Shown: positions 1-64,000 of the stretch, one piece after another
Layout: the number at the start of each line of letters is the position of its first letter
Numbering within the stretch: the first letter of the stretch is position 1
Virus record (IMG/VR): IMGVR_UViG_3300024502_000010
Location: 140,830 to 204,829 of that record
DNA length: 64,000 nt
Reading direction: 5' to 3' (one strand)
Translations under genes and position numbers: made by a program
The notes under the pieces: generated by a model
What the model saw: the letters and a program-made list of their open reading frames with translations, nothing else
Told to the model about the DNA's origin: nothing
Database searches by the model: none

Positions 1-493
1 CGCACATGTGCCCACCAGTAGGTGCAGAAAGAGAACCCCTATGGAGTATGCCAATAACAACGGGCTTCCCAGCGTCCAAACTTTTATCAATATCAGCAAA
101 AGATAGATTGTAACTAAAGTGTGACTTAACGCCATAACCTGCCAGAACCTTCGTCTGTACGGCATGGTCCGTTGTATCACCAATCGCAAATACTTTCTTG
201 ACGTATTCATCGTCACCTTTAATGCTTCCTGGCTTGAGGAACGCAAGACACATAGCGCACGATGAAGAGTTGCAAGTTCTATGTGCATCTCTGTAGTTAT
301 CTACTTGATTGAAATATGGAACGTTTAGAACCGCTGGTGTAGGGGGTTTGGTTCTAAAAATTCCAATCCAATCTGTCTCCGCATCGTCTAAAAATTGGGG
401 AGGAAGATTATCTTCTAACCACTGAACCGCTGCAACATGATTTGAATTGCTATCATCATAAAACTTAAAAAAGTTATGAAGATCTAGGGTCAT
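1..493 (-). CDS. C39-like cysteine peptidase (3' end runs off window)
   Basis: Manual translation from ATG at 493: MTLDLHNFF...VPYFNQVDN...TCNSSSCAM...GKPVVIGILH...GGHMC; the PYFNQ / C-xxS-xAM / GH motifs fit Peptidase_C39-like; TATAAATA upstream. Confidence 0.7.
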   Translation of the reverse strand, partial: MTLDLHNFFKFYDDSNSNHVAAVQWLEDNLPPQFLDDAETDWIGIFRTKPPTPAVLNVPYFNQVDNYRDAHRTCNSSSCAMCLAFLKPGSIKGDDEYVKKVFAIGDTTDHAVQTKVLAGYGVKSHFSYNLSFADIDKSLDAGKPVVIGILHRGSLSAPTGGHMC

Positions 494-509
494 GGATTAT
501 CTCTATAAA

Positions 510-550
510 CACTGAAGATATTTATAAAAAAAGCGCCTTTTTGGGCGCTT
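510..550 (-). terminator. Intrinsic terminator followed by T4-type late promoter TATAAATA
   Basis: Minus strand AAGCGCC-CAAAAA-GGCGCTT-TTTTT then TATAAATA. Confidence 0.75.
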
Positions 551-558
551 GATTATCT

Positions 559-1086
559 TCAGGCAGTAACAGTTTCTCGAACCGTAGATTTTACATATTC
601 AAAAACATTTTCTGGAGTAGTCTCAACATAAGGATCTTCAGGGGCATTATCGCGCTGTCCTGGTTCAACAAACAGTTTCTCGATGATTCCGTTATCCACG
701 ACTGCAGCATAACGCCAAGAGCGATCACCGAAACCAAGGTTGGACTTACTAACAAGCATTCCCATAGAGCGTGTGAAATATGCATTTCCATCTGGAATGA
801 GTTTTACTTTCTCAATGTTCTGGTCTTGTGCCCAGGCATTCATCACAAACCCATCATTAACAGAGATGCAGTAAATAGCGTCGATGCCACTACCAATAAA
901 GTCGTCGTATTTCTCTTCGAATCCAGGTAGCTGATAGGCACTGCAAGTAGGAGTGAAAGCACCAGGCAGGCTAAAAATGACCACACGCTTTCCATTGAAT
1001 AGTTCTGCGGATGTACGATTTACAAACTCACTATTCTCACGGAATACAAATTGTACTTGTGGAACTTGATATTGCTCTTTACGCAT
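559..1086 (-). CDS. Peroxiredoxin (Prx5/PGdx type)
   Basis: FSLPGAFTPTCS active-site motif, CISVNDGFVMNAW, GDRSWRYA; likely start MRKEQ at 1086. Confidence 0.93.
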   Translation of the reverse strand: MRKEQYQVPQVQFVFRENSEFVNRTSAELFNGKRVVIFSLPGAFTPTCSAYQLPGFEEKYDDFIGSGIDAIYCISVNDGFVMNAWAQDQNIEKVKLIPDGNAYFTRSMGMLVSKSNLGFGDRSWRYAAVVDNGIIEKLFVEPGQRDNAPEDPYVETTPENVFEYVKSTVRETVTA

Positions 1087-1213
1087 TTTGACCTCTATCA
1101 AAACACACCGGGGATAATTTGACCGGTAGTAAGATAAGAACCAGCGGCTGCAACAAAACCAATCATTGCAAACCAACCATTAATACGCTCAGCTTTTTCA
1201 GTAAAAAGATTTT

Positions 1214-1492
1214 TCATTTGTTTTCTCCTTGATAAAGGTGGTGTTGTTTAAGTTCAGGATTTGGTTGTGAAGGAACAACTGGGTTCCTCGATTTGTTTTT
1301 AATTACGATGAAAGCATCGTTTTGGTAGGATACAGTTCCAAATGGTTTTGCCCATTTTGGATTTGCATTTGGACTGGTAGCAGTTCCTGTTACTGCTACT
1401 CCTCCAATCTCCACCGAGATTTCATCATCAGCATTCCACCCAAGTTCTTGAAGGGCAATTGCGAACTGCCCTAGCATACCAGCAGTGCTCAC
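1214..1492 (-). CDS. Hypothetical protein
   Basis: 92 aa ORF overlapping the petF stop. Confidence 0.7.
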
Positions 1493-1782
1493 AGATTCTC
1501 TTCCTGTTCAGTAAGAATTACACAATCACTTGTGGGATAAGCAACGCAAGTGAGAACCCAACCTTCTGCTTGTTGATCATCATCAAGGAACGATTGTTCT
1601 TCGTTGTCAACGGTGCCAGAAATGAGTTTGCCAGCACAGGCAGAGCAAGCGCCTGCCTTACACGATGAAGGGAGGTCAACACCTGCCTCTTCTGCTGCTT
1701 CAAGGATGTACTGGTCATCAGGACATTTGATAGTAGTTTCGGTGCCATCAGGGGATTGGAGAGTGACATTAAAAACGGTCAT
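1489..1782 (-). CDS. petF: Plant-type [2Fe-2S] ferredoxin
   Basis: [15 protein letters not shown]...[10 protein letters not shown]. Confidence 0.97.
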
Positions 1783-1868
1783 TAGTAAGTCTCGCAAATT
1801 TTTTCAACGGATGCTGCCAGTAAAACAAAAAAGGCAACTGATGTTATTGTAAAGATAGTTGAAGTCAT
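1782..1868 (-). CDS. 28 aa hydrophobic microprotein
   Basis: [28 protein letters not shown]; stop overlaps the petF start. Confidence 0.5.
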
Positions 1869-1877
1869 TGTCAAGTC

Positions 1878-2087
1878 TCAAACTACTCCAAAGAAGAGGT
1901 GCCCAGTGAGAGCATAAGAAATAGCGCCAGCAACAATGCCGACCATAGCCCAGCGTCCATTCATTTTCTCCGCTTTTTCTGCATAGGGTTCGATGCCATA
2001 ACGCTCAAGGTCTTCCTTGGTCATATACATCGCGGGTTCTTTGGCAAACATATTCATTTGCCCAAACTCGTTTTTTGTTACAGTCAT
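1878..2087 (-). CDS. hli: High-light-inducible protein
   Basis: AEKMNGRWAMVG chlorophyll-binding motif plus one TM helix. Confidence 0.95.
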   Translation of the reverse strand: MTVTKNEFGQMNMFAKEPAMYMTKEDLERYGIEPYAEKAEKMNGRWAMVGIVAGAISYALTGHLFFGVV

Positions 2088-2097
2088 TTTTCGTTTT

Positions 2098-2156
2098 ATT
2101 ACGAATTGTTACACAATTATATAGCAAAAATAAAGGGGTGTCAAGCACCCCTCGTA
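2098..2156 (-). promoter_or_regulatory. Sigma70 promoter of hli with HLR1-like (RpaB) direct repeat; -35 lies in the loop of the pstS terminator
   Basis: TTGACA-17-TATAAT; hairpin GAGGGGTG-cttga-CACCCCTT; ATTACGAA-TT-GTTACACA at 2098-2115. Confidence 0.7.
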
Positions 2157-2183
2157 GTCATTTATACCTAGTTTTGTTAGGAA

Positions 2184-3146
2184 TTACTGACCAATACGCC
2201 CAACAGCAATGCGTGATTTGTTGAGAACCGAACCTGCAAGAGGAACATAACCCAAATCATCAGCAATCATCTGTGCTTTTGTGCTCAAAGCATAGTTCAG
2301 AGCAGCACGGATATCATCAGTCTTAGCACCATTACCTTTCTTATATGCAAGGATCCAAGTCAGAGTAGAAATTGGATATGCATTTGTTCCAGAGGGATTG
2401 GGATTTTCGCCAGCAAGGTTTGCATCCAGAGTAATGCTATTCAGAGCAGCAGCACCAGTCACAGCGGAAGGACCGACAAACTTACCTGCCTTGTTTTGAA
2501 TAACTGCTGCTTTAAGTTTGTTGGCACGAACAAATCCAGTATTCACATAACCAATAGCACCAGGAGTGTTTTTGATAGTACCAGAAACACCTTCGTTACC
2601 TTTTGAACCAACACCAGTAGGCCAATTAATAGACTTACCTACACCATAAGTCCAACCACCAAATGCTTCCAAAGAGTTGGTGAATGCAAAAGTAGTTCCA
2701 GAACCATCAGAACGATGAACAACTTTCATCGGACCAGCAGCACATCCGACTTGCTTCCAGTCTTTAATACGACCAGCAAAAATATCAACAGTTTGCTTTT
2801 GAGTGAGTTTCAGAGTGCAACTAGGATTGTTGTAAGCAACAGCAATCGTTCCACCAATCATAGGGATCTGGACAACACCACGCTTCACTTTTGCCGCTTC
2901 TGCGGGTTTGATGGGTTCGTCACTTGCTGCGAAATCAACCGTTCCCGCAAGGAATTGACGAACACCAGCACCAGAACCAACGGACTGATAATTAACCCTA
3001 CTCCCAGAAGTTCGTGCATAATCTTGGAACCATCGTTGATAAAGAGGTGCTGGGAAGGTGGCACCTGCACCGTTCAAAGTAGTCCCAGCAAATGCAGCAG
3101 CAGGAGCAAGAGCAAGACTAATAGAAATAAAGTTTTTGAGTTTCAT
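2184..3146 (-). CDS. pstS: Periplasmic phosphate-binding protein
   Basis: GAGATFPAPLY, YQSVGSGAG, HRSDGSGTT; signal peptide. Confidence 0.97.
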   Translation of the reverse strand: MKLKNFISISLALAPAAAFAGTTLNGAGATFPAPLYQRWFQDYARTSGSRVNYQSVGSGAGVRQFLAGTVDFAASDEPIKPAEAAKVKRGVVQIPMIGGTIAVAYNNPSCTLKLTQKQTVDIFAGRIKDWKQVGCAAGPMKVVHRSDGSGTTFAFTNSLEAFGGWTYGVGKSINWPTGVGSKGNEGVSGTIKNTPGAIGYVNTGFVRANKLKAAVIQNKAGKFVGPSAVTGAAALNSITLDANLAGENPNPSGTNAYPISTLTWILAYKKGNGAKTDDIRAALNYALSTKAQMIADDLGYVPLAGSVLNKSRIAVGRIGQ

Positions 3147-3184
3147 AAAAAGTGAATAACTACAAAGAAATTCTAAAGGAAATG

Positions 3185-3214
3185 AAAATTAAAGTCCACT
3201 AAGAGAAGGTTAAG
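3185..3214 (-). promoter_or_regulatory. Candidate Pho box upstream of pstS
   Basis: CTTAACCT-tct-CTTAGTGG-ac-TTTAATTT; repeats spaced 11 and 10 nt, first unit is a perfect cyanobacterial PyTTAAPyPyT. Confidence 0.55.
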
Positions 3215-3216
3215 GT

Positions 3217-4509
<1,293 letters not shown>

Positions 4510-4528
4510 TTATCACACTTTCAGTTTA

Positions 4529-6025
4529 TCAGAAAGTAAATTTGGTTTGGATTACACCACCAAAGTTGGAAGAAGCATCAGTGAATGCTTGGTTGTTAGA
4601 AGCATAGAACACTGCAGGAGTAATAGTAATGTTATCGCTTACACGATACTTGTAGAATACTTCCCACATCGTTGCATCCTCATCCAGTCCTTCTGCATTA
4701 CCAGGTTGACCCACAGCAAAACCTGCAGAATTACCCTTGGCAAGTACATCACTCCACTGAAGACCAGCATACCAAGTTTGAGAATCGGTAGCACCAGCAG
4801 GAGTTGCTGCACCTTCAGCATTCAGACTTACAGTGTTCCAACCATAACCAGCAGATACCGAGGGAACAATGCCAGACTTAGAGGGTTGCCAGTAAGCACT
4901 CAGAGCATAACCGTTGGAGGTTTGACCTGGAGCAAGAGCACCAGAAGCACCAGCAACACCATTAAAGGTGCGAACACGAGTGCCTTCAGTACCATAACGA
5001 TAACCGAATGCAATACCGTAGTTAGGAGCACGATAACCAATCTGTGCCAGAGTGTTCAGGGCACCCTTTTCGTTGAACTCACCTTTGGTGGAATCGCCAC
5101 CATTTTGAGCAACATAGTTCAGACCAGCAACAAAACCTTTCTTACCTTGTGACCACTGGGCACCAAAACCAGCACCAGTTGCCTTGTTATAGACGCCAGG
5201 AGCACCAGCAAGTTGGAAGAAGTCAAGAACTTCCGACTTATATGCAGTAGGAATCCAGGTCATTTCAGTGTTACGAACCAGAGCACCAGCAGTCAGAGTT
5301 ACACCCTTAGCAAGTGCAGGGAACTGATAGTAGAGACGGTCGAGAGTAACTGCATTTGCGGTACTCTCTGCCTTATCCAGTTTGAACAGAGAAGAAGAAG
5401 AACCGAAGGGTTGACTGGAGAAGTTGCCAGAACGCAGACGAGTGCGGAGCAGATCTTTACCAGTGAACGATGTGTCAAAGTTCAGGCGAAGATCATAGTT
5501 GAATGCAGTATTACCAACATTCGTACTTGCAGTTGAACCGGGAGTCCAAGCATTATCTACACCACCAAGAACAAAGTTTGCTTCACCGCGAAGTTTTGTG
5601 GTGGTAGAGAACTGAGTTGCTTCAAGAGCACCTACTTTGGTTTCCAAACTTGCAACCTTACCTTGAATAACAGTGAGTTCATCACGGAACTCATTAGCAA
5701 GACGCTTGAGTTCATCAGTATTTTCTGTTACGCGATCCAAGCAAGCATTCAGAAGTGCTGCTGCCTCATAGCGAGTCATTGCTTTGCCACCACTGAAGGT
5801 GCCATTTGGATAACCAGCAACGCAACCATAACGCTCTACAAGGTTGCTGAGTGCCTGATATGCCCAATCCGTAGGTTGAACATCAGACAGTTGTGAGACG
5901 CTTGTGACCTGCTCAGAGGTTGCATATTGGTTGACTGCTGCCATGTTAAGGTCTGCCGCATTCGCAGCAACAGGAGCAACCATTCCCAGAGCAACAGGTG
6001 CAAGCATCAGTTGTTTGAGTTTCAT
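4529..6025 (-). CDS. Cyanobacterial SLH-domain outer-membrane porin (Som/OprB type)
   Basis: Signal peptide, SDVQPTDWAYQAL...TRYEAAA SLH domain, QFSTTTKLRGE, C-terminal F. Confidence 0.95.
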   Translation of the reverse strand: MKLKQLMLAPVALGMVAPVAANAADLNMAAVNQYATSEQVTSVSQLSDVQPTDWAYQALSNLVERYGCVAGYPNGTFSGGKAMTRYEAAALLNACLDRVTENTDELKRLANEFRDELTVIQGKVASLETKVGALEATQFSTTTKLRGEANFVLGGVDNAWTPGSTASTNVGNTAFNYDLRLNFDTSFTGKDLLRTRLRSGNFSSQPFGSSSSLFKLDKAESTANAVTLDRLYYQFPALAKGVTLTAGALVRNTEMTWIPTAYKSEVLDFFQLAGAPGVYNKATGAGFGAQWSQGKKGFVAGLNYVAQNGGDSTKGEFNEKGALNTLAQIGYRAPNYGIAFGYRYGTEGTRVRTFNGVAGASGALAPGQTSNGYALSAYWQPSKSGIVPSVSAGYGWNTVSLNAEGAATPAGATDSQTWYAGLQWSDVLAKGNSAGFAVGQPGNAEGLDEDATMWEVFYKYRVSDNITITPAVFYASNNQAFTDASSNFGGVIQTKFTF

Positions 6026-6055
6026 AAAATTATTTTTTATGTACTATAGGACAAA

Positions 6056-6122
6056 TGTTAAGAATTACAACTGAATTCTTAAGTACTTATTTAGTATAGA
6101 GAGATTCTTAAATTTTGTCAAG
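6056..6122 (-). promoter_or_regulatory. Porin promoter with downstream palindrome
   Basis: TTGACA-17-TATACT overlapping late-type CTAAATA; TTAAGAATT-7-AATTCTTAA inverted repeat. Confidence 0.65.
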
Positions 6123-6933
6123 TGTTTTGCTGAGAAGTAGAATTTTCGGTTATTCTCCCCAGATATGGATCATAATCCATGTATTCTTCTATTTTAATTT
6201 TAGAACCATTTTGCTCCCAAAATTCGGAGAGTGCAGTGTGATTTCCTTTATGAAAAATATCAACATGTTCCGGATGAATAGATGATCCAAGTTCAATTCT
6301 ATAAAAGAGAAGAGGAATTGAATATGTATTTCCAGAATTATAAATCAAATCATCCGCAACTGGACGAGGTTTGACTCCATTATCCAGTTTATATTTTTCT
6401 CCACGGACATGGAACTTCAATAACTTTTCTGCATGATGTCTATTAATAAGATAGCAAGCTGTTGAAAAGTCATTAACAAATCTCTTATGCAATCTAACAT
6501 GCAAATCACCAGTACAAATGATTGCGATTTGAACTACATCCCAATCATATGGAATATGTGCATAAAAATCTGACCAATTAAAATCCCAGTATTTCACCAA
6601 ATCAAGATTACAATCATCTTCCATGATGATTGCATATGGACTATCTGAGGTTTCATACCAATGCTTTATTGCCTTAAGGTGAGATGTAATACATCCAATC
6701 TCACCCGATGTCATATTTTCAGGATAGCGACCTATTATAATATCACTTAAGTCATCTTCACGACCATCGTATGCAGAGATGCGTGTATAATTTTCAACTT
6801 CCCAATATTTAAATTGGGACTCCATATATTCTCTCCTTTCTTGCTGTCCATCAAGATTAAGATAATAAATGGGTCCAATATTTTTTAGTTTGTATGCTGA
6901 TTTATTCTTATCCAATTTATTAAAATCCATCAC
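6118..6933 (-). CDS. Glycosyltransferase family 25
   Basis: YYLNLD..ERR, ISAYDG, GEIGC..SH, IMEDD. Confidence 0.85.
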   Translation of the reverse strand: MMDFNKLDKNKSAYKLKNIGPIYYLNLDGQQERREYMESQFKYWEVENYTRISAYDGREDDLSDIIIGRYPENMTSGEIGCITSHLKAIKHWYETSDSPYAIIMEDDCNLDLVKYWDFNWSDFYAHIPYDWDVVQIAIICTGDLHVRLHKRFVNDFSTACYLINRHHAEKLLKFHVRGEKYKLDNGVKPRPVADDLIYNSGNTYSIPLLFYRIELGSSIHPEHVDIFHKGNHTALSEFWEQNGSKIKIEEYMDYDPYLGRITENSTSQQNT

Positions 6934-8084
6934 AAATCAATCCAGTATACCTCTTCATTGGGAATTCCATCAACCACAACTCTATCTCCATATTTTGATT
7001 CTAGGAAATCTTTTACTTGACCAAGAATTGCTTGATTGTCAAGTACATATACTTTATAACCCTCATCGAGAAGGTCTAAGCAAAGACGATACTGCTGACT
7101 CTCGGTAAGGATATCAGTTCCTTCTTTATATGAAATGTAATGAAAAGCAAATGGAATTTTATTCTCGTTCTTTTTGATAAAGTAGGTTTTCAAAAACTTT
7201 GCGTGTTCATTATTAAAGTCATCAGTTGTTTTTCCAAGGTTATATTCTAAACCAAGTTTTTTTGCATAAGCAGCAAAAGAACGATTGTCTCTTGGTAAGC
7301 ACGGACCACCAAATCCATATCCATATTTCAGATATTTACTACCAACTCTTGTATCAGAACCGATTGCTTTAAGAACATGATCAATTTCTTCTTCAAGACC
7401 AGCAAGAGACATGACTTCGCCAACCATATTTGCATAACTAATCTTGGTAGTTAAGAAACAATTGACTGCAAGTTTAACTAACTCTGCAGCAGTCGTTGAC
7501 ATAAAATAAATTCTTGGTTCTGTTACTTGAATTCTATTATAAATTTCTTCAATGAATGGGCGATACTGACCTTCGGGTCCACCAACAAGGACCATATCTG
7601 CATTCTGCAGGTCCTTAATAATATTTCCCTGAGCAATAAACTCAGGATTATAGTAAACATCTACGCCATAAGCATTGAGTTGGGATTGAAAATTATCACA
7701 ATCACCCGGATTAGTTGTACATCCAACTACAAAACATTTACCTTTAACTTCAATCCCAAGGTCTGGAGCATTTTGAATATCATTGATAACACCCCAAACA
7801 GCACTAACATCATAACTTCCGTCAGGAAGAGATGGCGTCGCTACCAGAGTATAAAGAACATCACACTCTCGGATAACATCATAGTTTCCAGTTTTAAATG
7901 TAATATTCTTTGCTTCAGAAAGAAGTTGCTGAACTTCTGGTTCGTGAGTATCAATGGTTCTTTGTAGAAGACCATTTACATAGTCTTCTCTAACATCAGA
8001 GGCTACAACCTCATAACCTGCTTTTTCTAAAAGAAGGGCAAAGCAAATACCAAGTCTACCTGCCCCAATAACTCCTACTTTCAT
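6930..8084 (-). CDS. ugd: UDP-glucose/GDP-mannose 6-dehydrogenase
   Basis: GVIGAGRLG, YNPEF, AELVKLAVN, GYGFGGPCLPRD. Confidence 0.9.
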   Translation of the reverse strand: MKVGVIGAGRLGICFALLLEKAGYEVVASDVREDYVNGLLQRTIDTHEPEVQQLLSEAKNITFKTGNYDVIRECDVLYTLVATPSLPDGSYDVSAVWGVINDIQNAPDLGIEVKGKCFVVGCTTNPGDCDNFQSQLNAYGVDVYYNPEFIAQGNIIKDLQNADMVLVGGPEGQYRPFIEEIYNRIQVTEPRIYFMSTTAAELVKLAVNCFLTTKISYANMVGEVMSLAGLEEEIDHVLKAIGSDTRVGSKYLKYGYGFGGPCLPRDNRSFAAYAKKLGLEYNLGKTTDDFNNEHAKFLKTYFIKKNENKIPFAFHYISYKEGTDILTESQQYRLCLDLLDEGYKVYVLDNQAILGQVKDFLESKYGDRVVVDGIPNEEVYWIDL

Positions 8085-8854
8085 TTTAGTTTTGCTGTAA
8101 TAAGTAAATGCCAACCAAGATTTTTTTCAAGAACTCTAAACATTTCCGGAGGCATGGATTCAAACCAAGGTTGTCTCACATACTCACCATTCTTATAAGG
8201 TTCTATTTGATAGGGGAAGATATGATCCTGTTCAATTGATAGAACTTCATATCCATCCAACAAGTCTACCACATCTTGCTTAGTATATGTATTAGCGATT
8301 GGACAACCATACTGTGCTTCTGGTTGATCAAGACCAGACTCAATCATATAATTTTTCCAAGAGTCTTTTGCATAAAGCATAATCTTGAGAACACTATTCT
8401 CGTTCATATACTTTTTAATCTCAGAAATAATCTTTTCTGGGTGAGGACTATGATGAATTACCCCAAAAGAATAAACCAAATCATAAGTCTCTGCAGGGAC
8501 AAAGGTTGAAAGTTCTTCAGCGTTTCCAGAATAAAACTTTCCAGTCTGCTCAAATACTTCAAATCTTTGTTTAGCAAGTTCAAGACTTGATTCAGAAAGT
8601 TCTACTCCAGTATAATCTGCCCCATTAAGAGCAAAGTTCAAACCAACTGTAGCAAGACCACAACCAATCTCTAAAACTTTTTTACCTTCCCATTTGGAAA
8701 ATTCAGTGAAGTCAAGGATGTGAGGTTCAACAAAAAATTTCTTTCTTTCTACCTCATTAAAATATTCTTTAGTACCAACCTCTTTTGAAGAATGTCTGAC
8801 ATTGCAGGGACGATCATCCCAAAACTTTTTTACTTCGGTAATTGTTGCAGTCAT
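8081..8854 (-). CDS. Class I SAM-dependent methyltransferase
   Basis: VLEIGCG motif I, DLVYSFGVIHH. Confidence 0.9.
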   Translation of the reverse strand: MTATITEVKKFWDDRPCNVRHSSKEVGTKEYFNEVERKKFFVEPHILDFTEFSKWEGKKVLEIGCGLATVGLNFALNGADYTGVELSESSLELAKQRFEVFEQTGKFYSGNAEELSTFVPAETYDLVYSFGVIHHSPHPEKIISEIKKYMNENSVLKIMLYAKDSWKNYMIESGLDQPEAQYGCPIANTYTKQDVVDLLDGYEVLSIEQDHIFPYQIEPYKNGEYVRQPWFESMPPEMFRVLEKNLGWHLLITAKLK

Positions 8855-9735
8855 AATGGAATATTGAAATTATAGTCTACTTTAATTGTTGACGGATAAG
8901 TGAAACACCAAAAATTATCTCTCACATAGGTCAAATCAGTTCTCATAAATGAAGCAATATATGAAAAAGCACTGTTTGCCATAATAAAGCAATCTGAGTA
9001 TATCATATGATATAAGTCACTGATTGGATGTTCATCTATATGAAGTTTAACTTCAAACATTTCTGTTGTTAGATTTACAAATTCTTCAAATGAATTAGTA
9101 AATCCCTGAGAGTAAATATGAAGAACTGTCTTCTTATTATAATATTTTTGTTTCAACCTGTCAATCAGATTCAAATATCTAGAGAAATCTCTCTCATAAT
9201 TATAAAGTTCCCTTTCGGTTGAAGAGGCATCAACATCTTTTGGATTTTCCGTCCTTATATGTAGGGCAATATTTACCTCATCATTATTGAAATATTTTTC
9301 TCCACTAAATCGCAAATTATTCTTTGCCTCTTTTACTAACTCTTCAGTAAAAATTATATCAGAATTCTGCTCACAGAAACACATCATGGGCCAAGTTGCA
9401 CCATGCTGAGGAAGTTCAATTAAAATTTCTTTGTTAGTATTTCTATTTTCTGCAATAAAATTTACAAGATTTTGATCAAAAGAAAAACCTCTAATTATTT
9501 CATCTGGATTTTTTAACTTAGGAAAATTAAAAAACTCTTCAAATGATTTGGACCAAGATTCACTGTCACCAGTATAATCAGTATACTCAAAGTGAGACAG
9601 GTCTTTAACTCCTGAAAAAGAAAACTCAACTCCAAAAAATTTGGAAACAAAACTGAGCATAATGGGGTACATCATCATAGCACCCGCACCCTCAGTTTTA
9701 TTTCCGTTCATGTCCAACGATAAGTGTAAAGACAT
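8851..9735 (-). CDS. Divergent GT11-like (GT-B) glycosyltransferase
   Basis: IALHIRT and DLYHMIYSDCFIMANSAFS resemble GT11 motifs. Confidence 0.55.
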   Translation of the reverse strand: MSLHLSLDMNGNKTEGAGAMMMYPIMLSFVSKFFGVEFSFSGVKDLSHFEYTDYTGDSESWSKSFEEFFNFPKLKNPDEIIRGFSFDQNLVNFIAENRNTNKEILIELPQHGATWPMMCFCEQNSDIIFTEELVKEAKNNLRFSGEKYFNNDEVNIALHIRTENPKDVDASSTERELYNYERDFSRYLNLIDRLKQKYYNKKTVLHIYSQGFTNSFEEFVNLTTEMFEVKLHIDEHPISDLYHMIYSDCFIMANSAFSYIASFMRTDLTYVRDNFWCFTYPSTIKVDYNFNIPL

Positions 9736-9742
9736 ATAATAA

Positions 9743-10501
9743 TTACAGAGTAAAAGTTGGAATAGGAATCATTTTATGTTTGTTTTGAGTATTAAATCTT
9801 TGCAGAATCTTTACTGCACTGCCCGTCCCAAATTCCATTGCCTCTTCAAGTTCTGCGTAAGAAGCACCAATTTGAGATTCATCACTTCTACCATCTTCCC
9901 AAAGTCCATCAGTAGGAGGTGCAGAAATAATCCGTTCATCAACACCAAGATGTTCCCCCAACATCCAAACCTCAGTTTTATACAGGTCGGCAATAGGAGC
10001 AATATCTACTCCACCATCACCATACTTAGTATAGAATCCTACACCATAATCTTCAACCTTGTTCCCAGTACCAACTACAATACCACCAACACATCCAGCA
10101 ACTTGATACAAAGTAACCATACGAATGCGTGACTTTGTATTTGCATTTGCAAGATTATTCTTGGTAAACTCTCCTTCCCCTGTCCAGAAATCAAATGACT
10201 TCATAAGTTGATCGTATGTACCAGTCAAATCAATTCTAACTTTAGTTACATTATCATACTTATCTTCCAATACATTGGAATAAGAATCAGATAGTTCATC
10301 ATTTTTAAAAGATGAATGAAGAGGCATAGACAAAACATATGTTGGAAGTCCTGTCTCGGCACAGAGAGTAGAGACAACGGCAGAATCAATTCCACCAGAG
10401 ACTCCAACTACAAGAGATTTAATATTATTCTCAGAAGCATAATTTTGAATCCAAGAAACTATTTTATTTTTTAATTCTGAGTAATCATTAATACGGTTCA
10501 T
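9743..10501 (-). CDS. nadE: NH3-dependent NAD+ synthetase
   Basis: VGVSGGIDSAV, NTKSRIRM, GTGNKVE, GFYTKYGDGGVD, PIADLYKTEV, PPTDGLW. Confidence 0.95.
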   Translation of the reverse strand: MNRINDYSELKNKIVSWIQNYASENNIKSLVVGVSGGIDSAVVSTLCAETGLPTYVLSMPLHSSFKNDELSDSYSNVLEDKYDNVTKVRIDLTGTYDQLMKSFDFWTGEGEFTKNNLANANTKSRIRMVTLYQVAGCVGGIVVGTGNKVEDYGVGFYTKYGDGGVDIAPIADLYKTEVWMLGEHLGVDERIISAPPTDGLWEDGRSDESQIGASYAELEEAMEFGTGSAVKILQRFNTQNKHKMIPIPTFTL

Positions 10502-11355
10502 AACACAATCCAGTTTTCTACATAAAGGTCTTTAGTATCTTTATCGGCATAAGAAGGTCCAAACCAATTTTTAGGTGCAATGACCTTTTTATTTGGATTA
10601 GAAATTAACCAAGCACCCCACCAACTCATACTACTATTAGCAATAATAGCATGAGAACACAGAGACATCAAGCACAAATCGGAGTATGGAGTATAGGAAC
10701 CATCTGCATATTTTTCCTGTGGTTCAGAATGAAGAAAGCGATCACCAGAGAAAAACTCCTGTTCCTTTACCCATTCGGGAGAGTCGGAAAAAATAACAAC
10801 TGGTTGCTCATCATCAAACTCTGCTAATGCTTTTTCATAGTATTCAATTGTTTGTGGAGGATGTTGCGAAGAACACTGAGTATAACTCCACTTAAATCCA
10901 CGAGGGTCTGTAAGATTAGGATCACCTCTACGAACATGAAGCATAATCGGTTCTTGTCCTTCAAGGGAACTCATCATTTCTTTACATGGTCCAAGATGCT
11001 CATCGTGAAATGTAAAGTCTTTTCTAATTTCATCTGAAATATGTTTGAAATATTTTTCAGATTGAAAGAACCCGTGAATACTTACATCATTTGGGCAATT
11101 TTCAAAGAGTTCATCATCAAAGTGAAAGAACCTTTCCTGAACATATCCAAAATCATCTCTGACTGCTAAGTTTTCCTCCTTAACAGATTCTAACTTAAAA
11201 CACTGATGAAGACTGTAATTTTCAATACCGTTTCTGTTGAATGGGGGGATACACCAATTATATCCATGCTTGGCAGCAATACCTCTCACTGCTGCATATT
11301 CGAACATTTGATTTCCAAGTCTACCAAGATTTCCAATCTGATTAAATGCTAACAT
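10498..11355 (-). CDS. Alpha-1,2-fucosyltransferase family (GT11)
   Basis: GRLGNQMFEYA, GFFQSEKYF, HVRRGD, IIANSSMSWW. Confidence 0.92.
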   Translation of the reverse strand: MLAFNQIGNLGRLGNQMFEYAAVRGIAAKHGYNWCIPPFNRNGIENYSLHQCFKLESVKEENLAVRDDFGYVQERFFHFDDELFENCPNDVSIHGFFQSEKYFKHISDEIRKDFTFHDEHLGPCKEMMSSLEGQEPIMLHVRRGDPNLTDPRGFKWSYTQCSSQHPPQTIEYYEKALAEFDDEQPVVIFSDSPEWVKEQEFFSGDRFLHSEPQEKYADGSYTPYSDLCLMSLCSHAIIANSSMSWWGAWLISNPNKKVIAPKNWFGPSYADKDTKDLYVENWIVL

Positions 11356-12157
11356 ATTTTTTAAGATAATTTTGCTTAGAATAATATTCTTTTAATTGCT
11401 CTTTATTCATAGTTTGAATTTTTTCCCACTCTTGCATATTTGATTGCATATGTGGATTACTAAACCAAGAATTTTCCCCTCGACTATGTTCTAAGTGATA
11501 AACATAATCAGTAATCCTACCTACATTATAATCTAAAGTAGTAAACCTGTAAAATCTTTCTTTATCTTCTGGTGCATATGCTTTGAAATTTTCATTTTCC
11601 ATCCCACCATCAATGTAGACTTTACGATTAAAGAACTGAACCCAACCAAAGTCAGAAGTATGAAGATTAGAATTCTTATCGAGCACTTGATAATCTTTTG
11701 TTTCTAAAAATTCAGAGACAATCTCATCAGTTGCTCTAACCTGATACTGATGCATTCCTTGTCCATAAGGATAGATTACATCGTGAGTATGATGAAGAAT
11801 AGATTGATATGCTTCATGATATGAATCTAAAGGAAGCAAAACATCACAGTCATAATTTACAACGATTTCTGTTTTGGATTCGGCAATCATTTCATTCAGA
11901 ACTCTTTGACGATGAAATAGAGGATCATCACTCTTCTCAAAGATATGGTTCACATTTATTTCAACATCCAAAATATCCTTGAGAATGGGAAGAGCATCCT
12001 TTTGAAAAACTGATTCTGAATCTACTTCTTTGATGGTGATATTAGTATCAAAATTTTCCAGAAGAAACGCCGTTGTTGTAATAACATTACGCAACCTATC
12101 TTGAGATTCAATCCGAATAGGAATAATAAATGTTGCTTCCTTTAAATCAATTTTCAT
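11342..12157 (-). CDS. GT-A fold glycosyltransferase (GT2/GT7-like)
   Basis: FIIPIR, VNYDCD, GGMENENF..Y..ED, HLEH. Confidence 0.75.
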   Translation of the reverse strand: MKIDLKEATFIIPIRIESQDRLRNVITTTAFLLENFDTNITIKEVDSESVFQKDALPILKDILDVEINVNHIFEKSDDPLFHRQRVLNEMIAESKTEIVVNYDCDVLLPLDSYHEAYQSILHHTHDVIYPYGQGMHQYQVRATDEIVSEFLETKDYQVLDKNSNLHTSDFGWVQFFNRKVYIDGGMENENFKAYAPEDKERFYRFTTLDYNVGRITDYVYHLEHSRGENSWFSNPHMQSNMQEWEKIQTMNKEQLKEYYSKQNYLKKYVSI

Positions 12158-12902
12158 CTGGATACTTCCTGTTCATGCAAAAATCTCTATGCTTATCCTG
12201 TATATAATGATATTCTTTGGTATTGATTAACCACCCACCTTCCGGATGTTCAATTGCAGCATCATATTGAGAGGTTTGTTGACTACTAATTCTATCATCA
12301 TGATCTCTATTTGCAACTAATGTATCTTCAATAATATGAGGCATACCATTTTCCCACCTCATGCGATGATAAAATTCTGTGTCTAAAAATAGTTTCAAAT
12401 TTTCATCAAAGTGTTGTTTAGAAGTATTCAAAAAAGAGACAACTGTTGGACTACTTAAAAGATTTCTTCCCTCCAACATATAGTCAGACCACTTTGGAGT
12501 TTTGTAATCATAAAATTGTTTGCCATCTTTAGTTCCACAGAATCCACTAAATGCCCACTTACAATTAGTTTGTTTATATTCTTGGTCTATTATTTCAAGA
12601 GCAGAATCGTTCACAAAAATATCATCAGAGAACATAATCTTAATTATCTCTCCCTCACACTCATCTAAAGCAATATTAATATTTTCGCAGGGAACTTTTC
12701 CTTCATACCTCACATACTTAAACTCAAAGTCATCAGAGTATTCTTGACAGACATTCAAGATATTATCATTTTTACTCTGGTCAGAAACAACAATTTCCAA
12801 ATCAAGAAGAGTTTGCCTCTTAATGGAATCAAGCAGTTCTCTCATCCATATTGAACCATTTTCTCCACGGTCATGGGCAGGAATAGCAATAGAAAATCTC
12901 AT
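12147..12902 (-). CDS. Glycosyltransferase family 2
   Basis: FSIAIPAH, IVVSDQS, MFSDD, FDENL. Confidence 0.8.
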   Translation of the reverse strand: MRFSIAIPAHDRGENGSIWMRELLDSIKRQTLLDLEIVVSDQSKNDNILNVCQEYSDDFEFKYVRYEGKVPCENINIALDECEGEIIKIMFSDDIFVNDSALEIIDQEYKQTNCKWAFSGFCGTKDGKQFYDYKTPKWSDYMLEGRNLLSSPTVVSFLNTSKQHFDENLKLFLDTEFYHRMRWENGMPHIIEDTLVANRDHDDRISSQQTSQYDAAIEHPEGGWLINTKEYHYIQDKHRDFCMNRKYPDEN

Positions 12903-13702
12903 CAGATTCTCTCCCAACCATCAGGAACTAAATCTTTATCATCAACATCCGAACTTGGTCCAAACCAATTCTTGGGACAAATAACTTTTTCACTTTTAGC
13001 AAGCCAAGCACCCCACCAACTAAAAGTACTTGCAGCAATGATATGATATTGGCACATGGACATGAGGCACATATCATGAATATTATCACTTGATTCCGAA
13101 ATTAAAAATCTATCATCCTCAAACAAATTACTATTCTGACACCACTTTGGTTCATCGGAAAATACAATTACAGGAATATCTTGCGGAAGTTTAGAAAGTG
13201 CTTCAGCAAAATATTCATCTGTCTGAAGATAATGATAATCTTTTTTCTCCACTTGATCGGTTCTTCTTACATGCAAAGAAATTGCTTTACCTTCGGGAAC
13301 TACTTGATCGAATATTTCTTTGCAGGTATTCCAAACATCATCTCTCCAAGTAAAGTCTTGGCGAATTTCATTTTCAATGTGCCAGAAATATCTTTCGGAT
13401 TGAAAATATCCATAGAGATTAATATCATCAGGACATCTTTTCACAAGTTCTTTATCATATCCGAAAGAACTTTCTTGTTTGTATGGTGCTTTCAATAATC
13501 CAACATTTTTAAGTCCCGACATTTTAAATGCCATGAAAAGTTTATGTTGGTTTTCTTCATCATAAAACTCTTCATCGGTTCTTGGTCCATCAGGAATAAT
13601 AAAATCATATCCACGAGCAGCAGCGATACCCCTCGTTGATGCATATTGGAACATTTGATTCCCAAATCTCCCATTTTTACCTAAGTGATTATGTCCTATC
13701 AT
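12902..13702 (-). CDS. Alpha-1,2-fucosyltransferase family (GT11)
   Basis: GRFGNQMFQYA, GYFQSERYF, HVRRTD, STFSWW. Confidence 0.9.
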   Translation of the reverse strand: MIGHNHLGKNGRFGNQMFQYASTRGIAAARGYDFIIPDGPRTDEEFYDEENQHKLFMAFKMSGLKNVGLLKAPYKQESSFGYDKELVKRCPDDINLYGYFQSERYFWHIENEIRQDFTWRDDVWNTCKEIFDQVVPEGKAISLHVRRTDQVEKKDYHYLQTDEYFAEALSKLPQDIPVIVFSDEPKWCQNSNLFEDDRFLISESSDNIHDMCLMSMCQYHIIAASTFSWWGAWLAKSEKVICPKNWFGPSSDVDDKDLVPDGWERI

Positions 13703-14403
13703 TCTAATACAACTCCTGGAGGCAATCTATAATGAAATCCGAAGGGAGTGATCCCTTCACACTCAGGAACTCTTGCTTCCTGAGAAAATTTAACAGCAAC
13801 TTCAACCGGAGCAAACTTACATCCTTGCTCAACAAATATGTGTCTGTTGTGTACACATATGTTTCCGTCCTCATGATAGTTAACAACTCCAGGGGGCATC
13901 CAATAGAAATCACTATTGTTTACCTCCCAAGGAACTTCAACTTTATTTGGAACATTTAGAAGTTTTTTACTTCTCAAAGAAAATCCACCATTACCAACTC
14001 GATGATGATTTCCAAAAGGATCAATATAAGAATCCTCAACATATTCCCAAGGAGCGCCTATGTAATCATATTCCAACCAACTATCATCCCACTTTTCGGG
14101 GAACAAAACAAATCCATCTGGTTGAACTAACAAACAGTGAGATGTTTCTATATGTTCACAAATTTTATAAATTACATAATAATTATAATCGTTGTAATTA
14201 TTAACTTCTATTGTAGGTTCTTCTAAGATAATTCCATCATTTTCAAGTTGATCTTTATGTTTTTCTATTTGCTCTTTTGTTGTTACTAATTTAACAGCAC
14301 CATAATTAATACCACTCATACTTGTATATAAAGCACGAAGGGTTTTATCAATTTCTCCAGTAGTGTCTATAGTAAACAGAGTTACATCAGGAAGATTAAT
14401 CAT
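13699..14403 (-). CDS. DUF5672-like putative glycosyltransferase
   Basis: QPDGFV, YDYIGAPW, VGNGGFSLRSKK, ED, FGFH. Confidence 0.75.
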   Translation of the reverse strand: MINLPDVTLFTIDTTGEIDKTLRALYTSMSGINYGAVKLVTTKEQIEKHKDQLENDGIILEEPTIEVNNYNDYNYYVIYKICEHIETSHCLLVQPDGFVLFPEKWDDSWLEYDYIGAPWEYVEDSYIDPFGNHHRVGNGGFSLRSKKLLNVPNKVEVPWEVNNSDFYWMPPGVVNYHEDGNICVHNRHIFVEQGCKFAPVEVAVKFSQEARVPECEGITPFGFHYRLPPGVVLE

Positions 14404-14421
14404 ATATTATTTTTATTATTC

Positions 14422-14961
14422 TCAACCAATCCAGAAACCAATCAGAGCATCAAAATTATGAGCAGGTCCATGGGTTTTATCCAACTTAAATCCAAGTTCT
14501 TCATAATCAGATTCGTACCAAGAACTCAGATGAGATTCATGAATATTACCATACATCTCACCTTGCTCATAAACACCATTTGGAGTTTGGATTATAATAA
14601 GAGAAAAATATTCTTTTGCTTCTTCCAAAAGTTTTTTAGAAGCATCCATCTCCAGATGCTCTGGACCATCAGACCAATATAAAATATTTTTATCTTTCTC
14701 TTCTTTGTTTACATACTGAGCGAAATTTTCAACAGAATCACATACTACAGTAGCATTATATTCTTCCTTCGGAAATGCATTAGCATTAGGTTCAAAAATT
14801 TCAATAAGAGTTATATTACAATTCCTCTCTTTAAAGAAATCATACTGCCACATATGAGAATCTGGTCTCCATCCAACAGTATAAACATTAGTATTTTGCT
14901 TCACACTATTAGTCAACTCTCTGGAATACTCTTCACGCATTCCATCCAAATAAAAATCCAT
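14422..14961 (-). CDS. Hypothetical, possibly degenerate methyltransferase fold
   Basis: TLIEIFEPN, GPEHL, IIIQTPNG, HESHLSSW. Confidence 0.55.
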   Translation of the reverse strand: MDFYLDGMREEYSRELTNSVKQNTNVYTVGWRPDSHMWQYDFFKERNCNITLIEIFEPNANAFPKEEYNATVVCDSVENFAQYVNKEEKDKNILYWSDGPEHLEMDASKKLLEEAKEYFSLIIIQTPNGVYEQGEMYGNIHESHLSSWYESDYEELGFKLDKTHGPAHNFDALIGFWIG

Positions 14962-14962
14962 T

Positions 14963-16036
14963 CTATTTCTCCAATAATCTTTGCAGTTTATTTATTTTTA
15001 CTAAAGCACCTTCGGACATATTAGTTCCGCGATTAGGAACTATAAAGTAATCCAATTCTATAGAGCTAGCAATATTATACAATGTATACATGCAATCTGT
15101 AAACACATACTCTATAAATTTTGTACCTTTAGGGCAGAATATTATATTATAATTTGCTCCGCCATGGCACCCAACTACAGTATGTGCATTTTTAAAAATA
15201 TCAAATGTTTCTTCAATCGTATAATTTGTGTCAATATAATCTATAAAATTCAAATCGTTTTTCTCTGCATATTGTTTCAAGTAATCAACAGTTTCTTCTT
15301 CATTAATAAAAATTCTTGAGGTTGCTGTTTTGTTTCTGTTCAGATAAATTAAATTTTTATTTTCAAATTTCTCATCTCTCAATATAAACTCATTAGCCTC
15401 TTGATAGAAAAAGTTATTCCACCAATAACAAGGCATATGATTATTACAATCAAGTAGATATAACTTGTTTGCTCTTGCTAAAATTTCAGCATACCTAAAT
15501 GGAGTATAATTTGGAACATAATATACTGGGTTTTTTAAATTTAATTTATTGAGAAAAAAGTCAGATATAGATTTCTTATTAACACCTTCATATAATAAAA
15601 TTGTTACATCAGGATTCTGTTCAAGAAATTCTCTTGCAAATGCGATAATGGGTAGAGCATCTTGAACAAAGTGTTGCCATATATAACCACCATAATTTAG
15701 AGCAGAGAATACTCGGTCAAACTCTAAGTCAACATATGATGGTTCTATATTTAAAGCTTCTACCCTACTTCCCTCACAATAATAAGTAAAGTTTTCAATA
15801 CCTATCATTCTAAAGTAGGAATTATCATATTCTTTCAATAAAAATTCATTAAATGGTAGTTTAAACTCTTCACCATCCCACAACTTGGGATAGTTTATTT
15901 CCCTCTCGCCCAAGAAAATCATTCCCGTACTCTTAGCATCACTAAGAGAAACTACATCTTCATCACTATCAACCTTGATTGGATATGAATAGTGCTTCTC
16001 TTTCTCGCTTAATACTTTTTCTTTAATGATTTTCAT
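14963..16036 (-). CDS. Glycosyltransferase family 61 (DUF563)
   Basis: YIWQHF..D, IYLNR...RIFINE, VVGCHGGANYNIIFC...IE. Confidence 0.8.
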   Translation of the reverse strand: MKIIKEKVLSEKEKHYSYPIKVDSDEDVVSLSDAKSTGMIFLGEREINYPKLWDGEEFKLPFNEFLLKEYDNSYFRMIGIENFTYYCEGSRVEALNIEPSYVDLEFDRVFSALNYGGYIWQHFVQDALPIIAFAREFLEQNPDVTILLYEGVNKKSISDFFLNKLNLKNPVYYVPNYTPFRYAEILARANKLYLLDCNNHMPCYWWNNFFYQEANEFILRDEKFENKNLIYLNRNKTATSRIFINEEETVDYLKQYAEKNDLNFIDYIDTNYTIEETFDIFKNAHTVVGCHGGANYNIIFCPKGTKFIEYVFTDCMYTLYNIASSIELDYFIVPNRGTNMSEGALVKINKLQRLLEK

Positions 16037-16039
16037 AGA

Positions 16040-16984
16040 TTATTTCACGTAATAATTATCCCGCTCTTCCTTACACACACTACCCGGATATAAATCTCCA
16101 TCAGTATCCAACCATAACCATCTTTCATCATTTACGATTCCATCTTCAGGTCTCCACCAACCATTAGAGCGAGACCAATCAAACCAATACTTAGGTGCAA
16201 TTACATTAATAAGTTCATTATTAGTCCAAACTGGCCAAAATGCAAAAGTAGATGCTGAAATAATAGCATACTTAGCAGTATTCAAAATACTATAATCAAT
16301 AGATACTGGACCACCAGGATAAATATACCAACTGATATTCTTTTGGTAAGGATCCTTTTCTTCAGAAATTGCAGATCCAACAATCTTAACACCAGGAACT
16401 AATTGACCAGCAAACTCTGGGTCATCAGTAATGATTACAAACTCAATATCTGGATTATTTTCTTTCATATGCTTCATAGCAAATCGATAATACTCAGCAG
16501 GTAGTACCGAATGCCCAGTTTTGTAGTCACCACCCCTAATTTGAATTACACAGATATTTTCCGAAGAATAGTCCCGGACTTTATATTTGTCGTCATAAGA
16601 TAACCAGTCACATATTTTATCTCGATAATCTTCAATATAAGACATCCTCTGGAAGTTACCATTAATATAAGTATTATCCTTTACTGTAAAGAAATTTTTA
16701 TCTGCTGCTCCAATTTCTCCAGGAGCAGTTTTATGATGGATGCTTTCTTCTTCATAATAATGTAAGATACCATCGGGAAGTTCTCTACAGTCATAAAAAT
16801 CAGATGCTTGTTCTACATTAAGAGAGATATCTTTTCCAAAATCAAAATTTAAAAATGGACCTCTCCAACCGGGTGAACTAATCGCATAATCATAACCCAA
16901 ACGATCAGCAAAGACACGACAACAAACCGCTCTCCAGATTTGGTTTCCCAAACCCGCGTGTTCATGAATACTTACTGCTAACAT
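16040..16984 (-). CDS. GT11-like glycosyltransferase
   Basis: AGLGNQIW, GNFQ, QIRGGDY, ASTFAFWP. Confidence 0.8.
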   Translation of the reverse strand: MLAVSIHEHAGLGNQIWRAVCCRVFADRLGYDYAISSPGWRGPFLNFDFGKDISLNVEQASDFYDCRELPDGILHYYEEESIHHKTAPGEIGAADKNFFTVKDNTYINGNFQRMSYIEDYRDKICDWLSYDDKYKVRDYSSENICVIQIRGGDYKTGHSVLPAEYYRFAMKHMKENNPDIEFVIITDDPEFAGQLVPGVKIVGSAISEEKDPYQKNISWYIYPGGPVSIDYSILNTAKYAIISASTFAFWPVWTNNELINVIAPKYWFDWSRSNGWWRPEDGIVNDERWLWLDTDGDLYPGSVCKEERDNYYVK

Positions 16985-16986
16985 AA

Positions 16987-17583
16987 TTATCTCCGATGAT
17001 ATTTGTTACTGTATTTTTTTCTCAAAATAGTAAGACCATTATTCCAAGGAAGTGTTGACCATTCCCAGAATTGTGGGTCAAGTTCTGCTACTGCTCTATA
17101 TGGACCACCACCAGCCCATTGACCATCTTTAAGTGTAAGATCAGAATGGTAGAATGGGTCAGTGCTTCCATACATCAAATCGTGCAAAAGAATAACACTT
17201 GTTGGACCAACTAATTCATCAAGAAGTTCTAACTGCTTTTTAACATGAGGATATGAATGCCAGTCATCGACATAAACAACATCTATTTTTTTATCCTTAG
17301 GCCAATCTTCAAGGAACTTGATACTATCTCCTTGATGAAATGTATAGTTGCCATTATTTGGTTTAAATTCTGACGGTGGATTAAGATCAACAGACCACAG
17401 ATGTCCGTTATTTAACTTTGCTGCTTCATATAAAGGTTCTGTGGTATGTCCTTCCCTAACACCAAGTTCAACATATGTAGAACCTTTAGATGCCAAAGCG
17501 ATTGAAAAAATTGTAATAATATGCCTATCAGAATCTAGGTTTCCGTTTAAAGCTTTATTACAAAAATCAGTTAGATACTTCAT
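16987..17583 (-). CDS. SAM-dependent methyltransferase (Methyltransf_24-like)
   Basis: YVELGVREG, GDSIKF, VYVDDWHSY, LLHD. Confidence 0.85.
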   Translation of the reverse strand: MKYLTDFCNKALNGNLDSDRHIITIFSIALASKGSTYVELGVREGHTTEPLYEAAKLNNGHLWSVDLNPPSEFKPNNGNYTFHQGDSIKFLEDWPKDKKIDVVYVDDWHSYPHVKKQLELLDELVGPTSVILLHDLMYGSTDPFYHSDLTLKDGQWAGGGPYRAVAELDPQFWEWSTLPWNNGLTILRKKYSNKYHRR

Positions 17584-18516
17584 TTAATTCGTGTACTTAT
17601 TTACGATATTATCAAAAAATTTTGGAAGTGTCAATCCAGACAAATCCATTTTTTGAGCTTTTTGGAATAAATGATCGTTTTCTATTAATAGATTTTCATT
17701 TACTTCGGAGTATTTATCCACAAAAAGAACAGGGTAATCTGCAAATAAAGTTTCCAAATAAAGATGCCTCTTCATAATTGGAACTCTTCTCATATAAAGA
17801 ACTTCCCAATTACGATGACAATCAATAGCATTTCCTCTTGGGCATATCATAAATTTTGATTGACTAAGATTATAAAGAAACACAGAAAAAGAAACTCTAT
17901 TTTCATGTACCACTGCCCAAGATTTATTCCTGAACATTTCTTTTATTCCCTTCCTTTCTTCATTGGAAGATTCGTTGTGACTCACATATAAAAGTCCGGG
18001 AGGATTATTTGGAAGATTTTTTGAAGCGCCTTTAATTTCAGATACTCTCATATCATTAGGATTCATTGCTCTCTGCAGTCCATAAGGAGCTGGGATAACT
18101 TTTCCACCATTAGCAATAGCATTTACTGCAGAAATGCACAAAACATTATTGGGTATCAAGTCAAAGATATAATCATCAATGGGAGTATCCTCAAGATTTG
18201 TGAAAATAATAAAATTCATTTCAGGAAAATTTGAGCAAAGATTTAATAAATCACTCCTTTCCATTAATGAATTGACATATGGTCTATCAGAATCACTAAC
18301 CTCAACAATATGTCTTTTATATAAACGAATATTATCAATAAACAGAGTCATATAATCTCTGCTTTTTTTAATCTCAAATAATCTATTAACGAATTCAAGA
18401 TTCAATAAATTAGCATCTTTCATAAATGATGTAAAAATATTCCCCCATTGACCAGACTGGTCTCCGAAAGAATAATCACATAGTTTTGAAAGTGCTACAC
18501 CTTCAATCAATTCCAT
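17584..18516 (-). CDS. Exostosin (GT47)-like glycosyltransferase
   Basis: SKFMICPRGNAIDCHRNWEVLYMRRVPI. Confidence 0.75.
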   Translation of the reverse strand: MELIEGVALSKLCDYSFGDQSGQWGNIFTSFMKDANLLNLEFVNRLFEIKKSRDYMTLFIDNIRLYKRHIVEVSDSDRPYVNSLMERSDLLNLCSNFPEMNFIIFTNLEDTPIDDYIFDLIPNNVLCISAVNAIANGGKVIPAPYGLQRAMNPNDMRVSEIKGASKNLPNNPPGLLYVSHNESSNEERKGIKEMFRNKSWAVVHENRVSFSVFLYNLSQSKFMICPRGNAIDCHRNWEVLYMRRVPIMKRHLYLETLFADYPVLFVDKYSEVNENLLIENDHLFQKAQKMDLSGLTLPKFFDNIVNKYTN

Positions 18517-19361
18517 GGCGTAATAAATTCTGAATATTTTTCTTGATTATCTACAATGTACTGTGGAAATGATTCATCTATAGGAACAGGAAAATAATTT
18601 ACACCTCTACCCAAAGGGTCTTTCTTTTCACTGACTATATCTTCGGCATTCACTATTATTGAAGGTTGAGCATCGGCACCTGCGACCATTTTTTGTTTAT
18701 ATCTTTCCACACCACCAAAATAACTCCAATGCCATCCACCATCTTGAATTCGATAAGATTCATTCCACATACTATCTCTCAGTTTGTCTATAGAAAGATT
18801 TTTTATTTTTTTCCAAGTACAAATTCTTGAACCTCTCCAATTATCATGATAATGAGTATTAAGATTATAATAAAATGCTCTCTGCATTGCAACATATAAA
18901 TTATTAGGATTAAACCAATTTAGATTTTCTAAAATTAATGGATTTACAATTTCATCAGCATCACTTGTTATAACAATATCATCATCAGTCACTCCTGCTT
19001 TTTCAATCGAGACTGCAGTATAATTTCTTGCATACATATCCCTTTGATAGGGGAGAGGAATATCAATATATCTTTGTCCACAATTTGGATCAATGTCTTC
19101 ATATGCAGTATGAAATTTTTGTTTTTCTAAAAATGCAGTAAAATCCACAGGGATTTCATCCATTACATCATGAATAACCTTATCGTTAAATTTGGAAAAA
19201 CGTTCTTTGTTCTCCAAATAATAAAGAGGTTTTTCATCACCCATAGTAGTATATGGACATTCTGTTATAACAAAATAATCCACATAGTCATAAAGGAGAT
19301 TGAAACGTATTTCAAGTATCTCTAACTCATTAAAAAATCTAAAGGAATCAAATATTTTCAT
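18507..19361 (-). CDS. Glycosyltransferase family 17 (beta-1,4-GlcNAc transferase-like)
   Basis: FNELEILEIR...VDYFVITE, SDADEI, GWHWSY. Confidence 0.85.
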   Translation of the reverse strand: MKIFDSFRFFNELEILEIRFNLLYDYVDYFVITECPYTTMGDEKPLYYLENKERFSKFNDKVIHDVMDEIPVDFTAFLEKQKFHTAYEDIDPNCGQRYIDIPLPYQRDMYARNYTAVSIEKAGVTDDDIVITSDADEIVNPLILENLNWFNPNNLYVAMQRAFYYNLNTHYHDNWRGSRICTWKKIKNLSIDKLRDSMWNESYRIQDGGWHWSYFGGVERYKQKMVAGADAQPSIIVNAEDIVSEKKDPLGRGVNYFPVPIDESFPQYIVDNQEKYSEFITPWN

Positions 19362-20019
19362 AAATTTTTTCTCTGGACAAATAGGTTATCATTCTTTCAT
19401 TTGGACTATAATCTTTAATAGAATAAGAATAATCATTTTCATTATCGGAAAAAACCATATTACAAAAATCTCTTAAGGCAGCGGTTACTTGTCCCATATC
19501 ACAATCATCGATTAAGATATTTTCTATTCCCAATTTTCCACAATTTACCAAATCGGAAATAGCACATTCGTAACTATGTCCACCATCTACCCATGCCATA
19601 TCAAATGGAATGTCATCTGGGTTGTCAAAAGAAGTTAAAGTTTCTAAAGAATCTCCGGGAAAAAAAGTAATAAAATTTTCACCATAAAGTTCATTAATTG
19701 CATCAACACAAAGTTGACTTTCCTCATTAATACCAAAAGTATAAACTTTTACTTCAGGTATTTCTTTTTTAACAACGTAAGAATAAAATCCCTTAAAAGT
19801 TCCAATTTCCAAGATATACTTTGGTTGAATCTTTTGCAAATATTTTTTATGAAATTTTAATTGGTGAACCATATTTTCAGCTGTTCTCCAATTAAATAAT
19901 CCACCTTCACTATGATCAAACATTCCTTCCAATTTGGAAAGAAATTCATAATCATATTCCAGCAGTTCCGATTTAGATTCAAAATCTTGTTTTGTAATTT
20001 CGATAGTTCTAGTTGTCAT
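19348..20019 (-). CDS. SAM-dependent methyltransferase (Methyltransf_24-like)
   Basis: ILEIGTFKG, GDSLETL, WVDGGHSY, IDD. Confidence 0.85.
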   Translation of the reverse strand: MTTRTIEITKQDFESKSELLEYDYEFLSKLEGMFDHSEGGLFNWRTAENMVHQLKFHKKYLQKIQPKYILEIGTFKGFYSYVVKKEIPEVKVYTFGINEESQLCVDAINELYGENFITFFPGDSLETLTSFDNPDDIPFDMAWVDGGHSYECAISDLVNCGKLGIENILIDDCDMGQVTAALRDFCNMVFSDNENDYSYSIKDYSPNERMITYLSREKIYENI

Positions 20020-21012
20020 TTAATTTCTCCAATAATCGTAAATGTCTTTAGTAACTTCATATTCCATACTCTTCACTTTTCTATTCGGTTGCTTCATAGC
20101 CCAGATAAACATACTTTCAATTAGTTCTTCAAGTTTTGTTTCATCCCTGAATTCTAACATACTTTTTGCTTTTGTATGATCACAATATGCGTGCTTAACT
20201 TCATGTCTTGGTTCACCATGTTCAATAGGAACTTCATATCCATATTTCTTACCAATCTTCTGTACGGTTTCAGCAACCTCATTCAAAGTAAAATGTTTAT
20301 CGGCACCAATATTAAAAATTTCTCCATCATATTCTGTAAGAAGTTTATCAAATGGTTCCATATAATATTTGATATCGGAGAAAGCACGAGTCTGTTCCCC
20401 ATCACCATAAACAAGAATTGGTTGACCATTCAAAGTTTTGCGAATGAAAATACCAATCACATTTCGATAACGGTCCCAAATGTTTTGGTAAATTCCAAGA
20501 ACATTATGAGGACGAACAATATTGTATCGAAGTCCAAACTGTTCGTGAGCTAATTTTAAATCACACTCGACAGCATACTTAGCAATACCATATGGGTCAA
20601 TTGGTTGAGGACGCTTATCTTCAGTGAATGGTGGTTCTTGCTCACCATAGACTGCCATACTAGAGGTGAAAATCATTTTAGTATCGTGCTTGATACATTC
20701 ATTAATTAAATTGGCAGAACAAATAAGATTGTTTCTATAGTTATAGTTTCGAATAAAAGGTGATAGTCCTTCAGCAGCATATGCAGCAAAATGCAAAAGG
20801 ACATCTGGTTTATGTTCTTCGAACAATTCAACTACTTTTTTTCTCCTTTCAAGATCAAATTTTGCAAATGTAAAATTTTCTGCCTTTGGAAGAAACGCTT
20901 TATATCCACCAGAAAGATCATCAATACCTATTACCTTATGACCGTTCGCTAAAAGATGTCGAGTATAATTGGACCCAAGGAGTCCCGCGCATCCAGTAAC
21001 AAATATCTTCAT
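20020..21012 (-). CDS. NAD-dependent nucleotide-sugar epimerase/dehydratase
   Basis: TGCAGLLGS, SSMAVYG, YGIAK, RPHNVLG. Confidence 0.92.
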   Translation of the reverse strand: MKIFVTGCAGLLGSNYTRHLLANGHKVIGIDDLSGGYKAFLPKAENFTFAKFDLERRKKVVELFEEHKPDVLLHFAAYAAEGLSPFIRNYNYRNNLICSANLINECIKHDTKMIFTSSMAVYGEQEPPFTEDKRPQPIDPYGIAKYAVECDLKLAHEQFGLRYNIVRPHNVLGIYQNIWDRYRNVIGIFIRKTLNGQPILVYGDGEQTRAFSDIKYYMEPFDKLLTEYDGEIFNIGADKHFTLNEVAETVQKIGKKYGYEVPIEHGEPRHEVKHAYCDHTKAKSMLEFRDETKLEELIESMFIWAMKQPNRKVKSMEYEVTKDIYDYWRN

Positions 21013-21860
21013 AGATAATCTCCTTTCATTGCTTCAAATACTTTAGCAATACCTTGATCAATTGTGGTTTTAGGGGTCCACCATTTCATCAAATAGGTAT
21101 CTGGTCTATTTCTTTTATCCATCTGTACACTATCTTTTTGATCAGATGGTTGAACTTTTACATCATACTTTCCGATCAAATTAAATTGTCCACAAATAAT
21201 ACTTGCAATGTCAATGATTTTTGTTGACTTAAAGCTTGTAATATGAAGATTATCTTCTGAGGTAAATTCATTATAGTTTTCCATAATTGCCTCAAGTGCT
21301 TCGCAGCAGTCTTCAGCATATAGAAACTCCCGTTCTTCCTGACCATCAGTAAGCATATCAATTGCACCAGTCTCAAATCCTTTACGGATGAAGTCTGTGA
21401 TAACATGTGCTTTGTCATGGTCCTTTTCGATACCATATACATTCCAGAACTTAACAATAAGTCCATTAAGAGATTTGGTATAAAGTTCTCCAACATTTTT
21501 GAGTACCCCATATGGAGAGTAACTCATGTTGCTCATTTGAGATGATGCAAATACAAATCTCTTATTATACTTTTTAAGAAGTCCAAATGCATTTGCCATC
21601 AAGCGAGCGTTATTATCAATGAACTGGAAAGTATGTTGATACTTCTTCAGGTAACGAGACCCACCAACATCAAATGCAAGAAAGAATACAAAGTCTGCAG
21701 TCTCAATTGCATTCTCAAGATATTGATTCGGTATCACAGTCATATCATGATTGGGTGTTTCCACCTTATCAAAGTCAATAACAGTATGACCTTTTTCTCG
21801 AAGATACTCCGAAAGGTAGGCACCAATTTGCCCACTGGAACCAAGAATAGTAATTTTCAT
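21009..21860 (-). CDS. NAD-dependent nucleotide-sugar epimerase/dehydratase
   Basis: LGSSGQIG, YGVLK, FWNVYG, REFLYAED. Confidence 0.88.
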   Translation of the reverse strand: MKITILGSSGQIGAYLSEYLREKGHTVIDFDKVETPNHDMTVIPNQYLENAIETADFVFFLAFDVGGSRYLKKYQHTFQFIDNNARLMANAFGLLKKYNKRFVFASSQMSNMSYSPYGVLKNVGELYTKSLNGLIVKFWNVYGIEKDHDKAHVITDFIRKGFETGAIDMLTDGQEEREFLYAEDCCEALEAIMENYNEFTSEDNLHITSFKSTKIIDIASIICGQFNLIGKYDVKVQPSDQKDSVQMDKRNRPDTYLMKWWTPKTTIDQGIAKVFEAMKGDYL

Positions 21861-22600
21861 TCTACATCAACCATAACTTCATGAGATTCAAATGTATAAT
21901 CATCCGAATACTTATCTATGTCTTCTATTAGAGTGTTCATATATCGCGTATCTTCAACCATCATATCTCTTGTCGGTTGAAGAATCATCTGATATTTTTT
22001 AAAATTATTTTCTACCAAATATTCATCTAACTCACCACCAGTATTTGCATTTTCATAGTCATCAGATTCATCATATTCAGAATCAATGAAGACGACATTT
22101 TTAATGTGGTCACCAAGACTCTTAATAACATTAAGATCGTTACCCTGCGTGTCAGTTTTTAAGACTTCTACTACATCATAATCAATATTATCCAATATAG
22201 ACTTTAAAGAAATGACATCCACATTATACACATTTTCTGTAGAATTCTCAAACCTACCCTTTGGTTTGAGTAGTGAAGAACATCCTGGATTATTTGGCCA
22301 AACATCCCAACCAAATCCATAAAATTCTTTTGTAGTTGGTTCTTCAACATTATCAATTGCAGCTTCGATAAGATAGAATCTATCTCCACCTCTTGTTCTA
22401 ACTAAAAGTTCCTTTAGGGAAGAACAATTTTCTGGGTGGGGTTCAATACCAATAACAAAAACATCATCAATAAAATTAATCCATCGTTTAGATCTTCCCA
22501 TATCACAGGAAAGACCCACATCAATTCTAAGTTTTAGTCCAGATTTAAGTTTTTGATTAATATAATCAAAGTCGATATCCAAATCATTCTTTACTGTCAC
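21857..22600 (-). CDS. FkbM-like methyltransferase
   Basis: IDVGLS, IGIEPHP, SSLL, VLKTDTQGNDLNV. Confidence 0.75.
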   Translation of the reverse strand: MTVKNDLDIDFDYINQKLKSGLKLRIDVGLSCDMGRSKRWINFIDDVFVIGIEPHPENCSSLKELLVRTRGGDRFYLIEAAIDNVEEPTTKEFYGFGWDVWPNNPGCSSLLKPKGRFENSTENVYNVDVISLKSILDNIDYDVVEVLKTDTQGNDLNVIKSLGDHIKNVVFIDSEYDESDDYENANTGGELDEYLVENNFKKYQMILQPTRDMMVEDTRYMNTLIEDIDKYSDDYTFESHEVMVDVE

Positions 22601-23696
22601 CTTTCACCTCTTCCACCTTTTTCATTTGCGTATTAATCCACTCATAAGTCTTGCGGATACCTTCTTCCAGAGTCTGTGAATAATCCCAACCAAGTTTTTC
22701 GCGAATCAAATCATTATTTGAATTGCGTCCACGAACTCCAAGAGGACCATCAATATGATTCTTCTCTACGACTTTACCTGCAACTTTAGCAGCAGTATCT
22801 ACGAGTTGATTAATGGTTACCATTTCTTCGGAACCAATATTAACAGGTCCGATGAAATCACTATTCATCATTCTGCGGGTTGCTTCGATGCATTCATCAA
22901 TATACAGGAAGGAACGAGTTTGTAGCCCGTCTCCCCACACCTCGATGGTTCCACCTTCCTCTGAAAGGTAGGCAACTTTACGACAGATTGCTGCGGGTGC
23001 TTTTTCTCTACCACCAGTCCAGGTTCCTTCAGGTCCAAAGATATTATGATACCTAGCAACCCGCACAGGAATACCATAGTTGCGGTGATAAGCGAAGAAG
23101 AGTCTCTCTGAGAAGAGTTTTTCCCAACCATACTCGGAATCTGGGTTAGCAGGATAAGCGGACTCTTCACGACAATCGGGATTGTCTGGATCTAATTGAT
23201 TATGTTCTGGATACATACAAGCAGATCCAGAATAGAAAATTTTAGTTTTATAATCTAATACTGGGCGAACACAAGCGGTGCCATTATCAACACCATCAAA
23301 AGTTTCATTCAATTGACGCTGTGCTTCAAGAACATTTAAGTTGATGGTTGCAGAGTTGTGCATAATATCAGCATCATTTTCTCCAGTGAAAACAAATCCT
23401 GCACCGCCCATATCAGCAGCGAACTGATAGATTTCATGGAAGGGTAGAATATATCGATAAGGAACTGAGTTATAAAAGTTTCCTTGCTCTCCTTTAAATT
23501 CAAGAACACGGCGAACAAAGTTCATATCCCTCAGGTCTCCCTGAATGAATTCATCTGCTTCAGAAATTGAAAATTCTGGATACTTGAGGTCTACACCACG
23601 CACCCAATAACCTTCAGACTTTAATCTTCTTACCATATGACTTCCAATAAAGCCACCAGCACCTAACACAAGTGCCGTTTTCTTGTACTCACTCAT
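22584..23696 (-). CDS. GDP-mannose 3,5-epimerase-like SDR (WcaG family)
   Basis: GAGGFIG, AADMGG, SACMYPE, YGWEK, HNIFGPEGTWTGGREKAPAAICRK; start MSEYKK at 23696. Confidence 0.85.
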   Translation of the reverse strand: MSEYKKTALVLGAGGFIGSHMVRRLKSEGYWVRGVDLKYPEFSISEADEFIQGDLRDMNFVRRVLEFKGEQGNFYNSVPYRYILPFHEIYQFAADMGGAGFVFTGENDADIMHNSATINLNVLEAQRQLNETFDGVDNGTACVRPVLDYKTKIFYSGSACMYPEHNQLDPDNPDCREESAYPANPDSEYGWEKLFSERLFFAYHRNYGIPVRVARYHNIFGPEGTWTGGREKAPAAICRKVAYLSEEGGTIEVWGDGLQTRSFLYIDECIEATRRMMNSDFIGPVNIGSEEMVTINQLVDTAAKVAGKVVEKNHIDGPLGVRGRNSNNDLIREKLGWDYSQTLEEGIRKTYEWINTQMKKVEEVKGDSKE

Positions 23697-23722
23697 AGAC
23701 CAATAAATTTCTCTTAGTATAT

Positions 23723-23760
23723 AGTATACAAAAAAAGAGGAGTTTATGCAACTCCTCTTA
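23723..23760 (-). terminator. Intrinsic terminator with overlapping sigma70-like promoter
   Basis: AGAGGAGTT-gcata-AACTCCTCT-TTTTTT; TTGCAT-17-TATACT. Confidence 0.7.
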
Positions 23761-23764
23761 TGTA

Positions 23765-23856
23765 ACTCAGGCTCGCCACTTGCCCTTTGACTGGAGGCAA
23801 GAAACCAGGCGGGAGAGAGTCCCATCCGCACCAATTGCCCTTGAGAGAGGCAATAA
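23765..23856 (-). ncRNA. wcaG-like structured RNA
   Basis: Multi-hairpin leader with two UGGYG motifs (UGGUG, UGGCG) directly upstream of a WcaG-family gene in a cyanophage; recognised from memory of the motif, no covariance search run. Confidence 0.65.
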
Positions 23857-23864
23857 ACTCATAA

Positions 23865-23914
23865 TAGGGTCATTTTGACTCCACCAGTATAAGTTTTAAG
23901 TCGTTCCAGGACTA
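23865..23914 (-). repeat. Structured module copy B (possibly manA-RNA-like)
   Basis: AGTCCTGGAACGACTTAAAA-cttata-CTGGT followed by hairpin GGAGTC-AAAAT-GACCC. Confidence 0.45.
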
Positions 23915-24132
23915 AAGAAAAGTTGGGTTAACTTTGATATCTCGGTAATACCAAAGAATGCACATAAGAATAGTACATCCCAAAGTTTAAGTTTAATAGC
24001 AAAGGGTACTGTGAGTAATCCTCCAACAACCTTTATCATTAAACCATATTTAAATTCTCCCCATAGCATAGTTTGATAACCAATTATGAGGAGAATGTTT
24101 CCAATCCAACGAAGTAGATCAGATTTTGCCAT
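23896..24132 (-). CDS. Small membrane protein
   Basis: 78 aa, hydrophobic segments. Confidence 0.65.
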   Translation of the reverse strand: MAKSDLLRWIGNILLIIGYQTMLWGEFKYGLMIKVVGGLLTVPFAIKLKLWDVLFLCAFFGITEISKLTQLFFSPGTT

Positions 24133-24133
24133 A

Positions 24134-24179
24134 AGGGGTTGCTCCCGACCAGTGCGCTTTTTAAGTCATCCCGGGACTT
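24134..24179 (-). repeat. Structured module copy A (possibly manA-RNA-like)
   Basis: AGTCCCGGGATGACTTAAAA-agcgca-CTGGT followed by hairpin GGGAGCAACCCC. Confidence 0.45.
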
Positions 24180-24817
24180 TCACCCATCATTGGACCATGC
24201 ATATACTTGAGATTAAAAGTCATAACATATCTATCAAAATCAGAATTGCTTTCTTCTGTTTTGTGATTTACCCATCCAGGAAAGATTACAAGTTCATTTG
24301 TTTTAACAGGAACTTCAATCCAAGGATACTGATATTTTACTTGTTTAGAGAAAGCAGATTCTACGACATCATTTGCCCTATGATATTCTAATGGATCTCT
24401 TATCAAGAGATTTCCACTATTTGGTGGACAATGAAGGTAAGAACTAACAACAATATCAACAAATTGATGCTTGTGTTCTACAGTTCTTCCCCCTTTAGAA
24501 TGACGATTAATCCAAGAATTTGCTACTTCAATTGGTTGATTGGAGAGACCAAATTCTTTGAGAATGTAAGGCATATTTGCATTCAAAAATTGAATGTATT
24601 TCCTATTCTCTGTCCAAGTATGAGGTTGCCCATTGATATTATGTATAACAGTAGATGTTGCTTCTCCTTTTTCTAAGGGTACTTGTTCTTTTTGATTTTT
24701 AGAATAGTCTACTGTCTCATCCGCTTTTGCTTTTAGACTATATTCGAAATTAAAATCGTAATAAAGTTTAATAGCTACTTCGGAACAAATTTTTATTCGT
24801 TCAATATGATTTAACAT
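24161..24817 (-). CDS. 2OG-Fe(II) oxygenase (TIGR02466-like)
   Basis: SWIN, HxH/D, SSYL, LVIFPGWVNH, R..MTFN. Confidence 0.85.
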   Translation of the reverse strand: MLNHIERIKICSEVAIKLYYDFNFEYSLKAKADETVDYSKNQKEQVPLEKGEATSTVIHNINGQPHTWTENRKYIQFLNANMPYILKEFGLSNQPIEVANSWINRHSKGGRTVEHKHQFVDIVVSSYLHCPPNSGNLLIRDPLEYHRANDVVESAFSKQVKYQYPWIEVPVKTNELVIFPGWVNHKTEESNSDFDRYVMTFNLKYMHGPMMGESPGMT

Positions 24818-24822
24818 TTTAA

Positions 24823-25071
24823 TTAATCTTCATCGTCTTTCACATAACAAGGAACACGGTCTGGGTCCAACCATTTAGCATATTCAATATCCTCCATTGC
24901 AGTAGAGCATTGTAGAACATTATCAAAAAGATAAATGTCATTCCAGCGTTTGGTGTACTCATTTTGTTTTTGGAGACGGTAATCGGGTTTACCGTTAATC
25001 TCAAGAATACCAACTTCTACGAAGCGATATCCTTCTCGTTCCAAAAGAACCTTAGGAAGTCGTGTTGTCAT
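24823..25071 (-). CDS. Hypothetical protein
   Basis: 82 aa ORF coupled to neighbours. Confidence 0.75.
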   Translation of the reverse strand: MTTRLPKVLLEREGYRFVEVGILEINGKPDYRLQKQNEYTKRWNDIYLFDNVLQCSTAMEDIEYAKWLDPDRVPCYVKDDED

Positions 25072-25283
25072 GCAACTTCAACGGATTCAAGATCAGCAAG
25101 AACATATTCCATAAGCATCTCATAATCATCCAGTGGATCACCAGAGAATACTACACCCTCATTCTCATAAAAACGACGAACCTTTTTATAGAGTTTAGGA
25201 TTCTTTACATCAAGGTAGAAGTCACCGTTTGCTGCACCACGAAGGGTTTGAACGTCTTTCTTGAATTTTGCTGTGAGAGTCAT
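25068..25283 (-). CDS. Hypothetical protein
   Basis: 71 aa ORF with own TTGACA-18-TATAAT promoter. Confidence 0.75.
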   Translation of the reverse strand: MTLTAKFKKDVQTLRGAANGDFYLDVKNPKLYKKVRRFYENEGVVFSGDPLDDYEMLMEYVLADLESVEVA

Positions 25284-25336
25284 TGTTTTGAATGTTGACC
25301 TTAGTATTATAAGGGTTTGACAGGTAATCTGTCAAG

Positions 25337-25409
25337 TGCTCCTTGCGTGGATCGAACACGCCTCAGGCGAATTATGAGTTCGCTGCATTCACCAGATTGC
25401 TAAAGGAGC
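25337..25409 (-). tRNA. tRNA with CAU anticodon, probably Ile2 (lysidine type)
   Basis: Cloverleaf, loop CT-CAT-AA; C4-G69 and C5-G68 pairs are TilS determinants. Confidence 0.8.
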
Positions 25410-25413
25410 AAGG

Positions 25414-25501
25414 TACGAGTGGGTGGATTCGAACCACCTCAAAGCCGCTAATCTGGCGGAAAGAGTTTATAAGACTCCTCTGACTACCAAGTCTCACTCG
25501 C
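25414..25501 (-). tRNA. Atypical tRNA-Ile(UAU) with long variable arm
   Basis: Acceptor GCGAGTG/CACTCGT-A, 4-nt D loop, anticodon loop CT-TAT-AA, variable stem CCGC..GCGG, T arm GGTGG-TTCGAAT-CCACC. Confidence 0.65.
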
Positions 25502-25540
25502 TTAAATTCAGGTCTATTATAGAGGACCTGAAACTCTGTG

Positions 25541-25771
25541 TCAACAACCTTCTTCGTGGTCGGTATGTATTCGTATCACATCGTCGTCCACTTTAGATTC
25601 TACTGCAAACTTTATGGTTTCGTTGTATGGAACTATCACTGCGTTTCTTTCTCCGTCAGTAATGACAAATGATTCACCATTTTCTACTCTTTCTATTAGG
25701 TTGTCAAAATCTTCTTGAAACTCTTGAACTGTAAACTTTTGGAGATCTGAAAGTTCTGGATACATTTTCAT
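25541..25771 (-). CDS. Phd/YefM-like antitoxin-fold protein
   Basis: FTVQEFQEDFDNLIERVENGESFVITDGERNAVIVP matches the Phd N-terminal pattern. Confidence 0.6.
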   Translation of the reverse strand: MKMYPELSDLQKFTVQEFQEDFDNLIERVENGESFVITDGERNAVIVPYNETIKFAVESKVDDDVIRIHTDHEEGC

Positions 25772-25789
25772 AAAGTGAAGTTTTATGAG

Positions 25790-25865
25790 TCCGGATATTC
25801 AGATTTGAACTGAAATTATTCCTGCTCCCAAAGCAGGTGCCATGACCAAGTTAGGCGATATCCGG
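25790..25865 (-). tRNA. tRNA-Pro(UGG)
   Basis: Cloverleaf, CCTGC-TT-TGG-GA-GCAGG. Confidence 0.9.
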
Positions 25866-25978
25866 TTATTTGTTTTTATGTATAAACATAATACCAGCGA
25901 ATGGTACGATTGTCAACCCACATCCACAAAGAAAAAGAAAGAAAGGACTTGCTGCTAGGGTTTCAACCAAGTGGAAAA

Positions 25979-26206
25979 TCATCTTCCTCTCCAGTTCTTG
26001 TATTCATAATACATGTATTGGTCTGCTTCGTCAAGCCCCTGTAAAGGAGCTTGACAATCCCAATATGACCATTCAATACAGAACTGTTTAATATGTATAT
26101 CATTAGAAGCAGTTTTTACTCCATACATTCTTGAAAAGGCAGACATTGCAAACCAATATCTCTGCCTAATGTGCGGTTCCATTTCCCTTATAGTCTTTGG
26201 AGTCAT
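25979..26206 (-). CDS. Hypothetical protein
   Basis: ORF, start uncertain. Confidence 0.6.
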   Translation of the reverse strand: MTPKTIREMEPHIRQRYWFAMSAFSRMYGVKTASNDIHIKQFCIEWSYWDCQAPLQGLDEADQYMYYEYKNWRGR

Positions 26207-26274
26207 AGTATCCGCCTCTTGTTCCGAAATAGAGTGTAGATAATACAAATGGAATAGCAACAAAAATAAGTGCT

Positions 26275-27309
26275 TTACCTAACATGATGACCACCAAACA
26301 TATAACGCATTCCGTTCAGGATTTTTGCTCCAAATGATCCGAGATTGCGTGAGTTAAATCTTTCAAATAGTGCCGTAGTAATAACAGGAGCGGGAACCCC
26401 CAAGTCCACAGCGGCAGAAACAGTCCAACGACCCTCACCGCTATCGGATACTCCTCCAGAGAAGCGTTTAAGGCTACCATCCCTGCGTAGCACATCAGCA
26501 GTAAGATCGAGTAACCAACTACCAACCACGCTACCGCGACGCCATAACTCAGCCACCTCAGCAACATCAATGTCGTAACAATAACTTTCTGGGTCTGCCA
26601 TAGGAGCAACTTCAGCATCTCCTTCTTTGACATACTGTGCTCCGTTATTTGCGTTCTTTAAGATATTAAATCCTTCAGCATATGCCTGCATCATTCCATA
26701 TTCAATTCCATTGTGAACCATCTTCACAAAATGTCCAGCACCAGGACCACCACAATGTAACCAACCAAACTCAGCAGAAGTTACATCCGAGTCATACTGA
26801 GTCCTGGGGGCAGCGTTGATTCCTGGGGCAAGGGCATCAAAAATCCTCGCACAAGTGGCGACCGCAGTATTTCCGCCACCAACCATAAGACAGTATCCAC
26901 GATCCAAACCATAAACACCGCCGCTAGTACCACAATCAATATATTGGATACCAAGTTTTGCCAGACGCTCTGCTCTTTTCCGACTGTCTTTAAAATTGCT
27001 ATTGCCATGATCAATAATAATATCTCCTTCACCACAATATCGTAGTAACTCATTGATCGTTTCCTCTACTGTTTCGGATGGAACAACCATTTGAAAAATA
27101 CCTGGTTGTTGTCTACCGTTTTTATTTTGTTTAACTACTTTAACAAGGCTTTCAATATCAGTCGTAATTCCATTAACAAATCCCTTTTCAAAAGCTTCGT
27201 TTGCTTTCTCATAATTTCTTCTATATCCCCAAACCTCTATACCCGATTTCATCATGCGGCGAGACATACCTTCGCCCATTCTTCCTAAACCGATTAATCC
27301 TACTTTCAT
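26275..27309 (-). CDS. gnd: 6-phosphogluconate dehydrogenase (short form)
   Basis: GLIGLGRMG, DHGNS, DCGTSGG, GHFVKMVHNGIEYG, DSGEGRW. Confidence 0.97.
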   Translation of the reverse strand: MKVGLIGLGRMGEGMSRRMMKSGIEVWGYRRNYEKANEAFEKGFVNGITTDIESLVKVVKQNKNGRQQPGIFQMVVPSETVEETINELLRYCGEGDIIIDHGNSNFKDSRKRAERLAKLGIQYIDCGTSGGVYGLDRGYCLMVGGGNTAVATCARIFDALAPGINAAPRTQYDSDVTSAEFGWLHCGGPGAGHFVKMVHNGIEYGMMQAYAEGFNILKNANNGAQYVKEGDAEVAPMADPESYCYDIDVAEVAELWRRGSVVGSWLLDLTADVLRRDGSLKRFSGGVSDSGEGRWTVSAAVDLGVPAPVITTALFERFNSRNLGSFGAKILNGMRYMFGGHHVR

Positions 27310-27401
27310 AAAACCTCTGGATATGCGTGCGTAAGTCCCCAATATATAAAAAGTCCAATTGAACCAAACAAAGTCATTGAAGTGAATATTAACCTAATCA
27401 T
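27306..27401 (-). CDS. 31 aa single-TM microprotein
   Basis: MIRLIFTSMTLFGSIGLFIYWGLTHAYPEVL; ATGA overlap with gnd. Confidence 0.55.
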   Translation of the reverse strand: MIRLIFTSMTLFGSIGLFIYWGLTHAYPEVL

Positions 27402-27684
27402 CTTCTTCGTCCTCATAGGTAGATGGTTCTTCAAAGAGTTCATCCATTTTTTGTTGTATAATTCTTTGTTGCAGTTCTTGCAAGTCTTCTTCGGTGAATT
27501 TAACCACTAGTAAAGGATCTCCTGCTTTAACGTCGTTTAATTCTGGATGTTTTACTTTTGGACTTTTAGAATACCCATGATGAGCATTCATAATCATCCA
27601 ACCCTGCACGAACATTGTAAGTGCAATCACCACAAGAACAAACCAAGGAACCAAGAAAATCAGTTCAGAGTGATTTTGAGCCAT
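27394..27684 (-). CDS. DUF2973-like membrane protein
   Basis: N-terminal TM helix then HPEL...LLVVKF. Confidence 0.7.
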   Translation of the reverse strand: MAQNHSELIFLVPWFVLVVIALTMFVQGWMIMNAHHGYSKSPKVKHPELNDVKAGDPLLVVKFTEEDLQELQQRIIQQKMDELFEEPSTYEDEEDD

Positions 27685-27863
27685 GGAAGCAACGGAGGAA
27701 TTACCCCTACAAGTCTCAAAAGTCCTTCAGCAAATAAAGCAAGAACCACCCAACCGACGCACATACTAATGATAGAAGCATTACGGTTGTGTCGTCGTAT
27801 TGCTGCATCGATCATCTCCTGAACTTCAGAACGTGTAATAAATTCGTCTTGTTCGTGCATCAT
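27660..27863 (-). CDS. Small membrane protein
   Basis: IDAAIRRHNRNASIIS + TM helix. Confidence 0.7.
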   Translation of the reverse strand: MMHEQDEFITRSEVQEMIDAAIRRHNRNASIISMCVGWVVLALFAEGLLRLVGVIPPLLPWLKITLN

Positions 27864-28009
27864 TTCTCGTCTCCAAGAAACTTTGCGAGAGGATCTTTTC
27901 GGGTTTTTAAAATCTCACATGCTCGATAATAAAACATATTATTAGTGTTGCCAGAGGCTTCAAAAGTTGCCTTGATCTTCACCCAATTATCATAGGTGTG
28001 CTGATCCAT
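27860..28009 (-). CDS. 49 aa hypothetical protein
   Basis: MDQHTYDNWVKIKATFEASGNTNNMFYYRACEILKTRKDPLAKFLGDEK; stop overlaps next start. Confidence 0.65.
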   Translation of the reverse strand: MDQHTYDNWVKIKATFEASGNTNNMFYYRACEILKTRKDPLAKFLGDEK

Positions 28010-28123
28010 AGGTTTGTCCCTGTGATACTATTATATACTAATCACAGACATTTCAAAGTCAATTTTTTGTGTTCATATCGTAACACTGTTGAAGAAAATA
28101 TTAAATTTGTAACTTAACTTAAA

Positions 28124-28209
28124 ACGGAAAGGGTGGGATTCGAACCCACGGATGCTTTCACATCGCTAGTTTTCAAGACTAGAGCCTTCAACCACTCGAC
28201 CACCTTTCC
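28124..28209 (-). tRNA. tRNA-Ser(UGA)
   Basis: Class II cloverleaf, CTAGT-CT-TGA-AA-ACTAG. Confidence 0.93.
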
Positions 28210-28219
28210 AGTGGGAGGT

Positions 28220-28471
28220 TCAACGAACCTCAAAATCCAAACGCTTTACTTTGCGTTGGCGTCTTGCCTCTTGCCAGGCAATATCTTGTGAAGTCAGAAC
28301 ATTTGATTTTTGTTCTTTCTGAATAGAGTTTAACATAACAATACGAGATAAGTCAAGTGCTGAAATCTTATCTCCACGAATTGTTGCCATATTAGGACAA
28401 CCACAGGTCACTGTTTTTGAATGATGTCCTGTTATTTCTCTATTACAATCTTTGCATCTTATTGAAATCAT
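28220..28471 (-). CDS. Small Zn-ribbon hypothetical protein
   Basis: CKDC...CGC. Confidence 0.7.
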   Translation of the reverse strand: MISIRCKDCNREITGHHSKTVTCGCPNMATIRGDKISALDLSRIVMLNSIQKEQKSNVLTSQDIAWQEARRQRKVKRLDFEVR

Positions 28472-28486
28472 TATTCTTCATCCTAA

Positions 28487-28921
28487 TCATTGCAGGTGTG
28501 CTCTCAACTGCCAAACAAACTTACCATGAGATTCCATCAAATCTTGAACTAAATTTGCTGTAGCATATGACTTTTGATTTTCAGACTCTTCCGAAATTTC
28601 TCCCATCAATTCACAAAACTTGGTATTGTTATCAAGAAGTTCTTGAAGCATTTCTTTTGCTCCGGTTGAACTTGCTGCCTCTTTGATTTGAGTTACCTCA
28701 AGCATTCTTGAGAGAGAACTGAGAGGTTTTACATTCAGATAACGCATATGTTCTGAGAGACGATCAATCTCTTCAAACATAGTCTCATACTGACCACCAA
28801 AGAGTTGATGTAGTTGAGTGAAATCTTCACCTACAACATTCCAGTGAAATGCCCAAGTTTTATGGAATAAAACAAAAAGCGATGACTGTGCATCACTCAA
28901 GAGTTTATAAAGTTTTTCCAT
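28487..28921 (-). CDS. dps: Dps family ferritin-like protein
   Basis: HWNVVG..F..LHQLF..QY...IDRLSEHMR; late-type CATAAATA upstream. Confidence 0.92.
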   Translation of the reverse strand: MEKLYKLLSDAQSSLFVLFHKTWAFHWNVVGEDFTQLHQLFGGQYETMFEEIDRLSEHMRYLNVKPLSSLSRMLEVTQIKEAASSTGAKEMLQELLDNNTKFCELMGEISEESENQKSYATANLVQDLMESHGKFVWQLRAHLQ

Positions 28922-28949
28922 TATACTCTTTTTGAAATATTTATGCAAA

Positions 28950-28966
28950 TGGGAGCAGAGGGATTC
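28950..28966 (-). pseudogene. Remnant 3' end of a tRNA
   Basis: GAAT-CCCTC-TGCTCCC-A = end of T loop, T stem 3' strand, acceptor 3' strand, discriminator; no 5' half found. Confidence 0.5.
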
Positions 28967-28972
28967 ATTTTT

Positions 28973-29509
28973 TTACTTATTCATACAAAACTTAGGATGT
29001 TGCTTGTCCTTACTGTAACGTCCACCGTTACTCTTTTGGGGTGGTAAAGTTTTTTGTGCGTGGCAGTTGGGACAGACCACTTGTAGATTTTCAGGGGCGT
29101 GGTTGAAAGGGTCGTCGTCTATGTGGTCCACCTCAAGGCAGGTTCGTCCGGTATGAATGTTTGTTCCAGACCAACCACAAAGGGAACACTTACCCCCACT
29201 CGCTTCTAATAAGTAAGCACGAACACCGCTGGGAACATAACCCTGCCCTGTATGGTTCAGTTCTCCTACTTTCCACTTATCTATTGTCCATTGTCTCTTG
29301 GCTGCAGCACTACACTTGTTAGAACAGAACTTGCCAGTAGAACTCTTTTTCTTATAGTCAAACTCTACACTGCAGTAATTACAGATGGCGGTGTCCCAAC
29401 CAGTTCTTTTCCTCTTAGGAGACTTCTTATTATTATAGGTTACAGAACACGAACGGGAGCAGAACTTAGGTTTATCGTTCTCACACCCGCAGTTTAAACA
29501 AGTAGTCAT
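28973..29509 (-). mobile_element. HNH homing endonuclease in tRNA array
   Basis: CxxC/FCSxxC Zn motifs, LEVDHIDDDPFNHAPENLQVVCPNCH; late promoter in hairpin. Confidence 0.85.
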
Positions 29510-29563
29510 AATAGAACCGAATACCTTTTATTATTTATAACACAAGTATTCGTTTTAGTAAAG

Positions 29564-29635
29564 TGCCCGAAGAGGGACTTGAACCCCCAACATTTTCGGT
29601 GTAAACGAAACGCTCTGCCTTTGAGCTATTCGGGC
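29564..29635 (-). tRNA. tRNA-Val(UAC)
   Basis: TTTCG-TT-TAC-AC-CGAAA. Confidence 0.9.
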
Positions 29636-29638
29636 AAG

Positions 29639-29711
29639 CTCCCATCGTAGGTACTGCCCCTACCAATCTCTGATTAACAGTCAGGCCCGTTCGCTTGCTC
29701 GGTCGATGGGA
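29639..29711 (-). tRNA. tRNA-Asn(GUU), atypical T loop
   Basis: Acceptor TCCCATC/GATGGGA-G, loop CT-GTT-AA, T loop GGCAGTA. Confidence 0.75.
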
Positions 29712-29715
29712 ATAA

Positions 29716-29785
29716 AGGAAGTTACTGGACTTACACCAGTTCAAAGGGCATTGTCTGCTTGTCTCGATTCTTTGACTTAACTTCC
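29716..29785 (-). ncRNA. tRNA-like RNA lacking a canonical anticodon arm
   Basis: Perfect acceptor GGAAGTT/AACTTCC, D arm GTC/GAC, T arm ACTGG-TGTAAGT-CCAGT, but only GCA-GACAA-TGC as anticodon arm. Confidence 0.55.
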
Positions 29786-29825
29786 TTTGGCGTCTTTCTA
29801 TGCTATCTGCATAACGACTACCAAG

Positions 29826-29897
29826 AGCGAAAGACGAGATTCGAACTCGCAACAACCTGCTTGGAAGGCAGGGACTCTACCGTTGAGTTACTTTCGC
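29826..29897 (-). tRNA. tRNA-Gly(UCC)
   Basis: CCTGC-CT-TCC-AA-GCAGG, U discriminator. Confidence 0.93.
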
Positions 29898-29936
29898 AAT
29901 GAGACAATCATAAACTATTTAAGTTTGATTGTCAAG

Positions 29937-30019
29937 TGCTCCAGAGAAGATTTGAACTTCCACGCTTTTTAAGGCGGCGGATTCTAAGTCCGCTGTGTCT
30001 ACCGTTCCACCACTGAAGC
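29937..30019 (-). tRNA. tRNA-Leu(UAG)
   Basis: GCGGA-CT-TAG-AA-TCCGC, long variable arm. Confidence 0.93.
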
Positions 30020-30102
30020 AGATGGAGTAAGCGTAATATACCTCATAAGGATATAACAGAGGCTTACCCTCTATCACTTTTATGTATGGAGATAAACTCC
30101 AA

Positions 30103-30175
30103 CAGGCACAGAGGGACTCGAACCCCCAATCGTCATCTTAGAAGGATGTTGCATTATCCATTATGCTATGTGCCC
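30103..30175 (-). tRNA. tRNA-Arg(UCU)
   Basis: Loop CT-TCT-AA. Confidence 0.92.
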
Positions 30176-30180
30176 ATAAA

Positions 30181-30245
30181 GTAGGTTCCTATCGCCGCCA
30201 TTCCTGAACCTACCGAAGGGGAATGCCGCAGTTGATTTCTCAACT
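30181..30245 (-). ncRNA. Leader RNA: GNRA hairpin plus H-type pseudoknot
   Basis: AGTTGA-GAAA-TCAACT; S1 CATTCC/GGAATG, S2 GTAGGTTC/GAACCTAC; TTGACC-17-TACAAT promoter at 30251-30279. Confidence 0.5.
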
Positions 30246-30280
30246 CTTATATTGTACCAGTTGTTTGGAAACTGGTCAAG

Positions 30281-30352
30281 TGGGAAATGGTGGATTTGAA
30301 CCACCGACCTCTGCGTTATCAGCACATTGCTCTACCACTGAGCTAATCTCCC
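30281..30352 (-). tRNA. tRNA-Ile(GAU)
   Basis: Loop CT-GAT-AA. Confidence 0.92.
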
Positions 30353-30355
30353 TGG

Positions 30356-30444
30356 CGGAAGTGGTTGGATTCGAACCAACGGATGCACTTAGGTACATCG
30401 GCGGATTAGCAATCCACTGCATTAGACCTCTCTGCCACACTTCC
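30356..30444 (-). tRNA. tRNA-Ser(GCU)
   Basis: Loop TT-GCT-AA, long variable arm. Confidence 0.92.
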
Positions 30445-30446
30445 AA

Positions 30447-30518
30447 TAGTCCCTACGGGAATCGAACCCGTGTCTACACCGTGAAAGGGTGGTGTCCTAA
30501 CCGCTAGACGAAGGGACC
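30447..30518 (-). tRNA. tRNA-Glu(UUC)
   Basis: Loop CT-TTC-AC. Confidence 0.9.
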
Positions 30519-30521
30519 AGG

Positions 30522-30603
30522 TGGGCAGGGAGGGATTTGAACCCCCGTAGGCAGAGCCAGCGGATTTACAGTCCGCCTCCATTAACCACTCGGACACCTA
30601 CCC
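30522..30603 (-). tRNA. tRNA-Tyr(GUA)
   Basis: GCGGA-CT-GTA-AA-TCCGC, variable arm. Confidence 0.93.
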
Positions 30604-30613
30604 GACTTTTCTA

Positions 30614-31018
30614 TTATATAGGTTCTTTGGGGCAACTGTCAACCCATGGAGCGCATAGTCTCATCTCCCCACCAAGTAATCGTTGAGCCTCAGAGTTATC
30701 TGGAGCTTTCTCAATCAACCTGGGCAAAGGTACTCTAGGTGGATCTGAGTCTCTTGTCAAGTCCTCATAATCACGAATTGCTTTATCCACATCACGCTCA
30801 ACTCTCCTACCAACCACAGCAGGGTCCTGAAGCAGCACATCGTTGATTACGGTGCCTGGGAACAGAGATCTCTGAACCTCGTCTAGAAGGTCCCAGAGGC
30901 GCTCCTGAGGCGCTCCTGTGCATTGGGAGAGGGTTGCTACGATACCACTGAGTATGACGCTTATAAGGATTATCTGCTTCTTATCAGGTTTCTTCTTTCC
31001 GAAGTTAAAATTGAACAT
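30614..31018 (-). CDS. Hypothetical protein with N-terminal TM/signal segment
   Basis: 134 aa ORF. Confidence 0.7.
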   Translation of the reverse strand: MFNFNFGKKKPDKKQIILISVILSGIVATLSQCTGAPQERLWDLLDEVQRSLFPGTVINDVLLQDPAVVGRRVERDVDKAIRDYEDLTRDSDPPRVPLPRLIEKAPDNSEAQRLLGGEMRLCAPWVDSCPKEPI

Positions 31019-31054
31019 AAAAAAAGAGGAGTAGCAACCGCTCTCCTCTATTTA

Positions 31055-32257
31055 TTATTTTTGTCTAGCTCTTTGAAGGGCTCTCATAAGAGCACCAGAT
31101 CTAGTCGTTGATTTTTCAGTATTACTAGAATTTTTTTCACGATTTTCTCTACTTGGAATTACTCTCCTATTATCAGAAGAATCACCCGGATGAATTGCTT
31201 GAAATCTTGATTTTGTTGTTTCACTTCTTCTATTTGGTTGTGCTTGAATATGATCTACATCATGCTTTTGCCCTGTTTCCTGAGACTTACTTTTTGCCTC
31301 ATCTCTTTGAGACTTTTTCCTTCCCCTTTCAATTCTTAATGCTCTATTCGCATTTTTTTTACAATCACCCGGATGCAAATTTCTTTTACAATGATCTTCC
31401 AACTCTTTATGACTAATCGCTTTTAGATTTTCTTTTCTCCTTTCATCTTGGTCTTTTCTTTTTTCTTTGGATTCTAGTCCCCAATATGGAGTTTCTGCAG
31501 TTTGTCTATTTTTTAATCTATAAGCATTTGGATTTTCTTGTGATTGTCGAATTTTCTCAGCATCTTCTCTAGAACGGATTCTAGTATATTTTCTTGCTTC
31601 TAAAATAATATAACACTCATATATAAACTCACTAAAAGTTTTTCCATTAAAGGAATCACTCAACTTCGCCATCTGAACACCAGTCTTGGGATTTCTTTCT
31701 CCCATTCCTAGTTTCTTATAAATTCTACCTCTTTGTTCTGCACCTTCCTCACCACTTCTACTCTTTTTACCCTTAGACTTAGCAGAATCAATAGCAGTAG
31801 GAGTATTTGTAGCAACTCCTTTCTTTGACTTCATAGTATCTTTTACGCCTTTGAGAGCACCAACAAATTGTCTTGCTCTTTGTCCGGGATCTTTTACTTT
31901 AGATTTTGGAGAACCAACAGTGATATCATGAACTGGAGAATCTTTCTTAGCACCAGTTTTACCAAACTGTTTTTTTAATTCTTTACTCTGTGGCTTATCA
32001 CCCTCTCTATGTTGCTTTCTTGCAGTATGAGCAGCATAATCTCCAGGAGACTTATGAGTTCTTACCCAAACAGGAACATCTTTTCCACTCTTTTCTACTT
32101 TTGGATCTTGAATGGGACCTTTTTTCCTAAACCCCGCACGAGAAACATCTTTTCTCGCGGCACCTTCTGATCCACGCATATTCATAGTTCCGGAAGGTCT
32201 AACTTTTTTCCCTACCATCAAAGTCCTTTCATCAAGGATTTCTTCTTGAAACTGCAT
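31055..32257 (-). CDS. Basic putative virion-internal protein with C-terminal HNH-like domain
   Basis: Late promoter CATAAATA; internal KTFSEFIYE; HDVDHIQAQ...SSDNRRVIPSRENREKN. Confidence 0.65.
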   Translation of the reverse strand: MQFQEEILDERTLMVGKKVRPSGTMNMRGSEGAARKDVSRAGFRKKGPIQDPKVEKSGKDVPVWVRTHKSPGDYAAHTARKQHREGDKPQSKELKKQFGKTGAKKDSPVHDITVGSPKSKVKDPGQRARQFVGALKGVKDTMKSKKGVATNTPTAIDSAKSKGKKSRSGEEGAEQRGRIYKKLGMGERNPKTGVQMAKLSDSFNGKTFSEFIYECYIILEARKYTRIRSREDAEKIRQSQENPNAYRLKNRQTAETPYWGLESKEKRKDQDERRKENLKAISHKELEDHCKRNLHPGDCKKNANRALRIERGRKKSQRDEAKSKSQETGQKHDVDHIQAQPNRRSETTKSRFQAIHPGDSSDNRRVIPSRENREKNSSNTEKSTTRSGALMRALQRARQK

Positions 32258-32272
32258 CTTTATAAGTACTTT

Positions 32273-32932
32273 TTAGGTATTTATGAAAACTCTACCATAC
32301 CAAAAACCACTTGGAACTTCATCAATAGAGTTTATGTATTTGTTTTCATTTCCATTTGTAATCCACTTTTTACCATAACAAGGATTTTTCTCACCAAGTT
32401 TTGCCTCAATATGTTTTCTTTTTGTTTCTGGATTTTGATGAGATTTGAGTGCTGCCTGTCTATGGTTCTCAACTACTTCTGGACGATTGTGTGCTTTCTT
32501 TCCAACTCTACTTTTTAGTTTTCTCATTTCTGGATTACTCAAAGTTCTAATCAAGTTTTTTCTTGCTTTCTCTTTGAGTTTTGGATTACTCATAGGATTG
32601 TATTCTGTTTTCATCAACTCACTTCTTTTCTTGTTTGCTTCTTCACCAGCACCTTTATTACAATAAAATCCAGTAGAAGTTTGTTTTGCCCTATTAGCAA
32701 AGTGTGGATTTTTATCTACTTCATAAAAATCGTGGAGAGCACATTCTGCTTCAAGTGCTTCTTCAACACTCCCAAAAGTTTCTAATATTATTTTTTGAGT
32801 TGGATTGAAAGTTTTATCTTTGAAACTTCCAAAATAACTTACATCTTCTTCTGGAAGACATTTACATTCTCTTTTTCCAATATAACCTCTTCCATATTCC
32901 TCATAGGAATAATACACATAAAAGTGTTTCAT
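32273..32932 (-). mobile_element. GIY-YIG (Seg-like) homing endonuclease
   Basis: FYVYYS...GRGYIG.R, E...H, N.A; basic NUMOD-like tail. Confidence 0.85.
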
Positions 32933-33029
32933 ACTACTCTAACTTGCTGACATTACTATTTATACAAGAAAGGAGTGCCGAAGCACTCCAATCCCACCTG
33001 AAAAGTGTCAGCAAGTCAGGTAAAGTTAT

Positions 33030-33683
33030 TTAGACATCAGCAAGAACCAATCGTTTAGCATAGTCATAAGCATATTGTGTTCTTGCTCCATGGTGTCCCC
33101 ATCCAATCCATTCGTAGGCATAATTCATATACCTATCAATAGATTTTCCAGAAACTTTCATTCTGTTTTCAATACTCTTCCATTGTGGTTCAGTAGTAAT
33201 ATACCGAAGTTGAGTATCAGCAGTAGAAGGATTACCTCCTATTTTTTTAGCAAAAGCACCCAGTCCATAATAACGAGAAGCAGAAGTAAATTGTATCAAA
33301 CCATAACCTCTTCCACAATTATAGTATGAGGTTCTACTACCACCTTCACAAATGTTAGGCACGAATGTTGATTCCTGTCTAATATTGCCCATGATGGTAG
33401 CAAGGGCGTTTCTGTCTCTAATACCACGATCCTGGAAAAATGCCAGGGTAGCATTCTCATGTTCATTACACCCTTTACAAATTAGTCTTTTCTCTTTTGG
33501 CTTTGGTGGTGCAACCTCTAGGATTGCTGTCTTCTCGGGTTCAAACTCTTTAATAATAGAATAAGGTTTTTCATCCACTGGGGGAGGAGGACCTTGCAGT
33601 TTATAACTAGAGAAAGGCAGTGATGCCGTATTGGTTGTAACCATTGCTAAAAGAGGAACGGCTACAGTAAAGAAGTTTAGCAT
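33030..33683 (-). CDS. Phage lysozyme-like cell-wall hydrolase (Phage_lysozyme2-like)
   Basis: ATIMGNIRQES, GYGLIQFT, DTQLRYI; N-terminal signal-like segment. Confidence 0.75.
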   Translation of the reverse strand: MLNFFTVAVPLLAMVTTNTASLPFSSYKLQGPPPPVDEKPYSIIKEFEPEKTAILEVAPPKPKEKRLICKGCNEHENATLAFFQDRGIRDRNALATIMGNIRQESTFVPNICEGGSRTSYYNCGRGYGLIQFTSASRYYGLGAFAKKIGGNPSTADTQLRYITTEPQWKSIENRMKVSGKSIDRYMNYAYEWIGWGHHGARTQYAYDYAKRLVLADV

Positions 33684-33837
33684 TAAAATTAATTGAACTC
33701 TACATCCGTATAGAAAGGGGGTACACCCTTTTCTCAAAGGGCACTTTCCACGGCTCTAATTGTCACTCAAAGTCTCATTACAAGAAAACCCACCTTATGG
33801 TGGGTTATAAACATTATAAGTTTTTATTTAGAATCTG

Positions 33838-34032
33838 TCAAGATTCCACTTCTTCAGAAGTTTCTTTGGATTCTGGCTCTGGCAAAGTAACTCCAATTTG
33901 TGTTAGATACTCAATAGCTCCTTGAACTTTCCAAAAAAGTTCTCTGTTTTGATTAATTTCTGATTCAAGTTTAACTCTTTGTTCTAAAAGTTGTTGTAGA
34001 TGTTGCTGCTGTTCTGTCATTTTTTTTCTCAA
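33838..34032 (-). CDS. Small coiled-coil protein
   Basis: 64 aa ORF. Confidence 0.6.
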   Translation of the reverse strand: MRKKMTEQQQHLQQLLEQRVKLESEINQNRELFWKVQGAIEYLTQIGVTLPEPESKETSEEVES

Positions 34033-34050
34033 ATTTTATTAAAAGTTTAT

Positions 34051-34227
34051 TTAGTAATCTTCAGGTTCTAGAGAGACAATCTCAAGTTCATCATCTTCCG
34101 GTTCAATCCACTCATAAAACTCAGCAAGAATTGCGCGTGCATCCTCTTTAGGAATGCTCATATCAGCGGCACGGTCAAGAGACCATGACCTAACATGAGC
34201 AACAATATCTTCAGTCGTTGCGTTCAT
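34051..34227 (-). CDS. Hypothetical protein
   Basis: MNATTEDIVAHVRSW... Confidence 0.65.
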   Translation of the reverse strand: MNATTEDIVAHVRSWSLDRAADMSIPKEDARAILAEFYEWIEPEDDELEIVSLEPEDY

Positions 34228-34654
34228 AATAGTCCTTTCGGAAGTACCTGTTGAGGATGTTGCTATTGTAGTATCTGGGCACTCCACTGTCAAGGGATTC
34301 TGTGAGAACATTGTTGAAGAAGAGTTGCCTTGTTTCTTCAAAGTTTGTTTTGCCCTTTGTTTTATGTAATGATAAAATAGTGCGCGTAAAATTCTCCCTA
34401 CCATATTTCTCTATATCTTCTTTGAGTTCTGGACATGAACCATAGTATTTTTTCCAATCAGATTCTGCCTTAACCTTTCTAGATTTTCCTCTCGGTGTGC
34501 GGAAGCTCCAGAAATATTTTCGACCAATATAGTCACGATTAGTTTTGTTGCAATGAATATGATATACGAAACCAAAATAATCCTGAATATCACTCGAACC
34601 AAATTCTTTTCCATTGTAGGTCCAAGGATTCTCATAGTCAATATCTGTACTCAT
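34211..34654 (-). CDS. GIY-YIG nuclease (endonuclease II/DenA-like position)
   Basis: GFVY.I...YIGRK, YYGS, E....F; lies just downstream of nrdB. Confidence 0.65.
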   Translation of the reverse strand: MSTDIDYENPWTYNGKEFGSSDIQDYFGFVYHIHCNKTNRDYIGRKYFWSFRTPRGKSRKVKAESDWKKYYGSCPELKEDIEKYGRENFTRTILSLHKTKGKTNFEETRQLFFNNVLTESLDSGVPRYYNSNILNRYFRKDYYERND

Positions 34655-34799
34655 CAATAATATCAAGAACTTCGTTCAGATATTTATGAGCAAGTCCTTT
34701 CATATCCATTTCGGGTCTAATATGATCTTTATAAAGATTGTCTTTTAATTTCAAAACACGAACTTTAATTTCATCTTTAGTCAGTTGATTTTTAGACAT
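34638..34799 (-). CDS. 53 aa hypothetical protein
   Basis: MSKNQLTKDEIKVRVLKLKD... Confidence 0.6.
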   Translation of the reverse strand: MSKNQLTKDEIKVRVLKLKDNLYKDHIRPEMDMKGLAHKYLNEVLDIIDEYRY

Positions 34800-34837
34800 A
34801 AAAAAGGGGAAGGATAACTTCCCCTATCTATATGAGA

Positions 34838-34987
34838 TTAAGTATTCTCACCTAACCATTCTTTGCAAAAGTCATAATCTCCAAACATAAACTCATCACA
34901 TTCTGCTGCTTCTTTGTATGCGTTCAGAATTTCCTGTTCACACCATTCATCATAATTGGAATCCTGCGAAAGTATTTTTGGTAACAT
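34838..34987 (-). CDS. 49 aa acidic protein overlapping nrdB 3' end
   Basis: MLPKILSQDSNYDEWCEQEILNAYKEAAECDEFMFGDYDFCKEWLGENT. Confidence 0.5.
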   Translation of the reverse strand: MLPKILSQDSNYDEWCEQEILNAYKEAAECDEFMFGDYDFCKEWLGENT

Positions 34988-36140
34988 CTTGTTTGATTCC
35001 GCCGACTACATAACTCTCGACTTCCGTTTCCTGGGGAGCAACCTGGAGACCTTTAGAGGAAATCCAGTGCTGTGTCCAAGGAAGTGGATTATTGTTTGCT
35101 GAAATATCGTATTGGGGTTTTAGTCCAATTGCTTTAAGTCTTCTATTTGCTACCCATTCAACATATTGTTGAAGAAGTTTGTCGTTTAATCCAATCATGC
35201 TGCCATCTTTGAACAGATAATCTGCCCATTTCTTCTCTTCGTTTACAGCACGATCAAACATCTTATAAGTCCATTCCTCTTCTTCTTTCATAATCTTTTG
35301 CATTTCTGGATCATCACCTTCTCTCCACTTATTCAGAATGTTCTGAGTAAGTGCTAAGTGTTGGTTTTCATCTCTTGCGATAAGAGAGATGATTTTAGCA
35401 GATCCTTCCATAAGCTTAAGTTCACCAAAGGCGAAACTACAAGCAAAACTAACGTAGAAGCGAATACCTTCAAGAATATTAACGTTTGCGACTGCTCTGT
35501 ACAGTTTTCGTTTGACATCATTGAGATTTTCCCTTGCGTATGTGACTCCTTCAAGTTGTTGCTTCCAAGTTTCGGAAGTACCATAATTCTGTGCAGATTG
35601 AATAAAGTCATCATAAGACTCTGTGACGCTCTTAGCACGTTCCAGAATACGCTCATCACCAATAATAGTATCAAACACCTCAGATGGGTCTGAATATACG
35701 TTCTTGATAATGTAAGTGTATGAGCGACTATGGATCATCTCCATAAATCCCCACACTTCCATACATGCTTCTAACTCAGGGAGTGAGCAGTATGGAATGA
35801 ATGCCATACCAGGACCACGACCCTGAACAGAATCAAGCATAATCTGATACTTCAGGTTAGAAGTATAAATGTGCTTCTGTTCAGGGCGAAGTGTTTGATA
35901 ATCTCCACGATCCTTCTGGAGAGACACCTCTTCGGGTCTCCAGAAGTATCCAAGTTGCTGAGTGGTTAGTTTATCAAAAATAGGATATTTGTATGAATCG
36001 TATCTTTGAACCCCAAGTGGTTTACCAAAAAACATTGGTTGTTTTTTGGTGTCAACTTTTTCAGTATTAAAAACAGTCATTCCTTTAATATTTGTTTGAG
36101 GTTCTTCTGTTGAAGAAATTTTAAACTGCACAGGATTCAC
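34950..36140 (-). CDS. nrdB: Ribonucleotide reductase class Ia beta subunit
   Basis: FWRPEEV, EMIHSRSY, LEGIRFY, RDENQH, PQETE. Confidence 0.98.
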   Translation of the reverse strand: MNPVQFKISSTEEPQTNIKGMTVFNTEKVDTKKQPMFFGKPLGVQRYDSYKYPIFDKLTTQQLGYFWRPEEVSLQKDRGDYQTLRPEQKHIYTSNLKYQIMLDSVQGRGPGMAFIPYCSLPELEACMEVWGFMEMIHSRSYTYIIKNVYSDPSEVFDTIIGDERILERAKSVTESYDDFIQSAQNYGTSETWKQQLEGVTYARENLNDVKRKLYRAVANVNILEGIRFYVSFACSFAFGELKLMEGSAKIISLIARDENQHLALTQNILNKWREGDDPEMQKIMKEEEEWTYKMFDRAVNEEKKWADYLFKDGSMIGLNDKLLQQYVEWVANRRLKAIGLKPQYDISANNNPLPWTQHWISSKGLQVAPQETEVESYVVGGIKQDVTKNTFAGFQL

Positions 36141-38418
36141 ACTCTCCCTCCTCTACTGAACTTAACTCACTTAACAAATCTTGAAGATTGGGTTTCTCTT
36201 CTACTACCTCATCAGTTTTAATATCATAAGTGTTTTGGTAGTAAGAAGTCTTCCACCCGTACTTGTATGTAGTCAAAAAGTCTTGTGCCATCACGGACAC
36301 TGGGACTTCATTATCCGTATAATTCTCCGGGTTATAGGACCAGTTGCCTGAGATTGCTTGGTCAAAGAATTTTTGCATCACAGCAACAATATTAATATAA
36401 CCACGGTTACTAGGCATATCCCAAAGAAGCGTATACGCATTCTTGAGGGTATGATACTGTGGAACAATCTGTTTGAGTGGTCCCTTTTTACTTTTCTTAA
36501 CGGACAAGAATCCGCGAGGAGGTTCAATTCCATTGGTTGCATTTGACACAACGGAACTGCTCTCCGAAGGCATTTGTGCGGACAGTGTTGAGTGCCTGAG
36601 ACCGTGTTCCAAGATGGATGCTCTAAGAGTTTCCCAATCATGCTGAAGTTGAACAGAAGAAATTTCATCTACATCTTTTTTGTAAGTATCAATTGGAAGA
36701 ATTCCATCAGCATACTTAGTGCGACCAAAGTATTCGCAATATCCTTTTTCTTTAGCAAGTTGATTAGATGCTTTTAGAAGATAATACTGGAATGATTCGG
36801 ATAAACCATGAACTGCATCCCATGCTTCTTGGGAATCATAATTAAACCCAAGTTTTGCCAAATAGTGCGCTAACCCTATAAACCCTATACCAAGAGAACG
36901 ACGCGCCTTGGTGGCGATTTCTGCCGCATCCACGGGGTAATTTTGATAATCAATCAACTCATCCAAACCGCGAACAGAAAGGTCACAAAGTTCTTCAAGT
37001 TCTTCATCAGACTTTACCTTTCCAACATTAATTGCAGAAAGAATGCAAAGTGCAATCTCACCCATCTTGTCATCAATATGCTGAAGAGGGTCTGTTGGAA
37101 GAGTAATCTCTTGACAAAGATTACTCATATTAACTTTGTCTTTAAAAGAAGAATGAGAATTGCAGTGGTCAATATTCATAATGTAGACTCGACCCGTCTC
37201 TGCGCGTTCTTTAAGAAGGCTAAGGATGAGTTCTTGTGCTTTAATAGTTTTTTTCGCAATGGACGGATCTTTTTCATATTGTACGTAGAGAGAATCAAAC
37301 TCAGGGAGTCCAAAGCTATCATAAAGTCCAGGGACATCATGTGGAGAGAAAAGCGTGATCTCACCGTCTTGAATAAATCTTTCATAGAACAACTTGCTAA
37401 TTTGAATGGAGTAATCAAGTTTGCGGACACGATTATCTTCCGTTCCCTTGTTATTCTTAAGGACTAAAATATCTTCTATTTCTTGGTGCCAGATTGGGAA
37501 GTGGACTGTCGCGGATCCACCTCGTATGCCATTCTGCGTGCAACATCTGACAGTTGCTTCAAACTTCTTGAGAAATGGTACAACACCCGTGTGTTGAACT
37601 TCTCCCCCTCTGATTTTGCTGTTGATGCCACGGATCCTACCAGCGTTGATGCCGATTCCCGCCCTCTGTGCAACGTATCGACCAATAGCCATATCACTGC
37701 TAAAGATAGAATCGAGGGTGTCATCAACATCAACAAGAACACAACTAGCAAATTGTCGAAGTGGCGTTCTAACTCCTGCCATGATGGGAGTTGGGATGTT
37801 GATTTTGTGTTTGGAGATTGCGTCATAATACCTCTTTACATATGACATTCTAGTTTCTTTTGGATACTCAGCAAAGATAGTCAAAGCAATCATCATATAC
37901 ATGAACTGCGGAGTTTCATATACTCCACCGCCGCTTCTATCTTGCACAAGGTACTTATCAACGACTTGACGTAAACCCGCATAAGTGAAGAGATAGTCGC
38001 GGTCATGATCAATATATGAATCAGCCCTATCAATCTCTTCTTTCGAGTACTTATTGAAAATGTCATTATCATAAACTTCATGATTAACACATTGGTAAAT
38101 GTGTTGCTCTAGAGTTGGGAGTTCTTTCATCTTTCCATAAAGTTGCTTACGAACAGCAAACAAAAGAAGACGAGCAGCAACATACTGATAATTTGGATGA
38201 TCCAAATCAATCAAGTCACTAGCAGAGCGAATCAAAATTTCCTGAATCTCCCCCGTAGTAATACCATCATAAAATTGAATGCCAGAAGTCATTTCAACTT
38301 GACTCGCAGATACACCTGCAAGACCCTTACATGCCTCTTCGACCATCAAATGCATCTTGTCTAAGTCAAGAGACTCAATTCGACCATCACGCTTTTTAAC
38401 CTTTGTACCGTTGCTCAT
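36121..38418 (-). CDS. nrdA: Ribonucleotide reductase class Ia alpha subunit
   Basis: ATP cone, QFASC, SNLCQEI, C-terminal CESC. Confidence 0.98.
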   Translation of the reverse strand: MSNGTKVKKRDGRIESLDLDKMHLMVEEACKGLAGVSASQVEMTSGIQFYDGITTGEIQEILIRSASDLIDLDHPNYQYVAARLLLFAVRKQLYGKMKELPTLEQHIYQCVNHEVYDNDIFNKYSKEEIDRADSYIDHDRDYLFTYAGLRQVVDKYLVQDRSGGGVYETPQFMYMMIALTIFAEYPKETRMSYVKRYYDAISKHKINIPTPIMAGVRTPLRQFASCVLVDVDDTLDSIFSSDMAIGRYVAQRAGIGINAGRIRGINSKIRGGEVQHTGVVPFLKKFEATVRCCTQNGIRGGSATVHFPIWHQEIEDILVLKNNKGTEDNRVRKLDYSIQISKLFYERFIQDGEITLFSPHDVPGLYDSFGLPEFDSLYVQYEKDPSIAKKTIKAQELILSLLKERAETGRVYIMNIDHCNSHSSFKDKVNMSNLCQEITLPTDPLQHIDDKMGEIALCILSAINVGKVKSDEELEELCDLSVRGLDELIDYQNYPVDAAEIATKARRSLGIGFIGLAHYLAKLGFNYDSQEAWDAVHGLSESFQYYLLKASNQLAKEKGYCEYFGRTKYADGILPIDTYKKDVDEISSVQLQHDWETLRASILEHGLRHSTLSAQMPSESSSVVSNATNGIEPPRGFLSVKKSKKGPLKQIVPQYHTLKNAYTLLWDMPSNRGYINIVAVMQKFFDQAISGNWSYNPENYTDNEVPVSVMAQDFLTTYKYGWKTSYYQNTYDIKTDEVVEEKPNLQDLLSELSSVEEGECESCAV

Positions 38419-39383
38419 ATTTTCTTCCAGGTAGTAAATTTAAGTTTTGCTTCTAATCCAGAGTAAGTATTTGATTCTATCACAGACTGAACATCTAGTC
38501 CAGATAAAACCATATCATTAATATCTTTTTCTTTTATTCTTGAGGGCCAGATGACAACTTTTTGTCCACTACTAATAACTCTGGAGATTCTAGAGTGGAT
38601 TTCTGCATTACGTGGTTCGTTATCGTATATCCAAACACAATCGCGAATATTCCACTTAGTAATATCACCGTCAGCTCCGCAAAGAGCAATCGAGTTGCGA
38701 ATGAAAGTTGAGTCGAATGGACCTTCGGTGATGTAGACAGTTTCACTTTTTTGGACTTCATCGAGACCATAGATTTTTGGTGCGTCATCGTTAAGCATTA
38801 CTGTAATGTATTTTACCTTGCTGGGACCAAGTGCTCTTCCCTGAAACCCGACTAGATTATTTTGATAGAACAAAGGAATGATAATCCTTGGTTCATCTTT
38901 ATCTGTGCTGTCGAATGTTTGGTGAAGAGAGTTAGTCCACTCCTTAAATTTTTCGGCGTAATAATAGTTATCTGGATTTAATTTTCTACTTTCCAAATAA
39001 CTCTTTGCGTCAGTATTTGCTGATGCTTTAGGTAGATTTAATTTTGGTTTGAACTTAGGTGCCTCAAATTTAAATACTGGTTCTTCTACAGTAAAGTTTT
39101 TTCCAGTATGACCTTCCTTAAACTTTTCAAATGTATATTGTTTGTATATTGCAGTATCAATTTGTTTTAAAAAGTTATTAAAGGATATATTGAGACCGCA
39201 ATTGTGACATTTAAAATTTGTATTATTTTTTACCTGATACAAATATCCCCTTGCTTTATTCTTATTCTTTTGAGAATCTCCACAAATAGGACAACGAAAA
39301 TTATAAAGGTTGTGCTTTACCTTTTTAAATTTTTGAAATCTGGAAGAAATCAAATTGATGTATTTAACATCAACAAAATCCAT
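38415..39383 (-). CDS. 61: DNA primase
   Basis: FRCPICGDS, CHNC, EGPFDS TOPRIM, DNE. Confidence 0.95.
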   Translation of the reverse strand: MDFVDVKYINLISSRFQKFKKVKHNLYNFRCPICGDSQKNKNKARGYLYQVKNNTNFKCHNCGLNISFNNFLKQIDTAIYKQYTFEKFKEGHTGKNFTVEEPVFKFEAPKFKPKLNLPKASANTDAKSYLESRKLNPDNYYYAEKFKEWTNSLHQTFDSTDKDEPRIIIPLFYQNNLVGFQGRALGPSKVKYITVMLNDDAPKIYGLDEVQKSETVYITEGPFDSTFIRNSIALCGADGDITKWNIRDCVWIYDNEPRNAEIHSRISRVISSGQKVVIWPSRIKEKDINDMVLSGLDVQSVIESNTYSGLEAKLKFTTWKKI

Positions 39384-39549
39384 GACAATACACTTAGGAG
39401 TCTACTTATTCTACCAGATTATTGAGTCTTGTCAATACACAAAACGGTTATGAGAGCGGTCCATTTTATAACCGAATTTGTTATTTTTTGGAGAGAATAA
39501 ATCGTCGTCTTATTTTTAGTTTTCACTGGCATCTTGTGCCAACACTCAA

Positions 39550-39897
39550 TTATTTATTTCTTACTTGTTCTGTTAGAGAATTTACTGAAGAAGTTATAAA
39601 ATCTGTTACAACTGGAACAAATAATAAAGCAACAGCAACTATACCTGCTGCCATCCATTTAAATCTAGAAAGTTCGTCTACTTTTACTTCCAACTTACCC
39701 ATTTTCTCATTGATATCTTCATCACTTCTGACACAGTTAAAAATTCTTTCGTCATGTACCGCAAGCATCTTACAAATGTTTTGATTAGTTTCACTCAAAG
39801 TTTGGATGGCAGCATCTACACGCTCAACCATTTCCTCATGGATTTTTACTCTTTCTTCAAGAACTGCAACCTTGATCTTTGAGTCTTGTCCAAACAT
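39550..39897 (-). CDS. Coiled-coil protein with C-terminal TM helix
   Basis: 115 aa ORF. Confidence 0.7.
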   Translation of the reverse strand: MFGQDSKIKVAVLEERVKIHEEMVERVDAAIQTLSETNQNICKMLAVHDERIFNCVRSDEDINEKMGKLEVKVDELSRFKWMAAGIVAVALLFVPVVTDFITSSVNSLTEQVRNK

Positions 39898-39901
39898 TAG
39901 T

Positions 39902-40117
39902 TTACTGCGATGGTTTGTTTTTCATCCAGCGTTTGCGGGATCCCACTCCTAAAGATGCATATTTTTTTCTTCTCGTTAAACCCATAACAGGATCAAAACC
40001 AGCAGTTGGACCTTTTGGTTCAGCAGATGCACTAAACCCAGGAGCACCAGCAGAAGAACCAGTTACCATCTGCTCTCTAACTATTTGAATTATCCAGTCC
40101 AATTTCTTCTTTTCCAT
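39902..40117 (-). CDS. Hypothetical protein
   Basis: 71 aa ORF. Confidence 0.65.
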   Translation of the reverse strand: MEKKKLDWIIQIVREQMVTGSSAGAPGFSASAEPKGPTAGFDPVMGLTRRKKYASLGVGSRKRWMKNKPSQ

Positions 40118-40490
40118 TGTAGATTTTATAGAGTTCAGAGAGGCAGTTTATGTCAACTTGAATATCATGTATATAACATTTTGGATATTCGGGTAACCTA
40201 TTAAGAAAAATAATGAAGGTTTTCATGGCAGACCACAACTCTCTTTCTATTTTATAGAAAAGCATTGGAGTTGCTGCCTCCCCAAAAATATTATAAAGAA
40301 TAATAAAATGATTAAGAAGAAGGTGAGTTTTTAACTGACCAGTATTCTTATATCGTTTCAATAATCTTTTAATATATTTGAAATGATTTAAATCCTTTTC
40401 AAAATCTTCTTTGGTTACTGCTTGAGGATTTTCATAATGTTTAATAGCGAATAATATAAAATTATCCTCATTCAACTCATTAAAAATCAT
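40077..40490 (-). CDS. Conserved T4-like phage hypothetical protein
   Basis: 137 aa ORF in the primase neighbourhood. Confidence 0.75.
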   Translation of the reverse strand: MIFNELNEDNFILFAIKHYENPQAVTKEDFEKDLNHFKYIKRLLKRYKNTGQLKTHLLLNHFIILYNIFGEAATPMLFYKIERELWSAMKTFIIFLNRLPEYPKCYIHDIQVDINCLSELYKIYNGKEEIGLDNSNS

Positions 40491-40493
40491 AGA

Positions 40494-41246
40494 TTATAGA
40501 GCAGGTGGATAATTTGTATTTCCAGTAGTAATTCCAGACATTGCAACAAGAACTTCCTTCCTAACTCTCAGATTACCTTCACTATCTTTATATGTCGTAA
40601 TACCGACCCAACCACCATGAGTTAACTCATAGCGAGTTGCTGATGCCGCAGTAACAACAGTTCCATTAGCACCAATAACAGCAGTCTCACGACCACCAGT
40701 TACCCTTGAGAAAGTAACTAAGTTTCCAGCAGTAATTGCAGTTGCGATGGTTGATGCAAGAGAAACTGAAGTTGATCCAACAGATGCGACAACCTTAGAA
40801 ACAGCTCCACTGGCAAGAGTATCTCCAGCAACAACACCAGCAACACTATTAACTAAAACTATATCAGTTCCAACACCTGCAGTATAAGTTGCGGATGTCT
40901 TAAGGAAGGTATAGTTTTCAGTTACTGACCCAGTTGACTGATTTAAATGACTATCTAAAACTGCATACTTAGGCGATTCGCTAATTTCAAATGCAACTCC
41001 AGAAATAGCAGACCCATTTAATCCTGCAGTTGATGCAATAGAAAGACTCGTCGTACTTGCAATACCAACAATTACAGCATCACCGTAGTGAACACCAAAT
41101 GCAGTACCAAATCTAATCACATCTCCAGTTGCAGCAGCACCTACTTGACCAAATGTAGTTCCACTGCCAGTTACAGTAAGGGTTGCATAATCAAGAGATA
41201 CTGTACCACCAGATCCTTTAGCATCATTATTTCCCCAGAGTGCCAT
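40494..41246 (-). CDS. Virion structural protein (MALWG start, Gly/Ala/Thr-rich)
   Basis: TATAAATA upstream; beta-rich composition. Confidence 0.65.
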   Translation of the reverse strand: MALWGNNDAKGSGGTVSLDYATLTVTGSGTTFGQVGAAATGDVIRFGTAFGVHYGDAVIVGIASTTSLSIASTAGLNGSAISGVAFEISESPKYAVLDSHLNQSTGSVTENYTFLKTSATYTAGVGTDIVLVNSVAGVVAGDTLASGAVSKVVASVGSTSVSLASTIATAITAGNLVTFSRVTGGRETAVIGANGTVVTAASATRYELTHGGWVGITTYKDSEGNLRVRKEVLVAMSGITTGNTNYPPAL

Positions 41247-41300
41247 GTTCTTTCTTCCGTAAAGTTATTTGCTAAAAATTATTTATAAAAAAAAGAGACC

Positions 41301-41465
41301 TTACTTTTGGTCTCCCTTATGTAAAACAACTCTCAAAAAATTAGTTGTTAAATCAAGCAATCCATTCTCCTCAAATCTTTTTGTTTTTGCCAACCACTCG
41401 GATGTAGTTAGTAATAGACCAAGAATAATGGTTACTCCCCAGTTAGTTACAAGGCAGGTAATCAT
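41301..41465 (-). CDS. 54 aa membrane protein (holin-like?)
   Basis: MITCLVTNWGVTIILGLLLTTSEWLAKTKRF... Confidence 0.5.
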   Translation of the reverse strand: MITCLVTNWGVTIILGLLLTTSEWLAKTKRFEENGLLDLTTNFLRVVLHKGDQK

Positions 41466-41635
41466 GCTTGTGGTGTAAAGAGTTTATCCTTTACTAAATC
41501 ATAAACGACATTATCAATACTGTTATCGGTGCTATCAACATACTTTTTAAGTAGGTCAAGAACAAGACCTTTAACAGCTGGATGAGTTGCAATCTGAATA
41601 AGAAGTGGTTTTACCACTGCTACTACTGCGCCCAT
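41462..41635 (-). CDS. 57 aa hypothetical protein
   Basis: MGAVVAVVKPLLIQIATHPAVK...; CTAAATA upstream. Confidence 0.6.
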   Translation of the reverse strand: MGAVVAVVKPLLIQIATHPAVKGLVLDLLKKYVDSTDNSIDNVVYDLVKDKLFTPQA

Positions 41636-41689
41636 AATGTCCTCCGTAAAAGAGTATCCAAAGATATTTAGGATTTTTATATAACAGAT

Positions 41690-43990
41690 TCACTTCATAT
41701 ATTTTTGCATTTCTGGATTATCTCTATAGTTAATCCTTCTATCATACTTATTTGCGACATCTGCAACATTTCCTAAAAGAGGAACTCCCTTGAGACCTTT
41801 AGCAAGTGCTGCAGATGCAGTTTGTGGTTTAGATTTAGCAGTAGCAGGTTTTGCTACTGGTTTTGCTGCAGGAGGTTTCTTATCTGGAGTTACGCCAACA
41901 GTAGTTTGACCACCACGTTCTTTACCCAAAAGTTGATTCATAGATTGTTTATTTGGTTTAATCTGTGAACCAGAACCAACTCTTTGATTATGTCTATTTA
42001 CATCGGACTGAGAAACTCCTGGTTTAAAACTTCCAGGAACTGTCTTACCAAAAACTTTCTGAACCGTTCCAGCCTGTGTAAATTTTGATCCAGAATTATA
42101 TCCTGCTTGAGTTTTTCCAGCAACAACTCTACCAGTTCCTAAGAATTCGTTAATATTTTGCTCTGCGATTTTCTTTGCCATTTTAGTAGCAGTCGCATAC
42201 ATTACTTCTTTACCGCGACCAGGATATCTCTTCTCAAAGTCTCCTGCCTTGGACTTCATTGACTTAACGATTCTTTCCTTTTCTTTAGTCTCCGCAGAGG
42301 TTAGGGTTTTTTCATCAATTATGTTTCCATCAGGTTCGTAATGAGCAACCATTGTAGAAGGCTTTTTCTTTAAACTTGCCTGAGGTAGATTTAACCCCGG
42401 TGTTGGACGAGGAACATCTCCAGGAATTCCCCCTTCCCATGCACCAGATCCACCTGTTTTTTGTGCATCTTTTCTATACCACTGCCCACCAGCAGTTCTA
42501 CCATATTTATTAGGAGCATACTCAGCTTCATCAATATGCACTTCCTCACTTCTTACACTTGCAAGAAGATCATCTAACTTAGACTTTCTTTTTGGTTTTG
42601 CTTTTGGTTTTGTCTTTTCTTTAGCATCAATTTTTGCTTTTACTTCAGCAGGTGATGGAGATCCTTTTCTTGCTTTTTTAGCTGGTCTCCCCTCTTCTTT
42701 TTTGGGAGGAGTTGTTGCACTTCCTTCCCATGGGTCAGCGGGTTTTTCTGCTTTCTTAGGTGCTGCCGTTGGTTTTGGTGCCTCTTTTTGTGCTTTTGAT
42801 TTTGAAGGTTTGCCACCTTCAATCTTACGAGCAACATTTCTTGCTCCTCTTGATACCGACCTTGCGGCTTTTGCAAGACCTCTCTTCAATTTTGAACCAA
42901 TTCTCGAAAGAAGACCTGGTTTTTTATCTTCTCCATCTGAAGTTGATTTACCACTACCAGAATCTGAAGTAGTTGAAGTTCCTGAAGTTGTAGTTGATGA
43001 TGAAGAAGATCCACTTCTACCTCTCTCATAACCTTTTCTTGCTGCAGAACCCAGTGCTCTTGCTCCTCTTACTGCAGCACCAGCTGCATATCCAAGTCCA
43101 CCAGCAATTGCTTTACCAACTTTCTTTACAGCACCTTTGACTTTTTGAAGTCTATCACTCTTAATATCAGTGTCGTGACCATAAGTAACTTTTGCCTCAT
43201 TTAAAAGTGCAGAAGAAATTTCAAGAGATTCAAGTAACTCATTTTCAATATCATTGATATCATATCCTTCTTCAATACACTCATAGAAAAATTCTTGGAC
43301 AACTTCTTCAATTAAAGAATCTGACAGTAGGAAAATTTCCATGTCTGACATTTCATCAAGAACTCCATTGAAATCTTCAATCTCATTCATTTCAAGAAGA
43401 GTTCCACCAAGTTCTTCAATTTTTTCCCCAAGATCAAGTTTTGGATTGATGTCAACTTTATTGTTAACTTCCTTTTCAACTACTCTTGGTTCTTTACCTT
43501 CACCTTTAATCTTATCTGCAACTTCAATTAAATCATCTCTCCAATTTGAAAAACTCTCTTTTCTAACGCCAATTGCTTTTCCACGAACTTTTCTACGATG
43601 CTTCAGATATTCATCAGACTTATCTACATCACCATCATTGTCAATATCCGAATCTTCTTTTCCTACAGGATCAAGTGCTTCTTTTTGGGTTGCAATTGCT
43701 TTACCAATTGCTTTACGACGCTTATGGAGGTACTTATCTGACTTATCTACATCACCATCATTGTCAATATCCGAATCTTCTTTTCCTACAGGATCAAGTG
43801 CTTCTTTTATTTTTTTCTTATCTCTCATTGCCTTTGCTTTAGCAAGAGTTCTTTCTCTTGCAGCATCCTGCTCAGACTTAGGAATAGCAGTCACTGCACC
43901 AAGTCTCTCGGCGGGTTTACCGGGAACCGCAGATTCGACAACCTGCTCCAAATAAAGTTTGGAGATATCTTTTAAATTATTGGAGTTCAT
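41690..43990 (-). CDS. Large low-complexity putative head-internal/scaffold polyprotein
   Basis: Alternating acidic and Lys-rich blocks, many (I/L/V)xE sites, late promoter. Confidence 0.7.
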   Translation of the reverse strand: MNSNNLKDISKLYLEQVVESAVPGKPAERLGAVTAIPKSEQDAARERTLAKAKAMRDKKKIKEALDPVGKEDSDIDNDGDVDKSDKYLHKRRKAIGKAIATQKEALDPVGKEDSDIDNDGDVDKSDEYLKHRRKVRGKAIGVRKESFSNWRDDLIEVADKIKGEGKEPRVVEKEVNNKVDINPKLDLGEKIEELGGTLLEMNEIEDFNGVLDEMSDMEIFLLSDSLIEEVVQEFFYECIEEGYDINDIENELLESLEISSALLNEAKVTYGHDTDIKSDRLQKVKGAVKKVGKAIAGGLGYAAGAAVRGARALGSAARKGYERGRSGSSSSSTTTSGTSTTSDSGSGKSTSDGEDKKPGLLSRIGSKLKRGLAKAARSVSRGARNVARKIEGGKPSKSKAQKEAPKPTAAPKKAEKPADPWEGSATTPPKKEEGRPAKKARKGSPSPAEVKAKIDAKEKTKPKAKPKRKSKLDDLLASVRSEEVHIDEAEYAPNKYGRTAGGQWYRKDAQKTGGSGAWEGGIPGDVPRPTPGLNLPQASLKKKPSTMVAHYEPDGNIIDEKTLTSAETKEKERIVKSMKSKAGDFEKRYPGRGKEVMYATATKMAKKIAEQNINEFLGTGRVVAGKTQAGYNSGSKFTQAGTVQKVFGKTVPGSFKPGVSQSDVNRHNQRVGSGSQIKPNKQSMNQLLGKERGGQTTVGVTPDKKPPAAKPVAKPATAKSKPQTASAALAKGLKGVPLLGNVADVANKYDRRINYRDNPEMQKYMK
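43617..43808. repeat. Two identical 69 bp copies (43617-43685, 43740-43808)
   Basis: Encode EALDPVGKEDSDIDNDGDVDKS(D) twice. Confidence 0.9.
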
Positions 43991-43991
43991 C

Positions 43992-45293
43992 TTAAAAAGT
44001 ACTTGCTTTTTTTGCTTTATACTTATTTATGAAATTGATACCATAAGCCTTGCCACCCTTCTGCAAATATTGTTTATTAGTTCCCACTGCACCGGGAGTT
44101 TTTGATGCATAATGCTTAAATGCCCCCAATGTACCAACAAGAGTATTTGGATGCTTTTCGTCTCTCATTGGACTATCCATTTGAACTTCGGTATATTCCA
44201 TCACATCTTTAATCCAAGACTTAAACATATAACCCTCTTCAGTCACACAGATTAAATGATTGGTTCCCCTACGCATTACTTCACCAATCAAACCAGTATT
44301 AAGGTTTTGAACTTTATCACCGATTCTGAAAATTTTACCTCTCACATAATTCTCACGAAGATTTCTCATATCATACTTTGGAGCAATCTCCCATAAAGCA
44401 AAACTTTCCTTTTTGATTGCTGACTTTTTAACACCCATTCCCTGACGAACAGCATTGAATAAACCTTGAGTTTCTGCATCATCAAGAGACTTTGGAGTGC
44501 CTCTTCTAAAAGATTTAAAATCGCCATCAATAACTGCCTTTCTCATCTTCGATGCCGACATTCCCTCAACACCCTCAGCATCAGCATCACGAACACCAGC
44601 AGAGATTACCCTAATTTGATCAAAGGTATAAAGTTCTCCATTATACTTTTGTGCCAGATTTTCAAACTCTGCTTGCCTATCTGAACCAACAACAATATTG
44701 ACATTAGTATACCCGTCTTCATTAGCGGTAATGAGAACATTAAAAATTGTCTTCATTTCCTTATCATTAATAATGTTCTCCTCGAACTCAGGGAACATTT
44801 TCTTCATATAAGAAACTTTACTATCAGGGTCTAAAGGATTCTTCTTTGGATCTTGAGACCTTGAAGGATAAATCTTAATATCTCCACCGGCAGAAATTCT
44901 CTTTGCTGACTTGAGAAGTTTTTCGTGCCCCACTGTTGGTGGATTGAAGCGACCAAATACAACAGTGAGTGGTGGAAGTTCTTCTGCAGGTTGCTCTTCG
45001 GGTTCTTGTCCTGGTGCTGCTTGAGGTTGTGGTGCAGGTTCTTGTGCTGTAGCGATTGGTTGAGGAGATGGTGCTTGTGCTGCTTGAGGTGCTTGTGTCT
45101 CTGGTTGTTTTGCACCTTTTGCTTGGCGACCATCAATATATTTAAGTTTCCCCTTCTCCGTTCTCGCAATGACTTTACCGGAACGGTCAATCCATCCACC
45201 ATGACCATCACCAACCAATCCAAGTTTTTTCGCTTGCATCGCTGCTTGCGATTGTGTTGCCTCAGACAAAAACTGAAAGAAATTTTTCATCAA
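43992..45293 (-). CDS. Cytidylyltransferase-superfamily nucleotidyltransferase (NadM-like)
   Basis: VVFGRFNPPTVGH, VVGSDR, SASKMR; N-terminus MKNFFQFLSE. Confidence 0.8.
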   Translation of the reverse strand: MMKNFFQFLSEATQSQAAMQAKKLGLVGDGHGGWIDRSGKVIARTEKGKLKYIDGRQAKGAKQPETQAPQAAQAPSPQPIATAQEPAPQPQAAPGQEPEEQPAEELPPLTVVFGRFNPPTVGHEKLLKSAKRISAGGDIKIYPSRSQDPKKNPLDPDSKVSYMKKMFPEFEENIINDKEMKTIFNVLITANEDGYTNVNIVVGSDRQAEFENLAQKYNGELYTFDQIRVISAGVRDADAEGVEGMSASKMRKAVIDGDFKSFRRGTPKSLDDAETQGLFNAVRQGMGVKKSAIKKESFALWEIAPKYDMRNLRENYVRGKIFRIGDKVQNLNTGLIGEVMRRGTNHLICVTEEGYMFKSWIKDVMEYTEVQMDSPMRDEKHPNTLVGTLGAFKHYASKTPGAVGTNKQYLQKGGKAYGINFINKYKAKKASTF

Positions 45294-45330
45294 TGTATTT
45301 TAACGCACTTACCTGTCTTTTAGTTATTTA

Positions 45331-46020
45331 TTACTTTGCATATTGTGCAAGTAAAAAATCAACTCCTTTATCAATATCATACTTTGATTTTGGTGGTTTA
45401 TTTGTGATTTGCAATGCGGTTGTAAATCTATAATTATAGATTGTTCCACTCCCACCTCTTTTCAACCTCAATCTAATTCTCAAACCAGGATTAAATTGAG
45501 GAACTGGAAGACCGGCAGGGTTTGCTGCCATATAATATAATCCATATCCACCAATTTGAATATAATAAGTTTGTTTAGAACCATAGTAACCCCATAAAGC
45601 ACTTGATTTAATTGGTAAAAATGCATCAGTAAATCTCGCATAGTCAGATTTTACCATATCATCAGTCATTGCTTTATTATCAATGATTCCTTTATTTGGT
45701 GGTCCTTTAGGTCCCCATTGCTTATTTGCAAAATTTTCAATGCCAACAGTTCTCATTAAATTTCTAAGTTCTTCAGCTGCGGCAGTTTTTGCTCCACCAA
45801 GAACCCATCTTCCATTCTGATATTCTAAGGTTCCTTGACCATAATCGGCTTTCAAATCAAGTTTTACTTCAAGTTTATATGGTTTTTTATTATATAAAAA
45901 CATTGCGTCTGGTGCATTAGAATCAGAACCTGCTGGAGTAAATCCCGGAGGCACTAATTTTTTAGACAACAATTTTCTATGAATTTTACCTTCGTAGATA
46001 AACCCCTGTTCGCCAGCCAT
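45331..46020 (-). CDS. Putative PD-(D/E)XK nuclease
   Basis: G..YE, PD...LEVK spacing; AATAAATA upstream. Confidence 0.5.
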   Translation of the reverse strand: MAGEQGFIYEGKIHRKLLSKKLVPPGFTPAGSDSNAPDAMFLYNKKPYKLEVKLDLKADYGQGTLEYQNGRWVLGGAKTAAAEELRNLMRTVGIENFANKQWGPKGPPNKGIIDNKAMTDDMVKSDYARFTDAFLPIKSSALWGYYGSKQTYYIQIGGYGLYYMAANPAGLPVPQFNPGLRIRLRLKRGGSGTIYNYRFTTALQITNKPPKSKYDIDKGVDFLLAQYAK

Positions 46021-46057
46021 TTATACAAATACTCTTTCAAGTATTTATTATTCTGTA

Positions 46058-46129
46058 TGGAGTGTAAGGAAATCGAATCCTTATTGCTGGAATGCAAATC
46101 CAGAGTAATAACCGTTATACGAACACCCC
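46058..46129 (-). tRNA. tRNA-Ala(UGC)
   Basis: Loop TT-TGC-AT; G3-U70 wobble; TTGACT-17-TATAAT promoter upstream. Confidence 0.85.
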
Positions 46130-46197
46130 GTGTTTAGATATTATAAAACCCCTCAACTGAAAAGTCAAGGGGTTAGAGCAACCTTCCGACTTATTTA

Positions 46198-47403
46198 TCA
46201 GTCGTGCTCACCCATTGCTTTTTGCTTACGGAGTTTCTTAGGATTCTTAGTAATTCCACCAGGACCCTCTGAAGGATAATCGTGGTCGGCACGAGTTCCT
46301 ACACCGTGAGCAGAACCTGCTCTTGCTCTTTCTCTATCATCGGCAGTTAGACCCTTTCTTGGAGAACCATAAGCATCCTTTCTGTTGGCAGGATTGGTTC
46401 TCCTTTGCATTGCTTTTAAGAATGGCTTTCTCTTTGCAGTCATCTTGGTTTTTAATGCTGCACTATATGCTTTTGGAGTTTCGCCGTATGAACCTTCTGC
46501 TTCAGAAATAATTTCAGATCTCCACTCTTCACTCATATTTGCCATAATAGCGATTGCTGCCTCTTCAGTTTCAGCATATCCTTCATCGAGCAAATATCCT
46601 TTTACAATATCGAACATATCAAATCCAGAAACAATACTTCCTGGCTTTTTGGAACCAGTTGCCTTATTTACTGGAGCAGGGGCTGCTGCTGGGGTTGGTT
46701 TTAGTGCTGCAACGGCACCACTCTTTACAATAGCATCAGCTTTTGCTTTTTGTTGATCTGGAGCATTACCAGTTTGATATCCAAATGTCTTTTGCATTAA
46801 AGGATTTGGAGTTTTTGGTTTGATTGATTCTGGACCTGCTGCCTTTGTTCCAGGAGCTGGTTTTGCTGCAGCGGTTGGTGCTGGTTTTGTTGCAGGAGCA
46901 GTTGGCGCTGGTTTTGCTGCTGCTGGTCTTGCTGCTGGGGTTGCTGCTGGTCTTGCTGCTGCTGGTCTTGCTGCTGCTGGTTTTGCTGCTGGTTTTGCTG
47001 CTGGTTTTGCTGCTGGTTTTGCTGCAGGGGGTTTTGCTGCTTGCTTTTGGAGATATTCACCAGTTGTAGAGACTCTTCTGTTTGCCTCAACACCACTCAT
47101 TCCAGTTTTCATTAATTTTTGAACTTTTGCTTTACCACCACCAGCAGAAAATGCAGTCATTACAGGTGCTTGTGGTTTTGCTGCAGGTGCAGGTTTTCCA
47201 CCCATCTGTGTTGATGTGGGAATTTCGCTCAAATATGCCTCATACATCTCTTCCCAAGTATACTCACTCAGGTCATAACCTTCTTCAATAAGAGAATTGA
47301 CCCAGTTCTCAAATTCTTGCTGCTCTTTAATCTCTTGGCGGAGTTCCTCATCATAAACTGCTTGATATGCAAGAGCTGCCTCTCTAAAAATTTTAGAATC
47401 CAT
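46198..47403 (-). CDS. Modular putative head-internal protein with AAKP/AARP repeats
   Basis: TATAAATA upstream; modules shared with 54807-55355. Confidence 0.7.
   Translation of the reverse strand: MDSKIFREAALAYQAVYDEELRQEIKEQQEFENWVNSLIEEGYDLSEYTWEEMYEAYLSEIPTSTQMGGKPAPAAKPQAPVMTAFSAGGGKAKVQKLMKTGMSGVEANRRVSTTGEYLQKQAAKPPAAKPAAKPAAKPAAKPAAARPAAARPAATPAARPAAAKPAPTAPATKPAPTAAAKPAPGTKAAGPESIKPKTPNPLMQKTFGYQTGNAPDQQKAKADAIVKSGAVAALKPTPAAAPAPVNKATGSKKPGSIVSGFDMFDIVKGYLLDEGYAETEEAAIAIMANMSEEWRSEIISEAEGSYGETPKAYSAALKTKMTAKRKPFLKAMQRRTNPANRKDAYGSPRKGLTADDRERARAGSAHGVGTRADHDYPSEGPGGITKNPKKLRKQKAMGEHD
46855..47042. repeat. 12-15 bp tandem repeats (GCTGCTGGTTTT) encoding a Pro/Ala/Lys linker
   Basis: Directly visible. 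Confidence 0.9.
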
Positions 47404-47450
47404 TTTTACAAATACTTTTTTAGTTATTTATAAAAAAAGACCCCGAAGGG

Positions 47451-47636
47451 TCAAACACCAAGAACGGCAGCAATATTATCATCCAGTTGTTGAATAACTC
47501 CACGAATATCAGAGACGCGAGGAGGAACACTTACTTCATCATAAGTATATCCTTTTTGTGCGTCAAACAAAACTTGACGAACTGCTGCTGCTGTACGAGC
47601 ATCCATTTTAATTGCTACTTGTTTTTCTTTAGTCAC
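47451..47636 (-). CDS. Hypothetical protein
   Basis: 61 aa ORF coupled to mazG. Confidence 0.7.
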   Translation of the reverse strand: MTKEKQVAIKMDARTAAAVRQVLFDAQKGYTYDEVSVPPRVSDIRGVIQQLDDNIAAVLGV

Positions 47637-48046
47637 AGGTCTCCCTCCTTACGATTTTCAGAACGATAAACATCAAATGCTCCTTCAGGATAACGAGCAC
47701 TCAGTTTTTCATAGTTCATCTTAAGAATTTCTTCGAAGTTAGTATCGAGTGCCATAAATGCTTGAGACAGATACCAACAGATATCTCCAAGTTCACGCTT
47801 CAAGTGAAAGGCATTCTCTTCATTGTATGGTTTACCTTGAAGGATGATTTTTTTTACAACCTCAGTAAACTCCCCCGCTTCAGCACTCATACCAAGAGCA
47901 GCAGTAAGAAGACGCGGAACATCAGCATCATTAGTTGCTTCAAGTTCAGTCATACGAGCAAGTAGTTGAGCAAAATCACTGCTTGCTGGACTTGTAGTTT
48001 GACGAACGAATTCAATATATTTGTTTGTATCAATAACTTGAGTCAT
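47633..48046 (-). CDS. mazG: MazG-like NTP pyrophosphohydrolase
   Basis: GMSAEAGEF.EVVKK, RELGDICWY. Confidence 0.92.
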   Translation of the reverse strand: MTQVIDTNKYIEFVRQTTSPASSDFAQLLARMTELEATNDADVPRLLTAALGMSAEAGEFTEVVKKIILQGKPYNEENAFHLKRELGDICWYLSQAFMALDTNFEEILKMNYEKLSARYPEGAFDVYRSENRKEGDL

Positions 48047-48047
48047 A

Positions 48048-49424
48048 TTAGAATTTAAATCCTTCAAATGATTTTTTAGGTTTTCTTTCTTCATAATCAT
48101 ACTCTTCATCCTTTCCATTGTCAAGGATATCTTGTTGAGCAGATTGTTCGCAATCATAAAGACGCATTTTAGCACGGTCAATACCAATCACAAATCTTTT
48201 ATGAATGGTAGGATCATTATAACGATTCTTAAGTTGTTTTACAAGAATCTGTCCAAGACCTTCAAGTTCTTCGGTAGAAATCAACGCAAACATTAAGTCA
48301 GCAGTTGCAGGAAGACCAAAACTCTCAGAAGTATCGGTCAGTTCCACATCAGAAGAACCATAACCAGAACGAGTAGTCTGTGTAGCACTAACAATAGGAA
48401 CATTAAACTCTACAGCAAGACCACGAAGTTCTTCTGCAATTGCCTTTACAAAGGTATAAGAGTTGATATTACTATTGCCCTTATACCTTGAAGATGAACA
48501 AATGTTCAGATAGTCAATGAAAATAATATCTGGTTTAAATGATTTCTTAAGTGCAAGTTCATTTAAGAGAGACTTGAAGTGCCCAGCATGTGCAGAAGCA
48601 GTTGGATACTCTTTAATGATTAGAGTTCCTTGAGTTTTCTTTGCAAGATTCGTGACCTTGTTCTCAAACATTTGCTTGGGGAGGTCTACAATATCTTGAA
48701 TAGGGACATTCAGGAGGTTTGCGTCAATTCTTTCAGCAATGCGTTCTTCTGCCATTTCCAACGTAATGTACAGAACGTTCCTCCCTTGGAGCAAGACGGA
48801 GCTAGCCACATGGCACATGAATAGAGACTTGCCGACGCCCGTACCAGCAAGAGCGATGTTAAGAGTTTTGTTAGGGAGACCACCTTTCGTGATTTTATTA
48901 AAGTATTCAAGATCAAATTCAATTTTATCCTCCTTTTTATGATAAGATTCGTAGCGTTGTTCATAATCCTGAAGATAATCGTGCCCTACATGATTATCAA
49001 AACTTACAGCAAGAGCATCAGAAAGAATAGAAGGAATACTATCACGATTCTTCTTTTCATCATTTCCATCAGCAATATGAATAGATTCCATAAGTGCCAA
49101 ATAAATGGCACGATCCCGACACCACTTTTCAGTTGTGTCAACTAACCAATTAAACTCTGTAGGAACATCTTCAAGACAGGAAATGATTTGTGCAATTTCC
49201 TTAAAAGATTGCTCATTTATATCTGTTCTTTTTTCTACTTCAATACATAGAACTTCTTTTGTTGCTGGTTGATTATATTCTTGAACAAAAGAAAGAATTT
49301 CTTCAAATACAATCTTTTGATTACTATCTTCAAAATATTCTGATTTAATGAAAGGTATTACTTTTCTAATAAACTGCTCATTGTGTAAAAGGTTTCTAAG
49401 AATTAGAAACTCAACTTTCTCCAT
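48048..49424 (-). CDS. 41: Replicative helicase
   Basis: [25 protein letters not shown]. Confidence 0.96.
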
Positions 49425-50418
49425 AACTGAATTCCTTGCGTGCGATTTCGTCCAACTGTTGCATTACTTCTTCGGTGAAATATACTTCAGGTTCTTTTAG
49501 AATCTGTTTAGCATAAATTTTCTTACCATCAATCTCATAGCGACCCGCTACATTCTTCCAGAGTCCACCAATCTCACCAAGTTCCAAAAGACCATAGTAA
49601 CGATCAAGACCGCGCTCATCATAATACAGACGGACTTCAACATCTTTGTTCTCCTTACTCAAACGCGACTTAGCAGTCTTAGCTTTGATAATATTGCCGA
49701 CCACTTCTGTTCCATCCTTTTCTTTCTTTTTGCTGAGATAAATGATTGAAGACGCTGCGTATTTGAGTCCGCTGCCTCCACCCATTTCTTTAGTTGGTAC
49801 GTAAGCTCCGATAACATCATAAGTGTGATTTGTTACTATCATTGGAATTTTTGCTTGACCTAGTTTTAAGGTAAGCATACGAAATGCACCTTTGATTAGT
49901 TGTGATTTAGTCATATCACGAACTTCTTTATCATTCAATGCATCATTAATCTCTTTGCTGGTAGAAAGCATTCCCAAAGAGTCTAGCACAAACATGCAAG
50001 GATTGCGCTCTCCTTCAGGTTTTTTCATGTACATATCTACTGCTTTGAGTGCCGTTCCACGAAACTCTTCAACAGTGACAACATTAACAACCACAAGACG
50101 AGAAGTATCAATTCCACGGGATTCTAGAAGAGATTTAGTTATAGCAGCTTCAGTATCAAAGTAGAGGCAATAACCATCGGGATTATTATCCAAAAAATTC
50201 TTAACAACGGCGAGACTGAAGAAAGTCTTTCCAGTAGAAGACTCTCCAGCAATAGCAGTAATCTTATTGCCAGATACACCACCAAATATGCTACCTGAAA
50301 CCAGTGCATTAAAAATGTACGAACCTGTGTCAACATACTTTTCAGTTTCATCAATATCCGAAGCAAGTTGTGTGTACTCACCACCGATTTCTTTTACAAT
50401 GTCTTTAAGAAAATCCAT
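49411..50418 (-). CDS. uvsX: RecA-like recombinase
   Basis: [27 protein letters not shown]. Confidence 0.96.
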
Positions 50419-52913
50419 TAGGCAAAAAATAATTCAAGGTTTACTGTTTTTTCAACGCTCCACCCAATTGCATCAAGAATGATTTTGAGTGGCTCTAGAA
50501 ATGCTTTCTCAAATTGTAGTTCATAGTCTATGTATTTGTCAAGATTAAGTTCCTTTGGAAATTCCTGAATGAAAGAAATAATATTTTCATGAATACTATT
50601 AGGTTTCTTCAGATAGATAAACTTAATTTTTTCCCCATTTTGGATAAGTGAATACTTATTTGTAAGTTTATTTTGTTTAATGTAATGATTAAAGAGAAGT
50701 GCTCCACGAATATGAATTGGAGTTCCCTTGATATAAATTTGAGACGAAGACTGATACTTAACTACATCAGAGGCAGAGCGAGGGAATGAAATTTGCTCTG
50801 GTGGGAGGTTTTTAAATTCTTTGCGAGCATTCTCAATAAAATCAATTACTTCATCTTCTGTTCCACTCATCATAAGTTTTAATGCATCCTTAATCATTTT
50901 GCGACAAGGAGCTGGAGTAGAAGATTTAACAGCTTCAATACCCATCATTTTCAGTTTAGGTTCTTCATAGCGAACACCCTCACTATCCCAAACGTTAAGA
51001 ATGTATCGTTTCTTAGCGGTCCAAATTCCACGGTCTGCAATGTTCTCCCGCTTCATTTGCATTTTTTGATCATATGCATTTACATAGTCCGCCAGTTCTT
51101 GGTAAGAACTTTCAATATATTTTTCAAGTTCCAACGAAGCGACCTTATCAAGGAACGAAACAACGCTTTCAGTAGTTTTCTCTCTTCCTTTGAATACAGT
51201 TTCAACCAAAGGACCCATATTAAGATAAATGGAATCAGTATCTGAAGCAATAACATAATCTACATTATCTGTTTTAAGAATTTTATTGAGGTAAGAATTC
51301 ATTTTACCTTCAATCCAACGAATAGAAACCTGACCACTTAAAGTAATTGCTTCAGCATTTTCAAGTTTGTAATAACGGAAATACTGATTACCAATCGCAC
51401 CATAAGCAGAGTTCAAAGAAATCTTCTTTGCCATCTGAATATTATTACAACGAGCAATCTCTTTTACAAGTTCCTTGTTCTTAGTCTTCTCATATTCTTT
51501 TTTCGCTTCAATCATTTTCTTCTTGAAGATTACTCGGTCTTGATACATTTTTTCCATTAGTTCAGGAAGAAATCCACGAACGTCTTTGCGGAACATTGCA
51601 CCATTTGCACATACTGCATAATCTTTATAGAGTTCAAAACTGATTTCTTGATTCAGAATTTTATCAACAGTTGCTGTGGGATGCCTTTCATCCACCAGAG
51701 TTTCTGGTGAGATGTTATATTGCATAATCAAGTGTGGATAAAGTGAATTAAGGTCAAAGTTTACAACCCAATCATACTTTCCAGGAATTGGTTCTTTTAC
51801 ATAAGCACCAGCATACTTTTCATTTTTTTGCGTTTTATTTCTTGGCGGAATTACAATGTTTCTTTTCTTAAGATAATTGTAGATGATGTTGTCCCACATC
51901 CGAACTTGATAGAACACATCGGCATAATTTACTTTGGCATCATATGCCATCGTAAGTGCCAACTCAATCAGTTTCATCTTATCTTCTAAACGGTCAACAA
52001 GTTCTACGTCAACGATGTTGTACTCAATAAATTTCTGCCAACCTTGGGTATAGAAATCTTTGAAGGTATCAAACTCAGAGTGGTCAAGTTTCTTCTGACC
52101 AAGTTCTACCTCAGCAATATAATCAAGACGATATGATTCCTGTGCCTTATAAGTAAACTTCTTATAAAGATCAAGATAGTCAAGTTGAGTCATTCCACCC
52201 ACATCAAATGTGGTGTGTTTGCGTCCATTAATAAACACTTCACCTTCTGTGACAAGTCCCCAATTAGAAAAACGTTTCATCAGTTTTTCGCCAAGAACAC
52301 GATTCAGACGCTTGCAGATATAAGGAATATCATATAATTGAATATTCCAACCAGTCACAACATCTGGAACATCAATCATCCAATAATTAATAAAATTATT
52401 GAGAAGTTCATATTCAGATGGGCAGTGATGATACGTTAAGTCACTACGATTATGCTTGAAAGGTCGAACCCCCCAAGTAATAATTTTTTTAGTTGTATAA
52501 TCTTGAATTGTAATTGCAAGGATTTCTTCGGAACAAGATTCTACATCAGGGAATCCCTGCTCCGAAGCAACCTCAATGTCCAGAGTTACAAGTTTAATTT
52601 TATTGATATCAAACTTAATTTCATCCTCCGAATATTTTTCAGAGATGTATTGATAGATATATCGATCATTTCCATAGATCTCAAATCCATCAACTTCATC
52701 ATATTTTTTATAGAACTCTCGACAGTCCTTTACTGTTCCAGGATTAATTGGTTCTACCGATTCTCCACTTAATGTTCTATACTTAGAATCTTTTTTAGTT
52801 TTTACAAAGAGAGTTGGAAAGAACTCATCTCTTGTCTCAAATCTTTTACCATTTTCTACTCCACGAACCAAAAACTGATTTCCAATCAATTGAACATTAG
52901 TGTAAAATCTCAT
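50418..52913 (-). CDS. 43: Family B DNA polymerase
   Basis: DIEV exonuclease, [21 protein letters not shown]. Confidence 0.98.
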
Positions 52914-53176
52914 TCTTTAATCAAGTCCTCATATTTTTCAAGTAGAGTTGGAGTTGGATCAACAAGTGTTAGAATCTTATCCGAACTCATCATAAACGAA
53001 TCTTGTTTTGTATATCCCATCAAAAAAGGTTCTAAAACTTTCTGAGAACCATCTCTTATTAAGAAAGGTTTGATAAGTTTACAATCAGGTTCTCCAATAT
53101 CAGCGCCTACTTCTTCAATCTGACTTATCAGAATTTGATTGTTCAGTAGAACTATTACTTTGGTTATCGTTTCCAT
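52910..53176 (-). CDS. Small Sm-like beta protein
   Basis: 88 aa ORF. Confidence 0.65.
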   Translation of the reverse strand: METITKVIVLLNNQILISQIEEVGADIGEPDCKLIKPFLIRDGSQKVLEPFLMGYTKQDSFMMSSDKILTLVDPTPTLLEKYEDLIKE

Positions 53177-53510
53177 AGTTTATAACATCGTTTAAATACA
53201 TATCTTTCAGTTTATCACTTGGATTGACCATAGTGACCACCCATTCCTTTGTTAAAGGAATAACACTATCTTTAGATAGTGGCATCCACGGGAATAAGGT
53301 AACTCTAAAAGAAGCTTTTGAAGGGTCTTCTTTCATTTCCTCTTCATCAAACTTTTCTGGAACATTTGATGGGGGTGTCATTTTAACAACGCATGGTTTA
53401 TTCAAGAAATATCCAACCATAACTGGATTTTCTTCGTCACCAACTACCATTTCTTTTACATCTGCAATCAAGTCTTCACCAGACTTAAGCAACATTAGTC
53501 TTACAGTCAT
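53115..53510 (-). CDS. Small Sm-like beta protein
   Basis: MTVRLMLLKSGEDLIADV; promoter TTGACT-17-TACAAT. Confidence 0.7.
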   Translation of the reverse strand: MTVRLMLLKSGEDLIADVKEMVVGDEENPVMVGYFLNKPCVVKMTPPSNVPEKFDEEEMKEDPSKASFRVTLFPWMPLSKDSVIPLTKEWVVTMVNPSDKLKDMYLNDVINYGNDNQSNSSTEQSNSDKSD

Positions 53511-53607
53511 TTTTACTCCATACCTCTTACTATTGTAGCAACAAAAAAAGGAGGAGTCAACCTGGATTTTGCCAGGTGCTCCTCGCGCCGACGATATTCA
53601 ATACTAT

Positions 53608-53769
53608 TTATTCCCCACCGTCACCATCTCCATTACCACCAGCACTTGAACGACTTCTTACAGGAACTGCTTTTCCTTTTGGAACTTGCTTTTGTTTTCC
53701 TTGAGAATAAACAGTATGTGGGATTGCTCCCTTATATGCAATTGTTTTGAACTCGTCAAAAGATTTCAT
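53608..53769 (-). CDS. 53 aa basic protein with CTS-like N-terminus
   Basis: MKSFDEFKTIAYKGAIPH...; CTAAATA upstream; absent from the ORF track. Confidence 0.6.
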   Translation of the reverse strand: MKSFDEFKTIAYKGAIPHTVYSQGKQKQVPKGKAVPVRSRSSAGGNGDGDGGE

Positions 53770-53783
53770 TTTTTTATTTTTAT

Positions 53784-54218
53784 TTAGAGATAATCCTTTC
53801 GTGCATGGTGCTCAGGAACAATCTTACCAAGAACAACGGTTAGCAATCCATCCTCGAATAGAACTTCTTTAATGGTTGTATCATCTGATAATGTCCATGC
53901 TCTCTTGAAAGATCGTTGAGCCAATCCCTTATGGATGTAGTTGGTATCGGACTCCCTATCTTCCTTCTGTCCTTCGACAAAAAGTTTTCCATACTCCGTG
54001 TATACATGTACTTCCTCCTTCTTAAATCCGGCAAGTGCAAGTTCGAGTCGTGATTCTACATTACTAACTTGAACAAGGTTATATGGGGGGTAATTAGAAG
54101 TTGTTTCATGAAGATTAAATAGACGATCAAAATATTCATCCATTCCAATACTATTGCGGTTAATCCTTTCCAATAGGGCAGGAAGATCCGACGCGGTATA
54201 TCGCATGAGGTTAGTCAT
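53784..54218 (-). CDS. hsp20: Small heat shock protein
   Basis: YPPYNL, LALAGF, HKGLAQRSF.R, DGLLTV. Confidence 0.96.
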   Translation of the reverse strand: MTNLMRYTASDLPALLERINRNSIGMDEYFDRLFNLHETTSNYPPYNLVQVSNVESRLELALAGFKKEEVHVYTEYGKLFVEGQKEDRESDTNYIHKGLAQRSFKRAWTLSDDTTIKEVLFEDGLLTVVLGKIVPEHHARKDYL

Positions 54219-54285
54219 TATAGTAGCTCCTTTGAAAGCGAGGTTTGATTTTGTGATCCCAATAAGGCGATCATTAATAATTTAT
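54219..54285 (-). promoter_or_regulatory. ROSE-like RNA thermometer in hsp20 5' UTR
   Basis: CUCGCU-UUCAA-AGGAG pairs the SD with a bulged G; upstream hairpin UGAUC..GAUCA. Confidence 0.5.
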
Positions 54286-54302
54286 AACAGTTTTTATTAT
54301 TT

Positions 54303-54710
54303 TTAAAGTGTGGTTTCTACTACATTATTCTTAACTGGTCTTCCAAATGTTCCAGGAGGAAACTTCATACCTTTGTTCCAAGCAGGTTTCCCCTTCATAG
54401 ACATACCGGTTTTCTGTCTTGACGCTTTATCTCTTTTTGATCCAGAAGTACCTTCACCACCATCGGTTTTATTAACCAATACACCACCACTATCTTTTTT
54501 ACCCCAAAACTTTATGAGTGCTATTTCCAAAGATAATGCTTCTTGTTCTGTTAAGTTTTCTTTTATTCTTACTATTCTATCTCTATCAGGAGGTCGTTGA
54601 GCTAATCCTAACTTTCTTTTATTTGTGTCTCTAAATCCAGAACCTTTCCCAATGTAGTAAGGAGAATATCTATCTTCACGCAAATAAGCGTAAACGTAAT
54701 ACCTTTCCAT
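54303..54710 (-). mobile_element. GIY-YIG/NUMOD3 homing endonuclease
   Basis: YYVYAY...PYYIGKG, E..LI, N.TDGGEG, KGKPAWNKG. Confidence 0.85.
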
Positions 54711-54806
54711 CTGCTTTGTTTGTGGTTATAGTTATTTATAAAAGAAAAGGAGCATTTCTGCCCCCAATCCTTTGCTTGAATAACCACAAACAAGCACTAA
54801 TATTTA

Positions 54807-55355
54807 TCAACCAATAATACTCTCTCTCCACTCTTCGCTCATATTCACCATAATTGCTTCTGCTGCTTCTGGTGTTTCAGCATATCCTTCATCAAGTAAG
54901 TGTGAGAGGATAATATCGTAAAGGTCAAAGTTTTCTCCAATCTCACCCATCGCTTGTTGCTTACGAAGTTTCTTAGGATTTTTGGTTACTGTTCCAGAAC
55001 CTTCTGTATGTTTTTTATATTTTGGATCATAAGGAGAAAGTCGTCTAGATCTTGTTGCTGCTGCTTCTCTGTTTCTGTCTCTATCCGATTGAGTCATTCC
55101 AGTTCTCATATGCCCACCAGCACCAAAAGTACCTCCCCCCTTATGTCCAAGAGATTGATGTCGTTTTATAGTTTCTGGTTCTTCTTCTCTTGATCGTGCT
55201 TTATTTTTAAGTTTCCTATACATCTCCTGTCTTTCGGGAGTTTGTCCCTTTTTTTGCCTTTCAAGTTTTGCTGCTCTATCAGCAACATCTCCTGAGGCAC
55301 CCTCAACAACTTCCATATATGCTTCTTGAAGACTACGAAATTCTTGCGCGTCCAT
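54807..55355 (-). CDS. Modular putative head-internal protein
   Basis: TATAAATA upstream; shares two modules with 46198-47403. Confidence 0.7.
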   Translation of the reverse strand: MDAQEFRSLQEAYMEVVEGASGDVADRAAKLERQKKGQTPERQEMYRKLKNKARSREEEPETIKRHQSLGHKGGGTFGAGGHMRTGMTQSDRDRNREAAATRSRRLSPYDPKYKKHTEGSGTVTKNPKKLRKQQAMGEIGENFDLYDIILSHLLDEGYAETPEAAEAIMVNMSEEWRESIIG

Positions 55356-55481
55356 TTTTAATAATACTTTTTAGGTATTTATAAAATACAAGAAACGAAA
55401 AAAAGAGGTATCGGCAAAACCGAACCTCTTTTTAGGGTGTTCCGACTTTTGTAGAGTGCCGCACGAATGGCACACTACTAT

Positions 55482-55919
55482 TTATTCGGTTTCTACTGCT
55501 TTTCCTTTCTTACCAATATTATACTTCTGTTCTAAAATCCAATCTCCCTTATCCTTATAAGCAAGGACTTTGATTTGATTCAGGGGAGCAATATCATTTA
55601 CAGAATCTGGTTTAATAACTGTAATTAGACCCCAATCAGCAAGAAGACGGACGATTCTATTTCTTCTCTGCACATCATTAACAGTAAGATTGGCATGTTT
55701 ACCATCAAGAGCAAATAATTCTTTAAAGTGAACAATATAATACCTACCTTGCTTATGTAAAATATGGCAAGACTGATAGAGTTTTTTCTCCTTACGTGAA
55801 GCAACTCCGATACGGGTCAGGGTTTCACGAACTTTAAGGAAGTCGTCAGGTTCATTAAGAATTACTTCTACCATTTGGTCCTGAGACCATTCAACAGTAG
55901 GTTCTACCGTAGTAGTCAT
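55482..55919 (-). CDS. regA: Translational repressor
   Basis: DDFLKVRETLTRIG, LYQSCHILHKQG.YYIVHFKE. Confidence 0.97.
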   Translation of the reverse strand: MTTTVEPTVEWSQDQMVEVILNEPDDFLKVRETLTRIGVASRKEKKLYQSCHILHKQGRYYIVHFKELFALDGKHANLTVNDVQRRNRIVRLLADWGLITVIKPDSVNDIAPLNQIKVLAYKDKGDWILEQKYNIGKKGKAVETE

Positions 55920-56284
55920 TTTTTTCCTCCAATATCAAGTCGTTTTTTGATGAAAGTTAGTTGTTCTTTTGTCAGGATTTTCAGTGCTTGAGATGCTTTT
56001 TCATTACTATAACCATAGTATTGTTTAACACATTCTAAGTCTGTAACCTTATCCTTTCGGAGCCAGGGAGAAAATCTCTTCTTTTTCCTCAAACTATTTA
56101 GATAAAACGAATATTGCATATCCTTGGAAAGATGATGATGCATATTCATTTCATTAGAAAAAAGAACACAATCAATGTGACCAGATAAACACCTATTAAT
56201 AATAAAAGGTGGATATGAACTAATATCTTCGGATAAATCTTCTTTTGTAAAATTAATTGAGTTGAGCCAATCTTTGAGTTCCAT
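55916..56284 (-). CDS. 62: Clamp loader small subunit
   Basis: YPPFIINRCLS, RFSPW, YYGYS. Confidence 0.9.
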   Translation of the reverse strand: MELKDWLNSINFTKEDLSEDISSYPPFIINRCLSGHIDCVLFSNEMNMHHHLSKDMQYSFYLNSLRKKKRFSPWLRKDKVTDLECVKQYYGYSNEKASQALKILTKEQLTFIKKRLDIGGKK

Positions 56285-57104
56285 AATTAAATAGCAGCAA
56301 TTCTTTTCTATCTTTTTGCTCTCGCATATATTCACCAACAGAACGCATCGTATAAGTCAAATCAAACTCGGCAGCGTTCCAATCTTTAAATCGGTCTTTT
56401 ACGAGTTGGTCTGAGTTATAACTAATCAATTGATGCATATTAACACGAAAATCACAATCAGCAGCAAACTTATCATGATCGAATCCTTTGTGCATTGATC
56501 CCTTACGCCCATAGAGATTATCCTTAATATCATAAGGAGGATCGAGATACACAAAAGCAGTAGTGTCTCCATCCAAAAGATAATCGTATGAATAGTTAGT
56601 TATACGCCAATGCTTAATTATCTTAGAATACTCAGGCAGTTTTTCAATCCCACGCAAACTGAAGTTGTTGTTGGATGCCTGTGGTGAAAATGATGAACTC
56701 TCCGTGAGACCACTGAAACTACACTTATTGACAACATAGAAAGCCACAGCACGATCAATGCTTGGCAAATCCTTGTCATTTACTTGCTCCTTTGCTTTAA
56801 GAAAAAGTTCTTTTGCCAGGACCGGAGTATTATTTGTCGTCTTAAGATCTACAAGTTTATCTTTAATATCCACCCCAAACATCTGGAGTTGTTGCCAGAA
56901 GTTTACAAGAGGTTCATATAAATCATTCACCCAAATATCTAGGTTAGGATACTTCTTTGTGATATAAATCGCAACACTTCCACCACCAAGAAATGGTTCA
57001 CGGAACTCACGATAATCACGAAGGTCTGGAAAGTATGGTCCCATCTTTTCACATGCGCGGGATTTACCACCAGGATATCTTAGAGGTGTTTTAAGAGATT
57101 TCAT
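56253..57104 (-). CDS. dam: DNA adenine methyltransferase (Dam/D12 class)
   Basis: LRYPGGKS, EPFLGGGS, YLDPPY. Confidence 0.93.
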   Translation of the reverse strand: MKSLKTPLRYPGGKSRACEKMGPYFPDLRDYREFREPFLGGGSVAIYITKKYPNLDIWVNDLYEPLVNFWQQLQMFGVDIKDKLVDLKTTNNTPVLAKELFLKAKEQVNDKDLPSIDRAVAFYVVNKCSFSGLTESSSFSPQASNNNFSLRGIEKLPEYSKIIKHWRITNYSYDYLLDGDTTAFVYLDPPYDIKDNLYGRKGSMHKGFDHDKFAADCDFRVNMHQLISYNSDQLVKDRFKDWNAAEFDLTYTMRSVGEYMREQKDRKELLLFNYGTQRLAQLN

Positions 57105-57265
57105 TCTACAATACACCTCACAGATATTTGAGTTGTTTTAGTTGCTTCTGCCATCTCACGATATCCAGATCCAACATAAATTTGACCCCCAACTACAGCA
57201 ACTGCCATAGCACCCCAAAAGATGTAATACCATTTAGATTTTACTTGATGTTGCTTATTTTCCAT
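57101..57265 (-). CDS. 54 aa membrane protein
   Basis: MENKQHQVKSKWYYIFWGAMAVAVVGG...; ATGA overlap with dam. Confidence 0.6.
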   Translation of the reverse strand: MENKQHQVKSKWYYIFWGAMAVAVVGGQIYVGSGYREMAEATKTTQISVRCIVE

Positions 57266-57267
57266 TT

Positions 57268-57561
57268 TCACAACACCAATTTTTTCTCGTCTGGAGTAAT
57301 GAGTTTACTTCCATAAATCTCATTATATTTTTTCTTAACTCCAGAATCAACTTCTGCAATATAGACAATATGATTCCTAGAAACAATAAGTTCAGGATTA
57401 TCTTTATCAATAACTGTAGCCCAAGGAGCAAATCCAACGCTTTGTCCTGTAGGAAGAACTACTAGACCATTCTTTACGGTTACAAAGCTATCATCTTCAG
57501 AAATAACTTCTGCGATGATTTCTTCGCCAGTTAAAATACGAAACAGTTTTACATTAATCAT
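57268..57561 (-). CDS. Small Sm-like beta protein
   Basis: VKLFRILTGEEIIAEV. Confidence 0.75.
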   Translation of the reverse strand: MINVKLFRILTGEEIIAEVISEDDSFVTVKNGLVVLPTGQSVGFAPWATVIDKDNPELIVSRNHIVYIAEVDSGVKKKYNEIYGSKLITPDEKKLVL

Positions 57562-58502
57562 TTGAATTCACACTCCACCATAATTTCAGTAAGGGCAGCA
57601 AGAAGATTTATTTCCTGGTCAGCAACGAACGCACATTGGTATTGATACTTAGCAATAACAAGAACGGCAGCAGGGATAGATGCGGGAACAAGGCAATCGT
57701 AAGCGGCGTCATAAACCCTGCGAAGAAGACTAGAAGCATCGTTGTCCAGGTTGGAGACCACCCACTTTCTGACTTCAGGAAAGTTTTTATCTTTGAGGTT
57801 TTTAATAAGTTCATTTACAGAGATGTCTGAGAAAGATGCAAGAATGCCCGAGTCAATTTTTCCTCCTGTAGAATACCTCTGGCATTCGTTGAGGACCCTA
57901 CGAAAATCTGGGAAGTGTTTTGTAACCAATTCTGCAACGACTTTTTCATCATACTCAATCCTTTCAGAATCCAAGATTGATTGAAGTCGTTGAAAGAAAC
58001 TTCCCGCAAGTTGAACTCTTTGCTTCCCTTTGATGGTGAAGTCGATGACGGCACATCGGGAGTGAAGAGGTTCGATAATCTTGTTCTTGTAGTTACAGGT
58101 GAAGATGAATCGACAGTTGTTATAAAATGCCTCAATATTCGCCCGTAGTAGGAGTTGAACATCGTTGCCCGTGTTGTCAGCTTCGTCAATGATGATGACT
58201 TTGTGTTTAGAAGATCCCGTAAGTGAGACGGTCGAAGCGAAGTTTTTCGCTTGGTTCCGTACAGTATCCAGGAAACGCCCTTCGTCGGATCCGTTGATGA
58301 CATAATAGTCTGCCCCCAATTCATTACATAATGCTTTTGCGATGGTGGTTTTACCAATACCAGGAGGTCCTGCTAGAAGGAGATTAGGAATCTCACCTTT
58401 TGCCACAAACTCCTTAAATGTTTTTTTAGTTTCATCAGGAAGAATACAATCCTCAATTACTTGAGGACGGTATCGTTCCACGAAAAGGAAATCACTGCTC
58501 AT
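57558..58502 (-). CDS. 44: Clamp loader large subunit
   Basis: ERYRP, GPPGIGKT, IDEAD, SRC. Confidence 0.96.
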   Translation of the reverse strand: MSSDFLFVERYRPQVIEDCILPDETKKTFKEFVAKGEIPNLLLAGPPGIGKTTIAKALCNELGADYYVINGSDEGRFLDTVRNQAKNFASTVSLTGSSKHKVIIIDEADNTGNDVQLLLRANIEAFYNNCRFIFTCNYKNKIIEPLHSRCAVIDFTIKGKQRVQLAGSFFQRLQSILDSERIEYDEKVVAELVTKHFPDFRRVLNECQRYSTGGKIDSGILASFSDISVNELIKNLKDKNFPEVRKWVVSNLDNDASSLLRRVYDAAYDCLVPASIPAAVLVIAKYQYQCAFVADQEINLLAALTEIMVECEFK

Positions 58503-58504
58503 AA

Positions 58505-59017
58505 TTAAATCCACGAAGGTCGTCTTTCGGGCATACGAAGATAGTTATCAGCAACCCAAGGTTTGGATGCAATATATCTTTTGTATGCTTCAAATGTATC
58601 AATGGTGTCGTCAAACTTCCATTCCTCAGGCATAGCACGAGCAAATGGAGTCACCTCCGTAATCTTACCCTTGGGAAACAAATAGTATGCATCCACAAGG
58701 GTTTTATAACAGGAGTGAGTTTTATTATACCGCAGGCAGTATTCATCAGACAAGTTCAATCCCCACTTGATTAACCAGTAGGCATTATGGATACTCTCCA
58801 TAGCCCACTTTGTGCAGGGGTGATTGCGGAATGCTCCTTTCTCGGTCTTGTAGGGGGTTCCATCTGCCTTAGGGAGGGTGCCATACCCATATCCCCACTT
58901 ATCAGATGCCACGATAGAAAGCATCTGACAACACTCTAATGGCATCTTAACAATATGTTTATCGGGGAGACAGATAGCACTTTCAGCAGGCCATGGTGAT
59001 GTAACAAATATATTCAT
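58505..59017 (-). CDS. Pyrimidine-dimer glycosylase (DenV)-like family protein
   Basis: MNIF, DKHIVKM.LE..QML, NHPCT.W. Confidence 0.7.
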   Translation of the reverse strand: MNIFVTSPWPAESAICLPDKHIVKMPLECCQMLSIVASDKWGYGYGTLPKADGTPYKTEKGAFRNHPCTKWAMESIHNAYWLIKWGLNLSDEYCLRYNKTHSCYKTLVDAYYLFPKGKITEVTPFARAMPEEWKFDDTIDTFEAYKRYIASKPWVADNYLRMPERRPSWI

Positions 59018-59019
59018 AA

Positions 59020-59439
59020 TCAAAAACAATACTTTTGAAGTACGTAATTCACTTTATCTGGTTTATCTTCCATCCAGAATGCTTCATGTTCCATTTGTTC
59101 GGAAGCATTAGATAATCCAACAGATTTTTGAACATCTTGAAGTTTTTCTGGCAAAAGTGACATATCTTTTAATGAAATATAAAATGGTTTATAACCATTA
59201 CACATATGGGCAATATGTGTTGCTTCATGATAAACCGTTTCATTTACATAATGTTTTAGATCATAACCACCTTCTTTAATATTTTTGGTGCAAATAACCA
59301 ATTTATCAAAGTCACTATAACCAAAATAATTTTTATCTCTACAATATCCAATATTTTCTTTAACTGGATAACCTGCTTTGATTACATTATTAATAATTTT
59401 ATTGGCAGTAGGTGTGAGATAAAGAAGAAATTCCATCAA
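59020..59439 (-). CDS. HExxH-containing protein (putative metallopeptidase)
   Basis: VYHEATH...E.EA. Confidence 0.55.
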   Translation of the reverse strand: MMEFLLYLTPTANKIINNVIKAGYPVKENIGYCRDKNYFGYSDFDKLVICTKNIKEGGYDLKHYVNETVYHEATHIAHMCNGYKPFYISLKDMSLLPEKLQDVQKSVGLSNASEQMEHEAFWMEDKPDKVNYVLQKYCF

Positions 59440-60101
59440 CCAAAAGTAGAATCGGGTTCCAAAGCAATATAATAGGTCACATCAAATCCAGTATTCTTGA
59501 ATCGTGACAAAAGTTTGGAAGAAATTACAACTTCATAAGCACCAGGAATAATCTTGATGTTTTCTACCTTAAAGTTGAATGTGAACACTTCATCAGTTTC
59601 ACCAACAACAACAGAAAAATCATTGGAGGTATCGTTCTTCTTATCACGAACAACCAGTTTCACCACACCTGCTTCGCCAACCACAGACAAGTCAGGAAGT
59701 TGATACACAGCAGCAGCTTTAAGGAGTTTATCAAGTTCCTTGGTATCAAGAATGAAACAAACATCTTCGGAAGGAAGAGAAATAGATTTATCGGGAGGAG
59801 TAACGATTACATTAGGGTCTGCAAAGAAATACTTAGAACGAGACCGACCTTCCTTAATAACTACATAACCATCATTCTGGAAATCAAGTTCAGCATTCTG
59901 ATGAAGATTGAGACCATTCAGAAATTGATTGAGATCGTAGATACCAAAATCTTTGGGAAGTTCTTCTTCGATTGTTGCTTCCGCGAGAATATTCTTCATT
60001 ACAGAAATAGTACGAAGATTATTTCCTTCTTTAAACAGAATAGACTGGTTAATAGAAGAGAAGTTCTTGAGGAGCGTGAGAGTTTTATCAGAGAGTTTCA
60101 T
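59436..60101 (-). CDS. 45: Sliding clamp
   Basis: MKLS...LKNFSSINQSI, FGIYDL.QFL. Confidence 0.95.
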   Translation of the reverse strand: MKLSDKTLTLLKNFSSINQSILFKEGNNLRTISVMKNILAEATIEEELPKDFGIYDLNQFLNGLNLHQNAELDFQNDGYVVIKEGRSRSKYFFADPNVIVTPPDKSISLPSEDVCFILDTKELDKLLKAAAVYQLPDLSVVGEAGVVKLVVRDKKNDTSNDFSVVVGETDEVFTFNFKVENIKIIPGAYEVVISSKLLSRFKNTGFDVTYYIALEPDSTFG

Positions 60102-60106
60102 AATAA

Positions 60107-60514
60107 TCAGCGAAATTCAGAGAGACCGTTATCTTTACGAGTGTAGTGTCCATCAAAGTGGAGCAGAAGCATAGCATAGTGAATCACTTTAAGCAAATCA
60201 CGCTTATTGCGTCCATCCTTGTCACCGTAGCGACTACCATACTTAATGATGTTTGCTTGACAGAACCCAGCAGCAAGTTCTTTTGCTGCCATTAGGTCAA
60301 TTGTCTGAACATCTTTGTAATCTTGTTCATGACCACAGTAGTGACTACCATAAGTGCTGGTTACATAGTCTTGAATATCTTTCAGAATTTTATCTTCATT
60401 GTATTTCCAAAGATGATTAGTAGGTTCGTTCATATTCAAATGCTTTTTTGTGAGTTCAATAATATCTTCACCATCTCTATAAAGAGTGAAGTTGTTGTAA
60501 GGATACTTGTCCAT
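60107..60514 (-). CDS. DUF3310-like protein
   Basis: HY, N.IKY.SRYG.K.G...DL.K..HY. Confidence 0.65.
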   Translation of the reverse strand: MDKYPYNNFTLYRDGEDIIELTKKHLNMNEPTNHLWKYNEDKILKDIQDYVTSTYGSHYCGHEQDYKDVQTIDLMAAKELAAGFCQANIIKYGSRYGDKDGRNKRDLLKVIHYAMLLLHFDGHYTRKDNGLSEFR

Positions 60515-60555
60515 AATTAAGAAAAGGGAAGGCACAATTACCTTCCCCAATTATA

Positions 60556-61686
60556 TCAAACAGACTGGTATGTGTCAATGGACTCTTCAACAGGCATCTG
60601 GAAGTCAGCATCCACTTTGTCATAAAGTTCAAGGAATGCTTGCTTGGTTTCATCATCAAAGCGGTTCACACACACTTGGATTGCCTTTGCCTTGTCTTGG
60701 AAGATGCTGTAAGCACGGATGATGTGAACCAGACGGCGGGTGCTGATGATTTCCTCAATACCACCATCGTAGAAGGTCTTGCGGATGATATCTGCCCAGT
60801 CAACCAGGCGCTTGCAGAAATCACGGTCTTCCACGCCAAGGTCCAGAGCGATGCCTTCCAGAATCTTCTGCTCAGTAGCAGGAGCAGGGTAGGACTGCTC
60901 AAAGGTCACAGGGAAACGCTCTAGGAACGCTTCGTTGAGCACATTGGTGCCAATGAAACGTCCGTCATCAGAACCCTTACCCTTAGTATTAGCGGTGGCA
61001 ATCACATTAAAACCAGCGGCAGGTTTTACCCAGCGACCAATCTTTTTCAGGAAAACACCTTTACCTTCGAGAATAGATTGCAAACAAAGAATCTTGTTAG
61101 AAGCAAGGTCAATCTCATCCAACAGAAGAATAGCACCACGCTCAAGTGCTTCAATCACGGGACCGTTGTGCCAAGCAGTATTCCCATCAACAAGACGGAA
61201 ACCCCCAATAAGATCGTCTTCATCAGTCTCAATAGTGATATTGACGCGAATCAGTTCACGCTTAAGTTGAGCACACGCTTGCTCAACAGAGAACGTTTTA
61301 CCGTTACCCGAAAGACCCGTAATAAACGTAGGATAAAAGAGACGGGACTGAATAATTTTTTTAACATCAGCAAAGTTACCAAACTTGACGAAGGTATCAT
61401 CTTTATCGGGAATAAGGTTTTGTTCCACAGCAGGAATCGCAGCAGGTGCTTGGAAAGTGCGTTCAATTTCTTTTACTTTTTGTTGCGTAACTTCAAGATT
61501 CCATTTACCACGACCCACTTTAAATTGGTCAAGTTTTTTTGTAACAGTTTGATAGTTAGCATCGTTCAGATTACACCAAGCACGAATATCAGCACCAGTG
61601 ATAGTGCTACCATACAGGTTTTGAAGAGAAGTGCGGATGTAGTCAGAGGAGAGTGCCATTTGTTTGCTTTGTTTCAACATAGTCAT
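60556..61686 (-). CDS. MoxR/CobS-like AAA+ ATPase
   Basis: GLSGNGKT, LLDEID, ATANT, LERF, STRRL. Confidence 0.92.
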   Translation of the reverse strand: MTMLKQSKQMALSSDYIRTSLQNLYGSTITGADIRAWCNLNDANYQTVTKKLDQFKVGRGKWNLEVTQQKVKEIERTFQAPAAIPAVEQNLIPDKDDTFVKFGNFADVKKIIQSRLFYPTFITGLSGNGKTFSVEQACAQLKRELIRVNITIETDEDDLIGGFRLVDGNTAWHNGPVIEALERGAILLLDEIDLASNKILCLQSILEGKGVFLKKIGRWVKPAAGFNVIATANTKGKGSDDGRFIGTNVLNEAFLERFPVTFEQSYPAPATEQKILEGIALDLGVEDRDFCKRLVDWADIIRKTFYDGGIEEIISTRRLVHIIRAYSIFQDKAKAIQVCVNRFDDETKQAFLELYDKVDADFQMPVEESIDTYQSV

Positions 61687-61740
61687 TATAGACCAAAAAG
61701 GGGTCCTCTTGGGACCCCAGTGGTCAGTTCTCCAATTGGT
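61685..61740 (-). promoter_or_regulatory. Cyanophage early-type promoter with internal hairpin
   Basis: CCAATTGGAGAACTGACCAC-GGGGTCC hairpin-TATAAT. Confidence 0.4.
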
Positions 61741-61909
61741 TCTTGAGTTCTTTGAGATACTCTTCGCTGGCAATATGTCCAGTATATCCTGGATAGTATT
61801 TATTAACTAAAGAAGGAATACCAATAGCAGTTGTGCTGCTATTGCATTTAATCCATACTTCTTTAGTATCATATTTTACTACATGTTCAAATGGAAATTT
61901 AGTTTTCAT
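61724..61909 (-). CDS. Hypothetical protein
   Basis: 61 aa ORF. Confidence 0.65.
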   Translation of the reverse strand: MKTKFPFEHVVKYDTKEVWIKCNSSTTAIGIPSLVNKYYPGYTGHIASEEYLKELKNQLEN

Positions 61910-62619
61910 TTTTTATTTCGTTCTTCTTGTTTACGCTTTGCAAATTGCATATAAGTTTCACCTGGTTTTAGGCGATTACTATAATCTTGTTTTGTTTGTG
62001 CAGATGTATTTTGACCTCTGTTTTCTCGAGCTCTCATCTTGTTGCCAGCGCCACTAATAGCAGCATCTTTTTTGGGATCTGGATGCCACCAGTCACCCGC
62101 CTCACTCATATTCTGTTCATAAGTAAATGTCTTGTTTTTAACTTTAGTATCAAACTCACCAGTTCTACCTGGATTCATTTTACCGACTTTAACACGCTTA
62201 CCCTCTCCTGGCCAAGACTTATTAGTTCCCACCAGTTGAGCAGAACCCTTTGGTTTTTTTTGAATTAAGACAGAATCTTGATTATATTTTTTACCAAGTT
62301 TAGTGATTGCTTTTTTGAACTTTTTCTTACCCATTTTACCAGAAGAAACTACATGTGATTTCTCACCTACTTTTTTTTCTTGAGGAGTTCCTGGGTTTTC
62401 AGTATATCTACCAGATACCTTAGTAGGTCCTGGAAGACCAGCACCTCTAATATCTTTCTCCAATTGTTTTGAACGCGCTTTATTTTCTTTCTTTGATTTA
62501 TCGCCTCTTTGGGCAGACATAATTGCCATACCACCTTTTTCTGATTTTGAGCGAACTCTATTCAAAGATGTTTCTTGAATAGAGTAACACTCTACCACAA
62601 ATTCTTGGAATGTTTTCAT
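61906..62619 (-). CDS. Basic protein with T4-type capsid targeting sequence
   Basis: N-terminus MKTFQEFVVE versus T4 IP CTS MKTYQEFIAE. Confidence 0.7.
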   Translation of the reverse strand: MKTFQEFVVECYSIQETSLNRVRSKSEKGGMAIMSAQRGDKSKKENKARSKQLEKDIRGAGLPGPTKVSGRYTENPGTPQEKKVGEKSHVVSSGKMGKKKFKKAITKLGKKYNQDSVLIQKKPKGSAQLVGTNKSWPGEGKRVKVGKMNPGRTGEFDTKVKNKTFTYEQNMSEAGDWWHPDPKKDAAISGAGNKMRARENRGQNTSAQTKQDYSNRLKPGETYMQFAKRKQEERNKK

Positions 62620-64000
62620 GCTACCAAAGAAATAAATTCTCCTAATACTTTTTTATTTAGTTTTTTAGTCTTCAAAGATTTCACAAAAGCAGATTTGATT
62701 TGAGATTTGGTTGCATCTTCAGCAATTTCAAATTCAGTATCTTGAGAAAGTGCGGTTGCAGACATTCCAAAGTATGCATCATATCCAGAGTTAGTAATAG
62801 TGAAACTCTTCAGTTTTTTCCAATCACTCAGGATTTTATCATACACCTTACCATCATTGATAGAGTGATAAAGACCAATAAACCGACTTGCATTGCGACT
62901 TTCAAGAACACGAATACCAATAAAGTTTGTATTAGAAAACTTATCTTTCAAGTTCCTGAGAAGAGCATCAGTAAACTCATGATAACCATATCCAATCTTA
63001 TAGGTAGTTCCAAGTTTGCGGTCACGCAGGAAGGTTAGTTCTGGATTAATATATCCAGTTCCAAGAAATGGTTTCTTTTCCCACTGGCGTTTGACTTCTT
63101 TGTGATAAACAAGTTGATTTGCCTCACCATCAGTCAAAACAATACACTGCACCTTCTGAAGTTTATTTTCTTTTTGAAACTTAGGAAGAATTTGGTTAAG
63201 AGTAATCAGTGCCTCATTTAGAGGAGTTCCAGAAAGACAAAGACGACTCGGATAGGTATAAGAAGAACTATAAGTCCTACCAAAACAATAAGCAAGACGC
63301 CAAATGTTGAGCATTTGATTCTCAAGAACTTTACCAGAAACTTTACTAGTAAGAATGTTCATCATCGAGAAAGTTTCATCTACAACCAGAAGACCATCTT
63401 TCTTTTGATAATGTGGAGTACGGTCTGCAGCGAGATAACGATCATTCTCATAATCATACTCACCGCGACGCCACTCACTAGTAAAAGCATAAACCTCAAA
63501 AGGAATGGAAACTTTCTTACAAAACCAAACAATGTTAAAGAGTTGTTTACAAGTATCAAGCATCACATCGCACATAGAACCACTCCAGTCCAACACAAAT
63601 ACCAGACCATGATTTTTGCCATCAGGAATCACAGATACTTTCTTGAACAAGTCTTCATTGTACTTGTAAGTATGAAGACGAGTTGTATCGAGAATACCAG
63701 TGCGAGCAGTTGATGCACGAGCATACTGGTCTGCTGCCTTACGGCACTCAAATTCTTTTACAAGGTAATTGACTTCTTTTTGGGCAGAAGACTTGAACTT
63801 CTTGAACTCAGTATCAGATTCTTTATAAAGATTTACTGGAGTATATCCCTTTTCTTGTGCGTGTTCATTATGAATTTTTTGTTGATGAGCAAAAGAATCA
63901 TCAATATCTTTATGAACTTCAGAGTTCTTACCAATAACAGTATCAAGATTTACTTGAGGAACCTCAATATAAACATTTTCATATCCATCGTTACCCACAA
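62616..64000 (-). CDS. vWA-domain protein, partner of the AAA+ ATPase (5' end outside window)
   Basis: VFVLDWSGSM MIDAS, GTP, LTDGE. Confidence 0.85.
   Translation of the reverse strand, partial: VGNDGYENVYIEVPQVNLDTVIGKNSEVHKDIDDSFAHQQKIHNEHAQEKGYTPVNLYKESDTEFKKFKSSAQKEVNYLVKEFECRKAADQYARASTARTGILDTTRLHTYKYNEDLFKKVSVIPDGKNHGLVFVLDWSGSMCDVMLDTCKQLFNIVWFCKKVSIPFEVYAFTSEWRRGEYDYENDRYLAADRTPHYQKKDGLLVVDETFSMMNILTSKVSGKVLENQMLNIWRLAYCFGRTYSSSYTYPSRLCLSGTPLNEALITLNQILPKFQKENKLQKVQCIVLTDGEANQLVYHKEVKRQWEKKPFLGTGYINPELTFLRDRKLGTTYKIGYGYHEFTDALLRNLKDKFSNTNFIGIRVLESRNASRFIGLYHSINDGKVYDKILSDWKKLKSFTITNSGYDAYFGMSATALSQDTEFEIAEDATKSQIKSAFVKSLKTKKLNKKVLGEFISLVA

What the first reader, a model, noticed from the sequence alone, without database searches (positions are those of the whole stretch)
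9743..10501. Phage NAD synthetase, possibly part of an NAD-rebuilding route
Seen: complete single-domain NadE (SGGIDS P-loop, no glutaminase domain), translationally coupled to a GT11 gene; a NadM-like adenylyltransferase fold is encoded at 43992-45293. Known: NaMN adenylyltransferase plus NadE are the last two steps to NAD+; NAD-depleting defences (Thoeris, SIR2, TIR) are countered by phage NAD-reconstitution pathways that use other enzymes. Inference: a deamidated-route variant of NAD restoration.
Basis: partly seen in the sequence, partly recalled or inferred. Interest (0 to 1): 0.6.

Follow-up and report, generated by a model that had tools for sequence, protein, structure and literature searches.

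The report
Cyanophage NAD synthetase tied to sugar dehydrogenase
The gene is an ordinary-looking ammonia-dependent NAD+ synthetase in a marine T4-like cyanophage, but it always sits next to a nucleotide-sugar dehydrogenase in the phage's sugar-coat gene island, not with NAD-salvage genes, so it looks like cofactor supply for glycan synthesis and not an anti-defence NAD-rebuilding route.

Summary
Window 9743-10501 (-) is a complete 252-aa single-domain NadE. It scores 179 bits on TIGR00552 (cut-off 63.65), carries the SGGIDS PP-loop, and overlaps the upstream GT11 gene by 4 nt (ATGA).

- The 433-aa nucleotidyltransferase (43992-45293) is a near-core cyanomyovirus gene. It occurs in 567 phage records against about 12 marine T4-like records with this NadE clade. 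Its fold matches PPAT, NadD and NMNAT equally.
- Neither the 205-kb record nor a 100%-complete 284-kb sibling record has Nampt/PncB or PncA. The 205-kb record also lacks Nudix, Prs, PnuC and NadC.

What nadE is tied to is an NDP-sugar 6-dehydrogenase.
- 78 of 78 NadE-anchored and 51 of 51 dehydrogenase-anchored viral contigs with room show the pair.
- The pairing holds across two dehydrogenase types only 28% identical to each other.
- It is seen in 0 of 80 cellular relatives.

The enzyme itself looks canonical.
- 56 of 58 columns conserved in cellular relatives are kept. Where five of those genomes were checked, the relative is the sole NadE and NadD is present.
- The phage clade is sister to a SAR11 NadE clade.

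Best reading: a true NaAD-to-NAD+ synthetase, working as one half of a phage sugar-oxidation module. A uronamide-forming role is a minor rival.

The parts
9743..10501 (-). nadE: 252-aa single-domain, ammonia-type NAD+ synthetase
   Evidence: TIGR00552 179 bits (cut-off 63.65); best solved relatives are 3fiu (E 1.2e-36) and 2e18 (E 1.7e-31).
10382..10399 (-). PP-loop ATP-pyrophosphatase motif SGGIDS (residues 35-40)
   Evidence: Invariant in alignment A1.
9773..9778 (-). C-terminal His242-Lys243 of the conserved HKxxPIP tail. It aligns with the HK(R) of Vibrio cholerae (3q4g) and 5wp0 NadE. By my memory of the Bacillus subtilis structures, this tail binds the NaAD diphosphate.
   Evidence: H and K are invariant in 56 cellular and 29 cyanophage sequences.
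10498..11355 (-). GT11 (fucosyltransferase-family) gene immediately upstream; its stop overlaps the nadE start (ATGA)
8851..9735 (-). 294-aa protein with no Pfam, PHROG or NCBIfam match and a GT11-like predicted fold. It is an insert between nadE and the dehydrogenase, seen only in this lineage.
8081..8854 (-). SAM-dependent methyltransferase. The same gene sits between nadE and the dehydrogenase in a minority of related contigs.
6930..8114 (-). NDP-sugar 6-dehydrogenase (Ugd family, 'type A'), the conserved partner of nadE
   Evidence: (TIGR03026 201 bits, cut-off 189.8).
6118..23834 (-). Glycan-biosynthesis island holding the nadE-dehydrogenase module. It encodes GT25, GT11 x2, GT2, GT61, GT17, a DUF5672 protein, an RXYLT1-like protein, 5 methyltransferases and 3 SDR epimerase/dehydratases.
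43992..45293 (-). 433-aa HIGH-superfamily nucleotidyltransferase (cyanophage 'cytitidyltransferase', phrog_395). It was evaluated and found not linked to nadE.

Best explanation
The gene encodes a genuine ammonia-dependent NAD+ synthetase (NaAD + ATP + NH3 -> NAD+ + AMP + PPi). It is carried as an auxiliary metabolic gene by a marine T4-like cyanomyovirus. It is one half of a conserved phage-specific two-gene module, nadE -> (optional methyltransferase or GT) -> NDP-sugar 6-dehydrogenase, embedded in the phage's glycan-synthesis island.

Shown: the enzyme family, the intact catalytic and substrate-site residues, the module linkage, and the absence of other NAD-salvage genes.

Inferred: the phage enzyme amidates NaAD made by the host's NadD. 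This raises or maintains NAD+ while the phage runs an NAD+-hungry sugar oxidation (2 NAD+ per uronic acid) and loads several newly made NAD-binding sugar enzymes.

It is not a self-contained NAD-reconstitution pathway. It is not functionally paired with the 433-aa nucleotidyltransferase.
For: Family:
- Pfam, TIGR00552 and PHROG scores are far above their cut-offs.
- All solved homologues are NadE.

Canonical site:
- 56 of 58 columns that are at least 85% conserved in 56 cellular relatives keep the same consensus in 29 cyanophage sequences. The two exceptions are G->S and L->I.
- Residues aligned to the B. anthracis/B. subtilis ATP and NaAD sites, including the C-terminal HK, are kept.

Cellular relatives:
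- They are 45-55% identical. In 5 of 5 genomes checked the relative is the only full-length NadE, and NadD is also present, so these are housekeeping NaAD-type enzymes.
- The cyanophage clade is monophyletic and sister to a SAR11 clade that includes pelagiphage HTVC008M. There is no long stem branch.

Linkage:
- All 6 cultured-phage genomes whose loci were read (5 cyanophages and pelagiphage HTVC008M) have nadE next to, or one gene from, a Ugd-family gene.
- 78 of 78 IMG/VR nadE loci with room have it.
- 51 of 51 Ugd-anchored loci with room have nadE.
- 0 of 80 cellular loci have it.
- Adjacency survives a swap between dehydrogenase types that are 28% identical, while the two NadE proteins are 69% identical sisters.

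No other NAD genes were found. A field metatranscriptome paper lists cyanomyovirus 'NAD synthetase' among periodically expressed AMGs (PMC7238727).
Against: - NAD+ is recycled, not consumed, by the dehydrogenase. A strict two-way gene linkage is more typical of consecutive pathway steps than of cofactor supply.
- No activity, expression timing or NAD measurements exist for this clade.
- An ammonia-dependent enzyme seems an odd choice in nitrogen-poor hosts.
- My assignment of NaAD-contact residues rests partly on memory of the B. subtilis structures, and the key paper on NaMN versus NaAD specificity was not available.
- The best solved match, 3fiu, is (from memory) the Francisella NMN synthetase, so a NaMN preference is not excluded.
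Confidence: 0.55

Rival explanations
1. General NAD+-boosting auxiliary gene. The NadE simply raises host NAD+ for phage replication at large, and its place beside the dehydrogenase is inherited gene order within a mobile island with no functional meaning.
For: The enzyme looks fully canonical. The cyanophage clade is monophyletic, so much of the synteny could be by descent. Reviews already list NAD synthetase as a cyanophage AMG.
Against: Linkage is perfect in both directions: 78 of 78 and 51 of 51. It persists while neighbours change, with GT11 present or absent upstream and a methyltransferase or GT inserted. It also persists across a swap between two dehydrogenase types only 28% identical. 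It is present in pelagiphage HTVC008M, whose NadE groups with SAR11 NadE in the tree, and absent in 80 cellular loci.
Confidence: 0.2
2. Neofunctionalised amidoligase. The NadE-like enzyme adenylates the carboxylate made by the adjacent NDP-sugar 6-dehydrogenase and amidates it, giving an NDP-uronamide for the phage-directed glycan.
For: An obligate dehydrogenase-nadE pairing is what consecutive steps look like. The chemistry (carboxylate adenylation, then NH3 attack) is the same. In one related phage-like contig, NadE sits with a DegT aminotransferase, an acetyltransferase, a GT2 and a dehydrogenase; that gene set resembles pathways for di-N-acetylated uronic acids, which are often amidated (the pathway comparison is my own knowledge). 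The papers my search turned up tie uronamide formation to other enzymes such as WbpS (AsnB-like, by my memory) and none to NadE, so this would be new.
Against: No remodelling of the substrate site: 56 of 58 conserved columns and the GF(Y/F)TK(Y/F)GDGG and HK motifs are identical to housekeeping NadE. There is no accelerated stem branch. TIGR00552 equivalog-domain score is nearly three times the cut-off. GT61 and an RXYLT1-like gene in the island hint that the uronate may be decarboxylated to xylose rather than kept; this is weak.
Confidence: 0.1
3. NadE plus the 433-aa nucleotidyltransferase form a deamidated-route NAD-restoration pathway that counters NAD-depleting defences (Thoeris, SIR2, TIR).
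For: The NTase has intact HxGH-like and ISxxxxR-like motifs and a fold shared with NadD and NMNAT. The Atlas auto-names its cluster 'NMN/NaMN adenylyltransferase family'. Other phages do cluster NadE with PncB or Nampt and NMNAT.
Against: The NTase is near-core in cyanomyoviruses, with or without NadE (567 against about 12 records). It lies 34 kb away in the replication module. Its fold is equally close to PPAT. No PncA, PncB or Nampt was found, even in a 100%-complete sibling genome. NadE cannot use nicotinamide or ADP-ribose. The published NARP1-3 pathways use other enzymes. The same module occurs in a SAR11 phage, whose hosts are known (my own knowledge) for very few defence systems.
Confidence: 0.1

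Closest known systems
Annotated 'NAD synthetase' genes of cultured marine T4-like phages (Synechococcus phages S-SSM7, S-SSM6a, Bellamy, Sf-FS3, S-SCSM2R; Prochlorococcus phage P-TIM68; Pelagibacter phage HTVC008M)
   Same: Same family and length, 47-64% identity. Same position in a glycosyltransferase island, directly or one gene upstream of a Ugd-family dehydrogenase.
   Different: The window has two genes (a GT11-like 294-aa protein and a methyltransferase) between nadE and the dehydrogenase. None of these homologues has been characterised, and I found no paper noting the pairing with the dehydrogenase.
Housekeeping single-domain NH3-dependent NadE of Flavobacteriia, SAR11, Neisseriaceae and MGII archaea
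   Same: 45-55% identity. Conserved columns are nearly all shared (56 of 58). Same C-terminal HKxxPIP tail.
   Different: The cellular genes are never next to a Ugd-family gene (0 of 80). Where five genomes were checked, the gene is the sole NadE, alongside NadD.
Francisella tularensis NadE* (PDB 3fiu), from memory an NMN synthetase that amidates NaMN
   Same: Best solved-structure match (E 1.2e-36). Short, roughly 250-aa form of the family.
   Different: At the positions I recall as determining NaMN preference in Francisella (Tyr27, Gln133), the phage has Asn25 and Gly136. Gly matches the B. anthracis NaAD-type enzyme. The Tyr32 equivalent is present in the phage and is Ser in Francisella. 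The source paper could not be read, so this is a lead only.
Phage NAD+ reconstitution pathways NARP1 (Adps + Namat), NARP2 (Nampt + Nmnat) and NARP3 (PnuC + NadR-like)
   Same: Phage-encoded NAD+ biosynthetic enzymes.
   Different: These start from the NADase products (ADP-ribose, nicotinamide) or from nicotinamide riboside. None uses NadE. None of their Pfam hallmarks searched was found in this genome.
NadE-containing NAD clusters of Xanthomonas phage X1 and Sinorhizobium phage Phosso
   Same: Phage NadE of the same Pfam family (31-34% identity).
   Different: There, NadE lies within a few genes of NMNAT and Nampt or PncB. Here it lies in a glycan island with a dehydrogenase and no salvage genes.

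Membership tests
NH3-dependent NAD+ synthetase (NadE; PF02540 / TIGR00552) | Profile match above the curated cut-offs over the full domain | tested here: met
   PF02540 163 bits (cut-off 21). TIGR00552 179.2 bits (cut-off 63.65). The full-length equivalog models NF010587 and NF001979 score below their cut-offs of about 250.
NH3-dependent NAD+ synthetase (NadE; PF02540 / TIGR00552) | PP-loop SGGxDS ATP-pyrophosphatase motif | tested here: met
   SGGIDS at residues 35-40; invariant in A1.
NH3-dependent NAD+ synthetase (NadE; PF02540 / TIGR00552) | Conserved ATP/Mg and NaAD-site residues, including the GFxTKxGDGG block and the C-terminal HK | tested here: met
   Alignment to 2pz8 and 3q4g. 56 of 58 conserved columns are shared with cellular NadE. 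Which residues contact NaAD is from my memory of the B. subtilis structures.
NH3-dependent NAD+ synthetase (NadE; PF02540 / TIGR00552) | Single synthetase domain without a fused or adjacent glutaminase (type N) | tested here: met
   252 aa, one domain. The neighbouring genes are GT and methyltransferase genes. The CN-hydrolase gene of Sf-FS3 has no homologue in the 80 related loci, four of which are 100% identical to the window over nadE and its neighbours.
NH3-dependent NAD+ synthetase (NadE; PF02540 / TIGR00552) | Catalyses NaAD + ATP + NH3 -> NAD+ | not testable with these tools
   Needs an enzyme assay or complementation.
NMN synthetase (Francisella NadE* type) | Substitutions that block the adenylyl part of NaAD, paired with a NadM-type NMNAT instead of NadD | tested here: inconclusive
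   The phage has Gly136 and Asn25 where I recall Gln133 and Tyr27 in Francisella. Cellular relatives have NadD. The source paper is not held.
Phage NAD+ reconstitution pathway (NARP1/2/3-like) | Enzymes that take up the NADase products or nicotinamide riboside: Adps (Prs-like) + Namat, Nampt + Nmnat, or PnuC + NadR | tested here: not met
   No PF04095, PF13793, PF04973 or PF00293 in the 205-kb record. No PF04095 or PF00857 in the complete 284-kb sibling.
Phage NAD+ reconstitution pathway (NARP1/2/3-like) | Pathway genes co-occur or cluster in the same phage genomes | tested here: not met
   NTase in 567 records against about 12 for the NadE clade, and 34 kb apart here. nadE clusters with the dehydrogenase instead.
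NMN/NaMN adenylyltransferase (NadD/NadM/NadR), for the 433-aa protein | Family-specific profile match, or a structural match better than to other HIGH nucleotidyltransferases | tested here: inconclusive
   CTP_transf_like 17.5-20 bits, below the cut-off. nadR NMNAT domain E 0.006, PPAT E 0.04. Foldseek ranks PPAT, NadD and NMNAT together at E 2e-5 to 5e-4 with 13-18% identity.

The most novel reading that the evidence does not exclude
The strict, phage-specific nadE-NDP-sugar dehydrogenase module reflects direct biochemical coupling rather than general cofactor supply. Either the NadE-family enzyme amidates the nascent NDP-uronate to a uronamide, which would be a new activity for the NadE family. 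Or the two proteins form a unit that makes NAD+ locally for the dehydrogenase.
Probability: 0.12. Interest if true: 0.7.

Novelty: new member of a known kind. Interest (0 to 1): 0.4.

Why it matters
Phage NadE genes are already annotated in several marine phages, so the gene itself is not news. The idea that it marks a new anti-defence NAD-rebuilding route does not hold here.

What is worth keeping is the rule found on the way. In marine T4-like phages nadE and an NDP-sugar 6-dehydrogenase travel as an inseparable pair inside the variable glycan island. This holds in both directions, across two dehydrogenase types and across hosts (cyanobacteria, SAR11). The cellular relatives are never arranged this way.

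That gives a concrete, cheap hypothesis to test about why a phage carries the last enzyme of NAD+ synthesis: cofactor supply for phage-directed sugar oxidation, or, less likely, uronamide formation. It also cautions against reading every phage NAD gene as counter-defence.

Tried and rejected
- The Sorci 2009 paper on Francisella NMN synthetase is not held. A search for its mutant names found nothing relevant. The NaMN versus NaAD specificity residues are therefore from memory only.
- Domain fusions among 150 representatives (NadE-CoaE, NadE + GIY-YIG, and others with no Pfam match) gave no clue to a sugar link.
- I checked whether the 294-aa gene next to nadE could be a glutaminase subunit. 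It has no family or phage match and a GT11-like fold, so no.
- The CN-hydrolase gene near nadE-ugd in Sf-FS3 has no homologue in the 80 related loci.
- A sequence search of the NTase against solved structures found nothing. The fold search could not separate PPAT, NadD and NMNAT. A scan for relatives of the Klebsiella phage K64-1 homologue gave one locus only.
- The three SDR enzymes could not be typed, so the fate of the uronic acid (kept, epimerised or decarboxylated to xylose) is open.
- One context look-up gave a 1.1-kb contig, too short to be informative.
- The word search returned only hits at least 73% identical. I therefore used the large representative search once, to obtain diverse relatives and fusions for the neofunctionalisation question.
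- I considered the uronamide hypothesis seriously and down-weighted it on residue conservation.
- I did not run complex prediction, because I make no binding claim. I did not use the reads tools.

Full report
**What the window is.** All long ORFs lie on the minus strand and there are 13 tRNA genes. The window encodes a family-B DNA polymerase, a RecA/UvsX-like protein, a DnaB/gp41-like helicase, NrdA/NrdB, and CobS-like and peptidase-like PHROGs typical of T4-like marine phages. It also encodes PstS, Gnd, MazG and Hsp20. The nearest records are Synechococcus and Prochlorococcus myoviruses. The window is bases 140830-204829 of a 204,829-bp virus record, estimated 78% complete. A sibling record of 284,050 bp, estimated 100% complete, carries an identical nadE locus.

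**The observation.** ORF 9743-10501 (-) is a complete 252-aa protein.
- It matches Pfam NAD_synthase (163 bits), TIGR00552 nadE (179 bits, cut-off 63.65) and phrog_11189 'NAD synthetase' (309 bits).
- Every solved relative is an NH3-dependent NAD+ synthetase. The best are 3fiu and 2e18.
- SGGIDS is at residues 35-40.
- The upstream GT11 gene ends inside ATGA, a 4-nt overlap with the nadE start.
- There is no glutaminase domain.

**Is the enzyme still a NadE in function?** The word search found thousands of marine metagenomic homologues, but the listed ones were at least 73% identical. I therefore ran the representative search once for diversity, and scanned one genome per prokaryote species with an alignment of diverse members.
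- The nearest cellular homologues are 45-55% identical. They come from Flavobacteriia, Pelagibacteraceae (SAR11), Poseidoniales archaea and Neisseriaceae.
- In five such genomes this gene is the only full-length NAD_synthase match. All five also have NadD above its cut-off. These are therefore housekeeping enzymes of the NaMN -> NaAD -> NAD+ route.
- In a FastTree tree of 189 sequences the cyanophage NadEs form one clade (support 98). It groups (support 82, unstarred) with a starred clade (97) that holds SAR11 NadE and pelagiphage HTVC008M. There is no long stem.
- Of 58 columns at least 85% conserved in 56 cellular sequences, 56 have the same consensus in 29 cyanophage sequences. The exceptions are G->S and L->I. 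Clade-specific changes are conservative: F->Y, S->A, V->T, Y->Q.
- Aligned to B. anthracis NadE (2pz8), the phage keeps the equivalents of B. subtilis Tyr32, Asn133, Arg137, Arg139, Tyr144, Thr157, Glu162, Phe167/168, Thr169, Asp173, Asp177, Lys186, Pro207-Thr208 and His257-Lys258. That these are the ATP and NaAD contacts is from my memory of the structures.

I conclude that the catalytic and substrate sites are not remodelled.

NaAD versus NaMN preference cannot be settled. At the positions I recall as Francisella-specific, the phage carries Asn25 (Thr in B. anthracis, Tyr27 in Francisella) and Gly136 (Gly in B. anthracis, Gln133 in Francisella). The source paper was not available.

**What the gene is linked to.** In the six cultured relatives whose loci I read, nadE lies in a glycosyltransferase island directly upstream of, or one gene from, a UDP-glucose/GDP-mannose dehydrogenase family gene.

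| Survey | Result |
|---|---|
| 80 IMG/VR loci fetched with NadE | 78 have such a gene on the same strand just downstream; the other two end before it could appear |
| 55 loci fetched with the window's dehydrogenase | 51 of 51 with enough upstream sequence have nadE |
| 80 cellular loci, within 8 kb either side | 0 have one |

In the NadE-anchored loci the spacing is usually 0 bp. In a minority, one methyltransferase lies between.

The partner comes in two types. Type A is found in the window, S-SSM7 and P-TIM68. Type B is found in Bellamy and HTVC008M. The two type B proteins are 53% identical to each other but only 28% identical to type A. Bellamy and P-TIM68 have sister NadEs (69% identical) next to different dehydrogenase types. 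A 642-kb uncultured phage and a related phage-like contig also carry the pair, adjacent or within the same sugar cluster.

In the window the order is GT11 - nadE - GT11-like 294-aa protein - methyltransferase - dehydrogenase - GT25. This sits within an island from about 6118 to 23834 with further GTs, methyltransferases and three SDR enzymes.

**The proposed partner NTase.** The 433-aa protein (43992-45293) has four parts: a short N-terminal domain, a Pro/Gln/Ala-rich linker, a HIGH-type nucleotidyltransferase core, and a small C-terminal beta domain.
- The core carries GRFNPPTVGH and GMSASKMRK, plus family-invariant SQD..KNPL and GSDR motifs.
- It is the 'cytitidyltransferase' of cyanophage annotations (phrog_395). 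It is present in 567 phage records, about 463 of them cyanophage, and also in some jumbo phages.
- The NadE clade is in about a dozen marine T4-like records, so the two genes do not co-vary.
- Family scans are below the cut-offs and ambiguous.
- The AlphaFold model (mean pLDDT 79) matches PPAT, NadD and archaeal NMNAT equally, at 13-18% identity.
- An automatic Atlas cluster name calls it an NMN/NaMN adenylyltransferase family. That is a lead, not a test.

**Other NAD genes.** The 205-kb record has no NAPRTase/Nampt, isochorismatase/PncA, Nudix, Prs-N, PnuC or QRPTase family match. The complete sibling has no NAPRTase/Nampt and no PncA.

Other phages do cluster NadE with salvage genes. Xanthomonas phage X1 has NadE near NMNAT and Nampt. 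Sinorhizobium phage Phosso has NadE next to PncB, a MutT-like hydrolase and NMNAT. That is what a NadE-containing NAD route looks like in a phage genome, and the window does not look like it.

The published NARP1-3 pathways use other enzymes and do not mention NadE in the texts I searched.

**Mechanism.**
- Shown: the family, the intact sites, the module, and the absence of salvage genes.
- Inferred: the phage enzyme converts host-made NaAD to NAD+ and supports the adjacent NAD+-dependent sugar oxidation and the island's other NAD-binding enzymes.
- Weak point: NAD+ is recycled, so a strict linkage is not obviously needed.

The main alternative is that the enzyme amidates the uronate product. 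It fits the linkage well but conflicts with the unchanged site, so I give it about 0.1.

**Novelty.** NAD synthetase is already annotated in these phages and listed among cyanophage AMGs, so the gene is a new member of a known kind. I found no paper noting the nadE-dehydrogenase pairing. That pairing is the useful by-product of this check.

Noticed in passing
window 3217-4470 (-): Full-length S-adenosyl-L-homocysteine hydrolase (AdoHcyase plus its NAD-binding domain). It lies just outside an island with at least five methyltransferases. It may serve to clear SAH, and it is another NAD-binding enzyme.
   Followed up: no
window 4529-6025 (-): 498-aa protein with an SLH domain and an OprB-family carbohydrate porin domain, that is, a cyanobacterial-type outer-membrane porin encoded by the phage. 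PstS follows at 2184-3146.
   Followed up: no
window 25336-30603 and 46058-46129: 13 tRNA genes, 12 of them in one 5-kb stretch interspersed with an HNH endonuclease ORF (28973-29509) and a ferritin/Dps-like ORF (28487-28948). The listed ORFs 29535-29855 and 30223-30507 overlap tRNA genes and are probably not genes.
   Followed up: no
window 34211-34666 (-): SegE-like GIY-YIG homing endonuclease (178 bits) just downstream of nrdB. One NadE representative (P0275) is also fused to or followed by a GIY-YIG domain.
   Followed up: no
window 43992-45293 (-); L170 1450-3240: The cyanophage NTase core is highly conserved (86-93% identity over many contigs) behind a variable Pro/Gln/Ala-rich linker. 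In pelagiphage HTVC008M the same core is the N-terminus of a 596-aa protein. One record (RB11-B) annotates the homologue as a tail fiber protein. The function of this near-core gene is unknown and may deserve its own study.
   Followed up: partly
L308 (Xanthomonas phage X1) and L309 (Sinorhizobium phage Phosso): These phages cluster NadE with NMNAT and Nampt or PncB (plus a MutT-like hydrolase). This would be a deamidated or mixed NAD route including NadE that the NARP papers I searched do not mention.
   Followed up: partly
L006 8773-9633 (Synechococcus phage Sf-FS3): A CN-hydrolase (nitrilase-like) gene lies two genes downstream of nadE-ugd. It could be a stand-alone glutaminase subunit, as in the Thermus two-subunit NAD synthetase (PMC3376133). 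No homologue was found in the 80 IMG/VR loci.
   Followed up: partly
L004 650-1084 (Prochlorococcus phage P-TIM68 gp170): A 144-aa ORF beside nrdB/ndhP is also annotated 'NAD synthetase'. It is far too short to be a NadE, which may inflate counts such as '24/153 cyanophages' in reviews (PMC10452541).
   Followed up: no
contig of P0248: A phage-like contig in which a 52%-identical NadE is followed by a DegT aminotransferase, an acetyltransferase, GT2, a DNA methylase and then a Ugd-family dehydrogenase. This is a looser form of the same module with amino-sugar enzymes.
   Followed up: no

Follow-up and report, generated by a model that had tools for sequence, protein, structure and literature searches.

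The internal proteins IPI, IPII and IPIII of bacteriophage T4, and Alt, carry a ten-residue N-terminal leader in which positions 4 and 7 are aromatic, position 8 is hydrophobic and position 10 is Glu. This capsid-targeting sequence (CTS), MKTYQEFIAE, has been defined experimentally, residues 4 and 7 serving targeting and residues 8 and 10 processing. The genes described here, from a 64,000-nt window within a truncated 204.8-kb contig of a marine T4-like cyanomyovirus, share with T4 this leader, its placement as an acidic peptide on a basic protein, late expression in a T4-type phage, a variable and patchy gene set, and one cargo of anti-restriction type, IPI* blocking a restriction enzyme in T4 and a SAM lyase being encoded here. 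They differ from the T4 proteins in that the mature parts have no detectable similarity to them, that the cargo includes enzymes of 230–430 residues and mosaics of up to 766 residues, and that a second leader type occurs. The motif is also found internally and, in one case, C-terminally in fused proteins, and is therefore not strictly an N-terminal signal. In contrast to the single T4 locus, the genes lie scattered between those for replication; a sequence-only reading of this DNA had described them as a dispersed family inserted between core genes. Cleavage and injection are here steps that we infer.

Other systems offer partial parallels. The giant phages phiKZ and SPN3US likewise have many head-internal proteins that are delivered into the cell, and whose propeptides a T4-gp21-like protease cleaves off behind Glu, as proposed here; they differ in cleavage context, lack a common ten-residue targeting leader and belong to another phage group. 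The Dar proteins of phage P1 are head-packaged and shield incoming DNA from restriction, but are incorporated through a Dar/Hdf hierarchy rather than a short leader and a protease, and show no sequence relation. Encapsulin cargo-loading peptides are short docking peptides, at either terminus or in fusions, that bring cargo to an HK97-fold shell; since they bind the shell protein directly and stay uncleaved, they provide an analogy only.

We consider it likely that the genes in the window encode head cargo of a T4-like cyanophage, targeted by its leaders, freed by a protease and delivered. Head targeting is well supported; scaffold binding, cleavage, ejection with the DNA and early anti-defence action we infer. 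The putative payloads comprise a SAM lyase, the core nucleotidyltransferase, a basic peptide of 53 residues and four large mosaic proteins that are likewise basic. All N-termini quoted in the sequence-only reading are present at the coordinates it gave, on the minus strand. Type-A leaders (M-K-x-F-x-x-F-hydrophobic-x-E) begin with M-K-x-F-x-x-F, an N-terminus found in w61906, w43992 and w53608 and in two proteins outside the window. When the first ten residues of the 303 ORFs of the whole record were scored against MKTYQEFIAE (BLOSUM62), the same three and two from outside the window took the top five places (42, 33, 26, 19 and 18), with all remaining ORFs at 17 or below. In the same ORFs the loose pattern [KRLQ].[FY]..[FY] was found 8 times at position 2, where chance would give 0.52 (p = 7.5e-8); three of these matches are unrelated, namely one small ORF, a GIY-YIG-like ORF and an N-terminus of glycosyltransferase type. 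The claim of T4-CTS-like leaders is thus upheld by similarity and by N-terminal enrichment above chance; one strict internal match in the clamp-loader gene, which is non-late, counts against the cargo reading. In the six larger proteins the first 20 residues have a pI of about 4–6 and the remainder one of 9.3–10.3.

One cargo gene encodes a SAM lyase:

61906..62619, minus strand: cargo gene 1, w61906 (237 aa), with type-A leader, SAM lyase domain and basic tail
62590-62619, minus strand: its type-A leader, MKTFQEFVVE
62110-62559, minus strand: its SAM lyase domain, residues about 21-170
62646..62660, minus strand: CTAAATAAAAAAGTA, its late-type promoter with leader, within the 3' end of the gene upstream

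The assignment rests on Pfam (PF23780, E = 3.9e-18; 66 bits, cut-off 28), fold and active-site residues. An AF2 model (pLDDT 85.8) matched best, by Foldseek, the T3 SAM lyase (8bb1_E, E = 2.5e-6, TM 0.71 by target) and also Svi3-3, and G70, Y72, E86 and Q114 align with Svi3-3 G56, Y58, E69 and Q104. The protein thus shares the fold and four conserved SAM-binding residues of T3 gp0.3 and Svi3-3 (PDB 8bb1, 7ock, 6zm9), but differs from both by an extra basic C-terminal module, which begins ...NMSE/AGDWWHPDP (slashes mark putative cleavage sites). The proposed set of effectors in this way includes one genuine enzyme of anti-restriction type. In the SAM lyase family (1111 matches) the strict motif starts 35 of 150 representatives; the identical leader also precedes unrelated modules, and other members begin at the domain itself; the leader is modular. 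The junction MKTFQEFIIE/AGDYWDPDP of P0146 parallels that of w61906 (hydrophobic-x-E, then A), and in S-SZBM1_194, a fusion of several modules, an internal GFITYREFIAE/GN precedes the SAM-lyase-like part.

The second enzyme is a nucleotidyltransferase:

43992..45290, minus strand: cargo gene 2, w43992 (432 aa), with leader, Pro/Ala/Gln-rich linker and nucleotidyltransferase domain (GRFNPPTVGHEKL)
45261-45290, minus strand: its type-A leader, MKNFFQFLSE/AT
45315..45333, minus strand: its late promoter TAATAAATAACTAAAAGAC

The true start is the ATG at 45290, the listed ORF (43992-45293) opening at TTG. The protein is the cyanophage-core 'cytidylyltransferase / NMNAT-like' protein (phrog_395, E = 1e-102; Pfam CTP_transf_like is matched weakly, at 17.5 bits where the cut-off is 21). 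Its homologue clusters exceed 8000, with the N-terminal consensus MKSFxxF[LI][TS]EA. Among 120 homologues M1, K2, F4, F7, E10 and A11 hardly ever change, whereas positions 5-6 do, and the common variants have L or I at position 8. This conservation matches the T4 positions 4, 7, 8 and 10 mapped for targeting and cleavage. Of the 'mobile set' that had been suggested, the SAM lyase, which is sporadic, conforms to the description, and the transferase gene, which is cyanophage-core and syntenic, does not.

The third leader belongs to a small gene:

53608..53769, minus strand: small cargo-like gene w53608 (53 aa), MKSFDEFK..., basic, with a Gly/Asp tail
within 53767-53788, minus strand: its promoter CTAAATAA

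This peptide has the leader residues that serve targeting (F4, F7) but no Glu at position 10. Although absent from the ORF track, the 53-codon frame is a genuine gene, being intact in 79 of 80 related IMG/VR viral contigs (47 distinct sequences, in-frame length variation). The upstream promoter is conserved in these relatives; among isolated phage records no match was found.

Of the remaining leader-related proteins, one carries the motif internally, and three begin with a type-B leader (M-D/N-x-Q-D/E-F-R-x-L-Q-E-A-Y-x-E-V-V/Y):

31055..32257, minus strand: basic 400-aa protein w31055 with an internal leader-like motif
31616-31642, minus strand: its motif KTFSEFIYE/CY, residues 206-214, joining two basic halves
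32267..32283, minus strand: its extended late promoter and leader TAAATACCTAAAAAGTA, exact match
54807..55355, minus strand: type-B protein w54807 (182 aa), with basic middle, TKNPKKLRKQQAMGE and acidic helix module ...LLDEGYAE...SEEWRESI
55302-55355, minus strand: its type-B leader MDAQEFRSLQEAYMEVVE/G
55365..55381, minus strand: its extended late promoter and leader TAAATACCTAAAAAGTA, exact match
46198..47403, minus strand: type-B protein w46198 (401 aa), leader MDSKIFREAALAYQAVYDEE
47413..47432, minus strand: its late promoter and leader TATAAATAACTAAAAAAGTA, with a terminator-like hairpin before the promoter
41690..43990, minus strand: type-B protein w41690 (766 aa), leader MNSNNLKDISKLYLEQVVE/SAVPGKPAERLGAVTAIPKSE
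44014..44031, minus strand: its late promoter CATAAATAAGTATAAAGC, which falls within the transferase gene at its 3' end
39902..41246, minus strand: rest of the syntenic late 'virion-protein island', with leaderless ORFs 40494-41246 (250 aa) and 39902-40117 (71 aa)

A DSL-LC02 homologue of the N-terminal half of w31055 terminates in ...GRITFNEFMSMIYE*. The type-B leaders had been read as related acidic leaders; they resemble the T4 CTS only loosely and form a distinct, conserved second type with a motif of their own, which can be exchanged with type A on one body: P0283 carries MKTFQEFMLIVE, a type-A leader, in place of type B on a 66%-identical w54807-like body, so that the leaders are interchangeable. 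Across 3528 homologues of w54807 the leader and C-terminal module are conserved and the middle is variable. In w46198, two EEGY acidic helix modules and Pro/Ala/Lys repeats are found with ...IISE/AEGSYGETPKA and a C-terminal TKNPKKLRKQKAMGE; in w41690, two 41-aa repeats with DSDIDNDGDVDKSD, a region of acidic helix and a long tail that is basic and of low complexity. Module junctions with hydrophobic-x-E followed by A or G thus occur in w61906, P0146, w46198 (IISE/AEGSYG) and S-SZBM1_194.

Late promoters ahead of the leader genes are confirmed: TAAATA is present 10–40 nt before the start of 9 of the 10 candidates, compared with 42 of the 293 other ORFs (Fisher p = 5e-7); the tenth begins 2 nt past its late-promoted neighbour. 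Of the three sites claimed for an extended motif, two (TAAATACCTAAAAAGTA at 32267-32283 and 55365-55381; 0.12 expected) are exact, and the third (47413-47432) carries a one-base insertion. The 17-nt promoter/leader, which two genes share exactly and others almost exactly, could suggest that the common N-terminus merely accompanies a shared promoter-leader-start cassette spread by recombination or homing, and that it may improve late translation but has no targeting role. GIY-YIG-like ORFs flank both genes with the identical 17 nt, the w31055 promoter sitting in the 3' end of one (32273-32932), and the first codons, ATG AAA, are A-rich. We nevertheless hold this to be very improbable: those two genes, w31055 and w54807, lack an N-terminal type-A peptide, the motif also stands at internal and C-terminal positions where no promoter is involved, and the peptide is conserved at the protein level across very divergent families and also in phages that infect other hosts (gp46 and gp48 of Paraglaciecola virus), with positions 4, 7, 8 and 10 fixed and 5 and 6 free, the T4 functional pattern.

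The case for head cargo draws on virions of related phages. When the 214 ORFs of S-CREM2 were ranked by a priori T4 score and compared with 52 proteins from virion mass spectrometry, four of the five best scorers (gp154, gp136, gp6, gp13) were among those detected (Fisher p = 0.012); gp83, an ORF with a high score, went undetected, which counts against the cargo reading. The virion proteins gp14 (VKRFDAFLTE) and gp15 bear the motif too. The w61906 homologue, gp6, is represented by 19 peptides, and transferase homologues were detected in virions of S-CREM2, S-SZBM1, S-SCSM1 and S-SM1. S-SZBM1_194 is missing from the 30 proteins detected in the S-SZBM1 virion, a further point against the cargo reading. 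In S-SCSM1, the syntenic genes 89, 91, 92, 95 and 97 are annotated as virion proteins, both leader types included; S-SCSM1_89 (MDSKTFNSLSEAYAAVY...) is the counterpart of w46198, S-SCSM1_92 a homologue of w41690 (37% identity over about 300 aligned columns), and S-SCSM1_95 and S-SCSM1_97 are homologues of the island ORFs, between which ORF 40077-40490 has a non-virion counterpart. The proposal of head-packaged proteins is therefore backed by same-leader homologues in purified cyanophage virions, as seen by whole-virion mass spectrometry, which gives no location and does not distinguish head from tail. Sticky, abundant late proteins or a tail or baseplate location, with a coincidental similarity to the T4 CTS, could also produce such detections; the S-SCSM1 authors themselves allow for carry-over of abundant late proteins, and some detections rest on 1–3 peptides. 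With the transferase found in four independently purified phages, 19 peptides for the SAM lyase homologue, a leader that correlates with detection and its enrichment far above chance, this explanation appears highly doubtful.

The proteins, chiefly the large type-B mosaics, might instead be scaffolding-core parts required for head construction, like T4 gp22, gp67 and gp68, rather than injected effectors, their leader and internal motifs merely being protease sites for core clearance. Acidic helix and basic low-complexity modules alternate in them with many hydrophobic-x-E sites, searches of w41690, w46198, w54807 and w31055 gave no enzymatic domain, and S-SZBM1_194 is encoded within the structural block, adjoining the small terminase gene. 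However, homologues persist in mature virions, while scaffold is largely degraded and expelled; the proteins are fast-evolving, mosaic and patchy, unlike essential scaffold proteins; and two leader-bearing proteins are enzymes. We regard a scaffold role in place of cargo as unlikely, and the two are not exclusive, since T4 internal proteins also belong to the core.

We propose a model of head cargo in which each gene would form its own late transcription unit, often with a terminator hairpin followed by a TAAATA promoter and an A-rich leader, whose product, otherwise strongly basic, opens with a short peptide that is acidic and amphipathic. Type-A leaders, as the putative cyanophage version of the T4 CTS, would dock the protein onto the scaffolding core during prohead assembly, and the prohead protease would cut after Glu (hydrophobic-x-E, then A/G/S/C), so that the mature, basic portion would be released within the shell. 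Type-B leaders may serve the identical role, and the motif linking modules in longer fusions would probably allow these to be cut apart in the head. Portal, protease, scaffold and capsid genes are missing from the record because the contig is truncated, so that the presence of a protease and a scaffold is an assumption drawn from relatives.

That the transferase and a SAM lyase homologue occur in virions has already been published; what is new here is the targeting signal, and no paper that connects virion enzymes of cyanophages with a CTS was found. As counterparts are found in virions, the products are most likely head-loaded enzymes and basic proteins, which are probably delivered along with the DNA. 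Whereas the SAM lyase of T3 is made from the first early gene once the DNA has entered, w61906 is late-promoted and carries a capsid-targeting leader; with a homologue in virions, its enzyme would be pre-made and delivered, and may act early in the host, for instance by SAM depletion against restriction or BREX-type defence.

The N-termini on which a dispersed family of proteins with a T4-type capsid-targeting sequence (CTS) had been proposed were all recovered, with the true start of ORF 43992–45293 located at the ATG at 45290. We scored the first ten residues of each of the 303 ORFs of the record against the T4 sequence MKTYQEFIAE, which is confirmed in the literature, and the five highest-scoring ORFs are listed below; all remaining ORFs scored 17 or less.

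Highest-scoring N-termini among the 303 ORFs of the record (w, window ORF named by its lower coordinate, minus strand; g, ORF named by record coordinates)
w61906, minus strand, SAM lyase-like ORF: MKTFQEFVVE, score 42, rank 1 of 303
g57669–58277, outside the window: MKTFQEFMSI, score 33, rank 2 of 303
w43992, minus strand, transferase-like ORF: MKNFFQFLSE, score 26, rank 3 of 303
w53608, minus strand, 53-codon ORF: MKSFDEFKTI, score 19, rank 4 of 303
g58753–59001, outside the window: MLTFREFYEI, score 18, rank 5 of 303

At position 2, eight of the 303 ORFs show the loose pattern [KRLQ].[FY]..[FY], where 0.52 would be expected (p = 7.5e-8); three of these eight are unrelated proteins. We discarded as false positives MKHFYVYYSYEEY (a GIY-YIG-like ORF), MKIFDSFRFFNELE (a glycosyltransferase-like N-terminus), MKVYSLYHNE and an internal match, KKTFKEFVAKGE, within the clamp loader. 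In the T4 CTS, residues 4 and 7 are responsible for targeting and residues 8 and 10 for processing. The aromatic residues 4 and 7 of a leader of about ten residues are present in w61906, w43992 and w53608, and the processing determinants, hydrophobic residue 8 and Glu 10, are found in w61906 (V8/E10) and w43992 (L8/E10), whose leaders we refer to as type A, w53608 carrying K8 and I10 in their place. In the mosaic protein w31055 the motif is internal and retains the I and E of the hydrophobic-x-E site.

The acidic leaders of w54807, w46198 and w41690, which had been taken as related to the same motif, turned out to be of a separate kind (type B), fitting the aromatic pattern loosely and ending in VVE. 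Among 120 homologues of w54807, conservation is confined to the leader M(D/N)xQ(D/E)(F/L)RxLQEAY(M/L)EV(V/Y) and a C-terminal acidic helix, the middle being variable. One homologue, P0283, has the corresponding body (66% identity) and carries the type-A leader MKTFQEFMLIVE, BLAST placing RSLQEAYMEVVE in register with KTFQEFMLIVES. Since this homologue exchanges one leader for the other and type-B proteins are detected in virions of the related cyanophage S-SCSM1, we infer that both leader types are functionally equivalent.

No known domain was found in w41690, w46198, w54807 or w31055. All four are strongly basic overall (w54807 only past its leader), the first three opening with the acidic leader, and all are mosaics of common modules, namely an acidic helix ...L(L/I)(D/E)EGY(D/A)..., TKNPKKLRKQKAMGE, AEGSYGxTPKA, GAVTAIPKSE and GDWWHPDP. 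These modules are fused differently elsewhere, as in the 707-aa protein S-SZBM1_194, which strings several of them together and contains an internal GFITYREFIAE/GN, almost the CTS of T4 itself, just ahead of a SAM-lyase-like part. The leader motif is likewise internal in some long homologues and C-terminal in a homologue of the first half of w31055 from DSL-LC02. A reading of the C-terminal half of w31055 as a frameshifted or decayed SAM lyase was rejected, since its similarity to w61906 is limited to the 27 residues that follow the motif and a family HMM detects one SAM lyase in the whole record. For the large mosaic proteins, a role in the core or scaffold is as conceivable as one as effectors. 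Further observations concern individual members of this group and their relatives:

43600–43780, minus strand: two tandem 41-residue repeats (w41690 residues ~64–145) with DSDIDNDGDVDKSD, which resembles in sequence a calcium-binding loop of the thrombospondin type 3-like kind; among cyanophages, no other part of w41690 is conserved as widely as this repeat
C1:57669–59647, beyond the window (its start lies 83 kb downstream): another group of late genes with leaders, in the hypervariable region, encoding MKTFQEFMSICEE (202 aa), MLTFREFYEICEA (82 aa) and the w54807 paralogue MDAQDIRNLQEAYMEVVE (214 aa)
C1:130584–131318: another protein with the EEGY module

The 53-codon ORF w53608, which the sequence-only reading had listed, was confirmed as a gene: 79 of 80 related contigs from viral metagenomes carry it intact (47 distinct sequences), its Gly/Asp tail varies in length while staying in frame, and CTAAATAA is conserved upstream; a tblastn search among isolated phages returned no match.

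The highest-scoring protein, w61906, is by sequence and structural model a SAM lyase located behind the leader, with its activity predicted. Enzymes of this family (T3 SAMase, Svi3-3) form trimers whose active sites lie between subunits and split SAM into MTA and homoserine lactone, as would be expected of w61906. It matches Pfam PF23780 with 66.1 bits (cut-off 28), and a profile built from 61 of its homologues matches the T3 SAM lyase with E = 1e-4. A model without alignment was poor (pLDDT 52), and the alignment-based AF2 model was used instead, which reached an overall pLDDT of 85.8, with ten-residue blocks over residues 21–170 averaging at least 93. Its seven best PDB matches are without exception T3 SAM lyase or Svi3-3, with the alpha-beta sandwich fold of phage SAM lyases. 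Residues G70, Y72, E86 and Q114, which show little or no variation among the 61 aligned sequences, correspond to Gly56, Tyr58, Glu69 and Gln104 of Svi3-3, the strictly conserved residues that bind SAM. Of 150 diverse representatives of the family, 35 open with the strict motif; near variants of it are found at the start of many more, and others begin directly at the domain. The junction MKTFQEFIIE/AGDYWDPDP, in which a leader precedes an unrelated module, is the same as NMSE/AGDWWHPDP within w61906. Of the mobile set proposed from the sequence, the SAM lyase remains, being present in ~14 phage records (tblastn gave 264 hits, but most of them reach the C-terminal module only), but the transferase gene is core and syntenic.

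This putative transferase, w43992, corresponds to the cyanophage-core "cytidylyltransferase", with phrog_395 (E = 1e-102) as the sole strong family match. It contains the (H/T)xGH-type motif GRFNPPTVGHEKL; the Pfam CTP_transf_like match reaches 17.5 bits, under the cut-off of 21, NCBIfam NMNAT and cytidyltransferase matches lie far under their cut-offs, and no sequence relative was found in the PDB. The family comprises more than 8000 sequence clusters. Throughout 120 homologues, M1, K2, F4, F7, E10 and A11 are near-invariant and every common variant has L or I at position 8, positions 5 and 6 varying freely.

Published virion proteomes of related cyanophages allowed us to examine the leader outside this record. 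We ranked all 214 ORFs of the S-CREM2 genome by the same a priori T4 score and compared the ranking with the published mass-spectrometric inventory of its CsCl-purified virions, which comprises 52 proteins. Four of the five top-scoring ORFs are among the 52 (Fisher p = 0.012).

High-scoring S-CREM2 proteins detected in virions
gp154, cytidylyltransferase: MKNFSSFLTE
gp136: MQTFSMFFSE
gp6, SAM hydrolase: MKDFDSFLEE, 19 peptides
gp13: MKDLHSFLTE

The S-CREM2 virion kinase gp14 begins with VKRFDAFLTE and gp15 with MNFSEFNE. In S-SCSM1, nearly the whole block syntenic with window 39.9–47.4 kb carries a virion-protein annotation, and its members include a transferase with the leader MKSFLQFLKE (60% identical to w43992), a homologue of w41690 (MTHLNDISKVYMEKV) and a protein of type B (MDSKTFNSLSEAYAAVY). 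Homologues of the transferase were detected by published whole-virion mass spectrometry in S-CREM2, S-SCSM1, S-SZBM1 and S-SM1, which refers to the whole virion and not to the head alone. The authors of these proteomes did not suggest how such proteins would enter the virion and allowed for carry-over. The signal extends beyond cyanophages, since a Paraglaciecola myovirus carries the leader on two neighbouring genes, as MKTFSEFLGE on its homologue of the SAM lyase and as MKTFSTFMAE on the other. Three further ORFs in these regions should be mentioned:

S-CREM2 7704–10313, minus strand: virion-detected 'Cas9-like nuclease' gp12 with a leader-like PLRFASFMAE/A at about residue 17, grouped with the virion genes gp13 to gp15, which carry leaders
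Window 45331–46020, minus strand: 229-aa ORF separating w46198 from the transferase gene, with no leader and a late-type promoter of its own; it has a PD...E-x-K-like motif, and its ESM-Atlas model resembles R.HinP1I-type and PD-(D/E)XK nucleases (TM 0.59 by query), so that it could be a late or packaged nuclease, as a lead only
Window 39902–40117, minus strand: 71-aa ORF resembling the N-terminal region of the S-CREM2 major capsid protein and, via AGxxGF(S/T)xxAxPxGPxAGxDPxMG, the virion proteins S-CREM2 gp160 and S-SCSM1_97; judged from this similarity, it may mimic the N-terminal arm of the capsid protein

Late expression of the cargo genes is suggested by their upstream regions. A putative late promoter precedes most candidates, as the sequence-only reading had stated, with TAAATA located 10–40 nt upstream of nine of the ten candidate ORFs compared to 42 of the 293 other ORFs (p = 5e-7), and ATAAATA is found at 54 sites of the coding strand versus 6 of the other. 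The extended promoter motif described at three sites is exact at two (0.12 expected), but the third has a one-base insertion. A G+C-rich hairpin followed by a T run lies directly upstream of several late promoters (47432–47460, 54733–54760, 32957–32990 and 41287–41310, minus strand), which makes each cargo gene look like an insulated terminator–promoter cassette amid early and middle genes. Two ORFs adjoin such genes:

32273–32932, minus strand: GIY-YIG-like ORF (FYVYYSYEEYGRGYIGK) with a weak NUMOD3 match
54303–54710, minus strand: GIY-YIG-like ORF (YVYAYLREDRYSPYYIGKGSG)

Each has its own TATAAATA promoter. As they directly adjoin w31055 and w54807, the cargo genes that share an identical 17-nt promoter/leader, this hints that homing endonucleases help to move these promoter cassettes.

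The record is a viral contig of 204,829 bp, of which the window represents the final 64 kb, and nearly all window genes are on the minus strand. It is recognised as a T4-like cyanomyovirus by its genes for DNA polymerase, UvsX, primase-helicase, clamp and clamp loader, RegA, primase and ribonucleotide reductase, the closest isolated phages being ~75–80% identical in the polymerase region. A tblastn search with S-CREM2 proteins found no head/tail module (portal, prohead protease, scaffold, capsid, terminase, sheath) in this truncated contig, for which CheckV estimates 78% completeness, and a search of the record with the protease family PF03420 gave zero matches, the controls being equally without match. 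The contig stops within the gene directly upstream of w61906 (window 62616–64000), and in relatives the head module comes next; prohead protease and scaffold genes are present there as S-CREM2 gp143 and gp144.

We propose, as the best-supported reading, a route in which cargo genes would be expressed late, the acidic amphipathic leader would dock onto the scaffolding core, the prohead protease would cut at a putative site after Glu, and the basic mature proteins would be kept with the DNA, their location in the head, ejection and effect being predicted. The T4 CTS and internal-protein system is classical, and the presence of the cyanophage transferase and SAM hydrolase in virions is published. 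In the searchable literature we found no link between the T4 CTS and cyanophage virion enzymes; one T4 review mentions cyanophages in passing, and a review of T4 relatives does not mention the CTS. The variant described here is new relative to the T4 system in that part of its cargo is enzymatic, a second type of leader exists, and fusion proteins can have the motif internally or at the C-terminus. In contrast to T3, where the SAM lyase is the first early product, a SAM lyase in this phage would be pre-packaged, which suggests that SAM depletion is deliverable as a pre-made enzyme instead of an early gene.

In several cyanophage studies the virion proteome included "non-structural" enzymes, such as the cytidylyltransferase or NMNAT-like protein, SAM hydrolase and kinases, and the authors did not settle if these were contaminants or by what route they would enter. 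A T4-type capsid-targeting leader would provide a simple entry mechanism for such enzymes that is readable from sequence. As a predictor, it would allow packaged cargo to be read from any T4-like marine phage genome or metagenome, and it could serve as a natural packaging tag for cyanophage engineering. As a tentative extension, in which we place rather limited confidence, marine T4-like phages, of cyanobacteria and heterotrophs, might use a position-independent docking-plus-cleavage peptide as a general cargo code, by which proteins or trains of fused modules are loaded, cut by the protease and delivered with the DNA. If so, the leader would mark a large, fast-evolving and pre-made arsenal of SAM lyase, NMNAT-like transferase, kinase, nucleases and basic DNA-binding proteins, which would act ahead of any phage gene expression in some of the ocean's most abundant viruses.

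What the first reader, a model, noticed from the sequence alone, without database searches (positions are those of the whole stretch)
31055..32257. Putative capsid-packaged polyprotein carrying an HNH-like domain
Seen: late promoter, N-terminal ..EEILDE, a basic domain, then an internal KTFSEFIYE-CYIILE-ARK segment and a C-terminal DVDH..N..V...EN HNH-like core. Known: T4 internal proteins use MKTYQEFIAE for head entry, are cut after Glu by gp21 and injected with DNA. Inference: a nuclease-fold effector delivered at time zero (host DNA attack, exclusion of competing phages or anti-defence), formed by fusing two CTS-tagged units.
Basis: partly seen in the sequence, partly recalled or inferred. 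Interest (0 to 1): 0.65.

Follow-up and report, generated by a model that had tools for sequence, protein, structure and literature searches.

The report
Cyanophage head-cargo polyprotein with HNH-like unit
A T4-like cyanophage gene joins two basic proteins through a copy of phage T4's head-entry tag, so the phage probably packs both into its head, cuts them apart and injects them with its DNA, and the second one looks like an HNH-type nuclease.

Summary
Window 31055-32257 (-) is a 400-aa basic ORF in a riverine T4-like cyanomyovirus.

It consists of two units. Residues 11-205 occur alone in Synechococcus phage DSL-LC02. Residues 221-400 have at least 74 stand-alone metagenomic relatives; 55 of them begin MK[TS][FY], and most read like MKTF(R/Q)EFI(L/I)E, close to T4's capsid targeting sequence MKTYQEFIAE.

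The only three (L/I)-x-E protease motifs lie at residue 10 and in the internal tag, at residues 214 and 220. In 55 stand-alone relatives the motif occurs once in the mature body, against about 67 expected.

A 284-kb contig with the identical protein encodes a gp21-type prohead protease. Relatives keep the first unit at 90-100% DNA identity but carry a different second unit, swapped exactly at the tag; one is a SAM lyase.

The HNH reading is moderately supported. His336, Asn363 and Asn372 are invariant with Cas9-type spacing, the predicted topology is beta-beta-alpha, and the nearest viral models are mostly HNH proteins. No match reaches a curated threshold.

Packaging, cleavage and nuclease activity are inferred, not shown. 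I file it as a new variant of the T4 internal-protein system. Interest 0.66.

The parts
32278..32285 (-). Late-promoter-like CATAAATA, 20 nt upstream of the ATG. It lies inside the 3' end of the upstream GIY-YIG gene.
   Evidence: Sequence read. ATAAATA occurs 23 times on the minus strand and once on the plus strand of the window. This is a motif match only. No sigma-70-like promoter was found in the region.
32228..32257 (-). N-terminal propeptide MQFQEEILDE (residues 1-10): a degenerate CTS that ends in L-D-E, the predicted prohead-protease site after Glu10.
   Evidence: L8, E10 and R11 are invariant in 12 N-unit proteins. Other members carry the canonical MKTF.EF..E here.
31643..32227 (-). 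N-unit core (residues 11-205): a basic protein of about 22 kDa (pI 10.4) and unknown fold, with many invariant positions (GSEG.AR.DV.RAGFR, VHDITVG.PK, SDEEGAEQRGRIY).
   Evidence: It is a stand-alone 208-aa protein in Synechococcus phage DSL-LC02 (64% identity). Only 10 representatives at 50% identity exist among 1.8 billion proteins. Alignment A3. No Pfam, PHROG or PDB match.
31598..31642 (-). Internal CTS joint KTFSEFIYECYIILE (residues 206-220), with two (L/I)-x-E motifs, I-Y-E ending at Glu214 and I-L-E ending at Glu220. It is the boundary where cassettes are exchanged.
   Evidence: DNA identity to relatives drops exactly here. No ATG precedes KTF, so the second unit can only be made as a fusion.
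31403..31597 (-). C-unit, first sub-domain (residues 221-285; ARKYTRIRSREDAEKIRQ..NP..YRLKN..P.WGL). It is shared with other CTS-tagged modules that carry different C-terminal halves.
   Evidence: hhalign of A1 against P0079:206-424 gives E 2e-17, and against L067 gives E 6e-11. AF2 pLDDT is about 85-93 here.
31124..31264 (-). HNH-like (His-Me finger) core, residues 332-378: HDVDH336 ... IHPGD ... DN363RRVIPSREN372REKNS.
   Evidence: H336, N363 and N372 are invariant in 61 sequences (add 205 to the A1 numbering). The N-to-N spacing is 9. The AF2 model has strand 332-336, strand 364-368 and helix 369-375. Pfam hits are weak: HNH_4 and GmrSD_C. BFVD hits are to HNH proteins.
31058..31597 (-). 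Whole C-unit (residues 221-400): predicted mature second product, about 21 kDa, pI 10.4.
   Evidence: 74 homologues at E<=0.01, mostly stand-alone proteins of about 180-190 aa. Model mb6f2c99085e2 has mean pLDDT 85 and pTM 0.70. No match among 50,697 deposited phage genomes.
31019..31049 (-). Terminator-like hairpin followed by U7, directly after the TAA stop (31055-31057).
   Evidence: RNA fold -15.7 kcal/mol, z -4.3, with 0 of 200 shuffles folding as well. The simple consensus scanner did not call it, because the stem has a bulge.

Best explanation
The gene encodes a two-unit internal (ejected) head-protein precursor of a T4-like cyanomyovirus. It is transcribed late. I infer that the precursor is recruited into the prohead scaffolding core through T4-type capsid targeting sequences: the canonical internal KTFSEFIYECYIILE and a degenerate N-terminal MQFQEEILDE. 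I also infer that the gp21-type prohead protease cuts after Glu10 and after Glu214 and/or Glu220. That would release two basic proteins of about 21-23 kDa, which stay with the DNA and enter the host with it. The first product is a conserved basic protein of unknown fold. The second has a conserved N-terminal sub-domain plus a diverged HNH (H-N-N, Cas9/HNH_4-like) His-Me finger core, and is most likely a metal-dependent nuclease or nickase acting at the very start of infection. The internal tag also serves as the recombination boundary at which relatives exchange the second unit for other cargo, among them a SAM lyase. Shown here: the architecture, the homologies, the motif placement and depletion, the cassette boundaries, and the protease in a contig that carries the identical gene. 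Inferred: packaging, cleavage, injection and catalysis.
For: 1. Each half is a separate protein elsewhere. DSL-LC02 has the N-unit alone, ending ...ITFNEFMSMIYE*. There are 74 C-unit homologues, and 55 of them start MK[TS][FY]..F[IL].E. P0009 starts MKTYQEFIIE, against T4's MKTYQEFIAE.
2. Residues 1-14 of stand-alone members match positions 1-14 of phrog_2667 'internal head protein' (18 of 61 members).
3. T4 gp21 cuts after L/I-X-E. P0001 has exactly three such motifs, ending at residues 10, 214 and 220.
4. In 55 stand-alone C-unit bodies the motif occurs once, against 66.8 expected. Control motifs are near expectation: [LI].D 1.12, E.[LI] 0.93.
5. The 284-kb contig G001 holds the identical 400-aa protein and encodes Peptidase_S77 (gp21, E 1.6e-34), next to a gene I read as the gp22-like scaffold.
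6. The same tag heads unrelated proteins of this phage: a SAM-lyase-family protein and a cytidyltransferase.
7. The N-unit is fused through the same joint to at least six different modules in relatives, including a SAM lyase in P0081 (E 4e-17).
8. DNA identity to L012 is 95-100% over nt 1-660, 62-78% over nt 661-1200, and 93-100% after the stop.
9. HNH: H336, N363 and N372 are invariant with N-N spacing 9 and a DVDHI(V/Q)(P/A)Q motif. The AF2 model (pLDDT 85) has a beta-beta-alpha topology there. Pfam HNH_4 and GmrSD_C hits fall on the DH motif. Nine of the top 12 BFVD Foldseek hits are HNH proteins, with probability 0.92 and 0.98 for the top two. The ESM feature neighbours are all HNH.
10. 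A late-promoter-like motif and a terminator bracket the gene. The stretch is present, identical, in six riverine metatranscriptome libraries.
Confidence: 0.62

Rival explanations
1. The protein is packaged and processed as above, but the second unit is not a nuclease. In this reading it is a DNA-binding or charge-neutralising internal protein, or a binder and inhibitor of a host defence protein, as T4 Ip1-3 inhibit GmrSD enzymes. The HNH-like motif would then be a structural relic.
For: All HNH matches are sub-threshold. Both units are very basic, like the T4 IPs. All T4 IPs with a known function are inhibitors, not enzymes. An inert protein would pose no risk to the packaged genome. The best Pfam hit is to the nuclease domain of GmrSD itself, which would fit a mimic or decoy.
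Against: The three residues at the catalytic and metal positions (H336, N363, N372) are invariant over 61 sequences that diverge to 44% identity, while surrounding positions vary. Related cassettes carry a different HNH-type motif, HH(I/L)TP...NL, at the same place. That suggests selection for the active site rather than for a surface.
Confidence: 0.22
2. The conserved MKTF.EFI.E peptide in cyanophages is not a head-entry signal, and the protein is an ordinary cytoplasmic late protein. For example it could be an HNH endonuclease that assists packaging, or a homing enzyme. The resemblance to T4's CTS would then reflect a common amphipathic N-terminal helix.
For: There is no virion evidence. HNH proteins that work with terminases or as homing enzymes are common in phages. 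The neighbourhood holds two homing-type endonucleases, GIY-YIG/NUMOD3 at 32273-32932 and HNH at 28973-29509. The cytidyltransferase that carries the tag has three further [LI].E motifs in its body.
Against: The peptide is shared by unrelated proteins, always ends in (L/I)-x-E, is identical to T4's tag at 9 of 10 positions in P0009, and matches internal-head-protein profiles N-terminus to N-terminus. The near-total and motif-specific depletion of [LI].E from the mature bodies is hard to explain without exposure to a gp21-type protease. No DNA-binding homing modules are detected. The cassette is always in frame behind the joint and has no start codon of its own.
Confidence: 0.1
3. The 400-aa ORF is an accidental or assembly-derived fusion of two neighbouring genes, through loss of a stop and a start, and has no function as a polyprotein.
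For: Both halves exist as separate genes in other phages. DSL-LC02 has a stop right after the joint-like peptide.
Against: The exact protein is on 37 contigs from several sources, and six IMG/VR loci hold it at 99-100% identity. Contigs from four independent RNA libraries are identical, with no indels. At least seven divergent lineages keep an open frame across the joint with different downstream modules, and the residue before KTF is G, K, R or Y rather than M.
Confidence: 0.04

Closest known systems
Phage T4 internal proteins IPI/IPII/IPIII (and Alt) with the N-terminal capsid targeting sequence MKTYQEFIAE, processed by prohead protease gp21
   Same: The tag is nearly identical (MKTF/Y.EFI.E) and ends in the gp21 motif L/I-X-E. 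The cargo is small and very basic, and expression is late. One tag heads unrelated cargo proteins. The cargo genes are hypervariable and are exchanged at the conserved tag sequence. A gp21-type protease and a putative gp22-like scaffold gene are present in the lineage.
   Different: The host is a cyanobacterium and the phage a Kyanoviridae-type virus. Two cargo units are joined in one polypeptide, with the canonical tag inside the protein and no start codon of its own. The N-terminal tag is degenerate. The cargo families are unrelated to T4 IPs: the N-unit has no known relatives, and the second unit is HNH-like. None of it has been verified in virions. I found no paper describing a CTS in cyanophages among the 21 held papers that use the term.
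Polyvalent proteins of phages and conjugative elements (Iyer et al. 2017, PMC5512222)
   Same: Several conflict-related modules sit in one polypeptide that is delivered with the invading DNA and cut into functional units. The modules are shuffled between relatives. Related CTS-tagged cargo includes ART-PolyVal.
   Different: Polyvalent proteins are large (2-15 domains) and typically carry their own MPTase-type peptidase. Here there are two units, no peptidase domain was detected, and cutting is predicted to be done by the head-maturation protease at tag-like linkers.
HNH / His-Me finger nucleases of the HNH_4 (Cas9/McrA-like) and GmrSD_C type
   Same: It has the D-x-D-H-I-x-P-Q motif, Asn...Asn spaced by 9, a following N-R-x-K-N/S, and a predicted beta-beta-alpha arrangement.
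   Different: An insertion of about 13 aa lies between the two strands and holds an invariant H-P-G-D. There is no zinc-binding CxxC pair. The scores fall below every curated cut-off, and no solved structure matches significantly.
Phage T3-type SAM lyase (Pfam PF23780), an anti-restriction enzyme
   Same: This family is an alternative cargo of the same system. It is fused behind the same N-unit and joint in P0081, and it is a stand-alone CTS-tagged gene in this window at 61906-62619.
   Different: It is not homologous to the finding's second unit. T3 makes its enzyme early from the injected DNA rather than (as far as I know) carrying it in the head.

Membership tests
T4-type CTS-tagged internal head proteins | A peptide of about 10 aa resembling MKTYQEFIAE at the N-terminus of the cargo | tested here: met
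   55 stand-alone C-unit relatives start MK[TS][FY]..F[IL].E. In the window the canonical copy is internal, residues 206-220. The true N-terminus, MQFQEEILDE, matches the canonical family form MKTFEEFLDE at 6 of 10 positions. PHROG 'internal head protein' profiles match residues 1-14.
T4-type CTS-tagged internal head proteins | The tag ends in the prohead-protease motif L/I-X-E, and the mature part resists cleavage | tested here: met
   There are three motifs only, ending at residues 10, 214 and 220. Across the family there is 1 observed against 66.8 expected in the bodies, with control motifs near expectation.
T4-type CTS-tagged internal head proteins | The phage has a gp21-type prohead protease and a scaffolding core | tested here: met
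   Peptidase_S77 (E 1.6e-34) and a neighbouring gene I read as gp22-like scaffold are found in G001, which encodes the identical 400-aa protein. They are not found in the window's own record, which lacks the whole head module and is 78% complete.
T4-type CTS-tagged internal head proteins | Late transcription | tested here: inconclusive
   CATAAATA lies 20 nt upstream, and the core motif is strongly strand-biased in the window. Contigs in RNA libraries show presence only.
T4-type CTS-tagged internal head proteins | The processed protein is present inside virions and is ejected with the DNA | not testable with these tools
   This needs virion mass spectrometry. No cultured phage in the deposited collection carries the C-unit.
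HNH / His-Me finger nucleases | A conserved catalytic His (usually D-H), a structural Asn and a metal-binding Asn or His about 9 residues later | tested here: met
   H336, N363 and N372 are invariant in 61 sequences with spacing 9. D335 is usually Asp and is Gly in a few.
HNH / His-Me finger nucleases | The beta-beta-alpha-metal fold | tested here: inconclusive
   The AF2 model (pLDDT 85) places His336 at the end of strand 332-336 and Asn372 in helix 369-375, after strand 364-368. The top BFVD hits are HNH proteins at E 0.009-0.04 and probability 0.69-0.98. In PDB Foldseek 9 of 28 weak rows are HNH domains, but E is at least 3.8. VIA-align finds nothing significant. The sub-domain alone folded poorly.
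HNH / His-Me finger nucleases | A match to a curated HNH family model above its cut-off | tested here: not met
   The best scores are HNH_4 at 16.2 bits (cut-off 22) and GmrSD_C at 18.2 bits (cut-off 23), each in 3 of 61 members. The window's own sequence has no hit.
Polyvalent proteins (Iyer et al. 2017) | An own peptidase (MPTase or similar) domain for self-processing | tested here: not met
   No peptidase or any other Pfam domain was found in P0001 or in its fusion relatives.
Free-standing HNH homing endonucleases | An independent ORF with its own start and DNA-binding modules, inserted between host-phage genes | tested here: not met
   The HNH-like unit has no start codon of its own and is always in frame behind the joint. 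No NUMOD, AP2 or similar modules are present. The family carries a cleavable N-terminal tag.

The most novel reading that the evidence does not exclude
Environmental T4-like phages, cyanomyoviruses included, run a cassette system for proteins delivered at the start of infection. A universal tag of 10-16 aa serves at once as head-entry signal, protease-cleavable linker and recombination site. Unrelated enzymes (HNH-like nuclease, SAM lyase, ADP-ribosyltransferase, cytidyltransferase and dozens of unknowns) can then be strung into polyproteins and swapped between phages. An internal or even C-terminal copy of the tag would suffice for packaging.
Probability: 0.45. Interest if true: 0.8.

Novelty: new variant of a known kind. 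Interest (0 to 1): 0.66.

Why it matters
If the inference holds, the T4 head-entry tag and its protease logic are conserved from coliphages to freshwater cyanophages. That would give a simple sequence rule for finding the proteins a phage injects with its DNA: an MKTF.EFI.E tag, plus absence of (L/I)-x-E in the mature body. These proteins are the first wave of counter-defence and host takeover.

A single partial scan found 132 tagged ORFs in 60 cargo clusters, most with no known function.

The polyprotein form, with an internal tag, would be a new way to co-deliver effectors in fixed ratio. It would also show that the tag can work away from the N-terminus, which is useful for T4-based protein-delivery vectors.

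A naturally packaged HNH-type enzyme raises a further question: how does a phage carry a nuclease next to its own genome?

Tried and rejected
- Whole-protein Pfam and PHROG scans found nothing.
- PDB profile searches with the C-unit, its HNH part and the N-unit found nothing useful. The only hit was a chance CXXC match at E 0.17.
- Foldseek against PDB, VIA-align wide and the VIA second look gave no significant match.
- Folding the HNH sub-domain alone gave pLDDT 65 and pTM 0.26, so I did not use that model.
- hhalign of the C-unit profile against two canonical phage HNH proteins, one from the window and one from DSL-LC02, was not significant with single-sequence templates.
A proper profile-profile test against Pfam HNH alignments was therefore not possible.
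- The idea that the N-unit is a distant SAM lyase, an ESM lead at 0.84, was rejected. The only similarity to the window's SAM-lyase-like protein is the tag, and Pfam finds nothing.
- UvsX (start at window 50418) fitted a loose tag pattern. I dismissed it as a chance match.
- The consensus terminator scan missed the bulged hairpin, so I folded it directly.
Full report
**What is there**

Window 31055-32257 (minus strand) is an uninterrupted 400-aa ORF, P0001. The window belongs to a T4-like cyanomyovirus. Nearby genes match Synechococcus phages S-SRM01 and S-PM2. The nearest deposited relative for this gene is Synechococcus phage DSL-LC02, a member of the Kyanoviridae. The record is a 204,829-base viral contig, and sequencing runs that hold the stretch are riverine metagenomes.

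The gene lies between a GIY-YIG/NUMOD3 endonuclease ORF (32273-32932) and a small conserved ORF (30614-31018), next to a 13-gene tRNA cluster.
- The N-terminus is MQFQEEILDE.
- The body is strongly basic, pI 10.2 overall.
- The internal KTFSEFIYECYIILE-ARK occupies residues 206-223.
- The C-terminal motif reads HDVDHIQAQP...IHPGDSSDNRRVIPSRENREKNS.
- CATAAATA lies 20 nt upstream of the ATG.

The core ATAAATA occurs 23 times on the coding strand of the window and once on the other strand. That pattern fits a real late-promoter element. A hairpin of -15.7 kcal/mol (z -4.3) followed by U7 sits right after the stop codon.

**Two units, each a protein of its own elsewhere**

tblastn against 50,697 deposited phage genomes found one match. 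In DSL-LC02 a 208-aa protein covers residues 8-222 at 64% identity and then stops, ending ...ITFNEFMSMIYE*.

The C-terminal half (residues 223-400) found 74 proteins at E<=0.01 in the 5.8-billion-protein collection. Most are stand-alone proteins of about 180-190 aa. Fifty-five of them begin MK[TS][FY], and most continue ..F[IL].E, for example MKTFREFILEARK. P0009 begins MKTYQEFIIE. T4's capsid targeting sequence is MKTYQEFIAE.

Residues 1-14 of these proteins match positions 1-14 of PHROG 2667, 'internal head protein'. The matches are weak (E about 0.04) because they are so short, but they are consistent: 18 of 61 members.

So the window's internal KTFSEFIYECYIILE is the N-terminal tag of the second unit, retained inside a fusion. 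The longer 16-aa form is not a junction artefact. Another protein of the same window starts MKTFQEFVVECYSIQE (61906-62619). hhalign pairs the two tags at E 7e-5.

**The first unit**

An exhaustive HMMER search of 1.84 billion representatives found only 10 clusters with the N-unit. In these clusters and in IMG/VR loci, the N-unit is followed through the same (G/K)KTF.EF...E joint by at least six unrelated modules. One of them is a bona fide SAM-lyase-family domain: P0081, PF23780, E 3.9e-17. In three cases nothing follows the N-unit: DSL-LC02, P0086 and P0087.

The residue before KTF is G, K, R or Y, never M. The downstream unit can therefore only be made as part of the fusion.

The N-terminus of the N-unit is canonical in some lineages (MKTFEEFLDE, MKTFQEFLEE, MKTFSQFISECYELEE). 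In the window's lineage it is degenerate (M[QDY]F[QE]EE[IL]LDE), but L8, E10 and R11 are invariant. Every N-unit protein I saw has at least one canonical KTF.EF copy: at the N-terminus, after the core, or both. The number of independent lineages is small.

**Protease logic**

T4 gp21 cleaves after L/I-X-E, and in T4 tag positions 4 and 7 matter for targeting while positions 8 and 10 matter for processing.

- P0001 has exactly three [LI].E motifs. They end at residues 10, 214 and 220, that is, at the ends of the two tags. The window's proteins average 1.23 such motifs per 100 aa.
- In 55 stand-alone C-unit proteins, 51 have the motif at the tag end.
- Their mature bodies contain 1 motif, against 66.8 expected from shuffles.
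- Control motifs are near expectation: [LI].D ratio 1.12, E.[LI] 0.93, [LI]..E 1.32.
- The sequences are related, so this is not 55 independent observations. They do diverge to about 45% identity, and the effect is specific to the motif.
- The nine N-unit cores show no depletion (5 observed, 4.9 expected).

The window's own record lacks the head module: no gp21 and no gp23, at 78% completeness. The 284-kb IMG/VR contig G001 encodes the identical 400-aa protein. It also has a Peptidase_S77 (gp21) gene at E 1.6e-34, flanked by genes I read as portal and gp22-like scaffold; these two were not searched against family models.

**Cassette exchange**

I compared the window with relatives at the DNA level. 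Identity to L012 is 95-100% over nt 1-660 (the N-unit plus the joint). It falls to 62-78% over nt 661-1200, which in a global alignment means essentially unrelated sequence. It returns to 93-100% right after the stop codon. L010 and L019 behave the same way.

The second unit is therefore a cassette bounded by the internal tag on one side and by the end of the gene on the other. This parallels the shuffling of internal-protein genes at the conserved tag sequence in T-even phages.

**Is the second unit an HNH?**

Alignment A1 (61 sequences) has the invariant residues H131, Q135, R146, H151-P-G-D154, N158, R159 and N167. In P0001 numbering these include H336, N363 and N372.

The motif is (H/Y)(D/N)V(D/G)HI.(P/A)Q ... 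DNR.V.....N(R/L).K(N/G)S, with N-to-N spacing 9. From my own knowledge, this resembles the Cas9/HNH_4 pattern DVDHIVPQ...DNKVL.....NR.KS. The difference is an insertion of about 13 aa that holds the invariant HPGD.

The AF2 model from the alignment is confident (pLDDT 85, pTM 0.70). It places a strand ending at His336, a second strand right after Asn363, and a helix carrying Asn372.

Supporting but sub-threshold evidence:
- Pfam GmrSD_C hits 3 members (best E 0.0023), and HNH_4 hits 3 members (best E 0.01). Both fall on the DH motif.
- Nine of 28 weak PDB Foldseek rows are HNH domains: Cas9 and Cap5.
- Nine of the top 12 BFVD hits are annotated HNH proteins. The best are E 0.009 at probability 0.92 and E 0.016 at probability 0.98.
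- The nearest named ESM Atlas clusters are all HNH, at scores of 0.80-0.82, which is a lead only.
- An ESM Atlas fold neighbour at TM 0.38 has PF01844 in 24% of its members.

Against:
- There is no significant PDB match by Foldseek or VIA-align.
- The PDB profile searches are empty.
- The sub-domain alone did not fold.

I rate an HNH-type fold at about 0.75 and an active nuclease at about 0.5.

The unit is itself bipartite. Its first 65 mature residues or so are shared with other tagged modules (hhalign E 2e-17 and 6e-11). Those modules carry HH(I/L)TP...NL motifs instead, and one has a very weak HNH_2 hit at E 0.19.

**Wider context**

The same tag heads other proteins of this phage. One is a SAM-lyase-family protein (61906-62619, PF23780, E 3.9e-18). 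A looser form, MKNFFQFLSE, heads a cytidyltransferase (43995-45290, phrog_395, E 1e-102); its homologue in the sister contig starts MKSFRQFISE.

It yielded 132 ORFs in 60 cargo clusters. These include ART-PolyVal (E 1e-23), a DPBB_1 lytic-transglycosylase-like domain and DUF6267.

In T4, all three internal proteins are now known to inhibit GmrSD-type restriction enzymes.

I found no paper that describes a capsid targeting sequence in cyanophages. The library lacks most subscription journals, so this absence is weak.

**Expression**

Six riverine metatranscriptome libraries hold the stretch. Contigs from four of them are identical to the window with no indels. In one run, neighbouring contigs differ about six-fold in depth, with a break at 32288-32317. 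Contigs cannot prove transcription, and DNA may be present in such libraries.

**Verdict**

The reading as a fusion of two CTS-tagged units is strongly supported. The HNH-like fold is moderately supported. Packaging, cleavage, injection and function remain inferences.

It is best described as a new variant of the T4 internal-protein system: a tag-delimited polyprotein in a cyanophage, with new cargo families.

Noticed in passing
window 61906-62619 (-): A 237-aa basic protein starts with the tag MKTFQEFVVECYSIQE and carries an S-AdoMet_lyase domain (PF23780, E 3.9e-18). It is a candidate head-packaged SAM lyase, and this is an anti-restriction enzyme family. Its only [LI].E motif is the tag end. 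A second, degenerate joint (KNKTFTYEQNMSE, about residues 163-175) precedes a C-terminal module that matches other PHROGs. The gene overlaps the stop of the upstream 460-aa ORF (62616-63998), which I did not search against any family.
   Followed up: partly
window 43995-45290 (-); L026:1498-2697: A 432-aa cytidyltransferase (phrog_395, E 1e-102) starts MKNFFQFLSE, and its homologue in the sister contig starts MKSFRQFISE. Both peptides are tag-like, with aromatic residues at positions 4 and 7 and an L/I-x-E end. Its body still has three [LI].E motifs, so packaging is less clear here.
   Followed up: partly
window 32273-32932 (-): The GIY-YIG/NUMOD3 endonuclease ORF directly upstream of the finding appears to be a mobile insertion. 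Relatives L010, L012 and L019 are unrelated to the window upstream of the ATG but 90-100% identical inside the gene. One RNA-library contig shows an alternative junction at 32288.
   Followed up: partly
window 28973-29509 (-) and 25336-30603: A canonical HNH endonuclease (PF01844, E 4.6e-5) sits inside a cluster of 12 tRNA genes. A 13th tRNA (Ala) lies at 46058-46129.
   Followed up: no
window 33030-33737 (-): This is a Phage_lysozyme2 domain protein (E 9.7e-15) with a hydrophobic N-terminus. Its DSL-LC02 homologue is annotated 'virion structural protein'. Gene order relative to the N-unit differs between the two phages.
   Followed up: no
G001 (IMGVR_UViG_3300027541_000009), positions 6310 and 216007: The same 27-nt pattern match recurs 209,697 bases apart. 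The 284-kb contig is therefore probably a genome of about 210 kb assembled with a long terminal redundancy. G001 and the window's record differ in places: G001 lacks a match to the window's SAM-lyase tag sequence.
   Followed up: no
L030-L149 (IMG/VR loci): A capped scan for the tag found 132 tagged ORFs in 60 cargo clusters. They include SAM-lyase-like (18 ORFs), ART-PolyVal, DPBB_1 and DUF6267 proteins, and many unknowns. Several contigs carry two or three tagged genes in tandem, as T-even phages do.
   Followed up: partly
P0008, P0040, P0083 (metagenomic relatives): Some relatives carry an extra leader of about 72 aa, with a hydrophobic stretch (ANAVLALSFAANAAQSP), in front of the tag. This gives three-part precursors. 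The role of the leader is unknown.
   Followed up: no

Follow-up and report, generated by a model that had tools for sequence, protein, structure and literature searches.

ROSE elements are RNA thermometers in the leaders of small heat-shock protein (sHSP) genes, in which an anti-Shine-Dalgarno motif U(U/C)GCU pairs with the Shine-Dalgarno (SD) sequence around a bulged G and the SD is released by melting. The classical elements of alpha- and gamma-proteobacteria (Bradyrhizobium ROSE1, E. coli ibpA; Rfam ROSE, RF00435) control class A sHSP genes and comprise 3-4 hairpins over 70-120 nt, with a long thermosensing hairpin that often includes the AUG (PMC3669281). A shorter form was described in front of Pseudomonas ibpA (Krajewski et al. 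2013, PMC3669281), where leaders of 61-62 nt fold into only two hairpins, a G+C-rich hairpin I and, after a single-stranded A-rich linker, a hairpin II in which U(U/C)GCU pairs imperfectly with the SD with a bulged G, and leave the AUG unpaired. For those leaders, reporter assays (4.3- and 6.4-fold induction from 25 to 42 C), probing, and toeprinting demonstrated a thermometer whose hairpin II alone suffices. Other cyanobacterial sHSP thermometers and that of Synechocystis hsp17 are cited in the same work. These act in the host phylum of cyanophages and also regulate translation of a small heat-shock gene through a short and weak SD hairpin, but they are single hairpins without the U(U/C)GCU/bulged-G signature. 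Among phages, the lambda cIII mRNA responds to temperature through RNA structure, but it does so by means of two alternative structures that favor translation at lower temperature, and it is unrelated to the element described here in sequence, in gene, and in direction of response.

Here, we examined a 64,000-nt stretch of DNA (the window; positions 140,830 to 204,829 of the 204,829-bp virus record IMGVR_UViG_3300024502_000010), for which a sequence-only reading had proposed a ROSE-like thermometer upstream of a phage small heat-shock gene. We found that the ~60-base leader of this gene is predicted to fold into the same two hairpins as the Pseudomonas ibpA elements, with the ribosome-binding site concealed, and that this arrangement is conserved in front of hsp20 in hundreds of phages. 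These viruses therefore probably carry their own temperature switch for a chaperone. Our searches of the literature found no paper linking hsp20 of cyanophages, or of phages in general, to an RNA thermometer, in agreement with the earlier statement that no description in a cyanophage was known, and a 2024 review states that temperature-responsive viral RNA structures remain speculative. The mechanism and the family are thus known, whereas the carrier (phages, and a core cyanophage gene), the minimal sensor helix, and the breadth of conservation are new.

The hsp20 leader of a riverine T4-like cyanophage

The window derives from a T4-like cyanophage, with genes for gp43 DNA polymerase and RegA nearby, whose closest isolate is the freshwater Synechococcus phage S-SRM01. 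The same DNA occurs in riverine metagenomes and metatranscriptomes. The region 52500-56500 is present in six riverine metatranscriptome runs (95-98% of sampled words), as contigs that carry no information on 5' ends, strand, or expression level. Unitig breaks at 53906-53935 and 54118-54147 inside hsp20 probably reflect co-occurring strains, and one record skips 53100-53541, suggesting a variant that lacks one of two DUF6561-like ORFs. These two adjacent, overlapping, paralogous ORFs (52910-53176 and 53115-53510, minus strand; PF20198; PHROGs 483 and 431) lie between hsp20 and the DNA polymerase gene. On the minus strand, the ORF at 53784..54218 (genetic code 11) encodes a 144-aa Hsp20 (Pfam PF00011, E 1.4e-13; PHROG 432, E 4e-56), for which the best NCBIfam models are IbpA (79.7 bits) and IbpB (77 bits), both below the equivalog cutoffs.

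The 84-nt intergenic region upstream (54219..54302) opens, on the RNA strand, with a promoter-like box at 54279..54289, consisting of TG (54289-54288) followed by TATAAA (54286-54281), or TATAAATT at 54286-54279. This box ends 5-7 nt before hairpin I, such that the likely transcript start, inferred from sequence alone, is at about 54275-54273. A simple sigma-70 scan does not call the box because its position 6 is A. Hairpin I (54254..54273), UGAUC(G)CC-UUAUU-GGGAUCA, pairs U54273-C54266 with G54260-A54254 in 7 bp with G54268 bulged, and it folded in every minimum free energy (MFE) run, consistent with a predicted 5'-terminal stable stem. It is followed by a CA-rich linker at 54243..54253 (CAAAAUCAAAC) that was unpaired in all folds. 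In hairpin II (54227..54242), the putative thermosensor, the anti-SD arm C54242 U54241 C54240 G54239 C54238 U54237 can pair with the SD arm A54231 G54230 G54229 A54228 G54227 as 5 bp across the loop UUCAA (54236-54232), with G54239 bulged, and its UCGCU fits the U(U/C)GCU signature. An 8-nt spacer (CUACUAUA) and the AUG (54218-54216), together at 54216..54226, are unpaired, as is the AUG of the Pseudomonas ibpA elements. The observation made from the sequence alone therefore held in every particular.

On this single copy, thermodynamic folding was not significant, with z-scores of -0.75 to -1.6 relative to shuffled sequences. Moreover, the MFE structure used an alternative register, GCUUU/GGAGC (-3.3 kcal/mol at 37 C), rather than the ROSE-like register (-1.3 kcal/mol). 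This fold had been named beforehand as one that would count against the thermometer, and for the window copy that condition does apply. It is, however, not the conserved fold: It cannot form in leaders of the AGGAC and AGGUCU classes (see below) and loses its closing G-C wherever AGGAG is followed by A, U, or G. It may coexist with the ROSE register in AGGAGC leaders such as that of the window, and either register hides the SD. The pattern CTCGCT-N2-10-AGGAG occurred once in the 64 kb against 0.07 expected. The case rests on comparative data and not on the fold of the window copy.

The leader appears to have survived a nearby insertion. A 135-aa ORF (54303-54710, minus strand) with a GIY-YIG-like N-terminus and a weak PHROG homing-endonuclease match (phrog_314, E 4.7e-5; no Pfam or NCBIfam hit) sits between a terminator-like hairpin and the hsp20 promoter and leader. 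Among the close relatives (hsp20 loci that we numbered with an L), L004-L080 have the terminator directly followed by the promoter and leader, and only L001-L003 share the ORF, which is probably a lineage-specific mobile insertion that left the leader intact. An inverted repeat of about 18 nt (54711-54729 and 54781-54797) brackets the terminator-like stem (54748-54765, minus strand) upstream of this ORF. It produced a spurious Rfam MIR827 hit (30.2 bits) and may mark the insertion boundary.

Conservation and covariation of the two hairpins

We collected hsp20 loci from IMG/VR in four scans (80 close relatives and 240 further loci) and from 20 isolates spanning the Kyanoviridae, whose Hsp20 proteins are 40-73% identical to that of the window. 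In nearly all of them, the gene was preceded by the same module: usually a rho-independent terminator of the upstream gene, then a -10-like or T4-late-like box (TATAAT, TTAAAT, or TATAAATA) at a fixed distance from hairpin I, hairpin I itself starting 5-8 nt later, the CA-rich linker (conserved as ACA(A/C)AAYACAAA), and the anti-SD arm, a variable A/U loop, and the SD. The spacer sequence between the SD and the AUG differed between clades. In the ACG-2014e clade (L097, L182-L261), the SD-like AAGGAC abuts the AUG (0-1 nt spacing), which is unusual for SD-led initiation, and part of this clade carries an extra G+C-rich hairpin plus a U-run between the -10-like box and hairpin I. One relative (L020:1437-1503) is a natural deletion variant in which the regA stop codon is followed directly by the 3' half of hairpin I, such that the promoter and the 5' arm are gone while the linker and hairpin II are intact.

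A covariance model built from 141 leaders (R1, in which the -10-like box forms positions 1-8) gave exactly one hit in each of 100 diverse sources. It hit the window at 54217-54286 with 54.5 bits (E 3e-15), the one real hit in the whole 205-kb genome. On the model-based alignment, 95.3% of cells were paired, against 82.3% in shuffles and 32-64% when the partner was slid. In hairpin I, five of seven pairs showed double compensatory changes in 100 diverse leaders, for example, GGAUGCC/GGGUCC, GGUUGCC/GGGACC, GAAUGCC/GGGUUC, and GUCGCC/GGGAC, while the bulged G and the C-G pair next to it were invariant. Hairpin I carries the same Y-G(bulge)-C-C / G-G-R motif as the sensor hairpin, with a bulged G that is invariant from cyanophages to the consensus of the Rfam family ROSE_3, which a mere 5' stabilizer would not need.

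For hairpin II, MAFFT and the covariance model both misaligned the 3' arm of one class (AGAY(G)CU), and we therefore used an anchored register count over 238 distinct leaders, which optimizes the loop length and is thus somewhat biased toward pairing. All 238 leaders formed this register with 4-7 bp, with loops that varied in length (4-7 nt) and in sequence. The arms were CUC(G)CU/AGGAG in 131 leaders, GUC(G)CU/AGGAC in 49, UCUC(G)CU/AGGAGA in 23, AGAY(G)CU/AGGUCU in 9, UCUU(G)CU/AGGAGA in 6, and CUU(G)CU/AGGAG, GUU(G)CU/AGGAC, and ACUC(G)CU/AGGAGU in 4 each, the remaining 8 being rare variants of these arms. The outer pair was C-G in 175 leaders and G-C in 63, and the next pair was U-A in 227, A-U in 10, and U.G in 1, with no mismatch at either position, while a sixth pair, where present, was U-A or A-U. 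The pair below the bulge was C-G in 219, U.G in 18, and U-A in 1, the bulged G was invariant, and pairing with AGG(A) was kept in all. In the rare AGAY(G)CU class, the first U of the signature is replaced by A, with a compensating U. On an Hsp20 tree, the pairing classes changed at least 5 times and the C/U below the bulge at least 14 times, and the switches are therefore not one inherited event. In the AGGAC and AGGUCU classes, the energy model itself returned the bulged-G fold as the MFE. By contrast, RNAalifold on the MAFFT alignment recovered only four pairs of hairpin I and did not call hairpin II. The predicted probability that the SD is paired at 25 C was 0.92 (median of 248 leaders) against 0.69 for 23 other SD-bearing starts in the window, a comparison that is descriptive only because the leaders are related to one another.

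Similarity to ROSE_3 and distribution among phages

A search of the window region against Rfam returned no hit to any ROSE model at E<=10. When related leaders were scanned, however, ROSE_3 (RF02523, 69 positions), the short two-hairpin ibpA-type ROSE element, gave full-length matches exactly on the hsp20 leader of Methylophilales phage Melnitz-3 (34.1 bits, E 4e-4), Agrobacterium jumbo phage Atu_ph07 (28.0), S-SKS1 (27.9), S-SM2 (24.9), L005 (24.7), L120 (22.8), L344 (21.3), S-8S56 (21.1), and L345 (18.9). All of these remain below the gathering score of 43 bits, and by that threshold the phage element is not a member of the family. No other family recurred at this site, and neither RF00435 nor the other ROSE models gave any hit at E<=10 in the window region or in 33 related loci. 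The cmscan alignments placed the phage stems and both bulged Gs on the stems of the model, whose consensus shows a first stem gGAUGCC..GGGUCc with a bulged G, an A-rich linker corresponding to the single-stranded segment between the phage hairpins, and then ACUcGCuGA..UCaGgAG with a bulged G, i.e., the phage architecture plus two extra apical pairs.

The ROSE_3 consensus numbering fits the P. putida ibpA element, including G39 (the bulged residue deleted in the repressed variants), the C36-G53, C40-G50, and G42-C48 pairs, and single-stranded positions 27-33, from which we infer that ROSE_3 represents that family. A search for bona fide ROSE_3 members gave no hit in the phage's own genome or, above cutoff, in 14 control genomes, and none in 151 genomes of the class of a misbinned MAG, but it had no positive control and says nothing about absence. 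Compared with the Pseudomonas elements, hairpin II in the phages stops after the U-A pair and lacks the two upper pairs, including the G-C clamp (G42-C48), its loop is A/U-rich and variable, and the promoter is a phage or sigma-70-like -10 box instead of a sigma-32 promoter. We consider the phage element very probably homologous to the short ROSE-like ibpA thermometers, as a divergent, shortened relative.

R1 found no true copy in 140 sampled genomes of the Prochlorococcus/Synechococcus family: The only real hit was a phage contig in a Prochlorococcus single-cell assembly, next to three weak chance hits without hsp20. The element was thus not found in those searched, and so it is not borrowed from the host's own sHSP leader. 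A scan of bacterial genomes with the single Hsp20 protein returned mostly phage contigs binned into MAGs, and contigs with this cyanophage-type hsp20 and its leader (L342-L345) lie in MAGs labeled Acidibacter, Psychromonas, Thermoplasmata, and Actinomycetota, most likely by misbinning. R1 did find the element upstream of hsp20/ibpB in three non-cyanophages, namely Melnitz-3 (28.2 bits), Atu_ph07 (27.7 bits), and Pseudomonas jumbo phage Callisto (25.0 bits) (L356:305-379, L359:287-361, and L357:297-361), but not in Vibrio phage PWH3a-P1. Plain blastn with a 67-nt leader found one place in each of 306 cyanophage records and, in the records listed, it lies just upstream of hsp20 and is almost always unannotated.

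Inferred thermosensing and alternative readings

The interpretation as a ROSE-like thermometer was supported, in that an IbpA-type sHSP gene, a 3' hairpin holding the SD, a U(U/C)GCU anti-SD, a bulged G, and a stable 5' hairpin are all present and are kept by compensatory changes across cyanophages whose Hsp20 proteins are only ~40% identical. The proposed temperature-gated Hsp20 synthesis remains an inference from homology to the tested Pseudomonas elements. In this view, the hsp20 mRNA would start a few bases before hairpin I, which probably acts as a folding scaffold and/or a 5' end protector, as discussed for Pseudomonas. At low temperature, the closed hairpin II would limit 30S binding, and upon warming this weak, imperfect helix would open while hairpin I stays folded, such that Hsp20 translation would increase with no trans-acting factor needed. 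Such a switch would be portable between hosts, which fits its spread with the gene among unrelated phages. Our analysis establishes the sequence, the conserved and covarying two-hairpin structure, the sequestration of the SD, the specificity to hsp20, and the similarity to ROSE_3, while the transcript start, melting in the physiological range, and the effect on translation are inferred. We place the structural and homology claim at about 0.9 and actual thermosensing at about 0.65-0.7, and the reading as a whole at roughly 0.7.

The main alternative, which we consider unlikely, is a constitutive expression tuner, where hairpin I stabilizes the 5' end of the mRNA and hairpin II merely damps translation, with no meaningful temperature response in the 10-30 C range of the hosts and the element an inherited ROSE relic. 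Hairpin II has only 5-6 bp and lacks the clamp whose opening abolished thermoregulation in P. putida. Its predicted stability at 37 C is -1.3 to -4.2 kcal/mol against -7.8 for the ROSE_3 consensus (about 4-6 kcal/mol weaker), and it may therefore be largely open or only a mild attenuator. Nearest-neighbor modeling gave -3.0 (20 C) to -0.8 (42 C) kcal/mol for the ROSE register of the window copy, and modeled SD pairing fell only from 0.94 to 0.85 between 15 and 45 C. In addition, phage early/late promoters replace the heat-shock promoter. A weaker helix is what a sensor working at 10-30 C would need, but it is equally what a leaky relic would look like. Speaking against a mere tuner, purifying selection keeps the bulged G and the imperfect pairing, rather than a perfect or absent stem, in all 238 leaders and through several compensatory switches, which is the hallmark of a helix tuned to be marginal.

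A protein-binding site, either an operator for the phage translational repressor RegA or a DNA Pho box for host PhoB, is very unlikely, even though regA is the upstream neighbor of hsp20 in many of these genomes and the motif AAACTCGCTTAAATA of S-PM2d hsp20 was picked computationally as a Pho box (PMC10976474). In S-PM2d, that fragment did not bind PhoB in EMSA and hsp20 was not phosphate-regulated (PMC10976474), and we reject the Pho-box reading on these data. The compensatory changes indicate selection on RNA pairing and not on a fixed recognition sequence. T4 RegA sites lie in the SD-AUG spacer, which is not conserved between clades here, and RegA targets many genes, whereas the motif is unique to hsp20 in the window and genome, although binding of a protein to the structured RNA is not excluded. 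Least likely is the absence of any RNA element, with conservation reflecting only a promoter plus a strong ribosome-binding site and chance pairings. The nonsignificant single-sequence statistics and the RNAalifold result would fit this, but hairpin I and the anti-SD arm have no promoter or ribosome-binding role and yet are conserved and covary, the similarity to a curated thermometer family covers both stems, and the slid-partner controls collapse.

A further possibility, which we regard as tentative, is that a self-contained ROSE_3-type thermosensor moves together with an IbpA-like hsp20 as a gene-plus-switch cassette among phages whose hosts span Cyanobacteria and the Alpha-, Beta-, and Gammaproteobacteria. 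In cyanomyoviruses, where hsp20 is a core gene, the cassette would have become a near-universal regulatory RNA with a sensor helix shortened to melt in the 10-30 C range of surface waters. Phage chaperone output, and perhaps infection success, would then track water temperature independently of host regulators.

hsp20 is one of the few cyanophage core genes with a named but untested role (PMC3037559), and its leader turns out to be a conserved, unannotated structured RNA in several hundred sequenced cyanophages. This explains a sequence previously mispredicted as a Pho box in S-PM2d and supplies a covariance-model seed that current Rfam thresholds miss. If the leader senses temperature, it would provide a handle on what phage Hsp20 is for, would extend ROSE-type thermometers from proteobacterial chromosomes to viruses and to a cooler working range, and would give a concrete, factor-independent mechanism by which abundant marine and freshwater viruses adjust protein synthesis to temperature.
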